Below, piece after piece: positions 1-64,000 of a stretch of 64,000 nucleotides of DNA (the first letter of the stretch is position 1; every line of letters begins with the position of its first letter). The stretch is taken from contig CBDCWC010000003.1 of NCBI GenBank assembly GCA_965223295.1, positions 1,696,001 to 1,760,000 of the forward strand, written 5' to 3'. A program made the translations under genes and the position numbers. The notes under the pieces were generated by a model. It did not search any database and was not told the origin of the DNA. It saw only the letters and a list, made by a program, of their open reading frames with translations. This stretch comes from Nitrospirales bacterium. GTDB taxonomy: Bacteria > Nitrospirota > Nitrospiria > Nitrospirales > UBA8639.

Positions 1-109
1 AGATGCCTTATCCTTTTTCTTTCTTGGACGCATTCAATCAAACTACCACAGTGTTCTTGACGAAATTATTGTAATCTTTCACAATAGTCTCATCTTTTCC
101 GAGAACCTT

Positions 110-1708
110 GTGGCTACATCTTTGACTCTTTCCTTCTTCATTGCTCTTTTCATCCTCCTTTCTCCTTGGAGTAACTCTTTCACTTTTGCCCAAACCATCG
201 AAGAGTTAAAAGCGGGTGTGGTGAAAATCACCTCTCGGGTGGGAGGACAGGAACGAGTTGGTACAGGGTTTATTGTCAAATTAGAGGAGGATGTAGCTTA
301 TATTGTGACCGCATCGCATGTCGTGGAAGGTGATGCTGAACCTCTCGTCACGTTTTATCCGAAACCCACGCAATCTTTTGCAAGTCGCATTCTTGGGCTA
401 GAAGGTGCCAACCCTCAGGGGCTCGCGGCCCTTATTGTGGAGGACAATCTTCCAAACAATGTAAAAAGTTTAACGCTTGATAAAACCGTTGATTTTGCAG
501 GCACTGAAGAAATTATCGTAATTGGCTTTCCACGATTAGCTGGAAGTGCATGGATGGTGACAAGGGCCACACTAGGTGGAAAAAAAGGAAGTACTCTAAC
601 CTTCACAGGCTCAGTCAATGAGGGCAATTCAGGCGGCCCCTTGTTGCTCACAGGCAAAGTGGTGGGTGTCATCACCGAAAGTCAGGGCAGTTTTGGCCAC
701 GCTATTCCAAGCATGATGGCTCAATTTGCCCTTGAAGGATGGGGAGTCAACGTCAGGAAACACAACTCAATATTGGCAAAGAAAGCAGGGGGACAGACAA
801 ACAGCCCCTTAAAGCCTTCTCCTTGTGCAGGTGCAGGCGGTGAAGCAGCAGTCCAAGCCTTCGCGTTAGCGTTCACCGATGCGAGTTCCTTGGCTCATTT
901 CGTCCAAGATAAGGCTCACTTATTTAGCAAAAAAGGTAATGCTGTTGAATGCCTTCATCTTCTAACTTCTCATTTACAATCAGAAAGAACAATTGTGACC
1001 CAAGGTAGAGAGAGATCAGTGCCCGAGCAACCTGCATCGACTTTTCAACCCAACCGTGTCCAGGCACGAAAAGAAAGTCCGAGCCTTAAAACGAATGACC
1101 TGAAAACTTCCTTAGGTTCTCCATCGCAGTCGACGAAGATCCTCGACATAGAGATAAAAGAGGAAGCTGAAAAAAGACGGATTTTAGAAGAGGAACTTCA
1201 CAAGAGAGAAAAAGAGATGGACGAATTAAAGCAAAAGATAGCCGAACTTCAAAGGGAACGTGGTTCGAGAATGTTATACGCCCCAGTGGCAGAACTTCCA
1301 CTACGCCAACCTCCAGAATCTAAAGTAGAAAGGACGGGAGGAAAAGTAGGAGGAGGGAAAAAAGCAGTAACTATTGATCCTGCAGTAGCGGCAGCTAGAG
1401 CGGCAAGAGAAAGAATGAGTTTATCCAGAACCTACAATCTCGCTACGCAAAAATTTCCCCCTTCTACCCCTTTGTCTCTGTTATTCTCAGACCCACGGCT
1501 GGGGAAAGAATTGGCTTCGACATTGCCCGCTTTGGCAGACGGAGATTCTTCTGTTTTCCTAGCTTCATCGTTTAGCCAGAAAGCAGATAAGATTGTTGCG
1601 CCAATAGGAGATGTTGATTCTTCTATATTCCAACAAAAAACTCTCATACGAGAAATTGAAGATACTGTTCGCCCAATAATTAAACAAATTGCTACCGAGA
1701 AACAATAA
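110..1708 (+). CDS. Secreted trypsin-like (S1) serine protease with C-terminal coiled-coil/unknown region
   Basis: Signal peptide; GTGFIV, TASHVV (His) and GNSGGP (Ser) motifs; E/K/R-rich coiled coil around aa 345-385. Confidence 0.85.
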   Translation: MATSLTLSFFIALFILLSPWSNSFTFAQTIEELKAGVVKITSRVGGQERVGTGFIVKLEEDVAYIVTASHVVEGDAEPLVTFYPKPTQSFASRILGLEGANPQGLAALIVEDNLPNNVKSLTLDKTVDFAGTEEIIVIGFPRLAGSAWMVTRATLGGKKGSTLTFTGSVNEGNSGGPLLLTGKVVGVITESQGSFGHAIPSMMAQFALEGWGVNVRKHNSILAKKAGGQTNSPLKPSPCAGAGGEAAVQAFALAFTDASSLAHFVQDKAHLFSKKGNAVECLHLLTSHLQSERTIVTQGRERSVPEQPASTFQPNRVQARKESPSLKTNDLKTSLGSPSQSTKILDIEIKEEAEKRRILEEELHKREKEMDELKQKIAELQRERGSRMLYAPVAELPLRQPPESKVERTGGKVGGGKKAVTIDPAVAAARAARERMSLSRTYNLATQKFPPSTPLSLLFSDPRLGKELASTLPALADGDSSVFLASSFSQKADKIVAPIGDVDSSIFQQKTLIREIEDTVRPIIKQIATEKQ

Positions 1709-2125
1709 ATTCCCTCTTCAATCACATGATCGCCTTTGATCTCTTGCTCATCGATTAACCAGACATCTTCCACCTTCTTGAGTGCATACGTTTCTACCTG
1801 CCGCACCTCTCCAATCACGAGATAGAGTCTAGGCTCAATCGTCACTAAAGCCTTCTCCCCCTACGTGCTCTCCTCTATCATCTTCCCTTCCAAATACTTG
1901 AACTGCAAATCCTTCATCAGAAAGCCATTCTTCTCAAACCAATCTTGAGACGACACTCCATCTCTCAAGTTCGCTGTGGTCAGGGTCGCAGCTTTGACTA
2001 AGTCTTTGGGGTACAGTGCAACCATGGGAAAATAACTTCCGTGGGCGTGAGGAGTTGCTGGGCCGGTATGGAACGGTTGTGAAAAACACAATCCCCAGGA
2101 CAAAGAACAGAGCAGCTTGCTTCAT
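1709..2125 (-). pseudogene. Disrupted secreted NTF2/DUF4878-like protein
   Basis: Signal peptide MKQAALFFVLGIVFF in one frame; LTPTEVIFPWL and LYPKDLVKAATLTT in two other frames; in-frame TAG at 1861-1863 (MIEEST*GEKALVTIEP) continues into ORF 1432..1845 (YALKKVEDVWLIDE). Confidence 0.6.
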
Positions 2126-2300
2126 GGGCAGTTCCTCATTTAGAAAAGCACCTCGTCATTGCTTTTTTACATTGGGTAAGAATGGAAAGAGCAATTGCTC
2201 AGGAGAAGGGGGGCTTATGGACAATTTATGGCTAAGGTGCATTCGGAATCTTGGGCTTCCTGTACAGAGTCGGTGAAATACGGGGCAAGAGATAGGGGAT

Positions 2301-2504
2301 TTAACTGCTCGCACGCTTTTTAAACACCAGCCAGACCAGGATGCCTCCCACGATCACTCCCGCAAGGGAAAAGACTGCGATGGGAAGGTTGAGAGTGCCA
2401 GGGGCTTGCAGATTCTCTAAGCCCATATAGCCACCCAGAAGAAGCAAAAGAGCACCCACGAAGAGGCCGATGGCCTGTAGGAGAATGGAGAAAATGTTTT
2501 TCAC
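2301..2504 (-). CDS. Small two-TM membrane protein
   Basis: 67 aa, two hydrophobic helices, basic C-terminus. Confidence 0.55.
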   Translation of the reverse strand: MKNIFSILLQAIGLFVGALLLLLGGYMGLENLQAPGTLNLPIAVFSLAGVIVGGILVWLVFKKRASS

Positions 2505-2685
2505 ACTATATCGACCACCTGAAATATCACAATTCCTCTTAAACCCTCTTTGTCCTACTGCATGACAGATCAGATGAGGATGTGCGGTTCACATTCCGTA
2601 GTAGATCTAGCCTGAGTGGCGTGCCCCCTTTAAACGGCTCCGAGGCCTATGTTACAGGCTAGGGCATATAAAAAAGGAGGGTATC

Positions 2686-2964
2686 ATGGCACGTGTGAAG
2701 TACTCGGTTGAACAAATCATTCACAAACTGCGGGAAGCGGAGGTCCTGTTGGGGCAAGGGCAGACCGTCAAAGACATTTGTCGGAAGTGGAATATCACCG
2801 ATCCCACCTACTATCGGTGGCGGCAGGAATATGGTGGACTGAAGCTTGATCAGGCGAAACGACTCAAAGACTTGGAGCGCGAGAATGCCCGCTTGAAGCG
2901 AGCCGTGGCAGATCTCACCCTGGATAAATTGATTCTGAAGGAAGCAGCTGAGGGAAACTTCTAA
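2686..2964 (+). CDS. IS3 transposase OrfA (HTH_Tnp_1)
   Basis: [38 protein letters not shown]. Confidence 0.92.
2952..2958 (+). promoter_or_regulatory. -1 programmed frameshift heptamer G_GGA_AAC joining OrfA to OrfB
   Basis: GGGAAAC at the end of orfA; the -1 frame is open ([12 protein letters not shown]...) and in frame with orfB. Confidence 0.8.
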
Positions 2965-3014
2965 GCCCCACCCGACGCCGCCGAGCCGTTCACACCATTG
3001 GGCAACGACTGAGG

Positions 3015-3797
3015 GTGGCGGAACGGCGGACGTGCCAGGTGCTGGGGCAACCTCGATCGACACAGCGGTATCAGGCTCAGGTCCGAGGGGACGAAGAAGC
3101 GTTAACTAAAACGATTGTGCGGCTGGCTCGAAAGTATGGGCGCTATGGCTACCGACGCATCACCGCGTTGGTTCGAGTCGAGGGCTGGCACGTGAATCAT
3201 AAACGCGTGGAACGGATTTGGCGGCGGGAAGGCTTAAAAGTGCCGAAGAAGCAACCCAAACGGGGGCGACTCTGGATCAACAAGGACTCCTGTGTGCGGC
3301 TCCAGCCTCAACATCCAAATCATGTCTGGGCCTACGATTTTGTGGCCACGCGGACCCATGATGGTCGCCCGGTACGCTTGCTGACCATTGTCGATGAATA
3401 TACCCGAGAATGTTTGGCTATTGAGGTCGCTCGGCATCTTCGAGCCGATGATGTGCTACATCGGCTGGCTGAGCTGTTTCTGCAGCACGGTTGTCCGGGA
3501 TATATTCGTTCGGATAACGGCCCAGAATTTACCGCGAAGGCTGTTCGACAATGGCTCGCCCAGCTAGGGGTCGGCACCTTGTTTATCGAACCAGGCAGCC
3601 CCTGGGAGAATGGCTATAATGAGAGTTTGAATGGCAAACTGCGGGATGAGCTCTTGAACGGGGAAATCTTCTATACGCTCCGGGAAGCGCAAGTGCTCAT
3701 CGAATGGTGGCGGCAACACTATAAGCAGGTGCGTCCCCATAGCGCTTTAGGATACAAACCACCAACCCCTGAGGCATTAATTCCAAAATGCGCTTAA
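3015..3797 (+). CDS. IS3 transposase OrfB (DDE integrase core)
   Basis: [50 protein letters not shown]. Confidence 0.95.
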
Positions 3798-3833
3798 AGC
3801 TGCATGCACACTGGAACAATCACTGGGGGCACG

Positions 3834-4298
3834 TCACTTCAGTAAATCAAGATCGTTATGCACCAAATGAATATCGAAATCTACTATATTCTGGATTTGA
3901 TTGAGATAATGCCTGCCCTCTATAGCTAGGGCCTTCAAAGAACGATGATCTTTGTTGTAAACATTCTCATTAATGACAACAATTACACTGATCGTCGCTC
4001 CCACGATAATCGTCAAATTTCGTGCTAATGGGCTTGTTTTAGCTTGTAAAAGCCCTGCTAGGACACCCAATAACCCGATGGTTACCGCCAGGCCCAACGT
4101 AACTTTAGCATCCCATTCCCATTCCTGAATCTTTCGGCTTCTCTCATCAATTGTCTTCTTCAGTGTTTGTTCCACTATGGTTTTCAATTCAGGTTTATAG
4201 TTGATATGCGGCTGCTGTTGTGCATCAATTGTGGATGCCAAACCAAACAGCAGTAAACCCACGCTCATCAGAAGGATACCCCTTGCTATTTTTGGCAT
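3834..4298 (-). pseudogene. Membrane protein (signal + 2 TM, DUF4231/SLATT-like hairpin) truncated by the IS
   Basis: ATG at 4298 with AAGGAG RBS; the stop codon is the TGA formed by the IS right end (3834-3836). Confidence 0.6.
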
Positions 4299-4743
4299 GG
4301 CTCTCTCCTTCCCACCTTCATGCAAGCTTTCCCACAAGCGGAGAGTTGCAGGACAGAGTTTTCCAAGTTCGACCGGAGAAGAGATGCAGGTGACTTCCTG
4401 CATGACCCCGTACACTCGTACTACTGCTGTTCGTCACAGCGGTGCTTTCTCGCTTACCTGGAAAACTATATGTAAGTTGCGTAAATAAAACAACAGTGAT
4501 TAGGCACATTACAATTGCCGCTTTACTGAAAAGGATCAGTTGAGACTGACGTAAAATCAAGAGGTTAGACCTCTACCACCACCTGTCATTGACGCTTTTA
4601 ATGAGAAAAGACAAGAAAGAACGAACAGAAAACGGATCAGAAACGAGAGGCAATCAGTCGGCCAATGGATTCAGAAACTCGTCCTGAAACTGTGCACCCT
4701 ACAAAATTATTCGAATAAAGGAAAGAAAATCAAAGAAAATCTC

Positions 4744-4926
4744 CTAGGCATTCGCCTCAGGCAACTTGCTCCCCGCTAGCTTCCTCCATTCCAACAATAG
4801 AATGGTAAGGCCTAGAAGCTCATTGGCATGATTGGCAGAAAGGCCATGCTGAACAATGATTTCCATGAGCCGATCAATAACCACATTCTCTTAAGCGGTG
4901 AATGCCTCAGAAGATGAGCAGGACAT
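4744..4926 (-). pseudogene. Small helical protein with internal stop
   Basis: AGGAGG RBS, then MSCSSSEAFTA*ENVVIDRLMEIIVQHGLSANHANELLGLTILLLEWRKL... Confidence 0.35.
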
Positions 4927-5406
4927 GGGTTCCCCTCCTACCTGATGTTGGAAACTCCCCATTCGAAGGATAGCCGTGAATCTAAGAATTTGCGAGAATG
5001 CGTGGGTATAGTTGTCTTCTTAATAATCCCGGCCTCTGGGGGAAATGTTCCTTCAGGGGCCGTGGTGTTTCTAGTCAAACTCGTACAACAACTCCACACC
5101 CCATGATTGGGAGACGCATGACGTTTCATTCTGCATTCTAAGATTCAGTCAGACGATTCGAAGAATTTCAAATTAATTCGACCGTTCCAACAATTGGATA
5201 CCATTTTAAACCCATTCAGATACATCTTTGGTCATCGACGAGATTGTCCTCCTCCCTCTTCTCTCCAGTTTCTTTCAATAAAATCAATCAGTTTGATTCA
5301 TGACGCTTCGAAGGCTCGAGATGAGTAGGAAAATGGTCTGCCAATTGCTTTCTCAAAGCTTCAGCATTCACCACCAAAGCCTCTATTTAAAGAAAGGACG
5401 AAAGCC

Positions 5407-5619
5407 ATGGATGCTAACACACTTCTCAAACTGCCTATCAGTGCGATGGACGAGGCCACACTGGCCGCCACCGATCCTTGTCGATCTAACCGATCTGGGA
5501 ATCTCTTCTGCGGATGGTGTTTACATGATATTCGCTTGGTGTGTCGCACGAAGACGGGCGTCATCTGCGCAGATTGCGGGCAGAATTTAGACGTTACGGC
5601 ACAAGCATTCTTGGATTAA
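5407..5619 (+). CDS. Small zinc-ribbon protein
   Basis: CGWC...CADC motifs; AAGGA RBS. Confidence 0.5.
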   Translation: MDANTLLKLPISAMDEATLAATDPCRSNRSGNLFCGWCLHDIRLVCRTKTGVICADCGQNLDVTAQAFLD

Positions 5620-5791
5620 CGCTCAGAGAGACTACCCTTTTACCCTTGTGTCGAAAATGCATATGCTTGAGGAACCTGTCTGAGATTTCAGTCGGCCCAA
5701 CCATTTTCCGCTAAGGAACTCCGGTAGCAGAGAGAGTTCGCCGCTCATTCAGACGAAGCCATTAGCGTATCCCGTAGCCTCCCGCAGTTCG

Positions 5792-6030
5792 TTACTCCGG
5801 AAAGATACAGTCGGGGTGATCATTCCTCGGATTGATCACCATAAGACTCACCGGATAGGCTTCCATGTCTTCAGCTTCATACGGTTGAAGAAGTGAATGT
5901 CGTGCCGTTGCATCCTTCATGTCAGGATCGAGTCACGAGGGATAGGTTGATGCTGGAAGAATCACCGGCATGCGATGATGAATCGGTTCCATCAGACTAT
6001 TGGCATGAATAGTAATCAGGCTACTTGAGC
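5792..6030 (-). pseudogene. C-terminal remnant of SOS-response-associated peptidase (SRAP/YedK family)
   Basis: LITIHANSLMEPIHHRMPVILP..YPS*LDP..LLQPYEAEDMEAYPVSLMVINPRNDHPDCI; W codon changed to TGA at 5933; N-terminus missing. Confidence 0.85.
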
Positions 6031-6337
6031 CAAGACTGTTCAACACTTGAAAATGATTTTTTTGATGTCCCCAGAGAAGCCATTCTAATGTAGAAGCGAG
6101 CGTCTGATTTTTTAACCCACCCCCCTGCAAAGTATTCTGACCCCCACCCCCTCACATTTCCTACTTACAACAGAAGAATGTAGCCAGTGTCAGTTAGGTG
6201 TCAGAAAGAGGTCGCAAGGCAGGAGAACAGGGGTAAAAAGAAACTAAGAGAAGAAAAAGCCTGAAGCAGTGTTTAGGCAGGAGGGGCAAGGGGATTGCCA
6301 GTCTTATCAAAGACTTGAGCAACCCCCTGACGATTGA

Positions 6338-6382
6338 TTTGTAAACCGTAGGTCGGTGGTTCAATCCCACTCGCCGGCTCCA
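6338..6382 (+). tRNA. 3' fragment of tRNA-Thr(TGT) (att site, not a full tRNA)
   Basis: TTTGTAA-ACCGT-AGGTC-GGTGG-TTCAATC-CCACT-CGCCGGC-T-CCA; no 5' acceptor strand, D-arm or 5' anticodon stem upstream. Confidence 0.8.
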
Positions 6383-6507
6383 CAATTTCACTATATTACA
6401 ATTTTTTGAGATTCATGTTCATCAATCTGTTCTTGGTGTTCGGGTTACCTTTTTAAATCTGTTGACGATTTGTAGAGGAAGAGGCTGCGCCAAAAAAACC
6501 AGAACGT

Positions 6508-7179
6508 TTATGTTTCTTTCGGTAAGTTTAGTGACTTGTTGAGAGAACGAGCGGGGGCGATATAGATAGTTTCCGGGTCTACCGGTTTACCGGTAATCAT
6601 GTGCACGATTTCAAAAATAAAATCTTCCTCGGTTGTTCCGCTTTCTTCCTGGTAATGAGTCAATACGGCTTCAGCCATCTTGAGCAGCTCTGTCAGATCA
6701 ATCTTCCAAGCTTCGGACTCTTTGTAAAAATGAAACCGGTACAATGAGGATGTTTCTGGACGGGCAATGGCATTGCCGCTTGCAAAGTCGCCATTGATCC
6801 CAATTTCTCCTAGGCCAAGAGTCTGCATTGAATCGTTCTTTACCCATCCCTGATTCACGGCATATTCAAAAAGGGCCTGTCCATTCATGCCAATGAGGTG
6901 TGTATCAGGGATATTGAGCTGGGCAAGAACGACCTGTATTCTGTCGAATAATCCAAACTCGACGAAGTCTTTTTTCTCCGCATACACGACCTTGTAGCAG
7001 AGCTCATCCCAATACTTCCTCGTTTTTCGGTCGATGAGAGAATAGGCCAGGACGCCCTGATCATCTTGGATCGCTTGCATGTAGGTGTCAAAAGTCTGAT
7101 GAATCCGGCGGGTTTCAGGAGTTGTGCATCCGTAGGCCAGGACTAACAGGATGAGCAAGAGGAACTTTGAGAAATTCAT
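6508..7179 (-). CDS. Hypothetical lipoprotein (NTF2/DUF4878-like)
   Basis: LAYGC lipobox; FYKESEAWKID motif. Confidence 0.75.
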   Translation of the reverse strand: MNFSKFLLLILLVLAYGCTTPETRRIHQTFDTYMQAIQDDQGVLAYSLIDRKTRKYWDELCYKVVYAEKKDFVEFGLFDRIQVVLAQLNIPDTHLIGMNGQALFEYAVNQGWVKNDSMQTLGLGEIGINGDFASGNAIARPETSSLYRFHFYKESEAWKIDLTELLKMAEAVLTHYQEESGTTEEDFIFEIVHMITGKPVDPETIYIAPARSLNKSLNLPKET

Positions 7180-7571
7180 GTATATAACAGTTGCAGCTTT
7201 CGGTAACGGCTAGAAAATATAAAAGAACGTGGTTGAAAGCGACATTGTAACATCTCCACCTATGATGTCGGTCTTCCCCATTCGAGGGGGTGGAGTAGGT
7301 AGAATCAGGTGATAGAGTTTTTTGATCATATCGATGTCTTTTGAAGTAGAAGGCAGGGGAAACTTTGTGAAGGCTTTGTTCTTTAGATCTCACTCTTGGT
7401 GCAGACTGCAATAGCGATAGACCTGCCAGCATGATTGCTGTGGGAAAATGGTTGATTTAGGATAAAACTCAGGTAAGCTAGGACGAACCGATTGAGATGA
7501 TTCATATATTTTGAAACATCTAAGCGATAATATTTGATTGCGGAATTTATACCTAAGAGGAGGGAGACTCT

Positions 7572-8000
7572 ATGGCTGTAACAAGTGAACTGGATGTCAT
7601 AATGCCGACGCAAAATATGAATACCTCTTTGGGGTCTCAAAAATCGTTTCAAGTCCCGACCCCTGTCCTTCAAGCCAAGAAGGAAGTGGTGGCCTTTTTT
7701 GGTGTTGGTGTAGAATGTATTGGGGAAATTTGGTATGAGGGAAATGTGCAAATAGACGGACGGTTAGAAGGCACGGTCCATACGAAAGGGACGTTAGTCA
7801 TTGGAGATCGGGCTGTGGTTAAGGCAAAGATTGAGGCAGGGGCAGTGATTTGTAAAGGGAATGTTCAGGGAGATGTGGTGGCCAATGAATCGATCAAATT
7901 GCTGGCTCCGGGTTTGATTGATGGAACAATGCGTGCTCCCCGGCTCTCAGTAGAAACGGGAGGGGTCTTTAATGGGCGTGTAAGTATGGGGTCTTCTTAA
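7572..8000 (+). CDS. Bactofilin (polymer-forming cytoskeletal protein)
   Basis: VQIDGRLEGTV..GTLVIG..AVVKAKIEA..GNVQGDV..GGVFNG. Confidence 0.9.
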   Translation: MAVTSELDVIMPTQNMNTSLGSQKSFQVPTPVLQAKKEVVAFFGVGVECIGEIWYEGNVQIDGRLEGTVHTKGTLVIGDRAVVKAKIEAGAVICKGNVQGDVVANESIKLLAPGLIDGTMRAPRLSVETGGVFNGRVSMGSS

Positions 8001-8469
8001 AGGTAAAAGTTCGTATCTTTCTTCGGTCTAAAGCTCTCCCTCCACAATACAATCTCTATATCTATTGTGTGGTGATGTCTAGCATCAGCTGATTGAGGCG
8101 TTTCTTTGTTTTTTCCCTACTGTTCTTTGTTTAATCTTTCGTTGGCTTCTTTTGTCTTCTGAGGTTTTTTGTTTCATTCTCGCCAATGTTTCTTTTGATC
8201 CTCACCTTTTTCTCTCAATGATACGACTCGGCTATTTCTAAATTGTCGGGATCGTTAACCCTTCCTCCTGCTTCAACTCTATCTTACTCCAGCAAAGATC
8301 ATCATTCTTCACTGTCGGCTACATACTCCCTGGTGTGGCTGTCGATGATTTTAACAGTAAATTCTTTTGCTCAACTTTGTAGGAGTCGACATGTGTGTTT
8401 TCCTTGGTTGCTTTTGGCTGGTTAGCGTGAAATTGCTAAGAATTGTGCAAGTTGTTTGTACCAGTGGGT

Positions 8470-8486
8470 TAGGCACACCATTTGCT
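8470..8486 (+). promoter_or_regulatory. sigma-54 -24/-12 promoter
   Basis: TAGGCACACCATTTGCT (GGCAC-N5-TTGC) ~40 bp upstream of ATG 8527. Confidence 0.65.
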
Positions 8487-8526
8487 CAAACCAAAAGGAC
8501 AATCAACACTTTCAAAAAGGGGCACC

Positions 8527-8712
8527 ATGAAAATTTGCGAAAAATGCCAAGGCTCAATGGTTATGGAGCGAGCCGTAGACTTAGAAGTCGGGTTGAGTAT
8601 ATTGTACTTTGCTTGTTTGAATTGTGGAAAACGTCTTCAGGCGGAGAAAGAACCTCAACCTCTGGTCCATTCAATTATTGATACTCACCCACCAGTCAAT
8701 GGAGGAGCATAA
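8527..8712 (+). CDS. Small zinc-ribbon protein
   Basis: MKICEKCQG...CLNCG; RBS AAGGGG. Confidence 0.75.
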   Translation: MKICEKCQGSMVMERAVDLEVGLSILYFACLNCGKRLQAEKEPQPLVHSIIDTHPPVNGGA

Positions 8713-8960
8713 TGCAGAAACATAGCCGACCACTTACACATGATGAAAAAAAAGGTGCGGAAGCCGCATTCAAAGGTGCGCCATTTGATCCGAAATGGTC
8801 TGAAGCTGCCAGAAAAGTATATTTAGGTATTTCTGCGGCGATGGCCAATAAACGGAATGAAGCGTTTCAAGAGATTCGTCCTGCTCGACCAGCTATCCAA
8901 ATAAGACGGACTGCATCTGAGCCAAAGCAGCGGTCTCGCGCAAAATCTAGCTTATGGTAA
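8712..8960 (+). CDS. Hypothetical protein
   Basis: GGAGGA RBS; TAATG overlap with the upstream gene. Confidence 0.7.
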   Translation: MQKHSRPLTHDEKKGAEAAFKGAPFDPKWSEAARKVYLGISAAMANKRNEAFQEIRPARPAIQIRRTASEPKQRSRAKSSLW

Positions 8961-9159
8961 ATCAGGCATTATTTTATGACGGGGACAGTCCAGGGCTGTC
9001 CTCACATTCCTTCCCTGAGCTCGACAGGTTAACTTTCCTCAAATACAATCATCTAGGACGGTTTCAAAAAAAAGCTTCTTGTTAACAAGGTCTATGAGGG
9101 ATGCAGTTTAATTTTCGTGTGAATATGTCGACCAGAGTCACTTCAGCCCATCTATTCTG

Positions 9160-9717
9160 ATGTCCCAAGAAACCACTTTTATAGGATTCGGGTCGAATCT
9201 AGGGGATCGTCAGGAGTTTTGTGATCGGGCTATTGCGCTGATGAATTTATTGCCTCTTTCACAGGTGACTGGAGTGTCGTCTTACTATGAGACGGAACCA
9301 GTTGATCCTGAAGGGAAGCATAAGGAACACTGGTTCTATAATGGCGTTATGCGTTTGAATACCTCTTTAAGTCCTACTCGTCTTTTTGACATCCTACAAG
9401 AAACGGAACGTAGCCTGGGCCGGGGGGAAGACAATCGACAAGGCCCGCGCACAATGGATTTCGATATTCTCCTGTTTGGTCAACAGCAGATTGACCAGCC
9501 ACGCTTAACCATCCCTCACCCGCGTCTACACCAGCGGCGGTTTGTTCTGGAACCCTTGGTGGAGCTGGATTCAGATTATATGCATCCAGTCTTGCATCGA
9601 TCTATGCAGGAACTTCTTGATAGTCTGAAAGATTCCAGTCGTGTGAATAAACTTTCAATCAAGCCAGGGTTGAAATATCAGTCTCGTCCGGCTTGTTCAA
9701 TCCCCCCTTCTTCATAA
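9160..9717 (+). CDS. folK: 2-amino-4-hydroxy-6-hydroxymethyldihydropteridine pyrophosphokinase
   Basis: IGFGSNLGDR, GPRTMDFDILLF, LTIPHPRLHQRRFVLEPL. Confidence 0.95.
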   Translation: MSQETTFIGFGSNLGDRQEFCDRAIALMNLLPLSQVTGVSSYYETEPVDPEGKHKEHWFYNGVMRLNTSLSPTRLFDILQETERSLGRGEDNRQGPRTMDFDILLFGQQQIDQPRLTIPHPRLHQRRFVLEPLVELDSDYMHPVLHRSMQELLDSLKDSSRVNKLSIKPGLKYQSRPACSIPPSS

Positions 9718-9722
9718 AGTCT

Positions 9723-10574
9723 ATGCGTATCATTCGGTCGATACGTGGGCTGCAAGCCTGGCGCCGTAAACATGATCAACAAATAATTGGATTTGTGCCT
9801 ACAATGGGCGCGTTACATGAGGGACATCTATCTCTCATCCGTCGGGCACGCAAACAATGTCCGTCGGTCATCGTGAGCATCTTTGTGAACCCCTTACAAT
9901 TCGGCCCGGCCGAAGATTTAAGCCGCTATCCTCGGCCAGTCAACAATGACCAGCAATTATGCCAGGAGGCTGGAGTCGACTTGCTTTTTTTGCCTTCAAG
10001 TGAAGAATTCTATCCGAATGACTTTCAGACTTCAGTCAAAGTTGGTCTTCTCAGCCAGCGTTGGGAAGGAGAAGCACGTCCAATGCATTTTGAAGGCGTC
10101 GCAACGGTTGTCACAAAACTCTTGAGTCTCGTTCGTCCTACCCATGCCTATTTTGGTCACAAAGACTATCAACAATTGTTAGTCATTCAACAGTTGGTTC
10201 AGGATCTGAATATCAATACCAAGATTGTGCGCTGTGCTACGATTCGGGAATCTGATGGTCTCGCGTTCAGTTCCCGAAATCGTTATCTTTCGACCAGCCA
10301 ACGGCAGCAAGCCGCAACCCTTTCAGCGGCCTTACGGAAGGGTGTCCAGTCGATTAAATCAGGAACGTGGCAGGTTCGGACGATTCGACGGGAAATGATG
10401 AGCGTTCTTAAAAGGTTCAAAGAAATCGAGATTGACTATCTTGCGATTTGTAATGCACAAACTCTGGAACCTCTTACTTCGGTAAAAGGCCAGATGGTGT
10501 TGTTGGGAGCTGTGCGGCTTGGAGATGTTCGTTTGATTGATAACATGCTGGTTAAAGCCCCCACAAAAATTTGA
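9723..10574 (+). CDS. panC: Pantoate-beta-alanine ligase
   Basis: FVPTMGALHEGH, SIFVNPLQF, RESDGLAFSSRN, RLIDN. Confidence 0.95.
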   Translation: MRIIRSIRGLQAWRRKHDQQIIGFVPTMGALHEGHLSLIRRARKQCPSVIVSIFVNPLQFGPAEDLSRYPRPVNNDQQLCQEAGVDLLFLPSSEEFYPNDFQTSVKVGLLSQRWEGEARPMHFEGVATVVTKLLSLVRPTHAYFGHKDYQQLLVIQQLVQDLNINTKIVRCATIRESDGLAFSSRNRYLSTSQRQQAATLSAALRKGVQSIKSGTWQVRTIRREMMSVLKRFKEIEIDYLAICNAQTLEPLTSVKGQMVLLGAVRLGDVRLIDNMLVKAPTKI

Positions 10575-10597
10575 AGCCGAACACGATTAGGATAGAC

Positions 10598-11245
10598 TCA
10601 GGGATCTTGAATCAATTCGTTGGGAAGTTCGTTTGGATTTTTCTCCCCTTTTTCTAAAGGAAATGCCTCAGCTAACACAGATCCACAGGTTGCAATAGCC
10701 TGACACAAAGATTCAACAGGCTTACCTTTTTGAAACCCGTCTTGAATGAGGGTCACCATATCCTCCCAGGTTTGCTGCGGCACGCGATTGAGTATGGGGT
10801 CATCAGTCAACACTTCAATCCGGTGCTCAAGCAAAGAAACGAGTATGAGCACTCCTGTGCCCAGTTCAGTTCGATGAAGGCCATGTTCTAAAAAAGCCTG
10901 GTGGGCTCGCACATTGACTTTGTAGGCCATGCGGTCCTGAGATGTGAGCAGCCGAACGATCGGCACAAAGCTTCCCAGCCAATACCCTAGGCCATACACA
11001 CACACGACAGTCAGGAGAAGCCATCCGGCATTTGTGGCATGCCATCCCCAAGGCATCCATTCCCATTCGATGGTTAAGAGGGTGCTGAGTACCAGAAAGG
11101 CACAGGCAATGCCCGAGCGATATCGTGCTTCTCTGTAACGAGCCGACCGTTCAATCACCATAGGCACAATCTCCCCGCGTGTCTGGCGTTCAGCTTCCGT
11201 CACGGCTTGGCGAATATGTGCTTGGTCTTGATCAGAAAACGTCAT
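10598..11245 (-). CDS. TPM-domain membrane protein (COG3762-like)
   Basis: AEQTRGEIVP-type N-terminus, TGVLILVSLLEHRIEV, NPNELPN; LemA operon context. Confidence 0.85.
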   Translation of the reverse strand: MTFSDQDQAHIRQAVTEAERQTRGEIVPMVIERSARYREARYRSGIACAFLVLSTLLTIEWEWMPWGWHATNAGWLLLTVVCVYGLGYWLGSFVPIVRLLTSQDRMAYKVNVRAHQAFLEHGLHRTELGTGVLILVSLLEHRIEVLTDDPILNRVPQQTWEDMVTLIQDGFQKGKPVESLCQAIATCGSVLAEAFPLEKGEKNPNELPNELIQDP

Positions 11246-12175
11246 TTACCATCCTCCCGAAGCGCCGCCTCCGCCGAATCCGCCACCACCACCACCAAAG
11301 CCACCCCCGAACCCTCCCCCAAAACCACCTGATCCACCGATATGACCCTCTCCGGGACCCGGCCAGCCTAATCCCGATTCACGAGCAAAGGGATCGCGAG
11401 AAGGGGGACCACCTGCATTGGATAACAGGCTCACAAGAATCGGTGCAACGACTGCTGCCAAAACTGCGATTAATAAGGTGGCAGGAAGGCCTACGATAAA
11501 GGCGATCGTTCCGCCAATAATACTTCCATTGAGGCGTCGTTGGGATCCTAGAAATAATCCGAAAACTGTTCCAAGCGCGACAGCTAACCCAAAAATTTCC
11601 CATGCTCCGAGATCTTGTTTTGACATATGAGGTGAGGGGGAGGTGTTGACATACGTCCCCTCGATAGTTGCGAGAATGGCTTGAGTGCCTGCGGCAATCC
11701 CTCCGGAGAAATCTCCTGTCCGAAAACGAGGCACGACTTCATGGCGAATAATGCGTGAGCTCTTGGCGTCAGTCAGCGTTCCCTCCAGTCCATACCCAAC
11801 TTCAATACGAAGTTTCTTCTCTTTCATCGCAATCAGGAACAGGACTCCATTGTCTGTTCCCTTCTTCCCAAGCGTCCAGGCGGTGGCCACTTGATGGGAA
11901 AACTCTTCCAAGGAGTTGCCTTCTAAAGACGGTAAGGTGAGAATGGCTACTTGATTAGATGTGTTGGTTTCATGTGCTTCGAGGGCTGAATTGAGCTGAG
12001 CAAGCGTGGAAGGCGAAAGCACATGGGCACGGTCTACCACTCGACCGGTGAGGGGTGGGATGTCCAAGGCCCATGCTGGTGGTATCAGGAGTAAGAGGCT
12101 CAGGACTCCCCACCACAGCTGGTGAAGCCACCGACTTGGCAACCACATGGTCGGCATAGTGAAAATTTTCTCCAA
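11246..12175 (-). CDS. TPM-domain protein (YgcG-like) with Gly-rich tail
   Basis: RVVDRAHVLS, DNGVLFLIA, RIEVGYGLEG, GGGGGFGGGGASGGW. Confidence 0.92.
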   Translation of the reverse strand: MEKIFTMPTMWLPSRWLHQLWWGVLSLLLLIPPAWALDIPPLTGRVVDRAHVLSPSTLAQLNSALEAHETNTSNQVAILTLPSLEGNSLEEFSHQVATAWTLGKKGTDNGVLFLIAMKEKKLRIEVGYGLEGTLTDAKSSRIIRHEVVPRFRTGDFSGGIAAGTQAILATIEGTYVNTSPSPHMSKQDLGAWEIFGLAVALGTVFGLFLGSQRRLNGSIIGGTIAFIVGLPATLLIAVLAAVVAPILVSLLSNAGGPPSRDPFARESGLGWPGPGEGHIGGSGGFGGGFGGGFGGGGGGFGGGGASGGW

Positions 12176-12180
12176 GGTAC

Positions 12181-12777
12181 TTAGAACTTCACCTCAGGAG
12201 GGGTGGAAATGGCTTTTTCGTCCGCAACGGAGAAATTTGGTTTGACCTCAAGCCCCAAGAGGTATTTAGCGGTCAAATTTGTGGGGAAAAATCGAACACC
12301 CTTATTATATTCAGCCACGGTCTCAATGTAGCGTTTCCTTGCAACCGTGATGCGATTCTCTGTGCCTTCTAGTTGACTTTGGAGGTCACGGAAATTTTCA
12401 TTGGCTTTCAGATCGGGATATTTTTCCACGACAACCATTAAACGAGATAAGGCCGACGTGAGCCCCTGCTGAGCTTCTTGAAATTTTTGAAATAAACTAG
12501 GATCTTTGAGGGCTTCTGGAGTCAGCTTAATACCAGCGACTTGTGAACGGGCCTGCGTGACTCCCTCCAACGTTTCTTGCTCATGCTCAGCATAGCCTTT
12601 GACCGTAGCGACAAGATTGGGAATCAGGTCGGCCCGGCGCTGATATTGGTTCAGCACTTCGCTCCATGCTGCGTTGGTGGCCTCATCTAATCCCTGAAGA
12701 TCGTTATACCCGCATCCACTTAGGGATAAAGCCAACAGGAGTAATCCGAGAAAAAGTCTCTTCAACAATCGTCGCAT
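12181..12777 (-). CDS. lemA: LemA family protein
   Basis: QYQRRADLIPNLV, YPDLKANENF, LEGTENRI. Confidence 0.95.
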   Translation of the reverse strand: MRRLLKRLFLGLLLLALSLSGCGYNDLQGLDEATNAAWSEVLNQYQRRADLIPNLVATVKGYAEHEQETLEGVTQARSQVAGIKLTPEALKDPSLFQKFQEAQQGLTSALSRLMVVVEKYPDLKANENFRDLQSQLEGTENRITVARKRYIETVAEYNKGVRFFPTNLTAKYLLGLEVKPNFSVADEKAISTPPEVKF

Positions 12778-12835
12778 CGTCTAGTCCTCCTTAGAGTAAG
12801 GTCGCCTATTCCCCAAACGCTCAACGAACAAAAAT

Positions 12836-13026
12836 GGGTCTGTTGAAAAAAGCCGCCAGCGGTGTTCTCGCCATTTTTTCGTGCTCACATAATGCCAGTA
12901 TGCTCCGCGCGCAAAAATGGCTGCGGCCTTGCCGGACGGACTTTTTTGAACCGACCCAACGCTATTGATCGCTAAGGGCTTCCTGGCGAAACATGGCCTT
13001 TGATATCTTCATTATTCAACATTCCC
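12836..13026 (+). mobile_element. MITE family A, copy 1
   Basis: TIRs GGGTCTGTTGAAAAA / ATTATTCAACATTCCC; aligns with 15089-15242 and 58717-58941; flanks AAAAT/AAAAG. Confidence 0.8.
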
Positions 13027-13319
13027 AAAAGATATACATCGATTTTGAGAAAACAAAAAAATGATTGTTCTATTCAACGAGGAAGAATGCAGAGGGGATG
13101 AAGTATTGTGGCAGTGCCCACAGAAAATGGCAAATCATTTTTTCATGAAATTGCATCTTGAGTTTCAAATGGAGACGGTGTCGACGTGAATAGTTGTTGA
13201 TCGGTATCAAAGCTCTTCGAAAGGGTGGGATTTTCTCTATAAAGAGGTCCACAATACGAAGAGGATTTTGTGGATTAATCATCGAAAACAACTGCATATT
13301 TTTCTCATTACAGCATAGT

Positions 13320-13700
13320 TTAGCATGATTCCATTTGTTTGCGGATGATTTCATCAAGGGATGCGGGGGAATAGGTTGGAGGTTTTACCCATTTGCCGTC
13401 TTCACGTTTGTAGCCGCCGACCTTACTCATGTTGGAGCGATGGACTTCCTTAAAAACCGGATCCATATCGATTCCCAGGGAAACGGCGGTACCATATACT
13501 ACATAGAGAAGGTCTGCTAATTCTTTCGCTATGGCTGGCAGGTCCTTCCCCTGCATCGCTTCTTGCAACTCCTCGAACTCTTCTTGAATGAGCCGATTTC
13601 TCAGGGTTGTTATGGCTTCATTAGGAATCGATGGTGTGGTGGAGCGATGAATGTCAAATTGTTCATGAAATTCTTGGACCATCTTTTGTGCGGCGTTCAA
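13320..13700 (-). CDS. MazG-like NTP pyrophosphohydrolase (DR2231/PRA-PH-like)
   Basis: LIQEEFEEL, KELADLLYV, VHRSNMSK, REDGKWVKP. Confidence 0.88.
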   Translation of the reverse strand: MNAAQKMVQEFHEQFDIHRSTTPSIPNEAITTLRNRLIQEEFEELQEAMQGKDLPAIAKELADLLYVVYGTAVSLGIDMDPVFKEVHRSNMSKVGGYKREDGKWVKPPTYSPASLDEIIRKQMESC

Positions 13701-13708
13701 AGTCTTCT

Positions 13709-13742
13709 ACCTCCCCTAGCCCCTCCTGATCAAGGAGGGGAA
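13709..13742. repeat. Short REP-like palindrome ACCTCCCCTAGCCCCTCC-TGATCAA-GGAGGGGA
   Basis: Inverted CCCCTCC/GGAGGGG. Confidence 0.5.
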
Positions 13743-13750
13743 AGTAATCA

Positions 13751-15088
13751 TTACAATACCAGTACGAAATAAATGTCGTTGACGTTGGTGCGGGTTGGGC
13801 CAGTGATGATATGGCCGCCGACTTGTTGAAAAAAGGTATAACTATTATTTGCCCGTAGTATCTTGAAGGGATCGAGGCCAAATTTCTTGGCTCGTTTGAT
13901 CGTGGTTCCATCAACCATCGCTCCGGCAACCTCTGTAGGGCCATCAGAGCCGTCTGTACCAAACCCTGCCACAATCACGTTGGGGAGTCCAGCAAGTTCT
14001 TGCGCTGCAGCTAGGACACATTCCTGCGCCCTTCCACCCTTCCCTTTTCCTTTCACCGTGACGGTGGGCTCTCCACCAGCCATTAGGCAAGCTGGAGGGC
14101 GCACTGGATTACCGAACGTACCAATATCTGTAGCCAGAGCTCCAAGTATGGCTCCGAGATTATGGGCTTCGCCTAGCAAGGGAGAACCAAGAATATACGG
14201 GTGAAGTCCTAACCGCTTTACTTTTTGAGCAATCGAGGTAATGGCCGTGTGGTTGTTGGCTAGGATGATTGAATGTCGACGTGGAGAGTTGTTTCTTTTT
14301 CGTTTCCAAGTTTCAGGAAGCCGACCTAGAAGACCTTGACCCAGATGTTTCCGCACATTTGGAGAAATTTTCGTCCATAGGTGATAACGCTTCAGAATGG
14401 ATTTGGCTTCCTGAAACGTCGTAGCATCTGGGACGGTTGGGCCTGAGCCGATAGCGCTCATGTCATCACCAATGACATCAGAGATGATCAAGGTCAAGAT
14501 TTTGGCGGAAGTAGCTTGGGCAAGTTGTCCTCCTTTGATTGCAGATAGATGTTTCCGTACGGTGTTGAACTCTTGAATGCTGGCGCCACACTGTAAGAGC
14601 AGGTCGGTCGTGCGTCGTTTCTCAGCTAACGTCAAACCGTGAGCAGGAGCACAGAGCAGACTGGATGCGCCTCCCGAAAGAAGGACGATCAGCAAGTCTC
14701 GTCTGTTCAGGGATTGTACCCAGTTCAGAAGGCGTTTCGTCGTGTGGATGCTGCGAGCATCGGGAAGGGGGTGGCCTGCTTCCACAATCTCTATTTTTTT
14801 AGTGGCTCTTTCGTATCCGTCTTTCACAATCACCAATCCACCCTCTAAGAATGGCCCTAGGACCTGTTCCAGTGCCCGAGCCATATGGGCTGATGCTTTT
14901 CCTGCACCTACGCAGACGACCCGTCGATAGGCGGCGAGGTTGTATTGAATGGTGTTGACGTGTAGTTGGTGACCTTTTCGGGTCATGGCACATGTGATTG
15001 CCTTACTGGAACTAGCTGCATCCAAGCCAGTCTGAATGAGCGTCTTCAGGATTCGTGTGGATCGACTAAGCGGGGCGTGAATGATCAT
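13751..15088 (-). CDS. Glycerate 2-kinase (TtuD/GckA, MOFRL family)
   Basis: GAGKAS, EAGHPLPD, LSGGASSL, RKHLSAIKGG, SDVIGD, GGEPTV, GTDGSDG, TNVND; true ATG likely 15088. Confidence 0.93.
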   Translation of the reverse strand: MIIHAPLSRSTRILKTLIQTGLDAASSSKAITCAMTRKGHQLHVNTIQYNLAAYRRVVCVGAGKASAHMARALEQVLGPFLEGGLVIVKDGYERATKKIEIVEAGHPLPDARSIHTTKRLLNWVQSLNRRDLLIVLLSGGASSLLCAPAHGLTLAEKRRTTDLLLQCGASIQEFNTVRKHLSAIKGGQLAQATSAKILTLIISDVIGDDMSAIGSGPTVPDATTFQEAKSILKRYHLWTKISPNVRKHLGQGLLGRLPETWKRKRNNSPRRHSIILANNHTAITSIAQKVKRLGLHPYILGSPLLGEAHNLGAILGALATDIGTFGNPVRPPACLMAGGEPTVTVKGKGKGGRAQECVLAAAQELAGLPNVIVAGFGTDGSDGPTEVAGAMVDGTTIKRAKKFGLDPFKILRANNSYTFFQQVGGHIITGPTRTNVNDIYFVLVL

Positions 15089-15242
15089 GGGACTGTTGAA
15101 TAATGATGATATCAAAGGCCATATTTCGCCAGGAAGCCCTTGGTGATCAATAGGCGTCGGGTCGGTTCAAAAAAGTCTGCTTGCCTGCGCGAAACTGCTC
15201 CGGCGAAGGCAGGGAACGCCGCCGGATTTTTTCAACAGACCC
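15089..15242 (-). mobile_element. MITE family A, copy 2 (internally deleted)
   Basis: TIRs GGGACTGTTGAA / TTCAACAGACCC; 5-bp TSD ATCAT at 15084-15088 and 15243-15247. Confidence 0.85.
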
Positions 15243-15300
15243 ATCATGATGGCTGAGTGATTGAACTGGAACAGAAGATTTCAGTGAAGGACAGGTAATA

Positions 15301-17772
15301 TTAGTGTATATCTGAATCAGAAAATTCGGTAGTTTCTAGATCGGAAAGAGGGTCTTCGGAAGAGGGTAAGGCACGTGCGCTGAGGGTTTGATGCAAAATG
15401 GCGCTGAGACCAATGAGTGAATAGGGCTTGTTGATGATTCCTTGAAATCCATAGGTGTGGTAATTCGCCAGGATTGGGTCATTTGAATAGCCGCTTGAGA
15501 CAAAGGCCACGACGTCCGGATCCAGTTCACGTAGGCGGAGGATGGTTTCTTTGCCGCCTAAACTTCCGGGAATGGTCAAGTCCAAAATCACAGCCGTAAA
15601 AGGGGTGTGTTGCTCGAGAGCTTGTTTGAACAACGCAATGGTTTCATAGCCGTCTTTTGCCACGACACATTGATATCCGCAATGAGAAAGCATTTCACGA
15701 GCCACGTGGCGAATGGGTTGTTCATCATCCATGAGAAGGATCGTGCCTTCCCCATGCTTGAGGGGGACGGCCGCAAGTTTGAGGGGTTTGGCTCCGGTTG
15801 AACAGGCAGGGAAGTAGAGTGAAAATATCGTCCCAATATTGGGACGTGATTCAACACTGATATGCCCATTGTGCTTTTTGACAATGGTGTAGGTTGATGC
15901 AAGGCCTAACCCTTGCCCCTCTGGTTTAGTCGAAAAGTAAGGATCAAAAATTCTATCCACTTGTTCCTTAGGAATGCCGATGCCTTCATCTGCCAATGTG
16001 ATGTTGACATAGGGACCCGGAGGAAGAGGGATAGGGGAAAAAGTGGGAGATTCGCTAATCCAAATGTTGTCAGCTTGGATCGTCAGCTTCCCTCCTTGAG
16101 GCATCGCCTGGACTGCATTAATGACAATGTTGTGAATGACTTGACTGACCTGCCCCGGATCCGCCTCGATAGGCCACAAATCTGACGCAAGGTGCGGTTT
16201 ACAAAGGACCGAAGACCCTGATAGGGCAAAGCCGGTGGATTCGTTGATAAGGTCCTTCAGTGAAATCAGATGTTTAATCGGATCGCCTCCTTTGGCAAAG
16301 GCCAGCAATTGTTGCGTGAGATCTTTTGCTCGCCAAGTGGCTTGTTCGGCTCGAGAGAGATAGGTTTCACCCAGAGGGGGCAAGGTCATGATATGTTCCG
16401 TCAACGTGATATTTCCTAAAATACTTGTGAGAAGATTGTTGAAATCGTGGGCGATTCCTCCAGCGAGTGTACCAATGGCATCCATTTTCTGTGATCGTAA
16501 GAGCTGTGCTTCTAGTTGACGTTTTTCGTCGTCGATTTTTCGCCGTTCCGTCATATCCCGCGTCACTCCGGTGAAGCCTTGGGGTTGTCCGTCTTTGTCT
16601 AATACCAGACTAGCACGTACTTCAGCCCAAACCGTGCTGCCATCTTTGCAGAGATGTTCCAATTCTAGGAGAAGAGGTGGAACCTGCTGCCCAGGATTTC
16701 TAGCAAGACGGTCTAATTCCTGGTTGATCGCGGTTTGAGCTTTTTCCAAGGAAGATGGGGTCAAGCATTCGGCTAACGACATGGCCATGACTTCTTCTGC
16801 GGAATACCCACGTAATTGTTTCACCGAGGGGCTCACATAGGTGATACGATTGCCGTCCAGGTCCATCATCCAGATGACATCAGAAATATTTTCCGTCACA
16901 AATCGATAAAGCGACTCCGATGCTTGTAATGCCGTCGTTCGTGCCTCAACTAATATTTCAAGTTGTTCTTGATGTCGCCGTAATTTCTCTTCTATGGCAG
17001 CTCTTTGGGTGATTTCTTTGCTCAGGGAATTATTGAGTGTCTGTGCGCGATCCCGTGCTTGCACTAAGTTCGCCACCAAATTGGAATTTTCTTCATGAAG
17101 GCTGAGGGATTTCAGTAGCATGATGTGGTTTCGTCGCGCTGTGACGGTCATAATAATGACGAAAAGGAGTCCCATCCCGCCCATGCCGACATGTAACGCA
17201 TCCCCTCTCGAAAAGAAATAGATTGTGAGTGGTGCTGCCGTAGGAAGACAATACGCCAGGAAGGCTGGAAAATGGGAGGCATATAACGCCGTGGCTCCAG
17301 CAACCATACCTCCGATCGCAAAGGTCAGAAAAACCTCGTGGCCAACAGATGTTGAGGGATATAAGATGACCCCACCAATTCCCCAAATGCAGCCTGAAGC
17401 GAAATTTCCAGCTAAGAACCAATTTTTCCATTGGTCGAGTGAGGCCTGGCTTTGGGTTACTTGACGATATCGATAGAGAAATATTGCCCAACCCCCATTA
17501 ATAATTAAAAGACTAAAAATCCAGGTGACAATGGATATCCGAGGAACGATCGTCCATAAGAGAGCAGCCAAAACTCCGCCATTGATGAGAGAGACCCAAA
17601 TTCCATATGGGGCCAATGAGAAAAGCTGATGAAGCTGTTGACTAAAGAGAAATGTTGATGATTGATCTGCAGGTGTGATTAGTGGGGGCGATTTGTCTGG
17701 AACGTCGGCTGGGTCGCTGTCGGGGGAGAGCCAACGTGACATGTGGGAGATCGTATGTTTCGCTACTTCCAT
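15301..17772 (-). CDS. Membrane hybrid sensor histidine kinase (TM, PAS, HisKA, HATPase, REC; CckA-like)
   Basis: AGGIAHDFNNLL, DPYFSTK..GQGLGL, LLMDDE..VILDL..SSGYS. Confidence 0.93.
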   Translation of the reverse strand: MEVAKHTISHMSRWLSPDSDPADVPDKSPPLITPADQSSTFLFSQQLHQLFSLAPYGIWVSLINGGVLAALLWTIVPRISIVTWIFSLLIINGGWAIFLYRYRQVTQSQASLDQWKNWFLAGNFASGCIWGIGGVILYPSTSVGHEVFLTFAIGGMVAGATALYASHFPAFLAYCLPTAAPLTIYFFSRGDALHVGMGGMGLLFVIIMTVTARRNHIMLLKSLSLHEENSNLVANLVQARDRAQTLNNSLSKEITQRAAIEEKLRRHQEQLEILVEARTTALQASESLYRFVTENISDVIWMMDLDGNRITYVSPSVKQLRGYSAEEVMAMSLAECLTPSSLEKAQTAINQELDRLARNPGQQVPPLLLELEHLCKDGSTVWAEVRASLVLDKDGQPQGFTGVTRDMTERRKIDDEKRQLEAQLLRSQKMDAIGTLAGGIAHDFNNLLTSILGNITLTEHIMTLPPLGETYLSRAEQATWRAKDLTQQLLAFAKGGDPIKHLISLKDLINESTGFALSGSSVLCKPHLASDLWPIEADPGQVSQVIHNIVINAVQAMPQGGKLTIQADNIWISESPTFSPIPLPPGPYVNITLADEGIGIPKEQVDRIFDPYFSTKPEGQGLGLASTYTIVKKHNGHISVESRPNIGTIFSLYFPACSTGAKPLKLAAVPLKHGEGTILLMDDEQPIRHVAREMLSHCGYQCVVAKDGYETIALFKQALEQHTPFTAVILDLTIPGSLGGKETILRLRELDPDVVAFVSSGYSNDPILANYHTYGFQGIINKPYSLIGLSAILHQTLSARALPSSEDPLSDLETTEFSDSDIH

Positions 17773-17992
17773 GTGAAGAGCTAGAAGAGCTATTACCGTT
17801 TATCCTGGAGGGGGCGAATGGGTTGGGAACCCCCATTGCAACTGATAGACTGCCGAATTTTAGGAACATTGTCAAATATTGCTGGTTTCCCAGTATCCTT
17901 CTTTACGACAGTGATAAAGGTAACCACGTATCTGTGAGGAAGAAATGCCGGTTTCTTCCAGAGAGGGCCAGAAATCCTATAGGATAACAGTT

Positions 17993-18676
17993 ATGAAAGC
18001 CTTAATATTGTTACAAAAGACAATATCGGAATGTACGTCCTGCCAGCGCCTGACGATCTATCGACGGAAAGTGGCAAAAGAAAAGGTCAAACGTTTTCAA
18101 GATTGGGAGTATTGGGGGCGTCCTATTCCTGGGTTTGGCGACCCCCAAGCTCAGCTATATGTCCTGGGGTTAGCGCCTGCAGCCCATGGAGGCAACCGAA
18201 CAGGGCGGGTGTTTACTGGAGACCGGAGCGGAGATTGGTTGTATGAAGCCTTACATGCCTTTGGGTTTGCCAATCAACCTGAATCGATTCATCGAGAAGA
18301 TGGTCTTGCCCTCAAGAACTGTTATGTTGCTGCGGCTGTGCGCTGTGCGCCGCCTGGCAACAAACCCACTAGAGAAGAATTCGAAACTTGCCGTACGTAT
18401 GTAGAAGAAGAGCTCCGATTGTTGCGACGAGTGCGAGTTGTGATTGCGTTAGGGAAAATTGCATTCGATGAATATCTGCGAACCTATCAAGCTATGGGAA
18501 ACGTCACGCCTTCGCCTCGTCCAAAATTTTTTCATGGAGCGGAATATATCCTCCCGTGGAAGACAGTCCTTTTAGGCTCGTATCATCCGAGTCAGCAAAA
18601 TACGTTTACGGGAAAACTGACGCGACCAATGTTTCATGCTGTTTTTCGAAAAGCGAAAAAGCTTGTAAAGAGTTGA
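17993..18676 (+). CDS. Uracil-DNA glycosylase family 5 (UdgB-type)
   Basis: CTSC Fe-S motif, GLAPAAHGGNRTGRVFTGD, YHPSQQNT. Confidence 0.93.
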   Translation: MKALILLQKTISECTSCQRLTIYRRKVAKEKVKRFQDWEYWGRPIPGFGDPQAQLYVLGLAPAAHGGNRTGRVFTGDRSGDWLYEALHAFGFANQPESIHREDGLALKNCYVAAAVRCAPPGNKPTREEFETCRTYVEEELRLLRRVRVVIALGKIAFDEYLRTYQAMGNVTPSPRPKFFHGAEYILPWKTVLLGSYHPSQQNTFTGKLTRPMFHAVFRKAKKLVKS

Positions 18677-18685
18677 AAGTCTGAT

Positions 18686-18826
18686 AGGCACCTCTAAAAA
18701 CTGAAGTTTTTTTCTGAGGGCAAGGATGCGGCGCGCGGAAAACCGCAGTGTATAGGCCGATACATGAGGATTTGAGCACGCGCCTGACGCCGTCATCGGG
18801 AAAAAGAACAGTTCTTAGAGGTGCCC
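18686..18826. mobile_element. MITE family B (palindromic element)
   Basis: TIRs AGGCACCTCTAAAAACTG / CAGTTCTTAGAGGTGCCC; 4-bp TSD TGAT (18682-85, 18827-30); lies between convergent genes. Confidence 0.8.
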
Positions 18827-18852
18827 TGATGTGTTTGAACACTTAGCCTAGG

Positions 18853-19506
18853 TTATTTCTTTAACCCCTTTCGAGCTTCCCAATCAGCGAGAAACTTTTG
18901 TAACCCAATATCGGTCAGCGGGTGTTTCACCAGTTGCTGAAAGACACTAAAAGGCATGGTACAAATATGCCCGCCCAGTAACGCGGCTTCGACGACATGT
19001 TGAGGATGACGTACACTAGCTACCAGCACTTGAGTGGCGAAATCGTAATTTTCATAAATGGTTAAGATTTGATCAATGAGTTCCATGCCGTCTGAACTAA
19101 TATCATCTAACCGGCCGATAAAAGGCGAGACGCACCAGGCGCCGGCTTTAGCGGCCAAGAGTGCTTGAGTCGGTGAAAAACACAGGGTAACGTTGACGCG
19201 GATACCCTCGCTGGCCAATTGTTTCGTGGCTTTGAGACCTTCGGGAATGAGCGGAACTTTGACGACGATATTGTTATGAATTTTGGCTAATTCGCGACCT
19301 TCCTTTAGCATAGCGTCGGATTCGATGCCGACGACTTCTGCACTGATCGGGCCATCAACCAATTTGCAGATTTCTGCCAGAAGATCTTGGAAGTCTCGTT
19401 TTTCTTTTGAGACAAGAGAAGGGTTTGTGGTGATGCCGTCAATGAGACCATAGCTGGCGGCTTCACGGATTTCGTCAACATTTCCGGTATCCAGGTAAAG
19501 TTTCAT
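18853..19506 (-). CDS. tal: Transaldolase / fructose-6-phosphate aldolase (small type)
   Basis: [41 protein letters not shown]. Confidence 0.93.
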
Positions 19507-19697
19507 ATTGGTCTCCTTTGATAGTAGGCAGATACATGAATGAACTGCTGTGGTATTGTAATCAACAAAATGGTCTTGGACAAATGGGCCTTAGCTTTTT
19601 GGAAGACATCCGTCTTTGTTTGACTCATCGAGAAACGAGGGCTAGAATTTTTATATGCTCGAGTTGTCTATTGTGAGTTGAGGTATTTGAGGAGGAG

Positions 19698-20018
19698 GTG
19701 GACGTGATTCTACGATATTTGTTCTTAGGAGTATTGGGGGTATTTTGTGCGGGGTGTGGAGGAGATAATCCGTATTTAGAAGCCTCCCTGGACCCAGCCA
19801 AGTTCGAAGGAAAAGACAAGGCCTGGTTTGAAGAAAACTGGGGAAAGCCTTCGGCTAAATCTTCTCGATTTTTTGGGGGCGAAAGTTGGATTTATTCCCG
19901 AATTGCAGGAGGGGAAACGCATTTTCCGTTTTTTAATTTCTCTCCCAATCAATGCCAAATTACCTTAGATTTTGATGATGAAGAAAAACTTGACGACTAC
20001 GAATTTACGGATTGTTAA
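19698..20018 (+). CDS. Small lipoprotein
   Basis: FCAGC lipobox; strong RBS. Confidence 0.75.
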   Translation: MDVILRYLFLGVLGVFCAGCGGDNPYLEASLDPAKFEGKDKAWFEENWGKPSAKSSRFFGGESWIYSRIAGGETHFPFFNFSPNQCQITLDFDDEEKLDDYEFTDC

Positions 20019-20115
20019 GGCATCACTCATAACAATGTCTGAGAAGCTTTTACATCATCAAATGTTCTTCCCTCCTTTCCTTTATTGACGTCATGATCGT
20101 GTTCTTTTCTTTGGT

Positions 20116-20940
20116 TTGTTTGAGAAGGATATTTTCGTGCCACGTGAGATAGTTGTCTGCCAAACCAAAGAAGATCTTTTTGAGGCCTCTGCCAAGTTTC
20201 TCGCACAGTCGTTAACATTTCAACCTGGTTCCACCACATCTTATTCTCTGGCTCTTTCCGGCGGTTCGACTCCTCGGGGATTGTTTTCCCGGTTAGTGGC
20301 TGATCCTTACCGATCACAAATTGATTGGTCCTCAATTCGGATTTTCTGGGGAGATGAGCGGGCGGTTCCTCCCGAACATCCCGAGAGCAACTACCGCATG
20401 GCCAAAGAAACCTTATTGAATCATGTGCCTCATTCACCAGATCAAGTATTTAGAATACAGGGAGAACTCCCTGCGAAAGAGGCAGCAGAGCGTTACGAAA
20501 AAATCTTGCAACAGACTTTTTCTTCTGGGGAGGGAGAAGTGCCTCTTTTTGATATTGTTTTGCTAGGTATGGGGGCTGATGGGCATACGGCCTCCTTATT
20601 CCCGGAGACATCAGTTCTTGAAGAGCGCCAGCAATGGGTGGCTGCACCGTGGGTAGAAAAATTTCAAACTCACCGAATTACATTCACCGCCCCGGTGTTA
20701 AATGGAGCCAAACAAGTCATGTTTGTGGTGAGTGGTTCAGACAAAGCTGTGGCAGCCCAAGCGGTGTTGGAAGGACCCTCTCAACCTCGTCGGTATCCGG
20801 CTCAGCTTGTCAATCCTATCCAAGGGAATGTGATCTGGTTTTTGGACACAGATGCTGCCAGTCGGCTGAAAGTGACCTCTATCACGGAATGGGAAAGGGA
20901 GCAAGGGGGCGTAAAACATGAATGCGACAAAAGCACCTGA
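20116..20940 (+). CDS. pgl: 6-phosphogluconolactonase
   Basis: LALSGGSTP, FWGDERAVPP, LLGMGADGHTASLFP. Confidence 0.95.
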   Translation: MFEKDIFVPREIVVCQTKEDLFEASAKFLAQSLTFQPGSTTSYSLALSGGSTPRGLFSRLVADPYRSQIDWSSIRIFWGDERAVPPEHPESNYRMAKETLLNHVPHSPDQVFRIQGELPAKEAAERYEKILQQTFSSGEGEVPLFDIVLLGMGADGHTASLFPETSVLEERQQWVAAPWVEKFQTHRITFTAPVLNGAKQVMFVVSGSDKAVAAQAVLEGPSQPRRYPAQLVNPIQGNVIWFLDTDAASRLKVTSITEWEREQGGVKHECDKST

Positions 20941-21313
20941 GGCGTTTATTCAGGCCCTTCATAAGCAGTCGGTCACATGTGGAAGGGAAAATTGTTTCAG
21001 GTCAGTTGATGTTGAAGATATTTCTCAATCGGCTGACCGGATCAAAACGTTTCGATTGTATTGTCATTCCTGCAACTGGAACCAAACTCTTACCGGCTTT
21101 CAACAAATCGAGCCGCCCTGGGATGAAGGTTCATTGATGGAAATTACTGAAGAACACCTACTGCATTTAGAGCCAGTATGTCCATACGACCAAGCCCCAG
21201 TACATTTTCACTCCCTCCCTAATCCTCGCCGCCGTGCCCGCTATCGAATTTCCTGTTATTATTGCGGGCGCCAAGAAGAATTGGATTGGCCACCTGAAGA
21301 AGCCAAGCGCTAG
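20918..21313 (+). CDS. Cys-rich zinc-binding protein
   Basis: CGRENC, CHSC, CPYD, CYYC. Confidence 0.75.
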   Translation: MNATKAPEAFIQALHKQSVTCGRENCFRSVDVEDISQSADRIKTFRLYCHSCNWNQTLTGFQQIEPPWDEGSLMEITEEHLLHLEPVCPYDQAPVHFHSLPNPRRRARYRISCYYCGRQEELDWPPEEAKR

Positions 21314-21412
21314 GGCGTGACATCGTCGTCCTTGTTTCCCTGCGGAATTCTGTCGTTTCTCAGCATATCAGGTCTGCAATTCAAATCTCGCATTCCCCTT
21401 CATCTTGTTCGA

Positions 21413-22168
21413 ATGAAAAAAATTAAAAAAAAGAAATCATCCACTCAGGCATTGCCGGCATTCCTTGTTGGCTGGACGCATGGTGAAGCGCCTCCTCCTG
21501 GTTATTTGTCTGCTTGGTTTGATCAGCAGTACGGCGGGCCTTTGCAGATACGTTTTTTGTCGACGAAGGGCCATCAGTATTTTGAGGCTACACATACGAA
21601 TTGGAAAGTACAGGTCCAATTGGCGCCATCTGTGGAAACTTCTGAGCAGTGGCATGGTCGCTTGCAATGGGATCATCAGAACCTTGCGCTATTAGTGGCT
21701 TCTTCTCAGTCAAGCGCTGATCGACAAGATGATGTGCTACATGTGGCGCGCATCGCCAAAGGGTTAACGCTGTTACTCGAGGGTACGGCCTATGATGTCG
21801 CAACTGGAACCTATCGGAATCCCTCGGATTGGCAGGATCGAGAGTTAGGCGTTTTTCAGATACAGGATCACGTCCAAGTGCAGCAGCATGAACAGGTCCA
21901 GCAGGTGCGGACCTGGTTGCACACGCGAGGGCTATCCAAGTTTGGATTGGATGAGATTGAGTTATTTCACTCCCTCGGGCTATCAGGTCAGGTGATTGAG
22001 TCCATGCTCTATGATGTGGCTTGGCAGGTAATTGTGGAGGGGAAAAATCCAACGATCGGGCAGCAGGTTTCCTTTGGTCAAGAAGGGCAATACGTAGAAG
22101 TGGTCCGGCATCGAACCGATCCTCTTTACGGGATGCCATTGGCCTTTCGAGAAGTTCGATTGGCGTAA
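21413..22168 (+). CDS. Hypothetical protein (DUF4261-like C-terminus)
   Basis: WLHTRGLSKFGLDEIE motif. Confidence 0.7.
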   Translation: MKKIKKKKSSTQALPAFLVGWTHGEAPPPGYLSAWFDQQYGGPLQIRFLSTKGHQYFEATHTNWKVQVQLAPSVETSEQWHGRLQWDHQNLALLVASSQSSADRQDDVLHVARIAKGLTLLLEGTAYDVATGTYRNPSDWQDRELGVFQIQDHVQVQQHEQVQQVRTWLHTRGLSKFGLDEIELFHSLGLSGQVIESMLYDVAWQVIVEGKNPTIGQQVSFGQEGQYVEVVRHRTDPLYGMPLAFREVRLA

Positions 22169-22194
22169 GGACACATGGGTGACTCAGATGAGTC

Positions 22195-23133
22195 TTAGGA
22201 AGTTGTCGGGGGTTTGCCAGGATTCTTGTTGATCACATTCATGGCGAGTGCGATCATTGAGCCGACATCTGAGACTGAGGCTGGCAGTACAAGCGTATTG
22301 CTGGTTTTCGCAAGCTCTCCAAATTCCCCAATATATTGTTCGGCGACACGAAGCTGAACGGCCTCATAGCCGCCTGGATCTTGAATGGCTTCCGCCACTT
22401 TCCGAATCCCTTCAGAGGTGGCAGTGGCAATGGCCAGAATGGCCGAAGCTTCCCCTTCGGCTTCATTGATCTGTTGCTGCCGTTTAGCTTCTGAGGCCTT
22501 AATGACTTGTTGCTTTTCCCCTTCCGCTTCATTGATTGCGGCGTCACGTTGACCTTCCGAGGATAAGACAACGGCGCGCTTTTCCCGCTCGGCGCGCATT
22601 TGTTTCTCCATTGCGTTGACGACGTCTTGTGGAGGATTAATATTCCGGATTTCATATCGCATGACCTTCACACCCCATGGCGCAGAGGCTTTGTCGAGTT
22701 CGTTGACCACCGACACATTAATCGTAGACCGCTCCTCGAAGGTTCGGTCAAGGTCAATTTTCCCAATTTCGCTTCGGAGTGTCGTTTGGGCCAGCTGCGA
22801 AATTGCGAATCGAAAATCCGTAATACCATATGACGCACGTTCAGCATCCAAAACTTTGATATACAAGACTCCATCCACACCGACTTGTACATTATCTTTG
22901 GTTATGCAAATTTGTTCAGGAACATCGAGAGCGATCTCTTTCAAGGAATGCTTATATCGAATCACGTCGATGAACGGTACTAAAATATGCAGGCCGGCAC
23001 TGAGTGTGGAAGAATACTTCCCTAGCCGTTCCACGACGTAGGCGCTTTGCTGAGGCACCACCACTGCTGTTTTCTTCAAAATCAGTAAGGCTAGAGCCGC
23101 AAAAGCGAGCGTGACTAATAATTCACCTGACAT
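22195..23133 (-). CDS. SPFH/Band 7 (paraslipin/QmcA-like) protein
   Basis: VVERLGKY, QLAQTTLRSEIG, MEKQMRAEREKRA. Confidence 0.95.
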   Translation of the reverse strand: MSGELLVTLAFAALALLILKKTAVVVPQQSAYVVERLGKYSSTLSAGLHILVPFIDVIRYKHSLKEIALDVPEQICITKDNVQVGVDGVLYIKVLDAERASYGITDFRFAISQLAQTTLRSEIGKIDLDRTFEERSTINVSVVNELDKASAPWGVKVMRYEIRNINPPQDVVNAMEKQMRAEREKRAVVLSSEGQRDAAINEAEGEKQQVIKASEAKRQQQINEAEGEASAILAIATATSEGIRKVAEAIQDPGGYEAVQLRVAEQYIGEFGELAKTSNTLVLPASVSDVGSMIALAMNVINKNPGKPPTTS

Positions 23134-23605
23134 GTGATTCCTCCCGTATGTTCGTTTCCTCTTGAATCCAGAGTGTCAGACCATCCACACGGACAATTTT
23201 CGCGATACTGCCTTTTTCCAGAACATGACTTCCTGCATTGCGTGCCGTCCATGTCGACCCACGCAATTCCACTTTCCCTATAGCCTGAGACTCGAGTGGT
23301 TCAAGAACCTTGGCAATTTCTCCTAGCATGGAATCGACATCGCCTTCATCTTTTCCAGTTGCACTTCCTTTGCCTTGCAAGGGTTTTTTCATGACGAGAA
23401 GTGAAATGATACCGAGCAGACCGAACAGTAACCATTGCAGCCAGGCTGCAGCAATCAGTCCAGACCAGGTCAGCCCACTGACCATTAAGGCCGCCACTCC
23501 GAAGAAAAGGAAATAAAAATTTCCCAGCCCCCCTAGCGTGAGAATTTCAATGCCGATAAGAATGAATCCTAAAATTGACCAATGCCACCAGAGCATGATG
23601 GGCAC
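23123..23605 (-). CDS. NfeD-family (YbbJ-like) membrane protein
   Basis: GKVELRGSTWTA, VRVDGLTL; paired with the SPFH gene. Confidence 0.9.
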   Translation of the reverse strand: MPIMLWWHWSILGFILIGIEILTLGGLGNFYFLFFGVAALMVSGLTWSGLIAAAWLQWLLFGLLGIISLLVMKKPLQGKGSATGKDEGDVDSMLGEIAKVLEPLESQAIGKVELRGSTWTARNAGSHVLEKGSIAKIVRVDGLTLWIQEETNIREESHVR

Positions 23606-23918
23606 ACTCCTTTGTCCTGGGTGTATTGTGCACGGTTATGTGCTGTTCTGTATTGTATCGGTTGATTGTGCGCAGGAACTAAAGGAAATTCACTCCTCGG
23701 CAACAATTGCCTATTGAACATGACAGGTTAAAGAAATGCTAGCACATTTTTCTGTAAAGGTCTCGGATTGATGAGGGAAGCAAAGGAACGGCAACGCTAG
23801 TTTTGTTTGATTGATTTCAAGAGAGTGTTCAACAGTGGATCTGAAAGGGTACGGTTTTGGTAGATAGCCAGTGGTTTGGGCATGATAAACATGCATTTCA
23901 GCATGTGATTGATGCATT

Positions 23919-24797
23919 GTGATGTGTGTAAAATCAGAGGGGATGTTCGGTGCGCGGTTCATTATGCTTCGGTTAATTCTTATGAAACTTTTGGCGGGGT
24001 TATTTGTTTGCGCGTTAGTTGGTTGTATGTCACCGTCACTCTCTTTTCATCAGCAAGCGGCGGATTTGGGCTTTTCTTCAACAACCTACAAAGGGAAAGA
24101 TTTCATCCATCAGGTTTATAGCAATCGTAAATCTCAGAGCAAATTCCTGCATATTTATTTAGGGGGCGATGGAACACCATGGGAGCATGCCACTCGTATT
24201 GCCTCAGATCCAACTCCACGCAATCCAATCATGTTGCGGGCTATGGCATTGGATCCGACTGCAAGTATCTACCTTGGCCGGCCTTGTTATCATGGTTTAT
24301 CTCAAGAACCTCAGTGCCATCCTAAATGGTGGACCTCTGCCCGCTATTCTGAAACCGTCGTAGAAAGCCTAGGCGCGGTGCTGGCAAAAATTTCTAAAGA
24401 ACATAATAGGAAGTCTCTCGTTCTCTTTGGCTATAGTGGTGGGGCAACGCTTGCCATGTTATTGGCACAACGCCTCCCGTTCGTACACGGAGTGGTGACG
24501 ATAGCCGGAAATTTAGACATTCAGGCCTGGACAGACTATCATGCGTATGGCCCCCTAGCGGAATCACTCAATCCAGCCTTGCTGCCGCGCTTAGGAGACC
24601 ACATTGTTCAACTTCATTTTCTCGGGAGTCAGGATGAATTGATCCCACCCCACTTAGCTGAACGAATGCTTGCACGCCAGAGGAAACATTCTCGGGTGAT
24701 TATTAACGATGTCGATCATCGATGTTGTTGGGAAATGCTCTGGCCAAGAATATTGCGTGAAGCGCAACTGCTATTGGATAGAAACCCTCAATGGTGA
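23919..24797 (+). CDS. Alpha/beta-hydrolase lipoprotein (start probably ~23982)
   Basis: LVGC lipobox, GDGTPW, DPTP, YLGRPCY, GYSGG nucleophile, DH. Confidence 0.88.
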   Translation: MMCVKSEGMFGARFIMLRLILMKLLAGLFVCALVGCMSPSLSFHQQAADLGFSSTTYKGKDFIHQVYSNRKSQSKFLHIYLGGDGTPWEHATRIASDPTPRNPIMLRAMALDPTASIYLGRPCYHGLSQEPQCHPKWWTSARYSETVVESLGAVLAKISKEHNRKSLVLFGYSGGATLAMLLAQRLPFVHGVVTIAGNLDIQAWTDYHAYGPLAESLNPALLPRLGDHIVQLHFLGSQDELIPPHLAERMLARQRKHSRVIINDVDHRCCWEMLWPRILREAQLLLDRNPQW

Positions 24798-24853
24798 AGA
24801 TTTCTGCCTTTAGGATCATGCTACCGAGAATATTTAGGAGGGAGAAAAGAAAA

Positions 24854-24885
24854 ACCAAGGAGTTCAATTAAAGGAACTCCTTGGT
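24854..24885 (-). terminator. Intrinsic terminator after autotransporter 1
   Basis: 12-bp stem ACCAAGGAGTTC/GAACTCCTTGGT followed by a T-run on the minus strand. Confidence 0.75.
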
Positions 24886-24903
24886 AATCAGGGAAAAGGA
24901 AAA

Positions 24904-26415
24904 CTAAAATTCCTGCCGCACTCCTACGGTAAAGACATGGTTGGTGATATCCCGAAATCCTAACATCGTTTCATAGTCGATAAATGCTGCAGTTCCACCT
25001 TGGGATAAATGGGCCAGTGTGGCGCCGACTCGAAAGAAATTACGGTCAGGTGATTCCGTTTTAATGAGTAATGCATTGTTATTTGGATCGGCCGCATATT
25101 GCGTGCTGATAGTTTTCGAGTCATTGGCAAACTCATGATCCCATTCTCCCCTGATTTGAGGGTACCACACGCCCCAATTCCAACTAAATTTCTTGGAAGC
25201 TCGTAGTCCTAAGGCGGAGATCAAAGACGTAATATATTGGTCATCAATTTCGAGATTGAGCCCTTGAGCTCCTTTTTCTTTATATCCGTCGATATCCACG
25301 CGTAGATAGGAAAGTCGTGCGTACGGCCCAAAATCAAAGCTTTGAATGGGGATATCGTATCCAGCTCCGAGACTGAATGAGTACTGTCTACTGTCGGTCT
25401 TTCCTTTAGCGGTCCGATTGATCGAGGGAATGGCGGTTGTAGAAGGTACCACAATGCGCCGTTTCGAGTCGTGGTCGTTCCATCCTATAGACCCGATTCC
25501 TTCCAAATAAAAATTCTGAAGATAATAGGTGCTGTACAAAGAAAAGACATACCCATCGGTTTCACTTCCTCCCCCTGCATTCACCGAAGATTTATCAAAG
25601 TCTGCATCAAAATGGGAGTAACTAAAGGCAGTGCCTAGCACAAGGGAGTCAAGTAATCGATAATCCACGCCCAAGGTTGCGCCTTGCGAGTCAAAATCAA
25701 ATCCGTCTTCTTTGGAAGTTTGATCTTTGTCCCCAAAGCTAAACACTCCATTCAAAAACACCCCTAGCCGGCCAAAGTCTCCGATATCTCCTGAAGCGCC
25801 TCCCCCTCGTGGGGTGAAACCAATTCCTGCCGGATTCATAGTACGTTCTTGAGCAAGTCTGGGTAGCCCGTCAAAATTCAACCCACTTATCGAGAATCCT
25901 CTCACCCCGCCACGGAGAGCTGCCATACGAGCACTCAGGTTCCGTTGTTGTCCATTAAAAGTCTTGGAAGCCATGGTTCGTGGAGCGACGATTTCTTCAC
26001 CGGCAATTTGCTGGAGGCCGCTTGCCAACTCATTTTCTGTCAGACCTAAACTTTCCGCCGTTGCCCCGGTATTATCGATATCATTCGCCGTCTGTACCAT
26101 TGCTCGGCACTGGGTCCTGAGATCGAGTCGGTCTCCTGTAAGAGGAGTAAGGGCATGTAGGGTATTCAATTGCCCGCAGGTTGTTTGGACAGCACTGCCC
26201 GTCCTTGATTGAAGCTGAGAGTGCCCGGTTCGTCCGCCAAGAGCTGCTTTAGCTACGGAAAACGTCCCATCGCCCAATAGCACGGCTAGTAATAAAAAAA
26301 GTAGGTACCCCAATGGGATTTGAGTGAAGTATTTGAAAAAGGGTGTAGGCAACAGTGGGACACCATGGGAATCATTACATGATGTATGAGGCGGATGATG
26401 AATATGAGAACTCAT
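24904..26415 (-). CDS. Autotransporter beta-barrel protein with short helical passenger (paralog 1)
   Basis: GATLGVDYR, GPYARLSY, WDHEF, terminal VRQEF. Confidence 0.88.
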   Translation of the reverse strand: MSSHIHHPPHTSCNDSHGVPLLPTPFFKYFTQIPLGYLLFLLLAVLLGDGTFSVAKAALGGRTGHSQLQSRTGSAVQTTCGQLNTLHALTPLTGDRLDLRTQCRAMVQTANDIDNTGATAESLGLTENELASGLQQIAGEEIVAPRTMASKTFNGQQRNLSARMAALRGGVRGFSISGLNFDGLPRLAQERTMNPAGIGFTPRGGGASGDIGDFGRLGVFLNGVFSFGDKDQTSKEDGFDFDSQGATLGVDYRLLDSLVLGTAFSYSHFDADFDKSSVNAGGGSETDGYVFSLYSTYYLQNFYLEGIGSIGWNDHDSKRRIVVPSTTAIPSINRTAKGKTDSRQYSFSLGAGYDIPIQSFDFGPYARLSYLRVDIDGYKEKGAQGLNLEIDDQYITSLISALGLRASKKFSWNWGVWYPQIRGEWDHEFANDSKTISTQYAADPNNNALLIKTESPDRNFFRVGATLAHLSQGGTAAFIDYETMLGFRDITNHVFTVGVRQEF

Positions 26416-26739
26416 AAGACCTCCGAGGGGATTTGAAAAAATAAAGATACTCTTTGAAAAATTAAAAACGAGTTGAAATACCCAACCTCGTAAACATTGT
26501 CAAGGTTGTCTTTTTGAAAGATATTGATTCTCCTCGTTCCTCAAAAAAATTCGGGCACTTAGGTGCAGTGATGCCAATGCCTAGGTAACCTTAAATCCCA
26601 TATTTTCAATGGCTTACAAAATCACTATTGTTGTGAGCTGAGGGTTCGAAGAAATCACGTTTTGATTTTTTTCTTTCTGAAGCTCATAATATAATCTATC
26701 TTTTGTAGAAGAAATGCTGAACAAAAGCAATTTTTACGC

Positions 26740-26755
26740 CGGCATGCACTTTGCT
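26740..26755 (+). promoter_or_regulatory. sigma-54 promoter
   Basis: CGGCATGCACTTTGCT upstream of the caspase gene. Confidence 0.6.
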
Positions 26756-26827
26756 GAGGTTGAGGAGATGGAGCTATAAAACTTTAGAATTCATGAGGAG
26801 TGAAGATAAATTACCCTTGGCTTAATA

Positions 26828-29230
26828 ATGCTTCGGTACCCTGTTGCGCCAGGAGGAACGATGATGATTCTGGAAAAACTACTTCAAGAGAGAACGGATG
26901 AGTTATCTCCTGTGTATTGTAAGTATACAAATAGAGCAAGAGGGTTTGTTGTTGTACTTGCCAGTATTCTTATGTGGGGATGTGCAGCACCTGAAATGCA
27001 AAGTGCGCCCCAAGCTCCCGTAGCACAATCTGAATCCAGTCACGGCACGGCTTCCACAACAACCTCGGATCTCCAAGAAATGACCTCCAATGAAAGCCAC
27101 GCCGAAGCTTTTGAGGTTGTGGATTGTTTGCTCCCGGGACAGGTTCGTCGGTTAGGTGTACAAATGATTTATATGACACCTCGCCGACCAGTCCGTGCGA
27201 CCGCCGAAGACTGTGTAATTCGTGGCGGGGAATATGTATCGTATGATCGAGCAGACTACAGTACCTCTCTGGAGATATGGAAGAAAGCTGCAGACCTAGG
27301 AAATGTTGAGGCCCAGTATTATATCGCAACACTGTACGAACGAGGGGTCACTGGCACGTCTGACTATGGCGCTGCCATCCAATGGTACGAAAAAGCGGCG
27401 GAACAGGGTCATCGCCAAGCTGCTATGAATTTAGGACGTCTGTATGATCAAGGTTTGGGTGTAGAACAGAATTCCCAGTTAGCCTTTTCATGGATGACCA
27501 AAGCTTCTGGTCTTGAGGAAACCGAACTAACCAATTTGTTAAACCGTTCTGCTACACGAGAACTCCAAACCCTCCAAAAGACCGTCAAAGTGAAAGATAG
27601 AGAAATTCATGCCTTACAAAGTTCCTTGTCACAAACTCGTGGAGAAAAAATCAAACTTCAGAATCTCCTCGCCAGGGAGCAGGCTAAAGCTGAAGCAGAG
27701 CGCACTCATCTTGCTCAGCTGGAACAGCACTATCAGCTCCTAAAAACTCGGCTTCAAGCCGCGAATGCCCAAGGCGCAGAACGAGAAAAAGCTATTCAGC
27801 ACTCTCAGCAACAACTCCAGAGTTTAGAAAAACAATTAGCGCAGAAAAATCTTGAAGGAGAGCAGCTCAAATCACTGAAATCAAAATATCAAACACTTCA
27901 ACAACAATTGACGCATCTTCAGCGCGAGAAAGACCAAGAACGCACACTTCGTGAGCAACAAGAGAGTGACTATCAACAGGTTCAACGGGAGCTAGAACAG
28001 AGTCGAAAACAGGTGGTTCACCAAGAAGAAGAAATGCTTGAATTGACGAAAAAAATTGAAGATATCACCTCGTCAAAACTAGTGGCCAACCTTCCACCAG
28101 GCAAAGATTTAGGATTGGAAGGTCCCAAAATTCAGATAATTGATCCACCGATGGTTGGGGTTCGAGGCATTCGGGTCGAGGCCCCGCGCCGCGATGTCTA
28201 TCTTTCCCAAGACCATTCTCGATCGATCACGGGCAGAGTGCTGGCCCCTGCGGGACTATGGGAGGTACGGGTCAATGGATTGGTAGCCGATGTCGATCAG
28301 AAGGGAGAGTTTTCTTATGATCTTCCCGTGGTCCGATCCAAAGAGCAGGCTGTGCCCGTGGATATTTTAGCTGTTGATATTCAGAATAAACGTTCAGTGA
28401 GCAGCTTAAATGTCCTGTGGGGGATGCCCGATCCCACCCAAGCGGCGTTGTCTCAGGCAACGCAAAAGCCCTTTGGTCAGTACCATGCGTTGGTTATCGG
28501 TAACGATCATTACCAACATTGGGAACCGCTTCAAAACGCCATTGCCGATGCTGAGGCGGTGGGCAAAGTGTTGCATGATCAATATGGGTTTCAGGTAAAA
28601 GTTCTGAAAGATGCATCCCGAAAGGATATTCTCAAAACTCTCAACGACTATAGAAAGCTTTTAACCGAACAAGACAATCTTCTAATCTATTACGCGGGGC
28701 ATGGCTATCTGGAACCTAATATAGATCGGGGCTACTGGATTCCCGTCGAAGCGGAACTTCAGGATAATTCTGACTGGATTTTGTTACCCACCATTACGGA
28801 TCTTCTTCAATTAATGACGGCCAAGCATATTCTTGTGGTCGCCGATTCGTGTTTTGCCGGGAAGCTGACCCGTTCATCTCTTGCACAACTTCGACCGGGA
28901 TTGTCTGATGAGGCTAGGATGGATCTCTTGCAGACTCTTGCAGAAAAGCGGGTGCGGACTGCTCTCACCTCAGGTGGTGTGCGACCGGTGTTGGATGAAG
29001 GCGGAGGGGGCCATTCCATCTTTACCGAGGCCTTATTGGGTGTCCTGAAAAACAATGTAGAAATATTAGAAACCGAACGTGTCTATTTAGCGGTGCGCAA
29101 TCGGGTCATGAAATCCGCGCAAATGCTAAACGCCGAACAAATTCCTACATATTCGCCTATTCATTTGGCTGGGCATGAGAGTCTCGGGGATTTCATCTTT
29201 GTCCCTCAGAACTCAAAAGTTTCTTCATAA
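26828..29230 (+). CDS. Lipoprotein with SEL1 repeats, long coiled coil, Ig-like linker and caspase-like peptidase C14 domain
   Basis: MWGC lipobox; AQYYIATLYERG / AAMNLGRLYDQG; ALVIGNDHY, YYAGHG (His), ADSCFAG (Cys), HSIFT. Confidence 0.9.
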   Translation: MLRYPVAPGGTMMILEKLLQERTDELSPVYCKYTNRARGFVVVLASILMWGCAAPEMQSAPQAPVAQSESSHGTASTTTSDLQEMTSNESHAEAFEVVDCLLPGQVRRLGVQMIYMTPRRPVRATAEDCVIRGGEYVSYDRADYSTSLEIWKKAADLGNVEAQYYIATLYERGVTGTSDYGAAIQWYEKAAEQGHRQAAMNLGRLYDQGLGVEQNSQLAFSWMTKASGLEETELTNLLNRSATRELQTLQKTVKVKDREIHALQSSLSQTRGEKIKLQNLLAREQAKAEAERTHLAQLEQHYQLLKTRLQAANAQGAEREKAIQHSQQQLQSLEKQLAQKNLEGEQLKSLKSKYQTLQQQLTHLQREKDQERTLREQQESDYQQVQRELEQSRKQVVHQEEEMLELTKKIEDITSSKLVANLPPGKDLGLEGPKIQIIDPPMVGVRGIRVEAPRRDVYLSQDHSRSITGRVLAPAGLWEVRVNGLVADVDQKGEFSYDLPVVRSKEQAVPVDILAVDIQNKRSVSSLNVLWGMPDPTQAALSQATQKPFGQYHALVIGNDHYQHWEPLQNAIADAEAVGKVLHDQYGFQVKVLKDASRKDILKTLNDYRKLLTEQDNLLIYYAGHGYLEPNIDRGYWIPVEAELQDNSDWILLPTITDLLQLMTAKHILVVADSCFAGKLTRSSLAQLRPGLSDEARMDLLQTLAEKRVRTALTSGGVRPVLDEGGGGHSIFTEALLGVLKNNVEILETERVYLAVRNRVMKSAQMLNAEQIPTYSPIHLAGHESLGDFIFVPQNSKVSS

Positions 29231-29298
29231 CAAGACTCCCAATGCCCTTCTGGCTTAGATGCCTGGGGTGTTACTACCTCTGGATCTATGTCGGACAT

Positions 29299-29530
29299 TC
29301 AGACGTCGCCATCGAAGATCGCCTGGGTGTCCCAGCTTGGGCCAAGATTTGAGTTCCTTCGGCATCTCTTCAGGTGAGCGTGATCTGAAGCTTCATCCTC
29401 ATTCCTTGAAACACAAATGTATTGACGTAAGTGGTGTTGGGTTTGCTTGCAAAAGCTTTCAATCCCCTGAACATGCGTTATTCCCTGCACAAAACTTCTG
29501 AATGATTGGTTCGAAAGTGGAAGAAATTTG
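29299..29530 (-). pseudogene. Degenerate IS1595-family transposase C-terminal fragment
   Basis: FVQGITHVQGIESFCKQTQHHLRQY..VSR..HLKRC resembles the H-I-N-G-I-E-x-F-W...L-K-E-C motif. Confidence 0.5.
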
Positions 29531-29808
29531 GAAGTATATTCGGCATGGTAACTTAGTCTTGTAATCCTACAGGCAATTCCGTGGGTATCTGTTGGTCCAG
29601 TCTTAGCAAGAGGGTTTGACACTTCGCATTAAGAATAATGCGGGTGTATCCTCCTTCTCTTTCCCGTAGAAAAACAAACACTAGTACGTAGACTTCAATG
29701 CTGCGACCCTAGTTGCCTTATAGGGTCTCGCAACATCATTTTCGGCAATGCTCACAGAGCCATCAGACAGGAACCATGCAGCAAGCGCTCGCAGTGGAAT
29801 CTAGACAT

Positions 29809-29845
29809 GTATCTGAACAGATACTCTATTTATCTGAACAGATAC
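29809..29845. promoter_or_regulatory. Tandem palindromic operator GTATCT-N4-AGATAC (putative enhancer/UAS)
   Basis: GTATCTGAACAGATAC (29809) and TTATCTGAACAGATAC (29830), 21 bp apart. Confidence 0.75.
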
Positions 29846-29958
29846 GAGTTTAGGAATTGAGTGAGTGAGTTTTCTGTCGAGAATAATGGGCGCATGATAA
29901 ACATCTCTCATAGATAGGCAGCAGACGTCTAGCTGGAGTCGACTCTTTGGATTTCTTA

Positions 29959-29974
29959 TGGCACCACATCTGCA
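29959..29974 (+). promoter_or_regulatory. sigma-54 promoter
   Basis: TGGCACCACATCTGCA. Confidence 0.7.
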
Positions 29975-30114
29975 TAATGAATGGTGATAGTTTCAACAAT
30001 CTTGAATCTAAACAAAGAACCCTGCTTTTCCAGGTGGGGTATTCAAATAGGTTCTTTAGTAGAGATGAACTAATCAGATCAACAGTAAGTACTTGAATGG
30101 AAACGGAGGACAAT

Positions 30115-32802
30115 ATGTTCAGAGAACTTAAATATCAACTAAGCGGAATAACATTTTTGATAGCGTGGTTCTTTTTCGCGGGTTTCCCATTTGACAATTT
30201 TCGAGCTCAGGCAGCTCCTGCGCAGCCGTTTAAGAGAGCAACTCCTACATTGAAATTTCCTAAACTCGACTTTCCTTTATCCACAAGCCATCTCGAAGGG
30301 GTTGTGCAGCCGCTTGAGGCAGAAGATGCGACATTGAACGGTCCTCAAATCGCAAACGATCATCCTCATTTCACAGGAACAGGCTTTGCGGATTACATAG
30401 GGGAGGGGTCTATTGCATGGGACGTTACTATCGAGACCGCAGGATTATATCAGCTGGAATTTCGCTATGCACTAGCAAGCGGAGACCGTCCTCTGAATAT
30501 CTTGGGTAGCAATGGGATTCTCATAAAATCAAATGTGAGTTTTCCTGCAACTGGAGGTTTTGATGTCTGGAAAACAGTCACGGTCTTTACAAAGCTTGAT
30601 GCAGGTCCCAACACGATAAAAGCGGTCACGACTGGCGTGAGCGGAGCAAATATGGATCATTTGGTTGTCTCACTCACTCCCCCAGACCTCAATCGTTTCT
30701 TAAGTTTCCCTATTCATTCCTCTCATAAAGTTTTTCGAGGAAGCGAGGATAATGCTAAGGCCTACTATAAAGTGATCGATCCGAACGACCAGAGGACCAC
30801 CTTTGAAGACTGGAAGCAAGTGAATGGGCTCACAAATCCTCAGAACGATCCAAATGTCCATCATGCCACGTATTTTAACGGAGCCGACTTGGCTTTTGCT
30901 CGCGATATGTATGTCAAAGTACACAAGTCTGCAGATGGAAAGGTGAACTCAGCGGCTTCCTATGTCCAGAATTACCTGACTCTGAGTGATGCCGTCAATC
31001 GTACTAACTTGCTTGCCACCGTTGCCATGGAATACGGACCACCGGAAGGTAACCTTACCGCGCCTCGATTTACCAAATTTTTTGTTTTCGACAAAGATGG
31101 AAATCGTCTCACAAAAATTGATCTGGATGGTCGAGGGGCCAAATATGTACCTGGTCTTTGTAATGTCTGTCACGGAGGCAAGCCTAAGCTCGGAGCATTT
31201 CATGGAAGTGCGGCTACCTATCAGGATAGAGGAGACACAGGAGGAAAATGGATTCCTTGGGACCTTGACACCTATCAATTTCATCCTTCGAAAACACGGG
31301 CTCAACAGGAGGCAGAGTTCAAGAAATTAAACAGCGATATTTTAGAGATATACCGTGATCGTCCAAGAGGTACTAGCGTTACCAACTCGACCGCAGTGCT
31401 CATCAAAGGCTGGTATGGGGGCGAAGGATTGCCTAACACTAAGTTTAACGGAAATTATGTCCCACCCGGCTGGAAGAATACCTCTGATGGAAATAAAAGT
31501 GATCTCTATTTAAAGGTGGTCGGGCCAACCTGTCGTGCCTGCCATAATCAACGAGGAAGCTATCACAACGATGGCGGATTTTTCCAAGGAAATCTTCTGC
31601 AGTCTTCCCTGGAATTCAACTCGTATCACGACTTCAAAGGCTACAAAGATCAAATTGCACCCTTAGTCTATGACATGGGTGTCATGCCAGCAGCAAGACA
31701 GACGTTTGAGAATTTTTGGAGAAGTGATGCGCCAAAGATTCTTGACGATGAATTGTTTGGTGGGCAGGTCTACCAGAATCCGAACGAGCAAAATCCCACA
31801 CCTGGTGTCGCTCATTCTTTTGGGGCACTAAGAAGACCAGGACGCCCGATAGCCAATATCGCGGGGATTCCCACTACCTTTGGGGTTACAGATAAGGCTC
31901 CGATTGGCAATTTTTGCTTCCAAGGACCAATCTTCAGCTTAGCAGATGTGGCAGAAGGAAGCCGTGTCCGATTAAATGGAAGATCAAGCTTGTTCGCCGA
32001 GAGCTTTACGTGGAGTTTCGTGGATCCGCCTTCCTCTTGCTTTCCAGTCACGACGCCAACCATCGCGTCTCCAAATCGTTCATTAACCACATTTGAGTTA
32101 GACTCCAATCATAATTCTGACATTAAATCGGTCAGTTCGAAGCCGTACTATATTCGGTTACGCGTGACCAATGAGTTTGCAGACTTTAATCCGGCGATCA
32201 TTGGACAGCTGTTCACAGATAGCTCACTGAAGCCACTGGTGTTTGCAGACAGCAACCCTGCAACTAAGGATATATACAAGTTGCTGACGACCAATTTCCC
32301 ACTGTCAGGTGCCTCTGGTTCGAGTGGCCCGCTACAATGCATGCATTGCCATAGCAATGGCATTCTCGGAAGGGCCGGAGGTATCTTCGAGATGTGGGAC
32401 GTAACCCTACCGGGCGATGCCAATAGTGAACTGTGGAAGCGCATTGCCTATAACAATGTGATGACTCGTGTAGATTGCAATGATCCAGGTAATAGCTTGA
32501 TACTCAAAAAACCTGCCGGACATCATCACAATGGTGGAACTGTTCAAGGGTTTGGTGTGGGATCTGGCTTTAACCACCTGAGTTCTGGTGATGATAGCAA
32601 TCGGGAGGCTCTTCTACGATGGATCATGGAAGGTGCCCCGTATGCTGGGACTGGGGAATCTAGTGACCTGGGATGTCCAACAGGGCAATTCTTTTTTCCA
32701 ATCTCAAGTGTTTTTTCGACCTCAGTCAAACCAATTCATATTGAAAACCCAAGTTCTTCAATAGGAGTGACCAAGTTTTCGGCGCTAAACCTCAAGAAGT
32801 AG
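30115..32802 (+). CDS. Secreted triheme c-type cytochrome with N-terminal CBM6/35-like module and PKD-like domain
   Basis: Signal peptide; LEAEDA..FTGTGFADY..FRYA..W.TV..L.AG.NTI; CNVCH, CRACH, CMHCH; SLILKKP..HNGG..RWIMEGAP; GGAGG RBS. Confidence 0.85.
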   Translation: MFRELKYQLSGITFLIAWFFFAGFPFDNFRAQAAPAQPFKRATPTLKFPKLDFPLSTSHLEGVVQPLEAEDATLNGPQIANDHPHFTGTGFADYIGEGSIAWDVTIETAGLYQLEFRYALASGDRPLNILGSNGILIKSNVSFPATGGFDVWKTVTVFTKLDAGPNTIKAVTTGVSGANMDHLVVSLTPPDLNRFLSFPIHSSHKVFRGSEDNAKAYYKVIDPNDQRTTFEDWKQVNGLTNPQNDPNVHHATYFNGADLAFARDMYVKVHKSADGKVNSAASYVQNYLTLSDAVNRTNLLATVAMEYGPPEGNLTAPRFTKFFVFDKDGNRLTKIDLDGRGAKYVPGLCNVCHGGKPKLGAFHGSAATYQDRGDTGGKWIPWDLDTYQFHPSKTRAQQEAEFKKLNSDILEIYRDRPRGTSVTNSTAVLIKGWYGGEGLPNTKFNGNYVPPGWKNTSDGNKSDLYLKVVGPTCRACHNQRGSYHNDGGFFQGNLLQSSLEFNSYHDFKGYKDQIAPLVYDMGVMPAARQTFENFWRSDAPKILDDELFGGQVYQNPNEQNPTPGVAHSFGALRRPGRPIANIAGIPTTFGVTDKAPIGNFCFQGPIFSLADVAEGSRVRLNGRSSLFAESFTWSFVDPPSSCFPVTTPTIASPNRSLTTFELDSNHNSDIKSVSSKPYYIRLRVTNEFADFNPAIIGQLFTDSSLKPLVFADSNPATKDIYKLLTTNFPLSGASGSSGPLQCMHCHSNGILGRAGGIFEMWDVTLPGDANSELWKRIAYNNVMTRVDCNDPGNSLILKKPAGHHHNGGTVQGFGVGSGFNHLSSGDDSNREALLRWIMEGAPYAGTGESSDLGCPTGQFFFPISSVFSTSVKPIHIENPSSSIGVTKFSALNLKK

Positions 32803-32833
32803 CAGGATTAAAATGATGGACAACTCGCCATAC

Positions 32834-32908
32834 AGGAATGTTGAAAACAGGTAGCCGATCTTTCAGACAGACAATGTGGCTGCAGCCTCGCTGGGAGACT
32901 TTTTCGAT
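32834..32908 (+). repeat. Degenerate MITE family A remnant
   Basis: GGAATGTTGAAAA...GGCTGCAGCCTCGCTGGGAGACTTTTTCGA. Confidence 0.45.
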
Positions 32909-33862
32909 TAGTCCGTTGTCTCGTGAGATGAGATTTTTCTAAGAACTTTTTGAGTAAAAAACGGTCAACAGGTTTTCCATGAAAGGGCTGTTCTTTTTTT
33001 AGCTTCTTTCTTGATCACATGAATGATTGGGATAGTAGATATAGAGAGCATCAGAATTTGTCGATTCAACTATTGGTGTCAGTACTTCGTCTTGTTGAAC
33101 AAGAGGTTGTGCCTGAGCTTACTGGTGGTGGGGCAAGAGGATTAGGCTTATAAATCCGCGAGGAGAGATCCTGTATTTCGCAATGCACCATAGCTGTTCT
33201 CCAAAGACATTGGCCAACGAGTATCTTTGCCGTCCGGTCTGATTTTCACTCTATCATCAGATATGTTGAGGTTGTTGGTGGAATACAGTAGAGAGGGCAA
33301 TGGCAGATTTCCGTTTACGAAAATAGTTAGGTATTTCAACAACGGCTGGACGTTCGGCGAAAGTCCGAATATACCTTCACAAGTATCTGGCTCACGAGAT
33401 TCAATGGCAGCAAACCTCTTAAGTTATTGATGCAATGGGTTTAGCAGGTTTTCCTGTCGAATCTTTGTTGACTCGTGATTTATAGACATTTCATACGCAA
33501 CACGTGTGCGTTGACTTTCTTGACCTATCAGTCATCGAGGCGAGAGTTTTTCTCAGACAGTATTTTGGAGACGGTCCCTAGAGTGAGGTGCTCAATGAGA
33601 TTGAGGTTCCTCATCTCAATATTTAGGCGAGCTGTTGATCTTTAGTGTTGCGCCATAAAGGAAGAGGGGGAGTGGGACGAAAAGCACCTCCCTACTTCAC
33701 ATATGGTTACCTAACCGCCAGTTGGGAGAAAATCTATATCTTTATACAGGGTAGTAGCGTTCGTCTAATGCCTCGGAAATGCGCCCTATTGGGTTCATCA
33801 GGGTGGTATTCCTCGCCGTCAAAATCGAACTTTCTACTATCTCTCCAGATTCTAGACGGCAG

Positions 33863-34453
33863 TCATGGCTGTGTCAGCTTGCGCCATCCCAATAATCCTA
33901 ACAGCCCCGAGCCAAGCAGCAGAAACGTCCCAGGTTCAGGGACAACGTTCATTCTTGCCTCTTGAATAGTTTCAAGTGGCAAAGCTTCACCTGAAGCTTC
34001 ACTGACATCCACCTGAGTGAATTCGAGAGGACTCGTGCCTGTATTGTCAGTAGATGCACTGAAGAGTAACGTAGCAAGAGTGAAGCGATCTGGCTGAAGG
34101 GCATCCAGTTCAAAATCAGAGAGCAAGGATATTTCACTGACATCCACTATGCCAGGAGTAGAGGAATTACTATTCGTAATTGTCTCAAACAATCCTTCGT
34201 CGCCTAAAAACGGGCCGAAGGTTGCAGACTGGAATGTCAGTAAACTGGGTTCAAAACTGATGTCCACGTCGAAAGCGCCGAGGGAAGGAATTCCACCAGC
34301 GGTTAAGCCCGAGATGTCCAATGTGACCACGGCCAAATCTCCGCGCGATACATGCTGAGAAGAAGGATTAAGGGACAGAGAAACTGCCAGGGCCTGTCCA
34401 GCCCACAAACTGGTGGAACTGATAATAACAGCCAGGAATAGAATCTTTTTCAT
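33863..34453 (-). CDS. Cohesin-domain PEP-CTERM surface protein
   Basis: Signal peptide; LSLNPS..V..GD..LGAFDVDISF.P.LL...FTLATL.F.A..GTSPL.F; VPEPGTFLLLGSGLLGLLGWRK. Confidence 0.88.
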   Translation of the reverse strand: MKKILFLAVIISSTSLWAGQALAVSLSLNPSSQHVSRGDLAVVTLDISGLTAGGIPSLGAFDVDISFEPSLLTFQSATFGPFLGDEGLFETITNSNSSTPGIVDVSEISLLSDFELDALQPDRFTLATLLFSASTDNTGTSPLEFTQVDVSEASGEALPLETIQEARMNVVPEPGTFLLLGSGLLGLLGWRKLTQP

Positions 34454-34546
34454 CTTGGGGTTCTCCTGTTATGAAATGGGATAAAACGCATGTGGCGTTT
34501 TCAAAGGATCTTGAGTAGTAAGGGATAAGGGACGCATGTTTTGCTC

Positions 34547-36271
34547 TCATGGAATATTTAAGGCATCGGCAATAGCTTGAATTTGCCCCGGGCTGAGATC
34601 ATCGGTGCCGTTGCCGTCTCCTAAAAACTGCATTTGGACTTCCGTTTGAATGGCATTACTAATTTGTCCTGCCGATCTTCCCTTCTTTGCACTCATCGCG
34701 AGCGGTCCATGACATGTCTGACAGTGGGCATTGTAAAGCTGTTCCCCCGTTGCCTCAGGAGGAGTACAGGTTGGTTTTTCCCTTGGAGGGTTTGCCGTTG
34801 GATCACCACAGAGAACCTGTTGAGGGGTTGCTGAGGTGCCGTTGGTGAAATTCAAAATATCGGTTTTGAATCGGTTAAACGTATGCTCGGCGTGTGGCAT
34901 ACGTGGTGTGAACGAATCTGAACATGCCACACGTTGGGCATCCGCGCAGAAGTTCGTTGCCTTTTCCCAGTCGACACCACGGGTTGGATAGTTGTTCTGA
35001 GCTTCCCCTTGGGCGACATGACAGGTGCGACAATACCGTCGGTAAACGTTGTCATAGAGTGATCGCTCCTGGAAAAAAAAGTCGAACTCTGGAGAACCTA
35101 TCTCCTGAAAACCTTCAGGGTCTGTGTACCATGTCTCAGGAATAACCCGTCCGTTATAGGTATCATCAACGTGGACAAAGTCGCCAGGCTCCCGCCCATA
35201 CCAACCTAGGATAAGCTGTTCGATGGAATCCTTACGATTCTTCGATGCGTTCGCCACATGTTTGTTCAACCGATTGAACTCGAACGCTTGGTCGGACAAG
35301 GTGGGTTGTCCGGGCCAGTTTTCGAAGCTGGCAATATCAAAGGGGAGGTATTGTCCGCCTGCAGGTACCCCCAACCCGACCTTTTTATCTCCATTCCCAT
35401 CGGCGCCAAAGGGATCGGTTCGGCCCATATGGCACCCGTAACATTGCTCAGGGACTGCCTTTGCTCCCTCGCCGTCAAGGGCAATGCGATTCACCCGCTT
35501 CCCATCTTTATCGAACACAAAAAAGGCCACGATATCTCGATCATGGACGCCCTGTGTAAACCGCATCCGTTCCATGGCCACGGTGGCTATTAGGTCCCGC
35601 CCTAGCTGATCAGGAATGCCGTTTATTCCCTTAGGGTCGGCATAGTTTTGCACGTAGCAGGGAAAGCTCGTGCCGTCGTCTAGGCAAAACATGTCTCGGC
35701 CGAGTCCTCCAGTTTGTCCGGGGTCGAGGTCTCCAGCGTTGATAAAGGTCGCGTGGGCCGTTGAGAGGGGGAATTGGTCGAAGCGATGTAGGCTGCGCCA
35801 ATCGTCGAGAGTCGTACGCTCTCCCTGTGGATCCACCTTGCCATAATACGTGTCCAGATATCCCTCTTGCCCGAACTCCGGCTCGTCGCGCGGAGTGACA
35901 TCATAGGCTGGTGCGAAGAGCCCTAGGCTCACGGCTTCAAGATATAGACATCCGTTGGGGGTACTACAATCTGCCAGTGGTGGCGTGATGATCCCGCAGC
36001 GAGGTAAATTGCAATGAGACGAGACCAGTTGGCGTGCGTCCATGACAGTAATGCGCCCGTCTCCATCTAAATCACAGAGCTCTCCGCAATCACTCCCTCC
36101 AACAGTCTTGCCGCGGTCAGCGAGCAGAAGGACAAGGTCATTTCTATCAACATCCTGGTCATTGTCGATGTCACCGATAATACGAGCCTGTGCTATGGAT
36201 GTGAGAGTGAATACACCCCAAAAAACGGAAATCGCAAGGAAAGATGTAAAACTAAAGTATCGAAGTTTCAT
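34547..36271 (-). CDS. Secreted triheme c-type cytochrome with N-terminal dockerin
   Basis: GDIDNDQDVDRNDL...DLDGDGRITVMDA; CYGCH, CRTCH, CQTCH; core homologous to 30115..32802; AAGGAG RBS before ATG 36271. Confidence 0.85.
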   Translation of the reverse strand: MKLRYFSFTSFLAISVFWGVFTLTSIAQARIIGDIDNDQDVDRNDLVLLLADRGKTVGGSDCGELCDLDGDGRITVMDARQLVSSHCNLPRCGIITPPLADCSTPNGCLYLEAVSLGLFAPAYDVTPRDEPEFGQEGYLDTYYGKVDPQGERTTLDDWRSLHRFDQFPLSTAHATFINAGDLDPGQTGGLGRDMFCLDDGTSFPCYVQNYADPKGINGIPDQLGRDLIATVAMERMRFTQGVHDRDIVAFFVFDKDGKRVNRIALDGEGAKAVPEQCYGCHMGRTDPFGADGNGDKKVGLGVPAGGQYLPFDIASFENWPGQPTLSDQAFEFNRLNKHVANASKNRKDSIEQLILGWYGREPGDFVHVDDTYNGRVIPETWYTDPEGFQEIGSPEFDFFFQERSLYDNVYRRYCRTCHVAQGEAQNNYPTRGVDWEKATNFCADAQRVACSDSFTPRMPHAEHTFNRFKTDILNFTNGTSATPQQVLCGDPTANPPREKPTCTPPEATGEQLYNAHCQTCHGPLAMSAKKGRSAGQISNAIQTEVQMQFLGDGNGTDDLSPGQIQAIADALNIP

Positions 36272-36339
36272 TGTCCACTCCTTTTTCATTTACGAAATTC
36301 TTTCAAGTTCACGGTTATGCCATCCAATCCGTAAATTCG

Positions 36340-36355
36340 TGCAGTTTTAGTGCCA
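36340..36355 (-). promoter_or_regulatory. sigma-54 promoter
   Basis: Minus strand TGGCACTAAAACTGCA. Confidence 0.72.
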
Positions 36356-36463
36356 CACATAAAAAATCGAACGTTTTACAAATCGGCATAGAAGGAGAAG
36401 CAATTGGAGAGGTTTTGAAGGTTTTTGCCATGATTGTCAAAAGTTTTAACCATTCTTGAGTTT

Positions 36464-36520
36464 GTATCTGATGAGATACGGTTTATATATCTTCAGATAC
36501 AAATTTGAATTATGAGATAC
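36464..36520. promoter_or_regulatory. GTATCT-N4-AGATAC operator plus two phased half-sites
   Basis: GTATCTGATGAGATAC (36464-79); AGATAC again at 36495 and 36515. Confidence 0.72.
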
Positions 36521-36538
36521 TGCGAAGAATTCACGACA

Positions 36539-38023
36539 TTAAAATTCCATTCGAGCTCCCAGTGTCACAATATGATTGGAAATGTTTCTTAGGCCTAAGA
36601 ATGTTTCATAATCTAAATAGACTTGAGTCCCTCCTGCAGAGACATTAGCAAGAGTGGCTCCGACTCGAAAGAAATTCCGATCAGGGGCTTCATTTCTTAT
36701 AAATAAAGGGTTATTAAAGGGATCATTCACATACTTGGTCGTTGTTGTTTTCGCATCATTTTTAAATTCATGATCCCATTCTCCTCGTATTTGGGGATAC
36801 CAGACACCCCATTTCCAACTGAATTTTTTTGATGCTTGAAGGCCAAGGGCTGAAATAAGAGAGGTAATATCTTGGCCTTCAACTTCCAGGTTTAATCCTC
36901 CTGCACCTGATTCTTCAAATCCATCAATATCGAGTTTAAAATACGTCAGTCGAGCAAAGGGACCAAAATCAACACTTCCTACGTGAGCGGCATAGCCCGT
37001 GCCTAAACTCAGTGAGTATTGGGTGCTATCTGTTTCACCTTTGGCTGTTCTGCGTGTTGAGGGTTCGGCCGTATTTGATGGAATGACAATCTTTCTCTTT
37101 GAATCATGGTCATTCCATCCGACAGACCCAATTCCCTCCAAATAGAAATCTTGTAGGTAATAGGTGCCATAGATCGAAAATACATAACCATCTGAATCAC
37201 TGCCTCCCCCGGCATTGACGGAGGACTTGTGAAAATCACCATCAAAATGTGAATAACTAAATGCGGTTCCGACAACCAGTTCTTCGAGGAATCGGTAGTC
37301 AACTCCTACTGTGACCCCGCCGGTGTTAAAGTCGAATCCGTCTTCTCGTGAGGTTTCATCTTTCTCCCCTGTTCCGAGTGAGCCACTGATAAAGGTCCCT
37401 AACCGACTGAATGCCCCGCTTCCAAGATCGCCGGAAGCCCCGCCCCCTCTTGGCTGAAGTCCAGGAAGCCCCATGCTCTGGGCCCGTAAATCTGGCAAGG
37501 GGGCTATTCCGTTCAGATTGAGGCCGGCGACAGAGAATCCGCGTGCGCCTCCCCGCAGAGCTGTAAGGCGGCCCCGCAAATTTCTTTGTTGGCCGTTAAA
37601 GGTTTTGGAAGCCATTGTTCTTGGGGCTAAGACTTCTTCTCCTGCCACTTGTTGAAGAGCTCTACTCAGTTCACTAAAAGATATTCCTAAGCTGTTGGTC
37701 GTAAGCCCTGAACTCGAAAGTTCATTTTCCGAGTGAACCAGCGAGCGGCAAATGAGGAATAAGTCTTGTTCTAAACCTGTTCGACCAGACAGATCGCGAA
37801 TGTTCGGCCACAAATTTTCAATAGCTACACCAGTTGTTGATTGTAAGCTTGACTGACCCGGTAGTTCTCCCAGCGTTTGAGTATGTCCGACGACGAATAT
37901 CGATTCGCCCAATATCAAACTAGCAATTAGCATGAAGAGACATGTGCCATATTGAACGATTGACTTTGGTGATAACTGAGATTTCTTGATGCGAAAAGAG
38001 CAGTTGTGTGTAGACTGAATCAT
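36539..38023 (-). CDS. Autotransporter beta-barrel protein with short passenger (paralog 2)
   Basis: Clearly homologous to 24904..26415 (APRTMASKTFNGQQRNL, YPQIRGEWDHEF); terminal ARMEF. Confidence 0.88.
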   Translation of the reverse strand: MIQSTHNCSFRIKKSQLSPKSIVQYGTCLFMLIASLILGESIFVVGHTQTLGELPGQSSLQSTTGVAIENLWPNIRDLSGRTGLEQDLFLICRSLVHSENELSSSGLTTNSLGISFSELSRALQQVAGEEVLAPRTMASKTFNGQQRNLRGRLTALRGGARGFSVAGLNLNGIAPLPDLRAQSMGLPGLQPRGGGASGDLGSGAFSRLGTFISGSLGTGEKDETSREDGFDFNTGGVTVGVDYRFLEELVVGTAFSYSHFDGDFHKSSVNAGGGSDSDGYVFSIYGTYYLQDFYLEGIGSVGWNDHDSKRKIVIPSNTAEPSTRRTAKGETDSTQYSLSLGTGYAAHVGSVDFGPFARLTYFKLDIDGFEESGAGGLNLEVEGQDITSLISALGLQASKKFSWKWGVWYPQIRGEWDHEFKNDAKTTTTKYVNDPFNNPLFIRNEAPDRNFFRVGATLANVSAGGTQVYLDYETFLGLRNISNHIVTLGARMEF

Positions 38024-38165
38024 GAACGCCTCCAAGGGAATTTATTGACAATGGAAATTGTCAATAAGTCTGTTGAATAGATTTGAAAAAACAATCGTAT
38101 CGTTACGGAGTTTCCTCTTTCTTGATCTTTCCTTGATAAACGGATTTGACATCGTGTGGTGTCAG

Positions 38166-38181
38166 TGCATTTCCAGTGCCA
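38166..38181 (-). promoter_or_regulatory. sigma-54 promoter
   Basis: Minus strand TGGCACTGGAAATGCA. Confidence 0.68.
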
Positions 38182-38314
38182 CAGACAGAAGAACGTGGCC
38201 TATTGAGCAATGCTGCTCTGACGTATGCCCGCGTACAGAGGCTTTAAGGGCTGTTTGTTATGAAAGAACAGGGAAAGAGTGAATTGCTTGGAAGCGGGGA
38301 CCGATAGACCTGGT

Positions 38315-38351
38315 GTATCTCATTAGATATGTCAGGTATCTCTTTAGATAC
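38315..38351. promoter_or_regulatory. Tandem GTATCT-N4-AGATAC operator
   Basis: GTATCTCATTAGATAT (38315) and GTATCTCTTTAGATAC (38336), 21 bp apart. Confidence 0.75.
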
Positions 38352-38548
38352 ATCATTAATGATACGGATCTGTAAGCCTGATATTGCTAATGCCTTGGTG
38401 GGTAACAGGGTGGCAAAGCAGTGCTAAAAAATTGCTTTTACAGAAATTCTCAGAAAAAATTAGGAGGGGCGTCAGGGTATTATGACGTGTCCCAGAGATC
38501 CGAGGGTTGGTGCGGAGGAAAATTGACTGGGTGGAGTTGCGACACTAA

Positions 38549-39991
38549 CTAACGCGGAAGATGAATGCCGTATTTTTTAATCTTATAGTACACCGTCCCT
38601 CGACTGACATTTAGCGCCTTCGCGGCTCTCTGGGTATCCCACTTCTGTTCAGTTAGGACCTTAATCAATGCCTCTCGGTTGACATCCTCCAACAAGGAAG
38701 GCTTGTCTTCAGAATCACTCTCGGGTTTGTCCTCATAGCTGAAATCAGGGGGAAGTTCTTGATAGATAATTTCATCATCAATTGTGTAGGTAGGACGCGA
38801 ACGAAGGATGACGCTATATAATATGTTCTCTAATTGACGAACATTGCCAGGCCAGTGGGCCGACAACAGCAGTTTCATCCCTTTGTCTGTCACTATGGGG
38901 ACTGTGTCCAATCGAAGTTCCTGCCCAAGCTTTCGTAAAAAGTGATCAATCAGAGCTGGAAGATCCTCTGTCCGTTCTCGTAAGGGAGGCACAACAATTT
39001 GTACAACTCGCAGTCGATAGTATAAATCTTCTCGAAAACTTCCATTTTTAATATCCTGCTCTAAATTTCTATTCGTTGCAGTAATAAAGCGGACATCCGT
39101 CAGGATTTCTTGCGATCCGCCAACGCGCATAATGGCATGTTGTTGTAATACGCGGAGCAACTTTGCCTGAGCCGGCAGGGATAGTTCGCCAATCTCGTCC
39201 AAAAAAATCGTGCCATTTTTCGCTTGCTCGATTTTGCCAATCTTCATATTTGAGGCGCCGGTGAAGGCGCCTTTTTCATACCCAAACAATTCACTCTCCA
39301 TAAGGTCGAGGGGAAGAGCGGCACAGTTCACTGGCAAAAATACCGAGCCGTTTCTCGAACTACTGTGGTGCAGGGCTCGCGCAACGAGTTCTTTCCCTGT
39401 CCCATGTTCCCCTCGAATTAGCACAGTGGCCGGGCTGTCACCCACATCAAGGATTAATTTGTAGAGTTCCTTCATCGCAGGACTCTCACCAATCAATCCG
39501 CCAAAGTGAACTGTGCTGGCAGGGCAAGACCGAATAATTGAGGATTCGGCCAAGGCATCTTCTTTTGGAGCTGAATGTGTGACAGACGGCAAGGGTCTGG
39601 TTTCGTCTTCATCGACCTGAGCGCAGGCAATTTCAAATGGGTAAATCGTCAGTCGGCAGCGGCTCGGGAGAGGAGTGGGACCTTTCAGAGGCTGATTGTC
39701 CAGGAAAATACCATTCTTGTTCTTGTTGAATATTTGGTATCTCGTTCCTTCCCATTCTATAACAGCAGCCTGTCGGGAAATGTGGGCATTATTCAGAACG
39801 ACATCATTCGAGTCGGAGCGTCCAATAGAAAGGTGATCTTTATTGAACGACACTTGCATGATGACTGCATCTTTTAAATGAACTGTGAATTGAATCATTT
39901 CAACACCATTGAACGAGCTTGCTTCTGTTTGGCCGAAACAGACTTTCTGCAACGATGACGTCGTTTCACCGTTGCTGGAGGAATGTGCCAC
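38549..39991 (-). CDS. FHA-domain sigma-54-dependent transcriptional activator (FHA-AAA+-Fis HTH)
   Basis: SIGRSDSNDVVL..ISRQ..NG (FHA); GEHGTGKE, GAFTGA, FLDEIGEL, FREDLYYRL, WPGNVRQL; AAKALNVSRGTVYYKIKKY. Confidence 0.93.
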   Translation of the reverse strand: MAHSSSNGETTSSLQKVCFGQTEASSFNGVEMIQFTVHLKDAVIMQVSFNKDHLSIGRSDSNDVVLNNAHISRQAAVIEWEGTRYQIFNKNKNGIFLDNQPLKGPTPLPSRCRLTIYPFEIACAQVDEDETRPLPSVTHSAPKEDALAESSIIRSCPASTVHFGGLIGESPAMKELYKLILDVGDSPATVLIRGEHGTGKELVARALHHSSSRNGSVFLPVNCAALPLDLMESELFGYEKGAFTGASNMKIGKIEQAKNGTIFLDEIGELSLPAQAKLLRVLQQHAIMRVGGSQEILTDVRFITATNRNLEQDIKNGSFREDLYYRLRVVQIVVPPLRERTEDLPALIDHFLRKLGQELRLDTVPIVTDKGMKLLLSAHWPGNVRQLENILYSVILRSRPTYTIDDEIIYQELPPDFSYEDKPESDSEDKPSLLEDVNREALIKVLTEQKWDTQRAAKALNVSRGTVYYKIKKYGIHLPR

Positions 39992-40156
39992 CTCTCAAGT
40001 TAGTGGATTTTGGAGCAAACTCTCTAATTAATCAAGACTCTGTTGTGTGCTTATTGGTTTTCACTGAATGGCAGTTTCGGGCTTCTCAAGAAGCTGTTCC
40101 AGTAAATTTATTGACCATGCTAACTAGTGAGGACCTTGAATTGGAAATCTGGTCGG

Positions 40157-40192
40157 TTATCCATTGAGATACTTTTTCAAAAAATTAGATAC
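40157..40192. promoter_or_regulatory. Degenerate tandem operator of the same motif
   Basis: TTATCCATTGAGATAC (40157-72) and a second AGATAC half-site 20 bp further. Confidence 0.5.
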
Positions 40193-40333
40193 TGGGTTGT
40201 CAATATTTGAAATCTTCTAACCCACTCGTTACACAACCTCTACTTCTGAAATTCAAAAAATATTCATCCTATCTCATTGAAAAACAAAGGATTTGTCAGC
40301 CAAATGTTATTTTGTCTTTTGAGTCATGAGATC

Positions 40334-40349
40334 TGGCATCTCCATTGCT
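40334..40349 (+). promoter_or_regulatory. sigma-54 promoter of the repeat-protein operon
   Basis: TGGCATCTCCATTGCT. Confidence 0.72.
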
Positions 40350-40483
40350 CTATTAAAAAAACATGAAGCAACACGGAAGACAGAACACAAAGAACCAAAC
40401 ATGTTTATTAACTTTGTCGATTGATTCAGGAAAGTCTATTGGCAAAGAGGACAACAAGTCCATTGAGACATAAGGAGGTCATC

Positions 40484-41233
40484 ATGACAAGCGCTAAAAA
40501 CAGTCAACTCATCATCGTCATGCTTGCAAGCCTACTCCACATGGGTGCGACCCTAGGATTGGCCGCATCGGGTATGGATGGAGAGATTTCTAATACCTAC
40601 GAGGGGGACCAGGTGACTAATAGCGGACAGAGCGAGCAAGGGCAGGCCAACGTGGGATCTATCGTCATCTCGGGTAGTACGGTCAAAGGAAAAATTACGA
40701 ACAACGCCGTCATCAAGAATTCCCAAAATCGAGCTGATGGGAAAGGGGCTAAGGCCAATCTGGGCACGATTAATCTGGAGGGCAGCACCTTTCAAGGCAC
40801 GCTCAATAACACAAGTGTCGTGGACGGAGCGCAGAACATGTCTAAAGGGGACAATGCCCAGGCCAACATGGGTGCCGTGAGCCTTGAACACAGCAATGTC
40901 ACCGGCCAGATTTCGAACAACGTCAAAGTGAAAAACGGCGCACAAAACATTGCAGATGGGAATAACGCGACAGCCAACATGGGATCAGTGAGAGTCAAAA
41001 ACAGCAATTACAAAGGAAAAATTATCAATTCCTGGGAGGGCCTGGACGGAACCAATATGGCGGTTGGGTCGGGCAGTGAAGCCAATACCGGTTCCGTGGT
41101 GATTGAAAGCAACAACGCCCCCACGAACATCATCAACAATATCCAAACCTCTCCAGGTGGGGCGAATGGGCCAGGTGGCAATGTGGCCACCGGTGGCCAA
41201 ACATCCAACATTAATTCAATCGTCATCAAATAA
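40484..41233 (+). CDS. Secreted N/G/S-rich repeat protein R1 (6 repeats of ~36 aa; curlin/Fap-like candidate)
   Basis: TAAGGAGG RBS, signal peptide, repeats N-x-A-x-G-x-x-A-x-A-N-M/L-G-S-I/V; no Cys. Confidence 0.8.
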   Translation: MTSAKNSQLIIVMLASLLHMGATLGLAASGMDGEISNTYEGDQVTNSGQSEQGQANVGSIVISGSTVKGKITNNAVIKNSQNRADGKGAKANLGTINLEGSTFQGTLNNTSVVDGAQNMSKGDNAQANMGAVSLEHSNVTGQISNNVKVKNGAQNIADGNNATANMGSVRVKNSNYKGKIINSWEGLDGTNMAVGSGSEANTGSVVIESNNAPTNIINNIQTSPGGANGPGGNVATGGQTSNINSIVIK

Positions 41234-41321
41234 GATGATGATCACTACAACACAGGAGGCAGTCATGAAACAACATCATCAACTCAATCAACAATCAACA
41301 TTTTTTTCCAAGGAGGGTACC

Positions 41322-42167
41322 ATGAAAACAGTCATCTCATTTGTTGCCACGCTCATGTTAGTTGGCGCGCCAGGCGCGTTTGCTCAATCACAGATTGACG
41401 GCGAAGTCAGAAATAAGGCTGAGATCACTGACTCGACCAACCAAAGCTATGCTGGAGAAAGAGGAGCCGCGAACCAGGGGTCTGTGCACATCAAGAATTC
41501 ACCGGTTGAAAGGGGCGCCCTAATTAAGAATGAGGCTAAGATTAGAAACAGTCATAACTACGCCAATGCAGAAGGCGCGGATGCCAATCAAGGGTCGGCC
41601 CAAGTTCTGTTTGGCGAGGTCTCTGGCACAGTCGACAACTGGGCCGATATTAAGGACAGTTACAACTACGGTGATGGCAGGCATTCAGATGCCAATCAGG
41701 GCTCGATTCAAGTGAAGGATGGTAGTAGCGTGTCGGGCCTGGTCAAAAACCACGCCACGATTAGAGAGAGTGATAACACTGCCAGTGGGAATTATTCGGA
41801 TGCCAATCAGGGCTCGATCCAATTATTCAACAATAGCCGTGTATCTGGCGAGGCCTATAACACAGGTGAGATTAGGAACAGTGAAAATTGGGCAGAAGGC
41901 AACTATTCAGATGCCAACATGGGGTCGATCCAACTGGAGAATGGTGCGGTAGTCGAGCGCGGTGGGAAAATTGACAACAAATTCGACGTGCGGGATAGTC
42001 ACAACCATGCGGCTGCTCGAGATTCCGTGGCCAACATGGGTTCTGTCCGAGTCGAGAATTCGGAAATTACCGGGGCGGTGTACAACGATGCAACGGTGAA
42101 GAATTCCGATAACCATGCCTGGACGCAAGGTTCACGGGCCAACAGTGGCTCTGTCGACATTCACTAA
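41322..42167 (+). CDS. Secreted N/G/S-rich repeat protein R2 (7 repeats of 36-39 aa; candidate major fibre subunit)
   Basis: AAGGAGG RBS, AFA signal cleavage site, repeats S-x-N-x-A-x-G-x-x-S-D-A-N-Q/M-G-S-I-Q; no Cys, one Pro in the mature part. Confidence 0.82.
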   Translation: MKTVISFVATLMLVGAPGAFAQSQIDGEVRNKAEITDSTNQSYAGERGAANQGSVHIKNSPVERGALIKNEAKIRNSHNYANAEGADANQGSAQVLFGEVSGTVDNWADIKDSYNYGDGRHSDANQGSIQVKDGSSVSGLVKNHATIRESDNTASGNYSDANQGSIQLFNNSRVSGEAYNTGEIRNSENWAEGNYSDANMGSIQLENGAVVERGGKIDNKFDVRDSHNHAAARDSVANMGSVRVENSEITGAVYNDATVKNSDNHAWTQGSRANSGSVDIH

Positions 42168-42176
42168 TCAGCAATG

Positions 42177-42222
42177 GCACTATCGAATCGGGGACATCTT
42201 CCGATTCGATAGTGCTTTTCTT
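42177..42222 (+). terminator. Strong hairpin/terminator directly after R2
   Basis: 15-bp perfect stem GCACTATCGAATCGG/CCGATTCGATAGTGC followed by TTTTCTT. Confidence 0.8.
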
Positions 42223-42270
42223 GAACTTCGTGTCGTAGAACGCAGAGACAATCAACAAAGGAGCCTGATC

Positions 42271-42591
42271 ATGAATCACAGAGCAACAAATGTTGGAATA
42301 TTGTTGGTTTCAATCTTTCTGATAGGAGCCTCTTTTGGATATGCTGGAGAGCTGGATGACGGAATTTCCAGCTACAATGACGAACCGATTGTGGCGGATG
42401 ATACGGCTCTTGAATCCGACCCCAATCTAAATTTTGTGATTGTAGACGCTATTTCCTCGGCCAGATCGGGCAACGGCAACAGCAATTTCAACGACGGCCA
42501 AGGCGATAACAATCAAAACAGTATTGTGTTTGAAGCGGGGGTTGGGGATATCAACGGCCCAATAACTAACATTGTGATTGAACAACCTTAG
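42271..42591 (+). CDS. Small secreted acidic N/G-rich protein with one partial repeat
   Basis: AAGGAG RBS, signal GYA; C-terminal NQNSIVFEAG..GPITNIVI resembles the R1/R2 repeat. Confidence 0.72.
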   Translation: MNHRATNVGILLVSIFLIGASFGYAGELDDGISSYNDEPIVADDTALESDPNLNFVIVDAISSARSGNGNSNFNDGQGDNNQNSIVFEAGVGDINGPITNIVIEQP

Positions 42592-42651
42592 TTTGACAGT
42601 TCTGAGGGAGTAAGACTGTCAACAATTCATAGAGAAGGAGTAGCGCACATC

Positions 42652-44208
42652 ATGATTGCTTTCAACCCATCAGCCACCACCATTATCGTTCGATTTATAC
42701 GGACTTGGGTTTTTGCTCCCCTGTTGGGCGTAACTTTGGCGGTGTTCGGTATCTCCTGCCAATCAATGGACCCCCGGAATGTAGATGTGGAGCTACCCGA
42801 CACGTTGCCCCAAGCCAAGGTGACATCGTATACCGAAGCGTTGTCACGCTTGGGAGACATGACTCAGATTTATGCCTCAGATATCTTAAAGATTCAGAGT
42901 AATCCGATCCGTGATAATACCGGAGCCTCTGCCCCGCTCGCGACCGGAGGAGAAATTCCTCGTGATATAACGGAAATGATTAAGACTTCTCTCAATTCGA
43001 TTGGTGGGCGAGTGACCTTTATCCCCTATGATCCCGCTTTTGTTCAGAATCAAACGCTGACAGGGTACTCAAATTTTGACAGGAAATTGATTCCTAATTT
43101 AGTCCTCAGCGGAGGGATTACCGAGTTTGATCGTGGACTGATCACCGAAGGGGAAAATACAGATGTCAGTTTGGAATATGAAGTTTCAGGTATTCCGGAT
43201 GCCTTGCCTTCTAAAAACCTAGGTGTTCGCTATGGGGATGAAGTCAAAGCCGGTTTGGCGCGGATTACTTTAGACTTCAATCTTGTAGATTTTCAAACCC
43301 TTTCTGGCATTCCGAAAATCAATGCTGTCAATACCATGGAGGTTAATAAGGCTCTTGGCGAGCGTGAACTTGGTGTGAGTATTTTCGGACAATCCTTTGG
43401 GTTGAAGGGATCTATGAAGAAAGTGCAGGGCCGTCATGCTGCTGTTCGACTGTTGGTGGAACTCAGCATGATTCAGATAGTGGGAAAATATTTGGCTGTT
43501 CCCTATTGGCGGTTATTGGGAGATGATGCGAACCCTGACCCGGTGGTTCTCCAAGCGGTAGCGAGCTACTATTCTTCTCTCTCGAACGAGAAGGTGAATA
43601 ATACGATTCAACAATGGCTCGCGGTATATGGTTATGACATGGACTTAGATGATGAGCTGGATGAGGCGACGAAGACAGCGTTGGCGGAAATCGATCCTGA
43701 ATTTAACCTTGATACTTCTTCGGTTAGCCTTGAGACCTTTACCAAGGTCTATCTGAATATCCCCTTGACACTTCAAGCTTTTCAGAATCGGCAAGTTCTG
43801 GCGCAGCGCCTCCGAGCGAAGGCTGAAAAAACCCGATTGGCTTCGGGAACATCTGAAGTCCCTCGTGAGACGCCAGGCCCTGTTCCGGCAGGGACAGAAA
43901 TGCCAGTGGCCTCGGATCCACCAGCTTCAGGTGAAATCATTGTCACGCAACCAGCTTCCCCGATGCCTCCGGTTGAACCCGTAACCCAGGCGGCGAGCCC
44001 ACCCGTGACGCCGAAGAAACCACAACAGATTGTGTCACCACCGCAACCGAAGACGAACCCGCAACCGTCCGCGAAACCTGAGCGGGCTTTGCAACCAGAC
44101 AAGGATCCGAAGCAGTATGTCGAGAAACAAGCTCCAACACCAGTGGCTCTTCAACCTATTGTTCGAACTGGAATTGGCCGGTTCCTAACTGAGGGAGAAT
44201 GGGAGTGA
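42652..44208 (+). CDS. CsgG/HfaB-like outer-membrane lipoprotein with PG-binding-like helices and Pro-rich tail
   Basis: Lipoprotein Cys (GISC); IRDNTG, TEMIKTSL, LVLSGGITEFD, ITLDFNLVD, HAAVRLLVELSMIQIVG; IQQWLAVYGY..DELDEATKTAL. Confidence 0.7.
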   Translation: MIAFNPSATTIIVRFIRTWVFAPLLGVTLAVFGISCQSMDPRNVDVELPDTLPQAKVTSYTEALSRLGDMTQIYASDILKIQSNPIRDNTGASAPLATGGEIPRDITEMIKTSLNSIGGRVTFIPYDPAFVQNQTLTGYSNFDRKLIPNLVLSGGITEFDRGLITEGENTDVSLEYEVSGIPDALPSKNLGVRYGDEVKAGLARITLDFNLVDFQTLSGIPKINAVNTMEVNKALGERELGVSIFGQSFGLKGSMKKVQGRHAAVRLLVELSMIQIVGKYLAVPYWRLLGDDANPDPVVLQAVASYYSSLSNEKVNNTIQQWLAVYGYDMDLDDELDEATKTALAEIDPEFNLDTSSVSLETFTKVYLNIPLTLQAFQNRQVLAQRLRAKAEKTRLASGTSEVPRETPGPVPAGTEMPVASDPPASGEIIVTQPASPMPPVEPVTQAASPPVTPKKPQQIVSPPQPKTNPQPSAKPERALQPDKDPKQYVEKQAPTPVALQPIVRTGIGRFLTEGEWE

Positions 44209-44540
44209 TGAGTAGGGTTTTTAGAGTAGAACATCTCTGTTTGCTAGCCCTGACTGGAGCGGTTTTCGTTGGATCCGTCATATTCGCGATTGCTGGAAAC
44301 AAGGAAATGGTGAAGGAGACAGTTCAGGAACTGGACGAACTTAACATACAGGCCGTTGAACAAATTCCTGATCTTCCAAAAGATGGCACCGTCAATCTAA
44401 AAGCTGATGTGACGTATGAGAATGGTGCTCCCATTTTCGATATTTACGAAGAACATGTGACACCGGAAAAAGTTGAAGATATTCCTTTAGACCAAGATTA
44501 CACAATTGATTTACAGACAAAGGGAAGGAAAAAACAATGA
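44199..44540 (+). CDS. Secreted hypothetical protein
   Basis: Signal peptide; overlaps neighbours in the operon. Confidence 0.7.
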   Translation: MGVMSRVFRVEHLCLLALTGAVFVGSVIFAIAGNKEMVKETVQELDELNIQAVEQIPDLPKDGTVNLKADVTYENGAPIFDIYEEHVTPEKVEDIPLDQDYTIDLQTKGRKKQ

Positions 44541-45286
44541 ATACTAAGAATTTTTACAAGTTTATCGCTGTTGTTCTCATGGCTGGCGTGCTCGTTCCTC
44601 CTGTTTTTGCCGGGAACAAGAAAATTATGACGATCAGGGCGGCCAAGGTCATGGCAGAACGTGCACTCGTTGAATCTGTATATGGCTTGAAAGTTCGATC
44701 GACCGAAGAAGTGCAGGACCTTGTGGCGGTCAATTTTACTGGAAAAACGGAAACGAAAACCTCAGCTACCATTGGAGGCATTAAATTTGATGAAGTGATC
44801 TATGATGAGAAAAAGGATGTGGCTAAGGCCACGGCTACCTTGCAACTCGATCAACTCACAAATATTGATGGCCAAACATTGGATCTCAAAAACAAAGTAT
44901 TTCGTCGAGTTGCTTTTGCCACTTCCACACCCTCACAAGCCGGTCCACTGAAGGCTCTACGAGCGGCTGAAGTGGATGGGTACAAACAGTTAGTCAAACG
45001 AGTGGTGGGATTCACGTTAGAAAGCCAAACTACCGTCGAAAATTATCTTTTGACATCAGATCTAGTGAAAGCCAAAGCGCTTGCGACGATCTATCTCGCT
45101 GAGGTCGAAGAGTTCGGATGGGATGAATCGGGAGATGCTTTTGTCAAAATGGTCCTGAATGTCAAGGAGGTTGGCGATGTGCTAGGGCAAAAAATTGTTG
45201 GCGAAGATGACCTGATTGTTGTCGAAGGGGCGGGTGCACAAACTGATGATTTTAGCACCCAATCTCAAAGCCAACAGGGACAGTGA
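44537..45286 (+). CDS. Secreted protein with two LPP20/FlgP-like domains
   Basis: RAAKVMAERALVESVYGLKVRS and RAAEVDGYKQLVKRVVGFTLES. Confidence 0.7.
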   Translation: MNTKNFYKFIAVVLMAGVLVPPVFAGNKKIMTIRAAKVMAERALVESVYGLKVRSTEEVQDLVAVNFTGKTETKTSATIGGIKFDEVIYDEKKDVAKATATLQLDQLTNIDGQTLDLKNKVFRRVAFATSTPSQAGPLKALRAAEVDGYKQLVKRVVGFTLESQTTVENYLLTSDLVKAKALATIYLAEVEEFGWDESGDAFVKMVLNVKEVGDVLGQKIVGEDDLIVVEGAGAQTDDFSTQSQSQQGQ

Positions 45287-45648
45287 GGCATGATATGAGC
45301 AATGATCGACACAAAACACACGCCAAGTTTTTGCTTGTTGGGATACTGTTGGGGGTGAGTCTTTTCCTTTTGCTGGGCGCCAAGTCCCAAGATGATGTCG
45401 TCCTGTTGGCGAGCGATCGATATCGTGTTTCCTCATGGGGGGACGTCCATTCACACGGGGCTTTTGTGATCGACTCTCTCACTGGAAAAACCAAGCTAGT
45501 CTATCAGCATTTTTATCAGGCTTCTGGCAACGGAGTAGCAGATGATGAAATGATAGAAGACCAAAAAGGGGTCGAAGCAGGAGATAGCGGTAATGGTCCA
45601 GATTCACATCAAGATCATCTCGGTCTGCCATTCATTAAGATTCCCTAG
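45283..45648 (+). CDS. Membrane-anchored hypothetical protein
   Basis: N-terminal TM; RYRVSSW..AFVIDSLTGKTK. Confidence 0.7.
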   Translation: MRHDMSNDRHKTHAKFLLVGILLGVSLFLLLGAKSQDDVVLLASDRYRVSSWGDVHSHGAFVIDSLTGKTKLVYQHFYQASGNGVADDEMIEDQKGVEAGDSGNGPDSHQDHLGLPFIKIP

Positions 45649-45812
45649 TTGTTTTTGGCATGTTGAAGTAAGAAAGGTGACACGCGGTACCAAGGAAGTG
45701 TCGTACACAAAGCTTGGTATTAAGTAGGGAACGTATGGAAAGAGAAAGGTGAGTTGGAAAGTGTTTTTTTACAGACCTTATAGATATTTCTCTGCGGTCC
45801 TTTGTTAGGAGT

Positions 45813-46559
45813 ATGACAATGATGCGGGCACACTTCTCAGCTCTCTACTTTGTGATAGGGTTTCCTTTTTGTCTGTTGCAGATATGCTCTACACTGGTAT
45901 CTGCGGAAGTAAGGGTGACCCAAACCAGCACCGTCAATTTGTCTCGAGAAGACGATACTGTGTCTTCTTTCACGACGTGCATTGTGGGAAATGGAAAAGA
46001 AGTAACCGAACAACGACGGCTGACAGATTTTTCGGAGATCAAGATTGATGGGGCGTTCACGGTTAATATTGATATTCAACCAGGAAGAAGTCTTATGGTC
46101 ACTGGTGATGAAAACCTTTTGTCTCGCTACGAGACAACAGTTCAGAACGGAAGGTTGTTTGTCAGCACTCATGGTGTTGTGTGTCCAGGAGTACCGCCAA
46201 AAATTCGAATGACCAACGATGTGCTTGCCATTCTCCTTGCTGAGGGGTCTGCTGATATCTCAATCTCTCATCTTGATAACCGGACCTTTGCGGTTCAGTT
46301 AGATGGGGCGAGTGAGCTGCAACTTTCCGGGAAAAGTGAAAAATTTATTGGCCGACTTCGGGGGGGCAATACGTTAAATGCCAGTGAGTTCCAGTCACAG
46401 GAAACGATGATTTCCATTGATGGCGCAGGGGAAGCGTTGGTCCATGCTGAACAAAAACTGGTTGTAGAGATCAAAGGTGTTGGAAACATCCTGTATGGAG
46501 GCCATCCTCACACCATCGAGCAACGAATTTATGGCACAGGTACCATTCAACCTCAATAG
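45813..46559 (+). CDS. DUF2807 / GIN-domain beta-helix protein
   Basis: GNGKEVTEQRRL.DFSEI.I.GAF.V; GDENLL; I.G.GNI.Y.G.P. Confidence 0.9.
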   Translation: MTMMRAHFSALYFVIGFPFCLLQICSTLVSAEVRVTQTSTVNLSREDDTVSSFTTCIVGNGKEVTEQRRLTDFSEIKIDGAFTVNIDIQPGRSLMVTGDENLLSRYETTVQNGRLFVSTHGVVCPGVPPKIRMTNDVLAILLAEGSADISISHLDNRTFAVQLDGASELQLSGKSEKFIGRLRGGNTLNASEFQSQETMISIDGAGEALVHAEQKLVVEIKGVGNILYGGHPHTIEQRIYGTGTIQPQ

Positions 46560-48039
46560 TTTATTCCCCCTCACTTCTGTTTTGACAGGTGTGTTACTCC
46601 TCATGTTCTTGGGAACTCCTTCCGTTGTGCTAGCGGAGAATTCGCTCAAAGAGTCAATTGTCAAGTTGTATACGGTCTTCAATGAGCCTCAGTATCATGA
46701 GCCGTGGGCTATGAAAGGGCAAAGTACTCGCCATGGTTCTGGAAGTATTATTTCTGGACGCCGTATCCTCACGAACGCACATATTGTTAGTGATCGGATG
46801 TTTATTCAAGTCCGACGAGGGGGACAAGCCAAAAAATTTACAGCAGAAGTTGAAGCCGTGAGTCACGAAGCCGACCTGGCGATCGTTCGGGTTAAAGATG
46901 AAGACTTTTTTTTGAATACGACTCCGCTTGAAATCGGTGACCTTCCAGAATTGAAAGATACCGTGAGTGTGTATGGGTTTCCAGATGGAGGCGACAAGTT
47001 CTCAATGACAGAAGGAATTGTCTCAAGAATTGAGCATACCCAATATGTCCATAGCGGAGCGTCCTTGTTGGCGGGGCAAGTAGATGCTTCTATTAATTCG
47101 GGGAGTAGTGGTGGACCTGTTATCAAGGATGGGAAGATTGTTGGTGTCGCGTTTCAAAGCTTGAGAAATGATACCTATGCCAATGTCGGATATATGGTCC
47201 CGGCTCCAGTGATTCAACATTTCCTTGTGGATATGAGTGATGGAAAAATTCATGGGACTCCAACCTTAGGCGTTTCTCTGCAACAAATGGAAAACCCTGA
47301 CATTCGAAAAAGTTTTCATATGCAGCCGGACCATAGTGGTGTATTGGTCAATAAAATCTACCCCGGTTCTCCTGGTGAAGGACTACTGCGTAGGGGTGAT
47401 GTGCTTCTTTCGATTGATGGAATTAATATTGAAAATGATGGGACGGTAGAATTTCGAAAAGGAGAACGGACGTTTTTTTTATATATCATGCAACAGAAAC
47501 AGCTTCATGAGTCGGCTTCAATTACCATCTTGAGAGAAGGGGAAGAGCAGGTTCTTGCCATTCAATTGACCCAACCTGTTGGCTTTGACCGTTTGGTTCC
47601 CCATCGACAATATGACAATCCCCCTACTTATTTGATCATGGGAGGACTCATCTTTGAACCACTTACTTTGAATTACTTAGAAGGCTTCGGACCCAAGTGG
47701 AATCTTGTGGCTCCCGTGGAACAGATGAATTTTTTCATGAAGGGAGAGCCGACCAATGAGCAACGTGAGGTCATTGTACTGGTGAAGGTCTTAGCCGACG
47801 AAATGAATATTGGATATCATACTTCGAAGAATACTATCGTGAGCTCGGTTAATGGGAAAAAGATTTCTCGAATGACGGACCTAATAGATGCGTTTGAATC
47901 CCATGCTGGAAGGTTCCATGTGATTGAAGATAATCATGGATTTCAGATTACCTTGAATAAGTTTAGTGCCGAGGAAGCCCTGCCTCGGATTTTAAAAAAA
48001 TACAAGATCCCGTCCGATCGGTCAGAAAACTTGAAATAA
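46531..48039 (+). CDS. DegP/HtrA-type (Deg2-like) serine protease with two PDZ domains
   Basis: GSGSII, LTNAHIV, DLAIV, DASINSGSSGGP; PDZ region PGSPG..GDVLLSIDG. Confidence 0.92.
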   Translation: MAQVPFNLNSLFPLTSVLTGVLLLMFLGTPSVVLAENSLKESIVKLYTVFNEPQYHEPWAMKGQSTRHGSGSIISGRRILTNAHIVSDRMFIQVRRGGQAKKFTAEVEAVSHEADLAIVRVKDEDFFLNTTPLEIGDLPELKDTVSVYGFPDGGDKFSMTEGIVSRIEHTQYVHSGASLLAGQVDASINSGSSGGPVIKDGKIVGVAFQSLRNDTYANVGYMVPAPVIQHFLVDMSDGKIHGTPTLGVSLQQMENPDIRKSFHMQPDHSGVLVNKIYPGSPGEGLLRRGDVLLSIDGINIENDGTVEFRKGERTFFLYIMQQKQLHESASITILREGEEQVLAIQLTQPVGFDRLVPHRQYDNPPTYLIMGGLIFEPLTLNYLEGFGPKWNLVAPVEQMNFFMKGEPTNEQREVIVLVKVLADEMNIGYHTSKNTIVSSVNGKKISRMTDLIDAFESHAGRFHVIEDNHGFQITLNKFSAEEALPRILKKYKIPSDRSENLK

Positions 48040-48270
48040 GAACATTCTCCGAGCCTATATCTATTCCTGGAAGGGCTGTATGCAGTGTTGGCTTTGTTAA
48101 CTTGGTAGACGCAGAATGTGATGATAGGCGGCTTCGCTAGTCTTTAATACTCACTTCACGACCGGCCTTTTCGATCCTTTCATTGATAATATTTCCCAGA
48201 TGCGCCTATAGTATTAAGAGTCTGGAGCTGTAGGCTCTTGGGACCATACAAGTCATCAATGTGCTAGGGA

Positions 48271-50676
48271 GTGGATAGAGAATCCAACGTTTCCATGTCC
48301 GACATCGTGTACTCCAACAAATACGAAGTTCGACAAGAGATTGCTCGGGGAGGAATGGGGATTGTCTATAAGGCATGGGATCGCATGCTTGAGCGTACCA
48401 TTGCCTTAAAAGTGATCCACCCGAATTTAGCGGACGACTCGGCCTTTGTGAAGCGTTTTTTTAACGAGGCGCGGAAAATGGCGCTTCTCCACCATCCGAA
48501 TATCATTCAAATTTTTTCTGTTGAGCGGGATCAAGATATTCCATTCTTGGTCATGGAGTATTTCCCAGGGGTAAATCTGAAGACCTATCTTCAGCAGAAC
48601 AGGCCTCTTGACGTCCATGCGGCTATCAGTATCGTTTCTCAAGTAGCCCATGCCCTGAGTTTTACGCATCAGAAAGGCATTATTCACCGGGATATCAAGC
48701 CTGCCAATATTTTGCTCGATGATGTATTGATGGTGAAACTCACTGATTTTGGTATTGCGAGAGCTTTTGGCGATGCCGCACAGACGGTTGCTGGACAATT
48801 ACTGGGAACGGTGAAATACCTATCTCCCGAACAAGCACGTGAAGACCATTTAGATGGCCGTTCGGATCTGTATGCTCTGGGGATGCTGTTTTTTGAATTA
48901 CTCACCGGGACTAACCCGCGGAGTGATACCACGACAGTTGCCATCTTGAGCAAGCTCGTGGTCGAAGGGCATGTGCCTGAATTGCATTTTCCAACCAGTC
49001 TTAATATTCCTTATGGCATTCAAAAGATCATCTGGGATCTTCTTCAATTCCGGCCTGAGGATCGAATTCTCAATGCAGAAACTCTCGTAGAACGTCTGAA
49101 GCATTTTTTGCCTGTTCAAACCACACAGATGGATTCTAACGCGGACCATACTACTGAAACCGTTACCCTTAATTTGAAGCACTCTCAAGGTCTTGGACAT
49201 GCACAACATGGTATGCCAAATTTCACTGATCTTTCTTCAGGTTCCCAGGGGAACATGTTTCAAAATGAGCCAATCCGCAAACCTCTAGAAGCGTTACCAA
49301 GTAAGGAGAGTAGAGCCTCTCGCTCAGGTGAACAGCAAGGTGTAGTTTCGTTAAGGACTAAATATGCTGTCTCTTCTTTTGCACTTTTCTTACTTTTGGC
49401 TCTGGGAGGAACTGGTTGGTTCTATTTCCAAAGTCAAATAGCAGAGGTCCACCTTGAAAATACCCCTCAAATTGCCAAGAAATCTGACAGACAAATTTCT
49501 TCGACTGGGGGCATTGTCCTTGAACGATCGATCTCGAATGTAGAGGTTCACGATAAGGATGTTTCACAAAGTTCACGTAAAGACACTATAAACGTATCTC
49601 CAGTCTTTCCTGCTCCAGAGAAATCCCGGAAGATGGAAGCCTCTTCTAGACAGAAACTTTCTTCAGCGCAGAATATCAATCAAGCAATTTCTTCATCAGT
49701 TCATCAAGAGGTTGATCCATCAACCTCTTCTTCCGTTTCATCTGGACTTGATGCTTCTGCAATAACAGTCCCAGAAAAGGCAACGCCATCTCATCCAGAG
49801 ATCACGGCTTCAACGCAGTCACTGGCAGAGACCAAGCCAACTGATAACGAAAAGGCCAATGTCGTACCAGAGCCAAACCTAGAAGTAAGCATCCCTGATG
49901 AACCCTCATCTGTGGAGTCTACAGCTACGCTTCCTGAGCCATCCACAAATACAATCCAAGAAGAGTGGGCCAAACCTTCTTCTGAGAACTTAGCTGTACT
50001 ACCCTCAGCCGAAGAGGCAAGTTCCTCTAGCTATGAAACGACTAGTGTCGCGTCAGCGCCAAACCTAGAAATGAGCACCTCTGACGAGTTTTTATCTAAC
50101 GACTCGGAGTCGGCACTTCCGGATGAAGTTACCGACGCAACCAAGAAGGAAGAAGTAGAATCTTTTTCTGAGGACTTGGCTTTATCACCCTCATCCGGTG
50201 AGGCAAATCTTCCTAGCGAGGCAAAGGTCTCTATTTCGACAGATCTCAATGAGGAAGTGCCCACTGGGCCCTTATCTCAAGAAGATTCACATCCCGCATT
50301 CTCCGAGGAGGAGGTAGAAGATAGTCAGGGAACTATCCTAGCTCATTCTTCTCAGAAAACCCTGGAATCAGACCTCCGCCTTCACGTTGAACAATTGCAA
50401 CAGGCCATCATTCAGAAAAATTGGGATACGCTGGAGCGTATTAGTTTAATGTCTGAGTCCCGTCGCATCTGGTTAACGACACTATATAAAAAGTATGAAT
50501 CGGTCCAAATCGATATAGCCCAAATCCAAACAGAATCAACGCAAGGCAGGGCAGTCATTCATTTTACCCAAGGTATTCGCCCGAACGGTGAAATCGTTAT
50601 CCCCAATAAAATAGGTCGAATCATTAAAGTGAGTATTCAAAAAAATGGGGACCAGTGGGGACCGATTATTTGGTGA
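48271..50676 (+). CDS. Transmembrane Hanks-type Ser/Thr protein kinase with long acidic linker and C-terminal NTF2-like domain
   Basis: GGMGIVYKA, IALK, HRDIKPANI, DFGIA, GTVKYLSPEQ, SDLYALG; one TM. Confidence 0.93.
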   Translation: MDRESNVSMSDIVYSNKYEVRQEIARGGMGIVYKAWDRMLERTIALKVIHPNLADDSAFVKRFFNEARKMALLHHPNIIQIFSVERDQDIPFLVMEYFPGVNLKTYLQQNRPLDVHAAISIVSQVAHALSFTHQKGIIHRDIKPANILLDDVLMVKLTDFGIARAFGDAAQTVAGQLLGTVKYLSPEQAREDHLDGRSDLYALGMLFFELLTGTNPRSDTTTVAILSKLVVEGHVPELHFPTSLNIPYGIQKIIWDLLQFRPEDRILNAETLVERLKHFLPVQTTQMDSNADHTTETVTLNLKHSQGLGHAQHGMPNFTDLSSGSQGNMFQNEPIRKPLEALPSKESRASRSGEQQGVVSLRTKYAVSSFALFLLLALGGTGWFYFQSQIAEVHLENTPQIAKKSDRQISSTGGIVLERSISNVEVHDKDVSQSSRKDTINVSPVFPAPEKSRKMEASSRQKLSSAQNINQAISSSVHQEVDPSTSSSVSSGLDASAITVPEKATPSHPEITASTQSLAETKPTDNEKANVVPEPNLEVSIPDEPSSVESTATLPEPSTNTIQEEWAKPSSENLAVLPSAEEASSSSYETTSVASAPNLEMSTSDEFLSNDSESALPDEVTDATKKEEVESFSEDLALSPSSGEANLPSEAKVSISTDLNEEVPTGPLSQEDSHPAFSEEEVEDSQGTILAHSSQKTLESDLRLHVEQLQQAIIQKNWDTLERISLMSESRRIWLTTLYKKYESVQIDIAQIQTESTQGRAVIHFTQGIRPNGEIVIPNKIGRIIKVSIQKNGDQWGPIIW

Positions 50677-50854
50677 CGCTTTTTTCATCCTTGTAACTAC
50701 ACTGACAGATGAAGTAGTCAACAGGTTCTTCCATAGGAAGGAAAAGGCATGGTTTGTGCAAAGTAGAACTAACCTTACTCGGTAATATTGACAGAAAGGT
50801 TCCATACAGCTTTCGACTTTTATTGTTGTTTTCGTCTTTGCAAGGAGGTTTATC

Positions 50855-51637
50855 ATGCGATTTCATACATTATGCATTCTCTTGATTCTGTTCCTGAGTT
50901 CTGCCTGTTCGCAGATGTATTCTTCGCTTTCTGGGCCTTCAAATGAAATGGGATTTCAAAGGTTACAAACAGCGCAAAAGAATTTAGAACCTGGGACGGT
51001 CATCGCGTTTGAGGAATCTGGAGAAGGAAGGACAGCTGTCACTCCAATCTGCTGGAAGCATCAGGCATTTCCTCGACTGCTTTCACCTCAATCAGATCCT
51101 GAGGGCGCGGTAGACTGGAAAAGAGAAGTCGATGGTTGGGTAGACCTTGAACCGGAGTATTTAGACGTTCTTCAAGTAAAATTTCCTGAAGTCCAAGATA
51201 TTCAACTGCTTCCTCGTCATGCTTCGGTTTCTCAGTATTCGGATAAAGCGTTGTCTGAAGCCGTCGAAACCCGTTCACAGCCTTGCCGTGATGCCATTGC
51301 GGCACGTGAAGCGAATGGTGAAACCGTGTATACGGTCGTCAAAGTCTTAACCGCGGATATGACGTATAGGGTGGTCGGTGTGGAACGGGGCCGTATGACC
51401 GGGAAACTTCCCCATTTACTACTTGAGCGATTGAAATCTGAACTTGGAGGCACTTCGGTCAGTACGTTTAACCAAACTATTAGTGGGTCCAGACTTCCTA
51501 TAGCTTTCCAAGCAGATATTATTGATTCAAAGAGCGTCCCTTCCTCTACAACGAAGGATGAGCGTCAGTCGATGATGCAAAAAGTGGCGATTTTAGCTGA
51601 TAGTACCTCTGATGCAGACCGTCTTCAGAAAAAATGA
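50855..51637 (+). CDS. Lipoprotein of unknown function; possible gasdermin-like fold
   Basis: LSSAC lipobox; NLEPGTVI, DIQL..ASVSQY, VYTVVKVLTAD, RLPIAFQ motifs (CDS likely, fold call tentative). Confidence 0.6.
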   Translation: MRFHTLCILLILFLSSACSQMYSSLSGPSNEMGFQRLQTAQKNLEPGTVIAFEESGEGRTAVTPICWKHQAFPRLLSPQSDPEGAVDWKREVDGWVDLEPEYLDVLQVKFPEVQDIQLLPRHASVSQYSDKALSEAVETRSQPCRDAIAAREANGETVYTVVKVLTADMTYRVVGVERGRMTGKLPHLLLERLKSELGGTSVSTFNQTISGSRLPIAFQADIIDSKSVPSSTTKDERQSMMQKVAILADSTSDADRLQKK

Positions 51638-52026
51638 AAGTGGCAAATTTACATCTTTAGTTTTTTCAGAACAATAAGAGTAAAGGTAATGTGGTGGATC
51701 AGCTGGGAATTATTTTTGCAAGTTTTCTGGCTATAGGATTTTCCCATGAAGTCAAAAAGGCATGCGTCTTAGTCAGAGAGGGAAAGTTAAGAAGTGTTGG
51801 CTGCATGAACATTTCAATTTTTAACGAAGGCATTGCAAATTCTTAGAATACTCGATCAATGTAATTTTCAGATTGCAAGAGCTAATAAGCAAGCCTAGAA
51901 GTGGGAACACAGAAAAATGCACTCCGTATTCTCTGTCTCCTGCCTTAAAGTTGAGCAGATTTTATCGCAGACAATGATTTAGAATTCGAAAATTCGTTAT
52001 AAGGTTTTTGGAGAAGGAGGTAGATC

Positions 52027-52914
52027 ATGAGAAAACATCAAAGAGGTTCTAATCATATGTATAGTATCTACGTTTCATCAAGAATATGGTTGCGAGTAGC
52101 TCTCATAACCTCTGTTGGTTTTCTAATTTTCCAGTTTGGGAGTAGTCTTCCAACTACCTTTGCGAATGGAGAGAGCGGAGCTGTGGATTGGGCATCTGGA
52201 TTGATTCAAGCGACAGGCATTGGCGTTCCCCCTGACAATGCGAAGAGCGCGACGCAAGCTCGAGCAATGGCTAAGCGTGCGGCTCAGGTTGTGGCTCTTG
52301 GGCGGCTGTTAGAAATTATCGAAGGGATTCAGGTTGACTCAACGACTGTAGTGAAGAATATGATTTTGGAGAGTGACGTGGTGAAGACGAATGTGCAGGG
52401 GTTGGTGAGTGGGGCAAGAGTGGTTAAGGAGACTGCTTTTCCTGATGGGGCTTATGAAGTGACGTTAGAGATTAACTTGGCGAGCGTACAACAATCTTTC
52501 AGGCCTGCCACCGCTCCGGCTCCACCGGCGATTGAATGGAAGGCAGCTCCTCCTTCCCCGATTCCTTCTGATGATGGGAGCTACACAGGACTTCTCATTA
52601 ATGCAGAGGGGCTCAACCTTAAAGAATGTCTCAATCCAAAAATTGTGATGGAAGATGGGCAGGTCGTCTACTCTCAGGAACACGTTGATGTGGAAATTCT
52701 AGGAGATCGCCACGTGGCTGGGTATGTGAAAGGGGTGGAAAATGCGAAAGGCCATGAGCGGGTCAAGGCTAAACCTATTATGGTGAAAGCCGTGGGCCTT
52801 GCCAAAGGCAGTCAGACTGATTTGGTTATCCAAGATGCTGATGCGCAGTTACTCCACATGGATCCTAAACATTTGGGTTTTTTAAAAAAGGCGAAGGTTG
52901 TGATTGCTTATTAA
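52027..52914 (+). CDS. LPP20-domain secreted protein
   Basis: IQATGIG, AKRAAQVVA.GRLLEII.GIQVDSTTVV, YTGLLINA.G. Confidence 0.8.
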   Translation: MRKHQRGSNHMYSIYVSSRIWLRVALITSVGFLIFQFGSSLPTTFANGESGAVDWASGLIQATGIGVPPDNAKSATQARAMAKRAAQVVALGRLLEIIEGIQVDSTTVVKNMILESDVVKTNVQGLVSGARVVKETAFPDGAYEVTLEINLASVQQSFRPATAPAPPAIEWKAAPPSPIPSDDGSYTGLLINAEGLNLKECLNPKIVMEDGQVVYSQEHVDVEILGDRHVAGYVKGVENAKGHERVKAKPIMVKAVGLAKGSQTDLVIQDADAQLLHMDPKHLGFLKKAKVVIAY

Positions 52915-52975
52915 CTTGGCCCTGTAAAGAAAAGCCATCATAATAAAAAAGTGGAAATTATATTGATTCCTATTC

Positions 52976-53878
52976 GTGTATCTCATGAGTCTCACTATGT
53001 TTAAACTTTCACCTGCTCTACTTTTTCTTTTTCTATTGTTGTGTATTCCTGTCTTGGTTTTTGGAACAGAGTTAGTACCTGTTGAAGGGCAGTATTGCTA
53101 TCAATATGGAGATGATGAGTCCGTGACTATGGCCAAGAAAAAGTCATTAGCCCTTGCACGGGAAGTGGCTGTGAGTAACTTTAAAGTGTGGGTAGAGGTC
53201 AATACCACCGTCAAAGACTTTGAGTTAGAAAAAGATTGGGTTGAGACGATTGCTGTTGGCATGTTACGGGGAGAAACTCGACAAGTTCACAAAAAAGTTC
53301 AAGAAATTTGTACGACTGTGAAGGCCAAGATTGACCCGCAAGAAGTCGATGCGCTTATCGCGCAGCGAAAAAAACAAAGTACGATTAAAGCACAAATCAT
53401 GAATCAGATGTCTAGCTCTGCCTTTGGCCTGAAAGTTTGGCTTGATAAACCTGATGGCCGATATCTTGAAGGGGATTATTTAGTGATTAGAGTCCAATCT
53501 GAACATGATGCGTACTTAAAGCTTGATTATTTTCAAGCTGATTGTCAGGTGATCCATTTAGTTCCTAACCTGTTCCGTCAGCAAGCATTTATCAAGAAAG
53601 GTGCCATCTATACATTTGGTGACAAAAACTCTCTTGAACGATTTAGAATTCAGGGTCCGTTTGGTGACGAAGTGATTAAAGCCATAGCCAGTAAAACGCC
53701 TTTCCCCGCCTCTCAAATTTCTCCTGAAACGGTGAGTCATTGTGAGCCTTATGTGGAGACGCTGGAGCGGGGCCGTACTCGAGGGATCGTATTAGAATCC
53801 AATTTGGCAAGTACCGAAGCGTCCATTTTTACGGCTAGTCTAAAGAAGTTTGAACATCAACAAGCTGTCACAAAGTGA
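52976..53878 (+). CDS. Secreted protein with FlgT-N/LPP20-like and DUF4384 domains
   Basis: AKKKSLALAREVAV; VWLDK..Y.EGD.L.I.V.SEHDAYL..LVPN..F.IQGPFG.E.IKAIAS. Confidence 0.75.
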   Translation: MYLMSLTMFKLSPALLFLFLLLCIPVLVFGTELVPVEGQYCYQYGDDESVTMAKKKSLALAREVAVSNFKVWVEVNTTVKDFELEKDWVETIAVGMLRGETRQVHKKVQEICTTVKAKIDPQEVDALIAQRKKQSTIKAQIMNQMSSSAFGLKVWLDKPDGRYLEGDYLVIRVQSEHDAYLKLDYFQADCQVIHLVPNLFRQQAFIKKGAIYTFGDKNSLERFRIQGPFGDEVIKAIASKTPFPASQISPETVSHCEPYVETLERGRTRGIVLESNLASTEASIFTASLKKFEHQQAVTK

Positions 53879-53934
53879 TTTCTGCAAGATAAGCCTATCA
53901 AGGGATAGGATTTTCCTCAGTGTAAAAAATCAAT

Positions 53935-54636
53935 TCATTTGAGGCATTGTTCGATCAAAGAATGTTGGCTGTCATTTTGGCCAAACGAGATGTCTTGTAC
54001 ATAGCCTTTCTGGTCAAACAGGATTGAGGAAGGTGTGCCTTGTAGAGAGAAGCGCTCAAACGTTTCGGCTTTCATGGTTTTTTGTTTGAGGTAGTTTCTG
54101 ACTTGAGAACATACCGTCTGTTTTTGTTCTTCGGCTAACTCATCAAAATTTGGCAGGCATTCTTGCGCATAACTCTTCACCCGTTCTGGAGTTACTGGTT
54201 CGGCATTTGGCACAACTCGATCCATCCCGACTGGGAAAGGCAAACGCCATTCGAGCTTGCCATCGGTGAGCATTCCACGTTCAGTCAGGACTTGGAGCGT
54301 TTCTCCAATTACCTCGCCTGTATGAATCAATCGCCTCAAATTTTCCAAAGTATTTTTGTCATAGTCCTCAAAGGCGGTTGCTAATCCGAAGACGACCAAG
54401 CCCTTCTCTCTGTAGTTCTCATGAAGTCGTATAGCTTGGGGTAGGGCATAGAGAAAGCATCCTGGGCAGTTCACTTGAAACACTTCTACCAAAACGACGG
54501 ATCCAACAAGCTCCTCAAAGTTGATTGCTCCACCTTGCACCCATTGGTCTACTGATATATCTGATAGAGAATAGTCGTTCACGTGTTCTAAAAGAAAAAG
54601 CCGTCCGCGCTCGTGCGCCAACGGCCTTTCGTTCAA
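53935..54636 (-). CDS. Thioredoxin-fold redoxin (TlpA-like)
   Basis: VLVEVFQVNCPGC, GLATAFED, LQGTPS. Confidence 0.85.
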   Translation of the reverse strand: MNERPLAHERGRLFLLEHVNDYSLSDISVDQWVQGGAINFEELVGSVVLVEVFQVNCPGCFLYALPQAIRLHENYREKGLVVFGLATAFEDYDKNTLENLRRLIHTGEVIGETLQVLTERGMLTDGKLEWRLPFPVGMDRVVPNAEPVTPERVKSYAQECLPNFDELAEEQKQTVCSQVRNYLKQKTMKAETFERFSLQGTPSSILFDQKGYVQDISFGQNDSQHSLIEQCLK

Positions 54637-54653
54637 TCTTTCAGATCAACTAT

Positions 54654-54896
54654 TTAAGATTTTTTCACGTAGGCTTTGTAGATAGTTTTCTCGCCACCAG
54701 GCTCTTCTTCTAGTCCGACCCATTCGTGGCCAGTGGTTTCACACCAGGCTGGCATATCTTTTTTGATACCTTCGTCATCAGATGCCACTTCCAATACTTG
54801 TCCTGAGACCAGTTCTTTAATTTTTTTAGATGTTAAAATGATTGGCATTGGGCAGAAATATCCGAGTGTATTGAGTTTGACATCGGCTGGTATCAT
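54654..54896 (-). CDS. tusA: TusA-family sulfur carrier
   Basis: LGYFCPMPI, GQVLEV.SDD, DMPAWC. Confidence 0.9.
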   Translation of the reverse strand: MIPADVKLNTLGYFCPMPIILTSKKIKELVSGQVLEVASDDEGIKKDMPAWCETTGHEWVGLEEEPGGEKTIYKAYVKKS

Positions 54897-54928
54897 AGGA
54901 GTCCTTCTTCGTCTTTCAGTTTCGTTAA

Positions 54929-55459
54929 CTAAATGAATAAATTCACAGAGCCCTTGCGTGCTTCAGCAAGATAAGTGCTCACGCCGGCGAGTTGGTCGAC
55001 GCCATCAATCAGGGTGTCTTTTGAAATGCCTAACATGCCTAATGTGGTGGTGCAGGCAATCAATTGCACGCCAAGGTCTTGAGAGGTTTCGAGAAGTTCA
55101 GCAATGCCAGGCATGCGATTGTTCTGCATGACCTTCTTCATCATGGAAGAGCCGAGCCCTCCAAAATGGAACCGCGAGAGAGGTAAATTGTCGGCTCCGC
55201 CTTTGTTGATCCACCCAAAGGCGCGGCGCATCCAGTCTTTGGCGGAACTCGTGGATTCAGGTTTGCGAATAATATTGAGGCCCCAAAAAGTGAAGAACAT
55301 GGTGACTTTCATCCCCATGGCAGCGGCGCCGGTGGCAATGATGAAGGCCGCCATGGCTTTATCCATGTCGCCACTCAAGACAACAATAGTGACGCTATCG
55401 GATTTAGATTCTTTGAGCTCAGCAAGGGCTGTGGCGGGCTCAAGGGTTGGAGTGTTCAT
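54929..55459 (-). CDS. DsrE2/DrsH-family sulfur relay protein
   Basis: SGDMDKA.AAFIIA.GAAAMG..V.MFFTFWGL, IACTTT. Confidence 0.9.
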   Translation of the reverse strand: MNTPTLEPATALAELKESKSDSVTIVVLSGDMDKAMAAFIIATGAAAMGMKVTMFFTFWGLNIIRKPESTSSAKDWMRRAFGWINKGGADNLPLSRFHFGGLGSSMMKKVMQNNRMPGIAELLETSQDLGVQLIACTTTLGMLGISKDTLIDGVDQLAGVSTYLAEARKGSVNLFI

Positions 55460-55693
55460 TGGTATCCCCTTTGGTTATCGGCTATGACAGAATTCTAGGT
55501 GCATGACATAGACATGGTCTTCATTCTACTAGATTTGTGACAGGAAAATACCATGTTCTCGATTCTTCTTGGAGAGCCTCTCTTAATTTTAGCGAGAAAA
55601 TCTTTGAAAATTAGTTAGTTCGACTATAATATGTGATTTTTTGGGGTGTCAAGGAAGGCTCTAGGTTGCTTCGCGGGAGGGATGTGAGAGCTA

Positions 55694-56605
55694 GTGGAAC
55701 GTCGACTTGTAGAAAGTGTTCCGAATATTAGTGAGGGACGCGATCATGACCTCATTGCAAAACTCACTCAGAGCATTCAGTCTGTCCCAAGCGTGGCGTT
55801 ACTGGATGTGCATGTAGATACAGATCATCATCGTTCCGTGTTCACGATTGTGGGTGAGCCCGGGGCCATGTCCGTGGCTCTGTTTGGACTCATTCAACAA
55901 GCTCAACAGCTCATTGATATTCGGTGTCATCAAGGTGAACATCTCAGGATTGGCGTGGTGGATGTGGTCCCCTGGATTCCACTCCAGGGCGTAACCATGG
56001 ATGAGTGTGTGGCCCATTCCAACAGACTGGGTAAACGAGTCGGGCAAGAGCTTGAGATTCCGGTCTTTTTGTATGAAGAGGCGAGCGTTCTATCGTCCAG
56101 AGTTCGGTTGGAAGCTATTAGGCGGGGAGGGCTGCCTGCATTAGGAACCCGTATGAAAACCGAGGCAGGCTGGCGACCGGATTATGGTCCACCAATGATT
56201 CATATGACGGCCGGAGCCATCGTGATCGGGGCACGTTTTTTTCTTATTGCTTTTAATGTGGTGCTTCATAGCAGTGATGTGAACGTGGCAGATTTTATTG
56301 CCAAATCCATTCGTTCTTCCAGCGGAGGGTTGCCTTCGGTGAAGGCCATGGGGGTGCCACTGCATTCTCGAAATTTGGTGCAAGTGTCCATGAATCTGAC
56401 AGATTATCGAAAAACCTCTTTGCGTCAGGCGTTTCAGTTTGTTCAGAAAGAGGCTCATCGTCACAATATTGAAATTCTTGAAAGCGAAATTGTGGGGCTG
56501 GTTCCCCAAGCAGCCTGGGATCAAGAGATGTTCCGTGATCTTAAGTTGCGGACAAAAGAGGCCGATTTACTTCTAGAGCCTCGCCTCAACAATTGTTCGA
56601 TATGA
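55694..56605 (+). CDS. ftcD: Glutamate formiminotransferase (FT domain only)
   Basis: ESVPNISEGR, DHHRSVFT, H.RIG.VDVVP, GARFFLIAFN, QVSMNL, SEIVGLVP. Confidence 0.92.
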   Translation: MERRLVESVPNISEGRDHDLIAKLTQSIQSVPSVALLDVHVDTDHHRSVFTIVGEPGAMSVALFGLIQQAQQLIDIRCHQGEHLRIGVVDVVPWIPLQGVTMDECVAHSNRLGKRVGQELEIPVFLYEEASVLSSRVRLEAIRRGGLPALGTRMKTEAGWRPDYGPPMIHMTAGAIVIGARFFLIAFNVVLHSSDVNVADFIAKSIRSSSGGLPSVKAMGVPLHSRNLVQVSMNLTDYRKTSLRQAFQFVQKEAHRHNIEILESEIVGLVPQAAWDQEMFRDLKLRTKEADLLLEPRLNNCSI

Positions 56606-56673
56606 GAAATTCATGGAATGTAAGTTATTCCGGGAGTCTTGTGAAAGTTCTAACGATTACTTAGGAGGTCAAT

Positions 56674-57111
56674 ATGAATGCCGTCGCTGAAGGACGTACC
56701 GCGTTGCGAGAAAGCAAATTTGGGCATTTAACGGTCGGGTCCATTATGGAAATGGAAGTGCAAAGTGCCGAGAAGGACACCAAAGCAGAAGTCTTGGCGT
56801 CTTATATGATGGAAGGGTTCGGTTCCGTGCCTATTGTGGATACGAATAACAAATTGTTGGGTATTGTATCAGAGTTTGACCTTTTGGCTGCGCTTCGCAA
56901 GGGGAAAAAGTTGGAAGATGTCACCGCAGGAGATATCCTGACTCCAAATCCCATCTCCGTCACCAAGGATACCGATGTGATGACGTTGGTTGATGTCCTG
57001 CAAAACAATCATCTCATTCGTGTACCTGTTTTAGATAATCTGGGTAAGTTGATTGGAATTGTGGCTCGTCGAGATCTACTTCGGGGCTATCTGCAAACTT
57101 CGGGGAGTTGA
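56674..57111 (+). CDS. Tandem CBS-domain protein
   Basis: VPIVD..KLLGIVSEFDLL; RVPVLD..LIGIVARRDLL. Confidence 0.92.
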   Translation: MNAVAEGRTALRESKFGHLTVGSIMEMEVQSAEKDTKAEVLASYMMEGFGSVPIVDTNNKLLGIVSEFDLLAALRKGKKLEDVTAGDILTPNPISVTKDTDVMTLVDVLQNNHLIRVPVLDNLGKLIGIVARRDLLRGYLQTSGS

Positions 57112-57219
57112 AGCTCCCCGAAGAGTTGTGCTACTGCATATCCTCACCGTGTTGGGGCTCTTCATTTCTTAAATTTCTTGAATCGGTACTTCTTCTTATT
57201 GAAGTCTTTGAGATAAGAG

Positions 57220-58047
57220 GTGCCCGAGATCTGTGAGTTGGTCACGATGAATGCTCGTATGACTCAGATTGTCAGCGCGCCGTGGTTTGAGCGCATCATT
57301 ATCGCCTTTATTCTGATCAACGGGGTCATTTTGGGCATGGAAACCTCCCCAGATCTGGTGGAGGCGTATGGCGGATTGATGCATTTAGGCAATCAGGTGA
57401 TTCTGGGTATTTTCATTCTGGAAGCTGCATTGAAGATGCTGGCATTGGCTCCCCAAGTTCACCGCTACTTTCTGGATGGTTGGAATGTGTTTGATTTTTC
57501 CGTCATCGTGTTCTCGTTAATTCCAGCCACCGGTGAATTTGCCATGATTGCGCGCTTGGCGCGGCTGTTGCGTGTAGTTCGCTTGGTTTCCACCATTCCG
57601 GAGCTCCGGCTGATCGTGGCTACGTTGGTGCGCTCCATTCCCAGCATGATGCATGTCATGACCTTAATGGGCGTGATCTTTTATATCTATGCCATCACCG
57701 GCTATCAGTTGTTTCATGAGCATGATCCTACTCATTGGCGCTCGTTAGGCATTTCGCTGCTGACATTGTTTCGCGTGGTGACCCTGGAAGACTGGACGGA
57801 TATCATGTACACCGCCATGGAATTTCACCCTTTATCTTGGGTGTATTTTGTCAGCTTTGTCATCTTAGGCACGTTTGTGGTCATCAATTTATTCATTGCC
57901 GTGGTGATTAATAATCTGGATGAAGCCAAAGCCGAACGGCTGGCCGAACTTCAAGGTCCCGTCACGCAAGAAGAGATCCTCAAAGATCTGCGCGACACTC
58001 AAAAAGCCATCACGCGTCTGGAGGACCGTTTAGGACGCATGGTGTAA
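57220..58047 (+). CDS. Prokaryotic voltage-gated cation channel (BacNav family)
   Basis: WNVFDF, S4 RLARLLRVVRL, filter TLEDWTD, S6 NLFIAVVINN. Confidence 0.93.
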   Translation: MPEICELVTMNARMTQIVSAPWFERIIIAFILINGVILGMETSPDLVEAYGGLMHLGNQVILGIFILEAALKMLALAPQVHRYFLDGWNVFDFSVIVFSLIPATGEFAMIARLARLLRVVRLVSTIPELRLIVATLVRSIPSMMHVMTLMGVIFYIYAITGYQLFHEHDPTHWRSLGISLLTLFRVVTLEDWTDIMYTAMEFHPLSWVYFVSFVILGTFVVINLFIAVVINNLDEAKAERLAELQGPVTQEEILKDLRDTQKAITRLEDRLGRMV

Positions 58048-58156
58048 CCACGAAAAAGGTGGTCGCACACGTCGAGTAATCTGGATTCGGTTACTGTGCT
58101 GTCTCTAGGGGAGAGTTGGGTGGCCGAAACGATGGCCCCAAATTGTGCCTGGGAGA

Positions 58157-58339
58157 TCAGGGTTGAGAGGGCGGGTTTTTGACAGGTTTGGCAGTTGGAG
58201 TTGATTTCCAGCGATTTTGCCGTCGGGTGATTTCTTCCTCAGGAACACGGGTTTCCCATTCTTCTACTGGGCCGGATGGTCCTCTATCCCACCATGTTGA
58301 AAGGTTTTTAGGCTCGGGTTTAGCTGGTTGCTCTACCAT
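58157..58339 (-). CDS. Small hypothetical protein
   Basis: AAAGGA RBS before ATG; 60 aa. Confidence 0.4.
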   Translation of the reverse strand: MVEQPAKPEPKNLSTWWDRGPSGPVEEWETRVPEEEITRRQNRWKSTPTAKPVKNPPSQP

Positions 58340-58716
58340 TTGTATATCCTTTTCTGCAAAAGTGATTCATTCCCACATCACTCTGTGGGGAATTGTCTCC
58401 AAAATGACCGATTTTTTCATGAAAATACGAACAAACAGAAAAATAAGCAAAATATATGCCATTAAACCAGTATTGAATTTTTTTGGCTATCTGGAGGACA
58501 AAATGAGGAAACTCAAGGACAAAGTGTAGGGAGAGTGAGAGAACCTAGACTTGTTGGATATTGGGACTTATTGGAAGAAAGCCCAAGCAAAAAATTAGTC
58601 TTACTTATCATTTGTTTATCATATTCGAAAAAAGATGAATCATATGAAGACAGTTTTGGTCAGTTTGGCTTGTGAACCCCTTTCTCCTGAGGACTGCTTG
58701 GTGTTACTTCTCTGAT

Positions 58717-58941
58717 GGCTCTGTTGAAAAAAGCCGCCAGCAGCGTTCTCGCCATTGTTCCGTGCTCACGTCGTGCTAGGACGCTCCGCGCGCAAAAAAG
58801 GCTGCGGCCTTGCTGGACCTGGCTTCGCCGAAGCGGCTTCGCGCAGGCGAGCGGACTTTTTTGAACAGACCCGAGGTTGTTGATTGTCCTCGGCTTCATG
58901 GCGAAAGATGGCTTTTGATATCTTCATTATTCAACATTTCT
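58717..58941 (+). mobile_element. MITE family A, copy 3 (with nested ~33-bp insert)
   Basis: Aligns with 12836-13026; perfect 5-bp TSD CTGAT (58712-16, 58942-46). Confidence 0.85.
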
Positions 58942-59363
58942 CTGATGATCAATCAGCATAAAGAGCTATTTCTTCAATCTAGCTACTGCCATTTTCCCTG
59001 AAATGTCATTCGTCTGTGCTCTACTGGTGAGTATGTCGGAAGGACTCTCAGGTTCTCTTACTACTTGCTTTAGTAGCCGACCTCTCATCAACTCATGTTC
59101 ATACAGTGAACTATTGGTATTTGCTTCAAAAACATGAGCCTTGTCTTAAAAACTGAGCTGCCTTGCTCTTTAGGTTCTGAAGGTCCCCAGGCCTCGGTCA
59201 TGAATTCAGAGTGTTGCGCTAGTATCTAAATGTTCAACATCGTATCCAAAAAATTTACAATCCAATTTGAAAATTTGAATTTTTCCGAAGTTGATTAGAT
59301 TTCCGAAAAGAAAAAATACTTACATTTCAACGATATTTTTTCGATATCTTTCTTCTGTTCCTT

Positions 59364-59379
59364 TGGCATGCCCTTTGCT
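59364..59379 (+). promoter_or_regulatory. sigma-54 promoter
   Basis: TGGCATGCCCTTTGCT. Confidence 0.7.
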
Positions 59380-59435
59380 TTTTCGTAACAAATAAGGCGT
59401 ATTTACATTTTATTTTTTTAAAAGGAGGCAATGTC

Positions 59436-59648
59436 ATGAGTGACTATTTTCATCCGAATCAATTGCAAGGGCTTTTAGCTGAACATGGCGACTATGAAGA
59501 CTATGAAGAGAATGTGGATATGCGAAGCATCAGTCGTGCGTTACGGTTTTTAGAAGGGGTTGATTATGATGAGGAGCCATTGCGTTTTCGTCGTGGTCGC
59601 CGCGCACAACGGGCTTTCAAAGACGTTTCTTACTCAACGGCTCATTAA
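59436..59648 (+). CDS. Small acidic/basic hypothetical protein
   Basis: AAGGAGG RBS; sigma-54 promoter upstream. Confidence 0.7.
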   Translation: MSDYFHPNQLQGLLAEHGDYEDYEENVDMRSISRALRFLEGVDYDEEPLRFRRGRRAQRAFKDVSYSTAH

Positions 59649-60005
59649 ATTTGTATTGTGAGAATTGATTGTAGCCAAGTGTCTCCAAGTTGTGTTGTGA
59701 CTTGCGGTGGCAACACCATGATTTCCATGGTTGAGGGTGAGGAAGGGTGAGTGGCCACGAAATTAAGCCAACAGAGAATAAAAATGAGAGTAGGGGAAAG
59801 CAATGGTCTAGGAGTGACGGTTTTCTAGAGAGAGTAAAGATTAAGTTTTGAAGAAATGGACTTTTATGCGAAAGTTTGGTCCAGGGATAGCGTGTCTTTT
59901 TGGTTCCTGTTCCCGAAGATTCTACGAGATGCGAATTGGGCCTGTTGAATCATTCAATGTCAAGTTACGAAAAGGTCTTAAAAGCCATGGTAACTTCAAT
60001 TCGAC

Positions 60006-60123
60006 GGGAATGGTCAAAAAGGCCCTTGCCTGTGCGATGCCGCTTTCAGCCTTCGTAGCCGTCGTGGTGAAGTAGACCCGGCAAATGCAGGGAGCCCCGC
60101 TGGCGGCTTTTTTCAACATTCCC
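60006..60123 (-). mobile_element. Short MITE-A-related element
   Basis: Ends GGGAATGGTCAAAAA / GCTGGCGGCTTTTTTCAACATTCCC. Confidence 0.6.
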
Positions 60124-60522
60124 CAATTAATGTGAGGCCATGCCTGTTCTCCCTTCCTTATGAGCCTCGATGCAATCGTTTTAGGCAGCCGGTTGGCACG
60201 ACATTTTTGGGTTAATATAAAGTAGTTTGTTGAATCTCAAATGGGTTTTATCCCGCCTTCAGTCTGTCAGACTCAATCCTACTCATGTAAGAACAACCTC
60301 CAATAACTTAAGTTGTCGGCTAGTAGAACCGAAGAACATACACGGGAGGTTTCCTGGGATGCCTTGTGTCCTGGAAAAATTCAGACCAGGGACGAATCTC
60401 TATTGTCAGAGTCACAGGTCTATGTCATATGAAAAATCTCTATACATCATAGAATTGCATTGATTGAACACATATCTAATATGGGCTGGTCATAAAGTCC
60501 AACTCCTTCAGCATGTGAACTG

Positions 60523-62826
60523 ATGAAGAGTTCTTCTGTCATTGATCGTCCGGCTTCGGTCCAAGAACCTGAGCTGGAAGATCAACCTCTGAAGCAAGAT
60601 ATCCCTCCGCCTCCTTCCTCTTCTTTTTGGACGAAAGTCGATCTCACAACGCGCCAGATCGTGATGTTTGTAGTGTTGGCCGTATACCTGTTTTATTTGG
60701 GCTACCGTGTGCTCTATACCTTAAATCCTGAAGCTTTAGGGTTTTCTCTCTTATTTTTATACGCAGAAGCTCATGCCTGTTTGGCGTTGGCTTTGTATTT
60801 TTTCCAAATTTGGAATCCAACTACTCGGATTCTGCCTCCTGCCCCCCGGAATTTGACGGTAGATATTTTGATTCCGACCTACAATGAGGATCTCGAGATT
60901 CTGCGAAAAACGGCGATCAGTTGCTTGGGTATGGCCTATCCGGCGCAGGTGTTCTTTCTGGATGATGGCAATCGATTAGAGCTTGCCCATCTGGCCCAAG
61001 AACTTGGGTGTGGGTATCTCAAGCGGGAAAAGCCCACTCAGGCAAAAGCTGGCAATCTCAATCACGCTTTGTCCCTCACAACGGGAGATTTTGTGGCAGT
61101 CTTTGATGCCGATTATGTTCCTCATCCCACATTTCTTGAGCGAACGTTAGGATATTTTCAAGATTCGAACGTGGCGTTTGTTCAGACTCCTCATAGTTAT
61201 TATAACGTGGATTCTTTTCAATTCTGGATAAACTCCAAGAAACGTGACAAATGGAATGAGCAGGATGCGTTCTACCGTTTCATTATGCCGGGTCGTGATC
61301 ACTGGAATGCCGCGTTTTTTGCCGGGACTTCCGCCGTCATTCGGCGTGAAGCGTTAGAAGAAATTGGTGGTTTTGCCACCGATACTATCACAGAAGATGT
61401 GGAAACCAGCGTTCGTCTGTATTCGAAAGGCTGGAATGGTGTGTATCACAATGAGGTCCTCTCACATGGGCTCGCGGCCAGTGATCTAGCCTCATACCAT
61501 CAACAAAAATTGCGATGGGCTGAAGGCAACATCAATCTCCTGTGGTCCGAAAATCCCTTCTTCAAAAAAGGGCTGACGCTGGCTCAGCGCATTTGTTTCT
61601 TTGCGACGATTTTTGGTTGGTTCGTGGGCATCCCCGAAACGATCTATTTTTCAACCCCCGCCATCATGCTATTGACGGGATGGTATCCCATTGATCCCTT
61701 TGATTGGCAATTTCTCATAGTCTATCTGGTGTATCTCAGTGTGTTGGTCGGTGGGTTTAAATACGTGAGTCGAGGGCACGGGAGAATTGGCTTTAATAAT
61801 CTCTACAACATGACCAATTTTTTTGTGCTGGTGAAAGCCGTTTTAAAAAGTTTCTTGAAAATCAAGTCTGGGTTTTTGGTCACACCCAAAGGACCTGGAG
61901 AAGAGGTAGAGCTGAGAACCATCATGCCACAACTATGTTTGACCTTATTGTGTCTGGCAGGAATGTGGTGGGGTGCGTTGAATGTGTTCTATGGGCTGAC
62001 GGGGGATTATTTCATTTACTCCATTGGTATTTTTTGGGCAGGTGTGAACGCGGCGCTAGCCATCAGTGTCATTCGGAAGACGACCACGGCATGGTATGAC
62101 CGAAAAAAATTCAGATTTATCGGTGCGGTACCTATTCAATTTGCGAGGTCCACAGGTTCGCATATTGGGGTGAGTCGAGATATCAATGAATCTGGAGTGT
62201 CACTCGAAACGTTTGAAACATTGGAAATGAATGAATCCGTGAACCTCACGGTGCATTTGGGACCACATGTAGTTCGTATACAGGGATCTGTGGTGTATGA
62301 ATTTGCTGAAAAACCTGATCAGCCGCTGCCTCAACCCCTTCGTGCCTATGGCATACGGTTTCATGAACTTTCTCGGATGGATCAAGACATCATTCAACAA
62401 TTTTGCTTTCATCTCGTGTTGCCAAAATATTTACATCATTACGCGCAACGCGATACGTGGGGGCAACGCTTGGCCGATTGGTACGCGAATCGTAAACGGT
62501 TTCGAAATCGAGAGTACCGCCGTTTGGTCACGCTGCCTTGTCAAGTGTCCGGTATGTTTTCTTTTTACACGGTGGTGAATGATCTGAGTCAAACTGGAGT
62601 GGCGTTTGTTTCTTATCAATCCTTCGAAGTTGGCCAACGTCTTCAGATTGACATCTTTACCCATGAAGGCAAAGTCCCAACGGAGATTGAAATTCGAAGT
62701 TGTCAAAATATTCCTCCGGGCTATGCCCACTTGATCGGAGCGAAGTTTATGGAACTTATCCACGACAAGACCCATCCGTTGTTCCCCTATATGCCGTCGC
62801 AAAAAGGGACTGTGATTTCATCATGA
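60523..62826 (+). CDS. bcsA: Cellulose synthase catalytic subunit-like GT2 with two PilZ domains
   Basis: IPTYNE, LDDG, AKAGNLN, FDAD, QTPH, TED, QKLRW; PilZ motifs RKKFR/DINESG and REYRR/DLSQTG. Confidence 0.88.
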   Translation: MKSSSVIDRPASVQEPELEDQPLKQDIPPPPSSSFWTKVDLTTRQIVMFVVLAVYLFYLGYRVLYTLNPEALGFSLLFLYAEAHACLALALYFFQIWNPTTRILPPAPRNLTVDILIPTYNEDLEILRKTAISCLGMAYPAQVFFLDDGNRLELAHLAQELGCGYLKREKPTQAKAGNLNHALSLTTGDFVAVFDADYVPHPTFLERTLGYFQDSNVAFVQTPHSYYNVDSFQFWINSKKRDKWNEQDAFYRFIMPGRDHWNAAFFAGTSAVIRREALEEIGGFATDTITEDVETSVRLYSKGWNGVYHNEVLSHGLAASDLASYHQQKLRWAEGNINLLWSENPFFKKGLTLAQRICFFATIFGWFVGIPETIYFSTPAIMLLTGWYPIDPFDWQFLIVYLVYLSVLVGGFKYVSRGHGRIGFNNLYNMTNFFVLVKAVLKSFLKIKSGFLVTPKGPGEEVELRTIMPQLCLTLLCLAGMWWGALNVFYGLTGDYFIYSIGIFWAGVNAALAISVIRKTTTAWYDRKKFRFIGAVPIQFARSTGSHIGVSRDINESGVSLETFETLEMNESVNLTVHLGPHVVRIQGSVVYEFAEKPDQPLPQPLRAYGIRFHELSRMDQDIIQQFCFHLVLPKYLHHYAQRDTWGQRLADWYANRKRFRNREYRRLVTLPCQVSGMFSFYTVVNDLSQTGVAFVSYQSFEVGQRLQIDIFTHEGKVPTEIEIRSCQNIPPGYAHLIGAKFMELIHDKTHPLFPYMPSQKGTVISS

Positions 62827-63239
62827 ATCCAGGGATTGCATTATTAAGAAATAGGTGGATGTTGTTGATCATGATTGGAGGATATTTAGTCCTCATCTGG
62901 GGTGTGTTTGTGCTAGTGAACCATGAAGACATCGTTCGGGCTGATTTGCTTCTTTCTCCCACGACCTTGAAGGAGCCGGATGTTGTGGACATGTATCAGG
63001 CATTTGAACGGCAAGATGAGTGGGTTCAAGATGATGTCATGTTAATGCGACTGACCGAAGCGTTAATCCATCAGGGAAAGACCCGAGAGGCGCGGAAAGT
63101 CAGCCAACAACTATTGCTGAGGAACCCAGAGGACCAAATTTTGCGATTCCAAGTCGCATTGGCGTTACATAATGCGGGGCTCTATGAAGAGGCGGAGGTC
63201 CATTTTTCCATTCTTTTAGAGGAGCGAGGAGAGAAATGA
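62823..63239 (+). CDS. Membrane-anchored TPR protein
   Basis: ATGA overlap with bcsA; LRFQVALALHNAGLYEEAE. Confidence 0.8.
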   Translation: MNPGIALLRNRWMLLIMIGGYLVLIWGVFVLVNHEDIVRADLLLSPTTLKEPDVVDMYQAFERQDEWVQDDVMLMRLTEALIHQGKTREARKVSQQLLLRNPEDQILRFQVALALHNAGLYEEAEVHFSILLEERGEK

Positions 63240-63760
63240 ACGACACAACAACGAAACACTGTGTGAAAGTGACAACGTGGATTGGTGTGAGTGTATTGGT
63301 GATGGCGTTGGGTATTACGACAGTCCCGCATGCCGTGATCGCCAAAGACCTAGACGATCAATTTATGATGTTGATGGCTGCACGGAATGCGGCCAAAGCC
63401 AAGAAACATGAAATGGCGATTGCCCGATACCGGAAATTGCTCAAGATGCCAGGAACCCATGTGAAAGCCCGATCAGAATTGGGATGGGAACTGCTGAAAG
63501 TGGGGAAATATAAAGAAGGACAACGGCAGTTTGAAGCCGTGCTGAAAGTAGATCCGAAAAATGCCAATGCGCTTCGTGGACGACTAGAAGGAGTTCGAAA
63601 GACTAACAATAAAAAAGTGGAATATGAGGTGCTGGCGCAACTGGTTAAGCTGTCTCCCAAAGATCGTGAGTTACGAAAACAGTTAGCGGTGGCCTTGCAT
63701 AATCAAGGAAAATATGACGAGGCAGAAAAACATCTTTCGATTTTAATGGGAGAGAAGTAA
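63236..63760 (+). CDS. Secreted TPR protein
   Basis: ARSELGWELLKVGKYKEG; LRKQLAVALHNQGKYDEAE. Confidence 0.85.
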   Translation: MNDTTTKHCVKVTTWIGVSVLVMALGITTVPHAVIAKDLDDQFMMLMAARNAAKAKKHEMAIARYRKLLKMPGTHVKARSELGWELLKVGKYKEGQRQFEAVLKVDPKNANALRGRLEGVRKTNNKKVEYEVLAQLVKLSPKDRELRKQLAVALHNQGKYDEAEKHLSILMGEK

Positions 63761-63766
63761 CAAGCC

Positions 63767-64000
63767 ATGAAAATGTGCTTTCCACATATGCTGGTGTTGT
63801 ATCTCTTCTTTCTGTTGGGGGCCGGGCAAGGGGTGGAGAATGTTCGGGCCCAGGAGAAAACTCTCTCAGATGAGGCAGAAATATTGCTTCTGGGCGCGCG
63901 GAATGCGTTGAAGGCAGGATATCTTGATAAAGCTCTGAGACGTTATCAAACGTTTGTGGAGCGCTATCCAGGCATGGTGGAAGGCCATCAGGAATTAGGA
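63767..64000 (+). CDS. Secreted TPR protein, runs off the window (possible BcsC-like)
   Basis: MKMCFPHMLVLYLFFLLGAG..LLGARNALKAGYLDKALRRY; no stop before the window end. Confidence 0.7.
   Translation, partial: MKMCFPHMLVLYLFFLLGAGQGVENVRAQEKTLSDEAEILLLGARNALKAGYLDKALRRYQTFVERYPGMVEGHQELG

Follow-up and report, generated by a model that had tools for sequence, protein, structure and literature searches.

Paired GTATC dyads as putative UAS of a genus-wide sigma-54 regulon in Nitrospirales

Pairs of a 16-bp dyad, GTATC(T/C)-N4-(A/G)GATAC, whose members lie 20-22 bp (two helical turns) apart, are proposed to serve as UAS about 105-150 bp upstream of -24/-12 promoters in an uncultured genus of the Nitrospirales. 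The four promoters of this kind in the 64-kb window, i.e. the whole stretch of DNA analysed, would belong to a larger regulon of about 20 operons that is conserved throughout the genus. That the dyads are sigma-54 UAS of such a genus-wide regulon, and that their reader is most likely a conserved response regulator and not the FHA-type bEBP encoded beside them, is a combined reading to which we give about an even chance. Taken by itself, the assignment of the paired dyads as UAS, defining a new enhancer motif and its regulon, is well supported by the sequence data.

Dyads and promoters in the window

The exact palindrome GTATCT-N4-AGATAC occurs three times in the window (29809, 36464 and 38336), compared to 0.00 matches expected from 100 shuffles. 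When up to two mismatches are allowed, nine matches are found versus 1.40 expected, and seven of them are intergenic and fall into the four regions named by the original prediction (29809, 29830, 36464, 36485, 38315, 38336 and 40157). The phased tandem palindromes described there could be confirmed as pairs with a spacing of 21 bp at three sites, and as a single dyad at 40157 with an AGATAC half-site at 40187 at the fourth. The remaining two relaxed matches (33837 and 54754) stand alone, and the remark that the motif was not noticed elsewhere in the window holds for tandem sites but not for isolated dyads.

Exact matches to the sigma-54 consensus TGGCAY-N6-TGCW number six in the window versus 0.50 expected. 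Four of them are linked to the motif (promoters 1 to 4, Table 1), all directed away from the dyads and with a gene ahead of each. The gap between proximal dyad and promoter is 114, 109, 134 and 142 bp, respectively, which bears out the distance of about 110-145 bp and the orientation originally proposed. The other two, at 58446 (minus strand) and 59364 (plus strand), are without the dyad motif, and a search for repeats shared by this motif-free pair gave nothing convincing. Sigma-70-type promoters were considered as drivers of the four operons and rejected, with 8 matches in the region versus 15.4 expected and none of them suitably placed.

At E<=0.01, the Pfam domains found in the window are CBM35/CBM6, cytochrome c, PEP-CTERM, the autotransporter beta-domain, and the combination of FHA, sigma-54 AAA+ and HTH_8 domains that identifies the gene at 38549-39991 as an FHA-type bEBP, as had been predicted. 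The labels 'dockerin' and 'cohesin', given to two of the products at first sight, have no such match at this threshold. The PEP-CTERM gene is probably on the same transcript as the cytochrome gene that precedes it.

Table 1. Putative regulatory sites and associated genes in the window
Feature	Position	Strand	Description
Putative UAS 1	29809..29845	.	two dyads, 21 bp apart: GTATCTGAACAGATAC / TTATCTGAACAGATAC
Predicted sigma-54 -24/-12 promoter 1	29959..29974	+	TGGCACCACATCTGCA, 114 bp past proximal dyad
CBM35/CBM6 protein, 901 aa	30097..32802	+	3 CXXCH haem motifs; first gene of promoter 1
PEP-CTERM protein, 196 aa	33863..34453	-	93 bp downstream of cytochrome gene
Cytochrome c protein, 580 aa	34547..36289	-	3 CXXCH, Cytochrome_CBB3 domain; first gene of promoter 2
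Predicted sigma-54 promoter 2	36340..36355	-	TGGCACTAAAACTGCA
Putative UAS 2	36464..36520	.	dyads 36464 and 36485 (21 bp apart), third AGATAC half-site at 36515
Autotransporter, 498 aa	36539..38035	-	beta-domain E=4.5e-61; first gene of promoter 3
Predicted sigma-54 promoter 3	38166..38181	-	TGGCACTGGAAATGCA
Putative UAS 3	38315..38351	.	dyads 38315 and 38336, directly past FHA-bEBP stop
FHA-bEBP	38549..39991	-	Pfam FHA, sigma-54 AAA+ and HTH_8; adjoins sites
Putative UAS 4	40157..40192	.	dyad TTATCCATTGAGATAC and half-site 20 bp on; dyad kept in G016 and G052
Predicted sigma-54 promoter 4	40334..40349	+	TGGCATCTCCATTGCT; kept in G016 and G052
'Fibre operon'	40421..44208	+	repeat-rich proteins, no Pfam family; syntenic with FHA-bEBP in G016 and G052
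Ser/Thr protein kinase	48271..50676	+	homologues adjoin FHA-bEBP homologues in G012 and G014

Distribution of the motif in the genome and its relatives

The genome containing the window (G000) carries about 21 clusters, namely 20 tandem pairs and one dyad with a half-site. Seventeen of them lie outside the window, and the regulon of four promoters that had been proposed was drawn too narrowly. Clusters were scored with a position weight matrix trained on these same sites, and the independent evidence consists of the strict-pattern counts. An outward-directed GG-N10-GC element, counted when 7 or more of the 11 consensus letters match, is located 100-150 bp away from 17/21 clusters compared to 12.1% of 20,000 positions drawn at random (binomial P ~9e-13), and from 13/17 when the four window clusters are left aside; at the other 4 of the 21, no -24/-12 element could be recognised at the usual distance. 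The dyads are positioned, oriented, phased and conserved between species as expected for UAS of sigma-54 promoters.

Beyond the operons in Table 1, the candidate regulon covers REC-PAS proteins, a DegT aminotransferase, a radical-SAM enzyme and another bEBP; among the annotated target genes, only one encodes a PEP-CTERM protein. The genome has one rpoN gene (a single Sigma54_DBD match) and about 22 bEBP genes (strong Sigma54_activat matches). Dispersal of the sites as a mobile promoter cassette was rejected, the spacers between dyads and promoters sharing no extended similarity.

The strict tandem pattern is present in all 50 genomes of the genus and in 42/121 genomes of the order, with no match to the reversed-pattern control in either set. 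In another family, the same dyad pairing is found in front of response-regulator genes. In a three-species alignment of the region upstream of the fibre operon (G000, G016 and G052), the dyad and the promoter are among the blocks conserved in all species, and a further conserved block lies beside the FHA-bEBP start. The segment from 29.3 to 38.5 kb of the window, with its three motif-driven surface-protein operons, sits between two genes that are adjacent in the sister species, and surface-protein genes therefore appear to be recruited quickly into the regulon.

Candidate readers of the dyads

The original prediction ascribed the dyads to the local FHA-bEBP, which would bind them and co-activate the surrounding operons in a single surface programme. 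The 10.5 kb around this gene contain four clusters, two of them less than 250 bp from it, and the order FHA-bEBP, dyad, sigma-54 promoter and fibre operon is kept in G016 and G052, the only species with close homologues (86% and 78%, respectively). In the promoter region of the divergent fibre operon of these two species one dyad is retained, and apart from the block at the FHA-bEBP start only this dyad and the promoter are conserved. However, a full-length homologue was found in no more than 13/50 genomes of the genus versus 50/50 for the motif, so that the two do not co-occur across the genus. Homologues with 51-55% identity have no dyad site within 1.5 kb at 7/7 loci; in G063, which is the nearest relative judging by the other two regulators, 15 strict clusters accompany a homologue of 51% that is 30 kb away from any of them. 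In addition, 17 clusters of G000 are remote from the gene, and sequence comparison shows a recognition helix and HTH unlike those of the other candidates. Since the motif marks about 20 operons of G000 and occurs in every species of the genus, the adjacent activator gene is unlikely to be its reader, let alone its sole one, and we rate the model of a local surface programme as quite improbable. More probably, the FHA-bEBP acts in a Ser/Thr-kinase pathway, and the kinase encoded in the window is the likely input of its FHA domain because homologues of the two genes adjoin each other in G012 and G014.

The most likely reader, and the best candidate on sequence grounds, is a response regulator of the NtrC family encoded outside the window, 690 kb away (G000:C3:1036884-1038299). 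It was found in 48/50 genomes of the genus with 79-92% identity; in G050, one of the two exceptions, the syntenic motif locus is found right where a contig starts, and we infer that the regulator gene falls off this contig. The neighbourhood of the gene holds two motif-bearing intergenic regions, one of them ahead of a binding-protein/histidine-kinase operon, and the operon under the cluster at 1046458 encodes a histidine kinase of 777 aa. The gene order GSU2086-family gene, regulator and kinase operon, together with the two clusters, is conserved in G041 and G008. In a set of 80 regulator loci, clusters were detected 1.2-7 kb downstream in 4/4 with 82-85% identity and in 1/2 with 69%, and in none of the other 75. 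By comparison of coordinates, a strict cluster lies at most 10 kb from the regulator gene in 13 genomes and at most 15 kb in 2 more; in G012 the distance to the nearest one is 14.6 kb. In the closest relative, G063, no bEBP other than the response regulator has clusters next to it. G000 also encodes a paralogue of the regulator (C3:764254-765675).

Within the genus the regulator and the motif co-occur and adjoin each other, but beyond it they do not co-occur consistently. The sister genus g8 has a syntenic orthologue (58-62% identical) in 20/30 genomes, with strict tandem dyads in 0/30 and a looser pattern in 0/5. No dyad site was found within 10 kb of the g8 orthologues, and a search for a variant motif near them yielded neither inverted repeats nor sites. 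The recognition helix reads QRSYLAR in g8 versus QRTYLSR in motif-bearing genera. Conversely, G102, a motif-bearing genome of another family, lacks a regulator orthologue among its 14 bEBPs. Among the bEBPs of five small genomes, none tracks the motif across families.

A bEBP of the GAF type (G000:C3:838132-839697) is likewise linked to the motif. A cluster is located just past its stop codon in G000 and 10 further species, which makes 11/30 loci with a cluster within 1.5 kb. In an order-wide sample, 14/14 genomes with the GAF-bEBP carry the motif and the gene is found in 0/30 genomes of the motif-free g8; within family f1 it is confined to motif-bearing genera, and the GAF-bEBPs of G000 and G110 have the same recognition helix. 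Against this, the GAF-bEBP was not found in 9/50 genomes of the genus, all of which are motif-bearing. The missing cases comprise G012 (98% complete, 13 strict clusters) as well as G008, G046 and G017 (91-93% complete), where searches gave AAA+-domain matches to other bEBPs only. It was likewise not found in motif-bearing genomes of g9, g12, f2 and f3. Its neighbour gene differs among species, as would be expected of a local rather than a global regulator. The target gene beside it, tried as a marker in five genomes without the GAF-bEBP, has no homologue in any of them, which speaks neither for nor against this protein. It is unlikely that the GAF-bEBP is the reader of the dyads.

Somewhat more plausible, though still improbable, is that the reader is a different conserved bEBP outside the profiled set, that several unrelated bEBPs share the dyads, or that a DNA-bending cofactor other than a bEBP occupies them and aids whichever activator is present locally. 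For 8/21 clusters, one of four different bEBP genes (of the FHA, the GAF and two response-regulator types) is no further than 9 kb away, the distribution of the motif across families is matched by no single bEBP, and the genus-wide profiling took in just 4 of the roughly 22 bEBPs. On the other hand, the geometry of the dyads is classical for the NtrC type, with half-sites of 5-6 bp whose centres are 11 bp apart, pairs separated by two turns and a distance of about 120 bp to the promoter. Nor was another conserved upstream element, as a possible site for a separate activator, seen in the fibre-operon footprint, and the four HTH sequences are too dissimilar for one shared specificity. Very unlikely is a more specific version, in which tandem GTATC-N6-GATAC dyads are a clade-specific 'common enhancer', either a docking or bending platform for unrelated activators (FHA, GAF and response-regulator) or the site of a non-bEBP cofactor. 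If it were true, new surface-protein genes could gain sigma-54 control by acquiring the module beside any activator gene.

For dyads acting as UAS, the following mechanism is proposed. Each dyad would be bound by one activator dimer, and adjacent dimers would assemble into an active AAA+ ring, which would reach the sigma-54 holoenzyme at the promoter by looping and cause the promoter to open. These binding, activation and looping steps are taken over from the established NtrC-type mechanism. As the presumed reader, the response regulator would also drive its own histidine-kinase operon, and the two-component system would thereby feed back positively on itself.

Significance and comparison with known systems

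Nitrospirales are mostly uncultured and, to our knowledge, hardly anything is known of how their transcription is controlled. In the literature on Nitrospira and Nitrospirales, no sigma-54 enhancer motif was found to be described, and the portion of PMC8553950 available contains nothing about the dyad motif. The present analysis offers a sharply defined cis-element for an uncultured genus, together with a list of about 20 target operons for signalling proteins, secreted enzymes, cytochromes, an autotransporter and repeat proteins. The occurrence of the motif in 50/50 species and the short list of activators make the regulon testable without cultivation, e.g. by DAP-seq and reporters. The case also illustrates that the nearest activator gene can be the wrong reader for an enhancer.

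The mechanism by which bEBPs at enhancers open sigma-54 promoters through looping is established for NtrC. The NtrC (NRI) enhancer at glnAp2 consists of dyads of about 16-17 bp for a dimer with a Fis-type HTH, which share one face of the helix and lie about 100-150 bp upstream of the promoter. The arrangement described here is alike in its dyads of about 16 bp, at least two of which lie on one helical face about 100-150 bp from the -24/-12 element, and in the predicted control of the candidate response regulator's kinase by the same motif. It differs in the half-site, GTATC instead of TGCACC, and in its targets, which are signalling, secreted and surface proteins as opposed to nitrogen assimilation. 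In NCBIfam comparisons, the response regulator stays below the cut-offs for NtrC (393 versus 558.6 bits, TIGR01818), AtoC (401 versus 714) and PrsR (396 versus 502.6, TIGR02915), and the FHA-bEBP below those for NtrC (315 versus 558.6) and PrsR (306 versus 502.6). An identity of either regulator with NtrC proper was rejected on the TIGR01818 cut-off.

In Myxococcus xanthus, FHA-domain enhancer-binding proteins are reportedly linked to Ser/Thr kinases. The local protein resembles them in its combination of FHA, AAA+ and HTH domains and in having a Ser/Thr kinase gene as a conserved neighbour. Its distribution does not track the dyad motif, and any promoters assigned to it here are candidates only.

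A parallel in the control of surface proteins is the PrsK/PrsR system of Proteobacteria, in which, according to the part of the report considered here, a conserved motif and a sigma-54 motif precede many single genes for surface or PEP-CTERM proteins (Haft et al., 2006, PMC1569441). The activator PrsR, a response regulator that resembles NtrC and is accompanied by a histidine kinase, was assigned there by phylogenetic profile. Motif 1 is given as a 17-nt word ending in TTTACA that occurs in Proteobacteria only and is separated from the sigma-54 motif by about 63 nt (PMC1569441). One target operon of the window likewise includes a PEP-CTERM protein; in contrast to the Proteobacterial motif, as far as that account describes it, the sites in Nitrospirales are paired palindromes about 110-140 nt away. 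The PrsR/PEP-CTERM-box system was rejected as an explanation, both regulators missing the TIGR02915 cut-off and the motif being unlike the published one.

Finally, Francke et al. (2011, PMC3162934) have presented sigma-54 as controlling the exterior of bacteria. The targets in the window are surface or secreted proteins (autotransporter, PEP-CTERM, CBM, cytochrome and repeat proteins) and fit this view, whereas the candidate regulon as a whole also includes genes for cytoplasmic signalling proteins and enzymes.

Tandem dyads and sigma-54 promoters in the window and beyond

The window contains three copies of the exact palindrome GTATCT-N4-AGATAC (dyad), at 29809, 36464 and 38336; 100 shuffles gave none. 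When up to two mismatches are allowed, nine matches are obtained compared to 1.4 expected, and seven of them are located inside the four intergenic regions named by the original prediction. Exact matches to the sigma-54 pattern TGGCAY-N6-TGCW are likewise enriched (six vs 0.5 expected); four are found at the predicted positions, directed towards genes and away from the dyads, at a distance of 109-142 bp from the proximal dyad. With counts well above shuffles and expectation, the palindromes, their pairing and the four correctly oriented promoters are confirmed. Two exact promoter matches without GTATC dyads diverge from each other about 900 bp apart; no convincing repeats were found between them, and they are presumably served by a different activator.

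The dyad-linked genes of the window encode a CBM35/CBM6 protein that contains three CXXCH motifs, a cytochrome c protein with a PEP-CTERM protein encoded downstream, an autotransporter and the proteins of a fibre operon. These identities come near to those first proposed, but 'dockerin' and 'cohesin' are absent from the Pfam matches at E<=0.01. Three of the dyad/sigma-54 operons lie on a 9.3-kb segment between the caspase/Sel1 gene and the gene of FHA-bEBP, the local enhancer-binding protein (bEBP). Because these two genes directly abut in the related genomes G016 and G052, the segment is, judged from gene order, a lineage-specific addition by insertion or rearrangement in G000, the genome holding the window. 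The G016 orthologue of the autotransporter is found at a different location, without dyads.

Coordinates of features in the window (bare numbers) and on contigs C2 and C3 of the same genome
Feature	Position (strand)	Remarks
Sigma-54-like element	26740-26755 (+)	CGGCATGCACTTTGCT; 1 mismatch; 88 bp 5' of caspase/Sel1 gene; no dyads near
Caspase/Sel1 gene	26828-29230
Added segment	29231-38548	9.3 kb
Dyad pair	29809/29830	21 bp apart
Dyad pair	36464/36485	21 bp apart
Dyad pair	38315/38336	21 bp apart
FHA-bEBP	38549-39991 (-)	FHA + AAA+ + HTH_8 activator
Conserved block	39999-40040	AGTTAG...AATTAATCAAG; just 5' of FHA-bEBP start
Single dyad	40157	fourth region; AGATAC half-site 20 bp on
Fibre operon	40421-44208 (+)	repeat-rich proteins, no known family
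DUF2807 (adhesin head) protein and HtrA-like Trypsin_2/PDZ protease	45813-48039	between fibre operon and Ser/Thr kinase
Ser/Thr protein kinase	48271-50676	801 aa
Exact sigma-54 promoter match	58446-58461 (-)	no dyads
Exact sigma-54 promoter match	59364-59379 (+)	no dyads
RR2	C3:764254-765675	51% paralogue of RR1
Cluster directly 3' of GAF-bEBP	C3:837754-837790	such clusters in 11 of 30 species
GAF-bEBP	C3:838132-839697
RR1	C3:1036884-1038299	NtrC-type response regulator

The proposed four-promoter regulon proved to be part of a larger set. In G000 (3.78 Mb, three contigs, a single rpoN gene, about 22 genes for bEBPs) the palindrome is found seven times without and 22 times with one mismatch, almost always as one of a pair. 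A weight-matrix scan, circular as a statistic since training and scoring used the same sites, gave 20 tandem pairs with a spacing of 20-22 bp; adding the window's dyad and half-site raises the total to 21 clusters, of which 17 are located outside the window. Linkage to sigma-54 is strong: at 17 of the 21 clusters, the region 100-150 bp from the proximal dyad contains an outward GG-N10-GC element that agrees with the consensus in at least 7 of 11 letters, compared to 12.1% of 20,000 random positions (P ~9e-13). The element is present at 13 of 17 clusters when those of the window are excluded, and stricter thresholds retain 15/21 (4.2% at random) or 10/21 (1.0%). At this distance none was recognisable at C3:379597, C3:597156, C3:1042209 and C2:1571898. 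The spacers between dyads and promoters have no sequence in common, so the clusters are independent sites, and copies of a mobile cassette were rejected on this ground. The cluster at C3:1042209 precedes a REC-PAS gene by about 190 bp; the listed start of this gene probably lies 16 codons too far upstream.

Of the whole set, the window's four promoters come closest to the sigma-54 consensus (10/11 letters), and they are the only strict-consensus, dyad-linked promoters at 100-150 bp in G000; one further strict match is found 339 bp from cluster C3:597156. Most other dyad-linked -24 elements read TGGTAT, TGGTCT, AGGTAT or similar instead of TGGCAC. The stronger consensus may reflect a different strength or recent acquisition.

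Targets outside the window comprise two REC-PAS proteins, a PhoD-like phosphatase, a Tle1-like lipase-domain protein, a tyrosinase with PPC domains, a DegT aminotransferase, a B12/radical-SAM enzyme, a dihaem peroxidase-like cytochrome, a VWA protein, a 1277-aa protein without family, a second NtrC-type regulator and an operon for a small protein, a periplasmic binding protein and a 777-aa histidine kinase. Many products look secreted, but given this diversity the suggested single surface programme is too narrow.

Distribution across the genus and order

The strict tandem pattern TATCY-N4-RGATA-N6-8-TATCY-N4-RGATA was detected in all 50 genus genomes (1-15 copies each, 13 in G000), whereas the reversed control pattern occurred in none of the 50. 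The enhancer motif is real and statistically robust. Across the order, 42 of 121 sampled genomes carry the pattern: within the window's family all those of genera g1, g10, g11, g12 and g13, two of three in g9 and none of 30 in the small-genome genus g8; in other families 18/47 (f2), 7/21 (f3) and 0/5 (f4). In family f3, single-domain response-regulator genes and a Lon-like gene are preceded by the same dyad-plus-promoter layout. The motif is both widely distributed and old. The g12 genome G128 has a listed size of 16 Mb (20 contigs), compared to 2-5 Mb for other family members; an odd assembly is possible, as is a truly very large genome.

Candidate readers of the dyads

Four bEBP genes lie within 4 kb of a cluster in G000: FHA-bEBP, GAF-bEBP, RR1 and RR2. 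FHA-bEBP had been proposed as the reader, yet only 13 of 50 genus genomes have a full-length homologue (E<=1e-100), and the remaining 37 carry the motif all the same. Close homologues are confined to G016 (86%) and G052 (78%); the others share 51-55% identity, and the 1.5-kb flanks of seven such loci contain no site. G063, the closest relative by two other regulators (92% and 87%), has 15 strict clusters, whereas its FHA homologue (51%) lies 30 kb from any of them. That FHA-bEBP reads the dyads in general is accordingly quite improbable. The arrangement of FHA-bEBP, dyad, sigma-54 promoter and fibre operon, in this order, is nevertheless retained in G016 and G052, and a three-way alignment with G000 leaves as common blocks the dyad, the promoter and a stretch directly in front of the FHA-bEBP start, which may serve this gene as a sigma-70 promoter or leader. 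If FHA-bEBP activates the fibre operon, this footprint offers the dyad as sole binding option, which keeps the idea alive for that one promoter. Homologues of the Ser/Thr kinase adjoin FHA-bEBP homologues in G012 and G014, which suggests a kinase-to-FHA signalling pair. FHA-type activators of Myxococcus respond to Ser/Thr kinases, and FHA-bEBP probably answers to this one, as gene arrangement indicates.

GAF-bEBP is a serious rival, though an unlikely one. A cluster lies within 1.5 kb at 11 of 30 GAF-bEBP loci, always just past the stop codon, and order-wide all 14 GAF-bEBP genomes carry the motif while g8 is devoid of both. Against this, no GAF-bEBP gene was detected in 9 of the 50 genus genomes, among them G012 (13 clusters; 98% complete) as well as G008, G046 and G017 (91-93% complete), and the gene next to GAF-bEBP differs from species to species.

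RR2 is patchy in the genus. RR1, present in 48 of 50 genomes at 79-92% identity, is the only near-universal protein of the four profiled. In G050, one of the two misses, the syntenic motif locus occupies the first bases of a contig, so that the gene is probably lost beyond the edge. The neighbourhood, conserved in G041 and G008, consists, in this order, of a GSU2086-family gene and RR1 and, on the opposite strand, a metallophosphoesterase gene, a cluster, a small gene, a binding protein, a histidine kinase, a second cluster and a REC-PAS gene. A regulator activating the operon of its neighbouring kinase is the usual autoregulated two-component layout. Coordinate comparison places RR1 no more than 10 kb from a strict cluster in 13 genomes; in two others the distance is up to 15 kb. 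Among 80 loci of RR1 homologues, clusters were found 1.2-7 kb downstream in 4/4 at 82-85% identity and 1/2 at 69%; the remaining 75 have none. We regard RR1 as the reader with about even confidence. Against it, g8 lacks tandem dyads although 20 of its 30 genomes retain a syntenic orthologue of 58-62% identity, and motif-bearing G102 of family f3 has no orthologue. Motif-rich genera have QRTYLSR as recognition helix, against QRSYLAR or QRTYLAR elsewhere, which could account for a change of specificity. With 4 of about 22 bEBPs profiled, an unprofiled universal bEBP may be present, and another reader, or several, is a possibility of some weight.

In the best-supported model, built on gene anatomy and established NtrC-type mechanisms, a signal would reach the 777-aa kinase, probably via its periplasmic binding-protein partner, and the kinase would phosphorylate RR1. 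RR1 dimers would then fill two dyads on one helix face, form an AAA+ ring and, by looping over about 120 bp, reach the sigma-54 holoenzyme at the -24/-12 element, whereupon the promoter would open. The original prediction saw the motif correctly; its scope was too narrow and its activator probably the wrong one.

Relation to known systems

A literature search on the motif or on sigma-54 enhancers in Nitrospira or Nitrospirales revealed no description; one candidate paper, PMC8553950, treats lux boxes only. What emerges is a predicted sigma-54 regulon spanning the genus, of a kind already known, in a phylum that has received little study. NtrC-type enhancers share the working arrangement of dyads and sigma-54 promoters, but differ in half-site and spacing. 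For PrsK/PrsR, a conserved site and a sigma-54 motif are described upstream of many PEP-CTERM genes, with the regulator assigned by phylogenetic profile (PMC1569441); this logic matches the present regulon, while half-site and spacing are unlike the dyads. Since, in addition, RR1 and FHA-bEBP fall below the NCBIfam cut-offs for NtrC, AtoC and PrsR, the dyad system belongs to neither the NtrC nor the PrsK/PrsR system.

Follow-up and report, generated by a model that had tools for sequence, protein, structure and literature searches.

A conserved curli-like gene module in Nitrospirales that probably makes a surface fibre of a new kind

The Nitrospirales operon described here is, by sequence comparison, one copy of a widespread, conserved gene module, presumably for curli-like (type VIII-like) export and assembly, and the module probably makes a surface fibre of a new kind. 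This reading is made probable by the adjacency of two things, a distant relative of the channel protein CsgG and secreted proteins with 36-residue repeats predicted to form beta-solenoids. A description of the module was not found in our literature search, and within the literature searched it seems to have gone undescribed so far. The operon lies in a 64-kb stretch of DNA (the window). A preliminary description of the window had listed a sigma-54 promoter, two secreted, Cys-free, N/G/S-rich repeat proteins, a strong hairpin, a small secreted protein, a CsgG-like lipoprotein, tightly overlapped accessory genes, a GIN beta-helix protein, a DegP protease, a transmembrane Ser/Thr kinase and a divergent FHA enhancer-binding protein, and each was found where it had been placed:

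38549..39991, minus strand: FHA – sigma-54 AAA+ – HTH_8 enhancer-binding protein, 480 aa, divergent from the operon
40334..40349, plus strand: sigma-54 (−24/−12) promoter, TGGCAT-N5-TTGCT, TGGCATCTCCATTGCT
40484..41233, plus strand: R1, secreted repeat protein of the tailed class, 249 aa, about 5 repeats
41322..42167, plus strand: R2, secreted repeat protein of the major class, 281 aa, 6.5–7 repeats
42176..42216, plus strand: hairpin with an 18-bp stem and T-run, between subunit and machinery genes
42271..42591, plus strand: S, small acidic secreted protein with DLDDGIS and NxNS(I/V)V motifs
42652..44208, plus strand: CsgG-like outer-membrane lipoprotein, 518 aa
44199..44540, plus strand: g113, small signal-anchored acidic protein, conserved accessory (homologues in 30/47 loci)
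44537..45286, plus strand: g249, secreted LPP20/FlgP-like protein, best-conserved accessory (41/47)
45283..45648, plus strand: g121, small signal-anchored protein, conserved accessory (30/47)
45813..46559, plus strand: secreted DUF2807 (GIN-domain) beta-helix protein (Pfam 1.3e-22; 33/47)
46477..48039, plus strand: HtrA/DegP-type periplasmic serine protease with PDZ (15/47)
48271..50676, plus strand: membrane Hanks-type Ser/Thr kinase, 801 aa (Pkinase 2.3e-50)
50855..51637, plus strand: g260, lipoprotein with no assigned family
52027..52914, plus strand: g295, secreted weak paralogue of g249, LPP20-like (by phmmer)
52976..53878, plus strand: g300, secreted DUF4384 protein (Pfam 2.7e-19)

Gene order and the repeat proteins

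The order R, S, CsgG-like, LPP20/FlgP-like and DUF2807 recurs across many loci. A repeat gene on the same strand lies within 2.5 kb upstream in 49 of the 55 CsgG-like loci whose upstream flank is 1.5 kb or longer, so that the repeat genes are linked to the pore candidate in other genomes too; one of the six loci lacking it, L061, has repeat genes downstream. Downstream counts refer to the 47 loci whose downstream flank is 3 kb or longer, and the copy in the window is itself counted in all linkage figures. Carriers make up about 1% of the sampled genomes in two phyla, and the taxon labels of loci or protein relatives include Nitrospirales, Campylobacterota, Nitrospinota, Desulfuromonas and others. 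Five Nitrospirales loci preserve the order at 53–92% protein identity, and the Campylobacterota loci L006 and L007 retain a 94-aa two-repeat protein together with S and the CsgG-like gene.

Both R1 (N 37, G 35, S 27, C 0) and R2 (S 32, A 32, N 32, G 29, C 0) are built from a repeat unit of 36–37 residues with an ANMGS-type core, have N-termini that resemble signal peptides when judged by eye, and are preceded by AGGAGG-type ribosome-binding sites. They represent two classes that are conserved across loci. The repeats of R1 are followed by a Gly-rich tail with a final SNxNS(I/V)V-type motif, and a C-terminal tail of this class, 34–52 aa long, is common to 19 of the 88 R reading frames in the loci. 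R2, with a repeat spacing of 36–39 aa, ends flush with a repeat strand, as do 66/88. Judging by coordinates in the loci checked, the tailed class is the one furthest from S wherever both occur. A search of 1.84 billion representatives gave 45 relatives of R2 at E ≤ 1e-3, and no relative of R1 or R2 was found in Pfam, NCBIfam or the PDB. At the level of sequence, the R repeat family is real and new.

The hairpin starts 9 nt past the R2 stop codon, is the strongest terminator-like site between 38 and 55 kb, and is a probable attenuator or terminator separating subunit from machinery genes. It is followed by S, which has a ribosome-binding site of its own and, in at least 65 of 79 loci, is the immediate 5′ neighbour of the CsgG-like gene. 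The DLDDGIS motif is conserved directly after the signal peptide and NxNS(I/V)V is found near the C-terminus. The preliminary description had seen in S a small secreted protein with a partial repeat; the former holds, whereas the latter is a short motif resemblance that is not significant (hhalign probability 5%). No relative of S was found in Pfam or the PDB.

The AlphaFold2 model of R2 (pLDDT 92, pTM 0.89) is all-beta, with four strands per 37 residues and no helices, a periodic fold predicted with high confidence that we read as an uncapped beta-solenoid. Foldseek found no match to this model in the PDB at E ≤ 1e-3, and the weak best matches below that threshold were mostly beta-solenoids. 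Open-ended, cap-less solenoids polymerise, according to a published account (PMC10192328).

An alternative is that the CsgG-like channel exports the R proteins as non-polymerising, monomeric beta-solenoid surface proteins, serving as an adhesin, a coat or an ice- or mineral-binding protein, with repeat number setting the length of the rod. Consistent with this, R2 is folded confidently as a monomer, and repeat number ranges from 2 to 27 among R reading frames, as in many monomeric repeat adhesins. The relatives P0130 and P0136 carry repeats N-terminal to a subtilase domain, which suggests that the repeats may be a mere module, and the Atlas match at rank 3 is auto-named ‘Adhesin’ (score 0.86, a lead only). 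However, proteins of the R2 class start and end in repeat strands with no cap, and two conserved subunit classes with a dedicated small partner resemble nucleator/subunit systems. A dedicated HtrA and an attenuator that would set a high subunit-to-machinery ratio also suit a polymer better, and we consider purely monomeric R proteins unlikely.

The CsgG-like lipoprotein and its partners

The lipoprotein consists of a CsgG-fold region (residues about 37–290), a peptidoglycan-binding-like domain (about 300–350) and a Pro-rich tail, and its lipobox Cys36 is invariant in 29 homologues. The Pfam CsgG model does not match the window's protein and matches 5 of these 29. Profile comparison by hhalign with 28 Pfam-CsgG-positive Nitrospirota proteins gave a probability of 95% (E 3.5e-8, 212 columns), and comparison with a single canonical CsgG gave 3%. 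The AlphaFold2 model is moderate (mean pLDDT 63, hairpin loops below 50). Searched against the PDB by Foldseek, it returned 25 matches at E ≤ 1e-3 with CsgG chains in every row listed, the best being 6l7a_A (E 8.8e-6), at a target-normalised TM of 0.40–0.50 across CsgG chains. By profile and predicted model, then, the lipoprotein and CsgG are remote homologues, and the CsgG-like fold proposed earlier for the pore candidate stands.

Accessory genes follow with overlaps of 10 nt (between the CsgG-like gene and g113), 4 nt and 4 nt. Pfam LPP20 is matched by 21 of 25 homologues of g249 (best 2.9e-10), and among PDB chains the g249 profile picks out those of FlgP and of lipoprotein rings (1.1e-6 to 1.6e-4). 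No Pfam or NCBIfam family matched g113 or g121. The protease, which matches Trypsin_2 (2.3e-22) and PDZ_3 (9.4e-43), probably has its true start downstream of 46477. Whether the last three genes (50855–53878) are members of the system is uncertain: homologues of g260 occur only in L001 and L003, a phmmer search with g295 recovers g249 homologues at 1e-5 to 1e-11, and a g300 homologue lies 3′ of the DUF2807 gene in L002.

PelC and FlgT are close CsgG-fold relatives that form periplasmic rings, not channels. The lipoprotein could likewise form a wall-bound periplasmic ring with the FlgP-like protein, in which case the R structure would be periplasmic or embedded in the envelope. The peptidoglycan-binding-like domain, found in 11/29 homologues, is in keeping with such a ring, as are the matches of the FlgP-like partner to flagellar disk and ring proteins and the appearance of PelC and FlgT chains (ranks 26–50) and of LPHT-ring chains after CsgG in the fold search. 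The best fold matches nevertheless include the membrane-inserted CsgG chains 6l7a, 6l7c and 4uv3, and two inserts with alternating hydrophobicity sit at the positions of the CsgG transmembrane hairpins; we know of no PelC-type ring with inserts of this kind. A ring therefore seems quite improbable to us.

Proposed transcriptional control

The sigma-54 motif lies 135 nt upstream of the R1 ATG and has only two matches in the window, both strands counted. Among the 64 R genes it stands in front of 8 (background rate 0.003 per 350 nt), with examples in L001, L003, L005, L013, L064 and L089. The divergent activator (FHA 1.4e-12, Sigma54_activat 4.5e-68, AAA_lid_14 3.9e-17, HTH_8 2.8e-10) has a GAFTGA loop. 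A homologue occupies the same place in three other loci, full-length in L003 and as fragments in L001 and L002. The kinase, which on visual inspection has one membrane span, is present in L003 and absent from L001, whose activator is a pseudogene. It is likely the input to the FHA activator, a link that we infer only from co-occurrence in L003 and joint absence or breakage in L001. In Myxococcus xanthus, FHA-domain sigma-54 enhancer-binding proteins are under Ser/Thr kinase control; the window's activator is similar in joining FHA, AAA+ and HTH domains and in sharing its locus with a Hanks-type kinase, and differs in its target, a putative fibre export operon.

Finds of the activator are limited to three Nitrospirales loci and a single one from Syntrophaceae; the kinase was found in one, and neither of the two within the flanks (up to 6 kb) of any of 80 metagenome loci. 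The control by FHA and sigma-54 that had been put forward for the system is, together with the kinase, a lineage-specific add-on outside the conserved core. The close relative L001, with its broken activator and missing kinase, might suggest that what this genome carries is a module in decay or no longer expressed, with non-functional repeat genes, but this is very hard to credit given that the window's genes are all intact, with ribosome-binding sites before R1, R2 and S and translationally coupled genes downstream, that Nitrospirales loci keep their order and identity, and that R2 is modelled so confidently.

Known systems and a proposed mechanism

The same genome carries a canonical curli operon elsewhere, and the module is therefore a separate, parallel system. 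Curlin and Fap models in Pfam match nothing in the window, yet they find this genuine curli operon; Curlin_rpt alone has 19 matches in the whole genome, none of them in the window. Both systems have Sec-exported, Cys-free, N/G/S-rich subunits of imperfect repeats predicted as uncapped beta-solenoids, two subunit classes, a CsgG-fold outer-membrane lipoprotein and small secreted accessories encoded beside the channel gene. Unlike curli of E. coli and relatives, the module has a repeat outside the reach of Curlin_rpt and no recognisable csgE, csgF, csgC or fap gene by Pfam, and searches did not relate S to CsgE or CsgF. Its candidate channel lies beyond the Pfam CsgG model and has the additional domain and tail, and its FlgP/LPP20-like, DUF2807 and HtrA partners are absent from curli operons. 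The interpretation in the preliminary description is supported, and survived all three computational tests that it had named as able to refute it: the fold of the pore candidate, the linkage of repeat genes to it, and matches of the repeats to curlin or Fap models.

Other systems share single elements. HfaB of the Caulobacter holdfast anchor is, like the module's lipoprotein, CsgG-related, and exports small polymer-forming anchor proteins; to our knowledge HfaA, HfaB and HfaD include neither 36-residue repeats nor S. An NCBIfam search gave no match, and an HfaD cluster at rank 22 of the Atlas matches (score 0.75) is a weak lead only. Pseudomonas Fap also combines beta-solenoid repeat subunits, minor and major, with a dedicated protease, and its fibre corresponds to the one predicted here. 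The module, however, has a CsgG fold as candidate channel instead of a FapF-type barrel, and the match between FapC (9u4u_A) and the R2 model is poor (E 0.15, TM 0.11–0.15). Finally, g249 is a member of the LPP20/FlgP family, whose proteins form large rings beneath the outer membrane in the FlgP/FlgT/FlgO systems of Vibrio and Campylobacter, and FlgT has a CsgG-like fold in common with the lipoprotein; in the module, in contrast, the FlgP-like protein is encoded with a lipoprotein of secretion type and with repeat proteins as putative cargo, and the gene lists show no flagellar genes beside it.

We infer export, extracellular location, polymerisation, fibre formation and amyloid character of the R proteins, and a complete curli-like export and assembly module, mechanism included, is the best explanation and in our judgement a rather probable one. 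Unfolded R subunits would leave the periplasm by way of a CsgG-like oligomer acting as an outer-membrane channel, and once outside they would fold and build a fibre by end-to-end stacking, with R2 as the major subunit. R1, with its class-specific C-terminal tail, and S would anchor the fibre to the channel or nucleate it there, as CsgB and CsgF do in curli. The channel may be held to the cell wall by the peptidoglycan-binding domain and the FlgP-like protein, and HtrA would clear misfolded subunits from the periplasm. In this Nitrospirales lineage, the membrane Ser/Thr kinase would switch expression of the module through the FHA domain of its sigma-54 activator.

Organization and regulation of the locus

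All of the features listed in the preliminary description are present in the window, where a divergently encoded activator and two genes for secreted repeat proteins, R1 and R2, are followed by a candidate channel gene and a run of further genes.

Features of the module (coordinates or position, strand, description)
38549-39991 (-): FHA activator, divergent, an enhancer-binding protein with FHA, sigma-54 AAA+ and HTH domains
40334-40349 (+): sigma-54 promoter, TGGCATCTCCATTGCT, with GG and GC 10 nt apart, of the TGGCAC-N5-TTGCW type
40484-41233: R1, 249 aa, signal-peptide-like N-terminus, no cysteine
41322-42167: R2, 281 aa, signal-peptide-like N-terminus, no cysteine
42176-42216: hairpin, 18-bp stem and T-run, 9 nt 3' of the R2 stop codon
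42271-42591: S, 106 aa, small acidic secreted protein
42652-44208: candidate channel lipoprotein, 518 aa
After the channel gene: g113, g249 and g121, three accessory genes with overlaps of 10, 4 and 4 nt
After g121: DUF2807/GIN protein (Pfam E 1.3e-22)
After the DUF2807 gene: HtrA/DegP protease (Pfam Trypsin_2 2.3e-22, PDZ_6, PDZ_2, PDZ_3 9.4e-43)
After HtrA: membrane Ser/Thr kinase (Pkinase 2.3e-50)
After the kinase: g260, g295 and g300, three further secreted proteins, g300 with DUF4384; putative members only

The promoter claimed at 40334 is borne out by the motif, which lies 135 nt 5' of the R1 start codon. A slightly relaxed form of this motif occurs only twice in the whole window when both strands are searched; the second occurrence, TTGGCATGCCCTTTGCT, is at 59363-59379 (+). 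The strong hairpin described after the repeat genes is the strongest terminator-like site across 38-55 kb, and the sequence likewise bears out both the secreted, Cys-free, N/G/S-rich character of R1 and R2 and the tight overlap of the accessory genes. The GIN beta-helix protein, DegP protease, transmembrane Ser/Thr kinase and divergent FHA enhancer-binding protein are each supported by Pfam domains. The protease combines trypsin-like and PDZ domains with a hydrophobic N-terminus in translation, as an exported enzyme of this type should, and the activator is identified as a sigma-54 activator by matches to Sigma54_activat (4.5e-68) and HTH_8 (2.8e-10) and by a GAFTGA motif in its translation.

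Adjoining the activator, at 36539-38035 (-), is an autotransporter beta-domain (Pfam 4.5e-61) with a short passenger, homologues of which lie on the same side of the module in two other Nitrospirales loci, L001 (60% identity) and L003 (33%). A 580-aa protein at 34547-36289 (-), with cytochrome c motifs (Cytochrome_CBB3 3.8e-10) and a weak dockerin-like match, is apparently unrelated to the module. A genomic-island origin or recent insertion was considered and set aside, as the window contains no tRNA and no striking GC shift; recent insertion is also unsupported by the flanking autotransporter and thioredoxin-like genes, which are syntenic in L001.

A sigma-54 motif is found 5' of 8 of the 64 R genes with enough upstream DNA, compared with an expectation of 0.003 per 350 nt, and these eight sites are among only 13 occurrences in 1.4 Mb of locus sequence on both strands. 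The motif precedes R1 in L001, L003 and L005, and also R2 in L003 and L005. Phospho-threonine is the ligand of FHA domains, and Myxococcus provides examples of FHA sigma-54 activators under kinase control. Beyond the window, the FHA activator was detected in the Nitrospirales loci L001-L003 and beside a broken channel copy in L008, a Syntrophaceae locus, but nowhere else, and the kinase was detected in L003 alone; of the 80 metagenome loci, with flanks reaching up to 6 kb, none has either. The closest relative, L001, lacks the kinase and retains only short ORF pieces of the activator, although the sigma-54 motif before R1 is kept. This single case of loss fits a kinase-activator pair but does not prove one. 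An inserted gene encoding a 789-aa Sel1-repeat/coiled-coil/caspase (Peptidase_C14) protein adjoins the activator fragments in this region (L001 4029-7207).

A candidate CsgG-like channel and its putative repeat-protein cargo

The protein encoded at 42652-44208 had been described as a CsgG/HfaB-like lipoprotein. It has no match to Pfam CsgG (PF03783) at E<=0.1, and a whole-genome PF03783 search missed it and matched two other genes. Among 29 homologues, Pfam CsgG matches five weakly (best 2.2e-4) and PG_binding_1 matches 11. A search of PDB sequences with the family profile returned nothing significant, the best match being a peptidoglycan-binding protein (E 0.38). The family itself is large and strongly conserved, with 782 matches at E<=1e-3 among 7999 scored candidates. 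The best 120 relatives are all at least 55% identical, most are without a name, and source labels in the family include Nitrospirota, Nitrospinota, Desulfuromonas, Desulfobacteraceae and Pseudomonadota. Across 29 aligned members, the lipobox cysteine and 67 further columns do not vary.

Comparison of predicted structures and of profiles points to CsgG. The AlphaFold2 model of the channel lipoprotein is moderate in quality (pLDDT 63 overall, 70-92 in core blocks and below 50 in hairpin loops). The Foldseek comparison proposed in the preliminary description gave 25 matches at E<=1e-3, with CsgG, membrane-inserted forms included, in all of the matches displayed (best E 8.8e-6, target-normalized TM 0.40-0.50); FlgT, an LPHT-ring chain and PelC rank after the CsgG chains. 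Alignment by hhalign to 28 Pfam-CsgG-positive Nitrospirota proteins yielded 95% probability (E 3.5e-8, 212 columns, residues 24-287), and alignment to one or two canonical CsgG sequences gave only 3%. The CsgG channel of curli is a nonameric 36-stranded outer-membrane barrel, and two inserts of the channel lipoprotein that align with CsgG hairpin regions alternate in hydrophobicity. The original assignment thus stands on the Foldseek matches, the hhalign result and the invariant lipobox cysteine: the predicted fold and sequence profiles place the protein with CsgG at superfamily level, and its homology to CsgG is highly probable. We conclude that it is a remote CsgG homologue with a peptidoglycan-binding-like domain and a Pro-rich tail, and we infer that it forms a pore. 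Some source names call its homologues ‘DUF4384 domain-containing’, which would have joined it to g300 through a fusion; Pfam lists no DUF4384 match in the homologues so named, and therefore no such argument is made here.

R1 and R2 are dominated by Asn, Gly, Ser and Ala, with a repeat spacing of 36-39 residues and a core of A-N-x-G-S, and neither matches any family in Pfam (E<=0.1) or NCBIfam. An exhaustive HMMER search of 1.84 billion representative proteins recovered 45 relatives of R2 at E<=1e-3, 13 of them at E<=1e-10, compared with one from a word-indexed search, and these relatives carry the same 36-residue unit. An HMM derived from 53 such units picked out 96 ORFs across the retrieved loci; no R genes were found elsewhere in the source genome beyond the window's own. 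Two relatives, P0130 and P0136, are subtilase (Peptidase_S8) proteins whose N-terminal part consists of these 36-residue repeats, and therefore the repeat module is also used outside the CsgG-like operon.

The AlphaFold2 model of R2, built with the alignment of its relatives, has a mean pLDDT of 92 and a pTM of 0.89. It is all-beta, with four strands (one long, three short) per 37 residues, and has no helices or caps. Against the PDB, Foldseek found no match at E<=1e-3. The weak top matches were mostly beta-solenoids (pentapeptide-repeat proteins, designed solenoids and pectate lyases), and no CsgA chain was among the matches listed. Because of the periodic strand pattern and the kind of weak matches obtained, R2 is predicted with good confidence to be a beta-solenoid. 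Complex prediction for two copies of mature R2 scored 0.32 (mark 0.42).

The R proteins fall into classes by their C-termini, scored on 88 R ORFs with distinct C-termini in the loci. Most (66/88) resemble R2 in ending within six residues of the last repeat, 19 have an R1-like Gly-rich tail of 34-52 residues that ends in an S-N-K-N-S-V-V-type motif, and three have a different 11-residue tail. The untailed class adjoins S, and where both classes occur (L003, L020, L029-L036, L074 and L087 were inspected) the tailed class is furthest from it. Repeat number varies widely in the tailed class, up to 27 domains by the unit HMM; the commonest count overall is seven (17/88), with some ORFs cut by contig ends.

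S forms a family of its own, with a near-invariant D-L-D-D-G-I-S directly after the signal peptide, then an amphipathic stretch, a low-complexity linker and an N-x-N-S-(I/V)-V motif that resembles the tail of the R1 class. It has no relative in Pfam or the PDB. Of the earlier claim of a small secreted protein with a partial repeat, the small secreted protein stands and the true repeat is unsupported, since comparison with the repeat unit was not significant (hhalign probability 5%, all hmmsearch E values at least 0.066). Among the accessory proteins, the window's g249 alone has no Pfam match; 21 of its 25 homologues match LPP20 (PF02169, best 2.9e-10), and the family profile matches FlgP and related lipoprotein ring chains in the PDB (1.1e-6 to 1.6e-4). 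By these profile matches, the g249 family belongs to LPP20/FlgP. No relatives of g113 or g121 were found outside the module in Pfam or NCBIfam, and g295 is a weak paralogue of g249. Among the loci searched, homologues of g260 are confined to L001 and L003, and those of g300 to L002.

Conservation of the module and comparison with curli, Fap and Hfa

Five Nitrospirales MAG loci, with channel identities of 53-89%, keep the order R1, R2, S, channel, g113, g249, g121 and DUF2807, and HtrA follows in four of the five. A metagenome scan covering 600 candidate stretches yielded 217 relatives, and the best 80 of these were retained. Linkage was counted over 88 loci with the window's own copy included. 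Where at least 1.5 kb of upstream DNA was present, a repeat gene lay within 2.5 kb upstream on the same strand in 49 of 55 loci; the six without one are L055, L058, L061, L065, L072 and L084, and in L061 the R genes are downstream. S was found by phmmer in 65/79 loci, an underestimate because L006, L007, L079, L080 and L086 have S by eye. The conserved order of R, S and CsgG-like genes that the preliminary description had proposed to look for is therefore seen well beyond the source genome. With downstream DNA of 3 kb or more, 47 loci could be scored for the later genes: g249 is present in 41, DUF2807 in 33, g113 and g121 in 30 each, and HtrA in 15. We regard it as nearly certain that these genes make up a conserved functional module.

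Two Campylobacterota MAGs carry a compact variant (L006 1514-7928 and L007 95-4717), which keeps a 94-aa two-repeat protein, S and the channel, the latter with an extra C-terminal region that is LPP20-like by eye. In L007 the compact module is preceded by a 663-aa protein in which a true Pfam CsgG domain (2.8e-10) accompanies a FlgT_N-like stretch, and followed by what reads by eye as an outer-membrane-factor/ABC-type exporter set. In the Syntrophaceae MAG, a frame change and a stop (1 TAA) split the channel gene (L008 2018-3044), which has no neighbouring repeat genes; this copy is either decayed or an assembly error. The module is otherwise patchy: the survey detected it in 1 of 200 other sampled Nitrospirota genomes and 2 of 300 others from the phylum of the Syntrophaceae MAG, and two same-genus genomes gave no match at E<=1e-20. 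Such a scattered distribution, combined with high identity between different labelled phyla, suggests that the module has spread horizontally.

The source genome also carries a canonical curli operon on the same contig (~204-211 kb; L009, L093-L100), ~1.5 Mb from the module. It encodes several Curlin_rpt proteins (220-408 aa as ORFs, one matching at 4.1e-52), CsgE (5.4e-17), CsgF (8.4e-33) and a 314-aa CsgG (4.7e-53). In L009, a partial sigma-54-activator-like ORF lies directly 3' of the curli CsgG. Genome-wide, Curlin_rpt (PF07012) has 19 matches, all at 205-209 kb of this contig and none in the window. Curli subunits are built of curlin repeats, whereas R1 and R2 match no such repeat in Pfam; for 24 repeat proteins, Curlin_rpt is absent from the 25 listed of 32 families, and the other seven match at most one repeat protein each. 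Curli also has CsgE, CsgF, CsgC or CsgH accessories, in contrast to the module, in which S, g113, g249 and g121 have no Pfam match to CsgE, CsgF, CsgC or CsgH; neither CsgE nor CsgF is among the Pfam matches for 33 aligned S members.

Fap is no closer. No Pfam Fap family, FapF included, matches the module proteins or the repeat proteins, and FapC (9u4u_A) appears against the R2 model only at Foldseek rank 37 (E 0.15, TM 0.11-0.15). The Caulobacter Hfa system is represented only by HfaD, a lead at 0.75 in the ESM Atlas, where the leads for S and R2 all score below 0.9 and otherwise read ‘hypothetical protein’ and ‘Adhesin’; NCBIfam gives no Hfa match for R1 or R2. The earlier statements that the repeats are of neither curlin nor Fap type, and that no csgE/F/C or fap genes are recognizable, thus hold, with the genome's own curli operon as a positive control for the curli models. 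Because curli models succeed on that operon yet fail on the window genes, which is the cleanest evidence available, the sequences argue for a parallel system and not a curli variant. The proposal of a separate system therefore survives the computational tests able to refute it, namely pore fold, linkage and curlin/Fap models, and we class the module as type VIII-like secretion in which the cargo, the adaptor and the bracing proteins are all new.

Proposed mechanism and significance

We propose that the R subunits are Sec-exported, kept unfolded and passed through an oligomeric CsgG-like channel, which would be held to the wall by its own peptidoglycan-binding domain and a FlgP-like ring. Outside the cell, folding would be followed by end-to-end stacking, since the solenoid lacks caps; the 2023 paper on curli architecture makes the general point that the absence of caps in open-ended solenoids leads to polymerization (PMC10192328). 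Tethering or seeding of the fibre may fall to S, whose N-terminus is conserved, and to the tailed R1 class, in parallel with CsgF and CsgB of curli. HtrA would clear misfolded subunits, and the hairpin may keep subunit transcripts in excess of those for the machinery. Export of the R proteins through the channel is fairly likely, and the mechanism as a whole is only a little less so; for a polymeric fibre, still hypothetical, we consider the chances evenly balanced.

To our knowledge, curli and Fap are the only dedicated Gram-negative amyloid fibre systems understood in detail. Those two are also the paradigms in the relevant part of a 2025 review (PMC12822426). The accessible text of a 2012 curli survey, which reports CsgA homologues with up to 22 repeats, contains no word beginning with ‘Nitrospir’ (PMC3521004), and the 2023 architecture paper, in the part concerned, deals with curlin-repeat proteins (PMC10192328). 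No paper in the full-text literature searched describes a CsgG-like channel combined with such repeats, with LPP20/FlgP partners or with DUF4384. The module is notable for being conserved, widespread and in no paper searched, in the same genome as a true curli operon.

Tentatively, and with slightly more doubt than confidence, we suggest that it represents, beside curli and Fap, a third major family of functional-amyloid-like fibres in Gram-negative bacteria. Its fibres would be beta-solenoids of 36-residue repeats and would leave the cell through a CsgG-type channel, anchored to the wall and braced by a FlgP-like ring, with S and the tailed R1 class as a new tether/nucleator pair. The module would spread by gene transfer among Nitrospirota, Nitrospinota, Campylobacterota, Pseudomonadota (as labelled) and sulfate/metal-reducer lineages. 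In Nitrospirales it would be coupled to phospho-threonine/sigma-54 signalling, and it would form an evolutionary link between type VIII secretion and flagellar outer-membrane disk proteins.

R2 offers a new, confidently predicted repeat scaffold that could serve engineered protein materials, and as a nanopore variant the CsgG relative also deserves attention. The presence of curli and the new module in one genome provides a natural case for how two parallel fibre systems stay apart. If the proposal is true, a third system with the same channel fold and entirely different cargo, adaptor and bracing proteins would separate the essential features of type VIII secretion from the interchangeable ones, and would put a name to a component of matrix or adhesion in little-studied environmental bacteria, among them the Nitrospirales and relatives labelled as Nitrospinota, Desulfuromonas and Campylobacterota.
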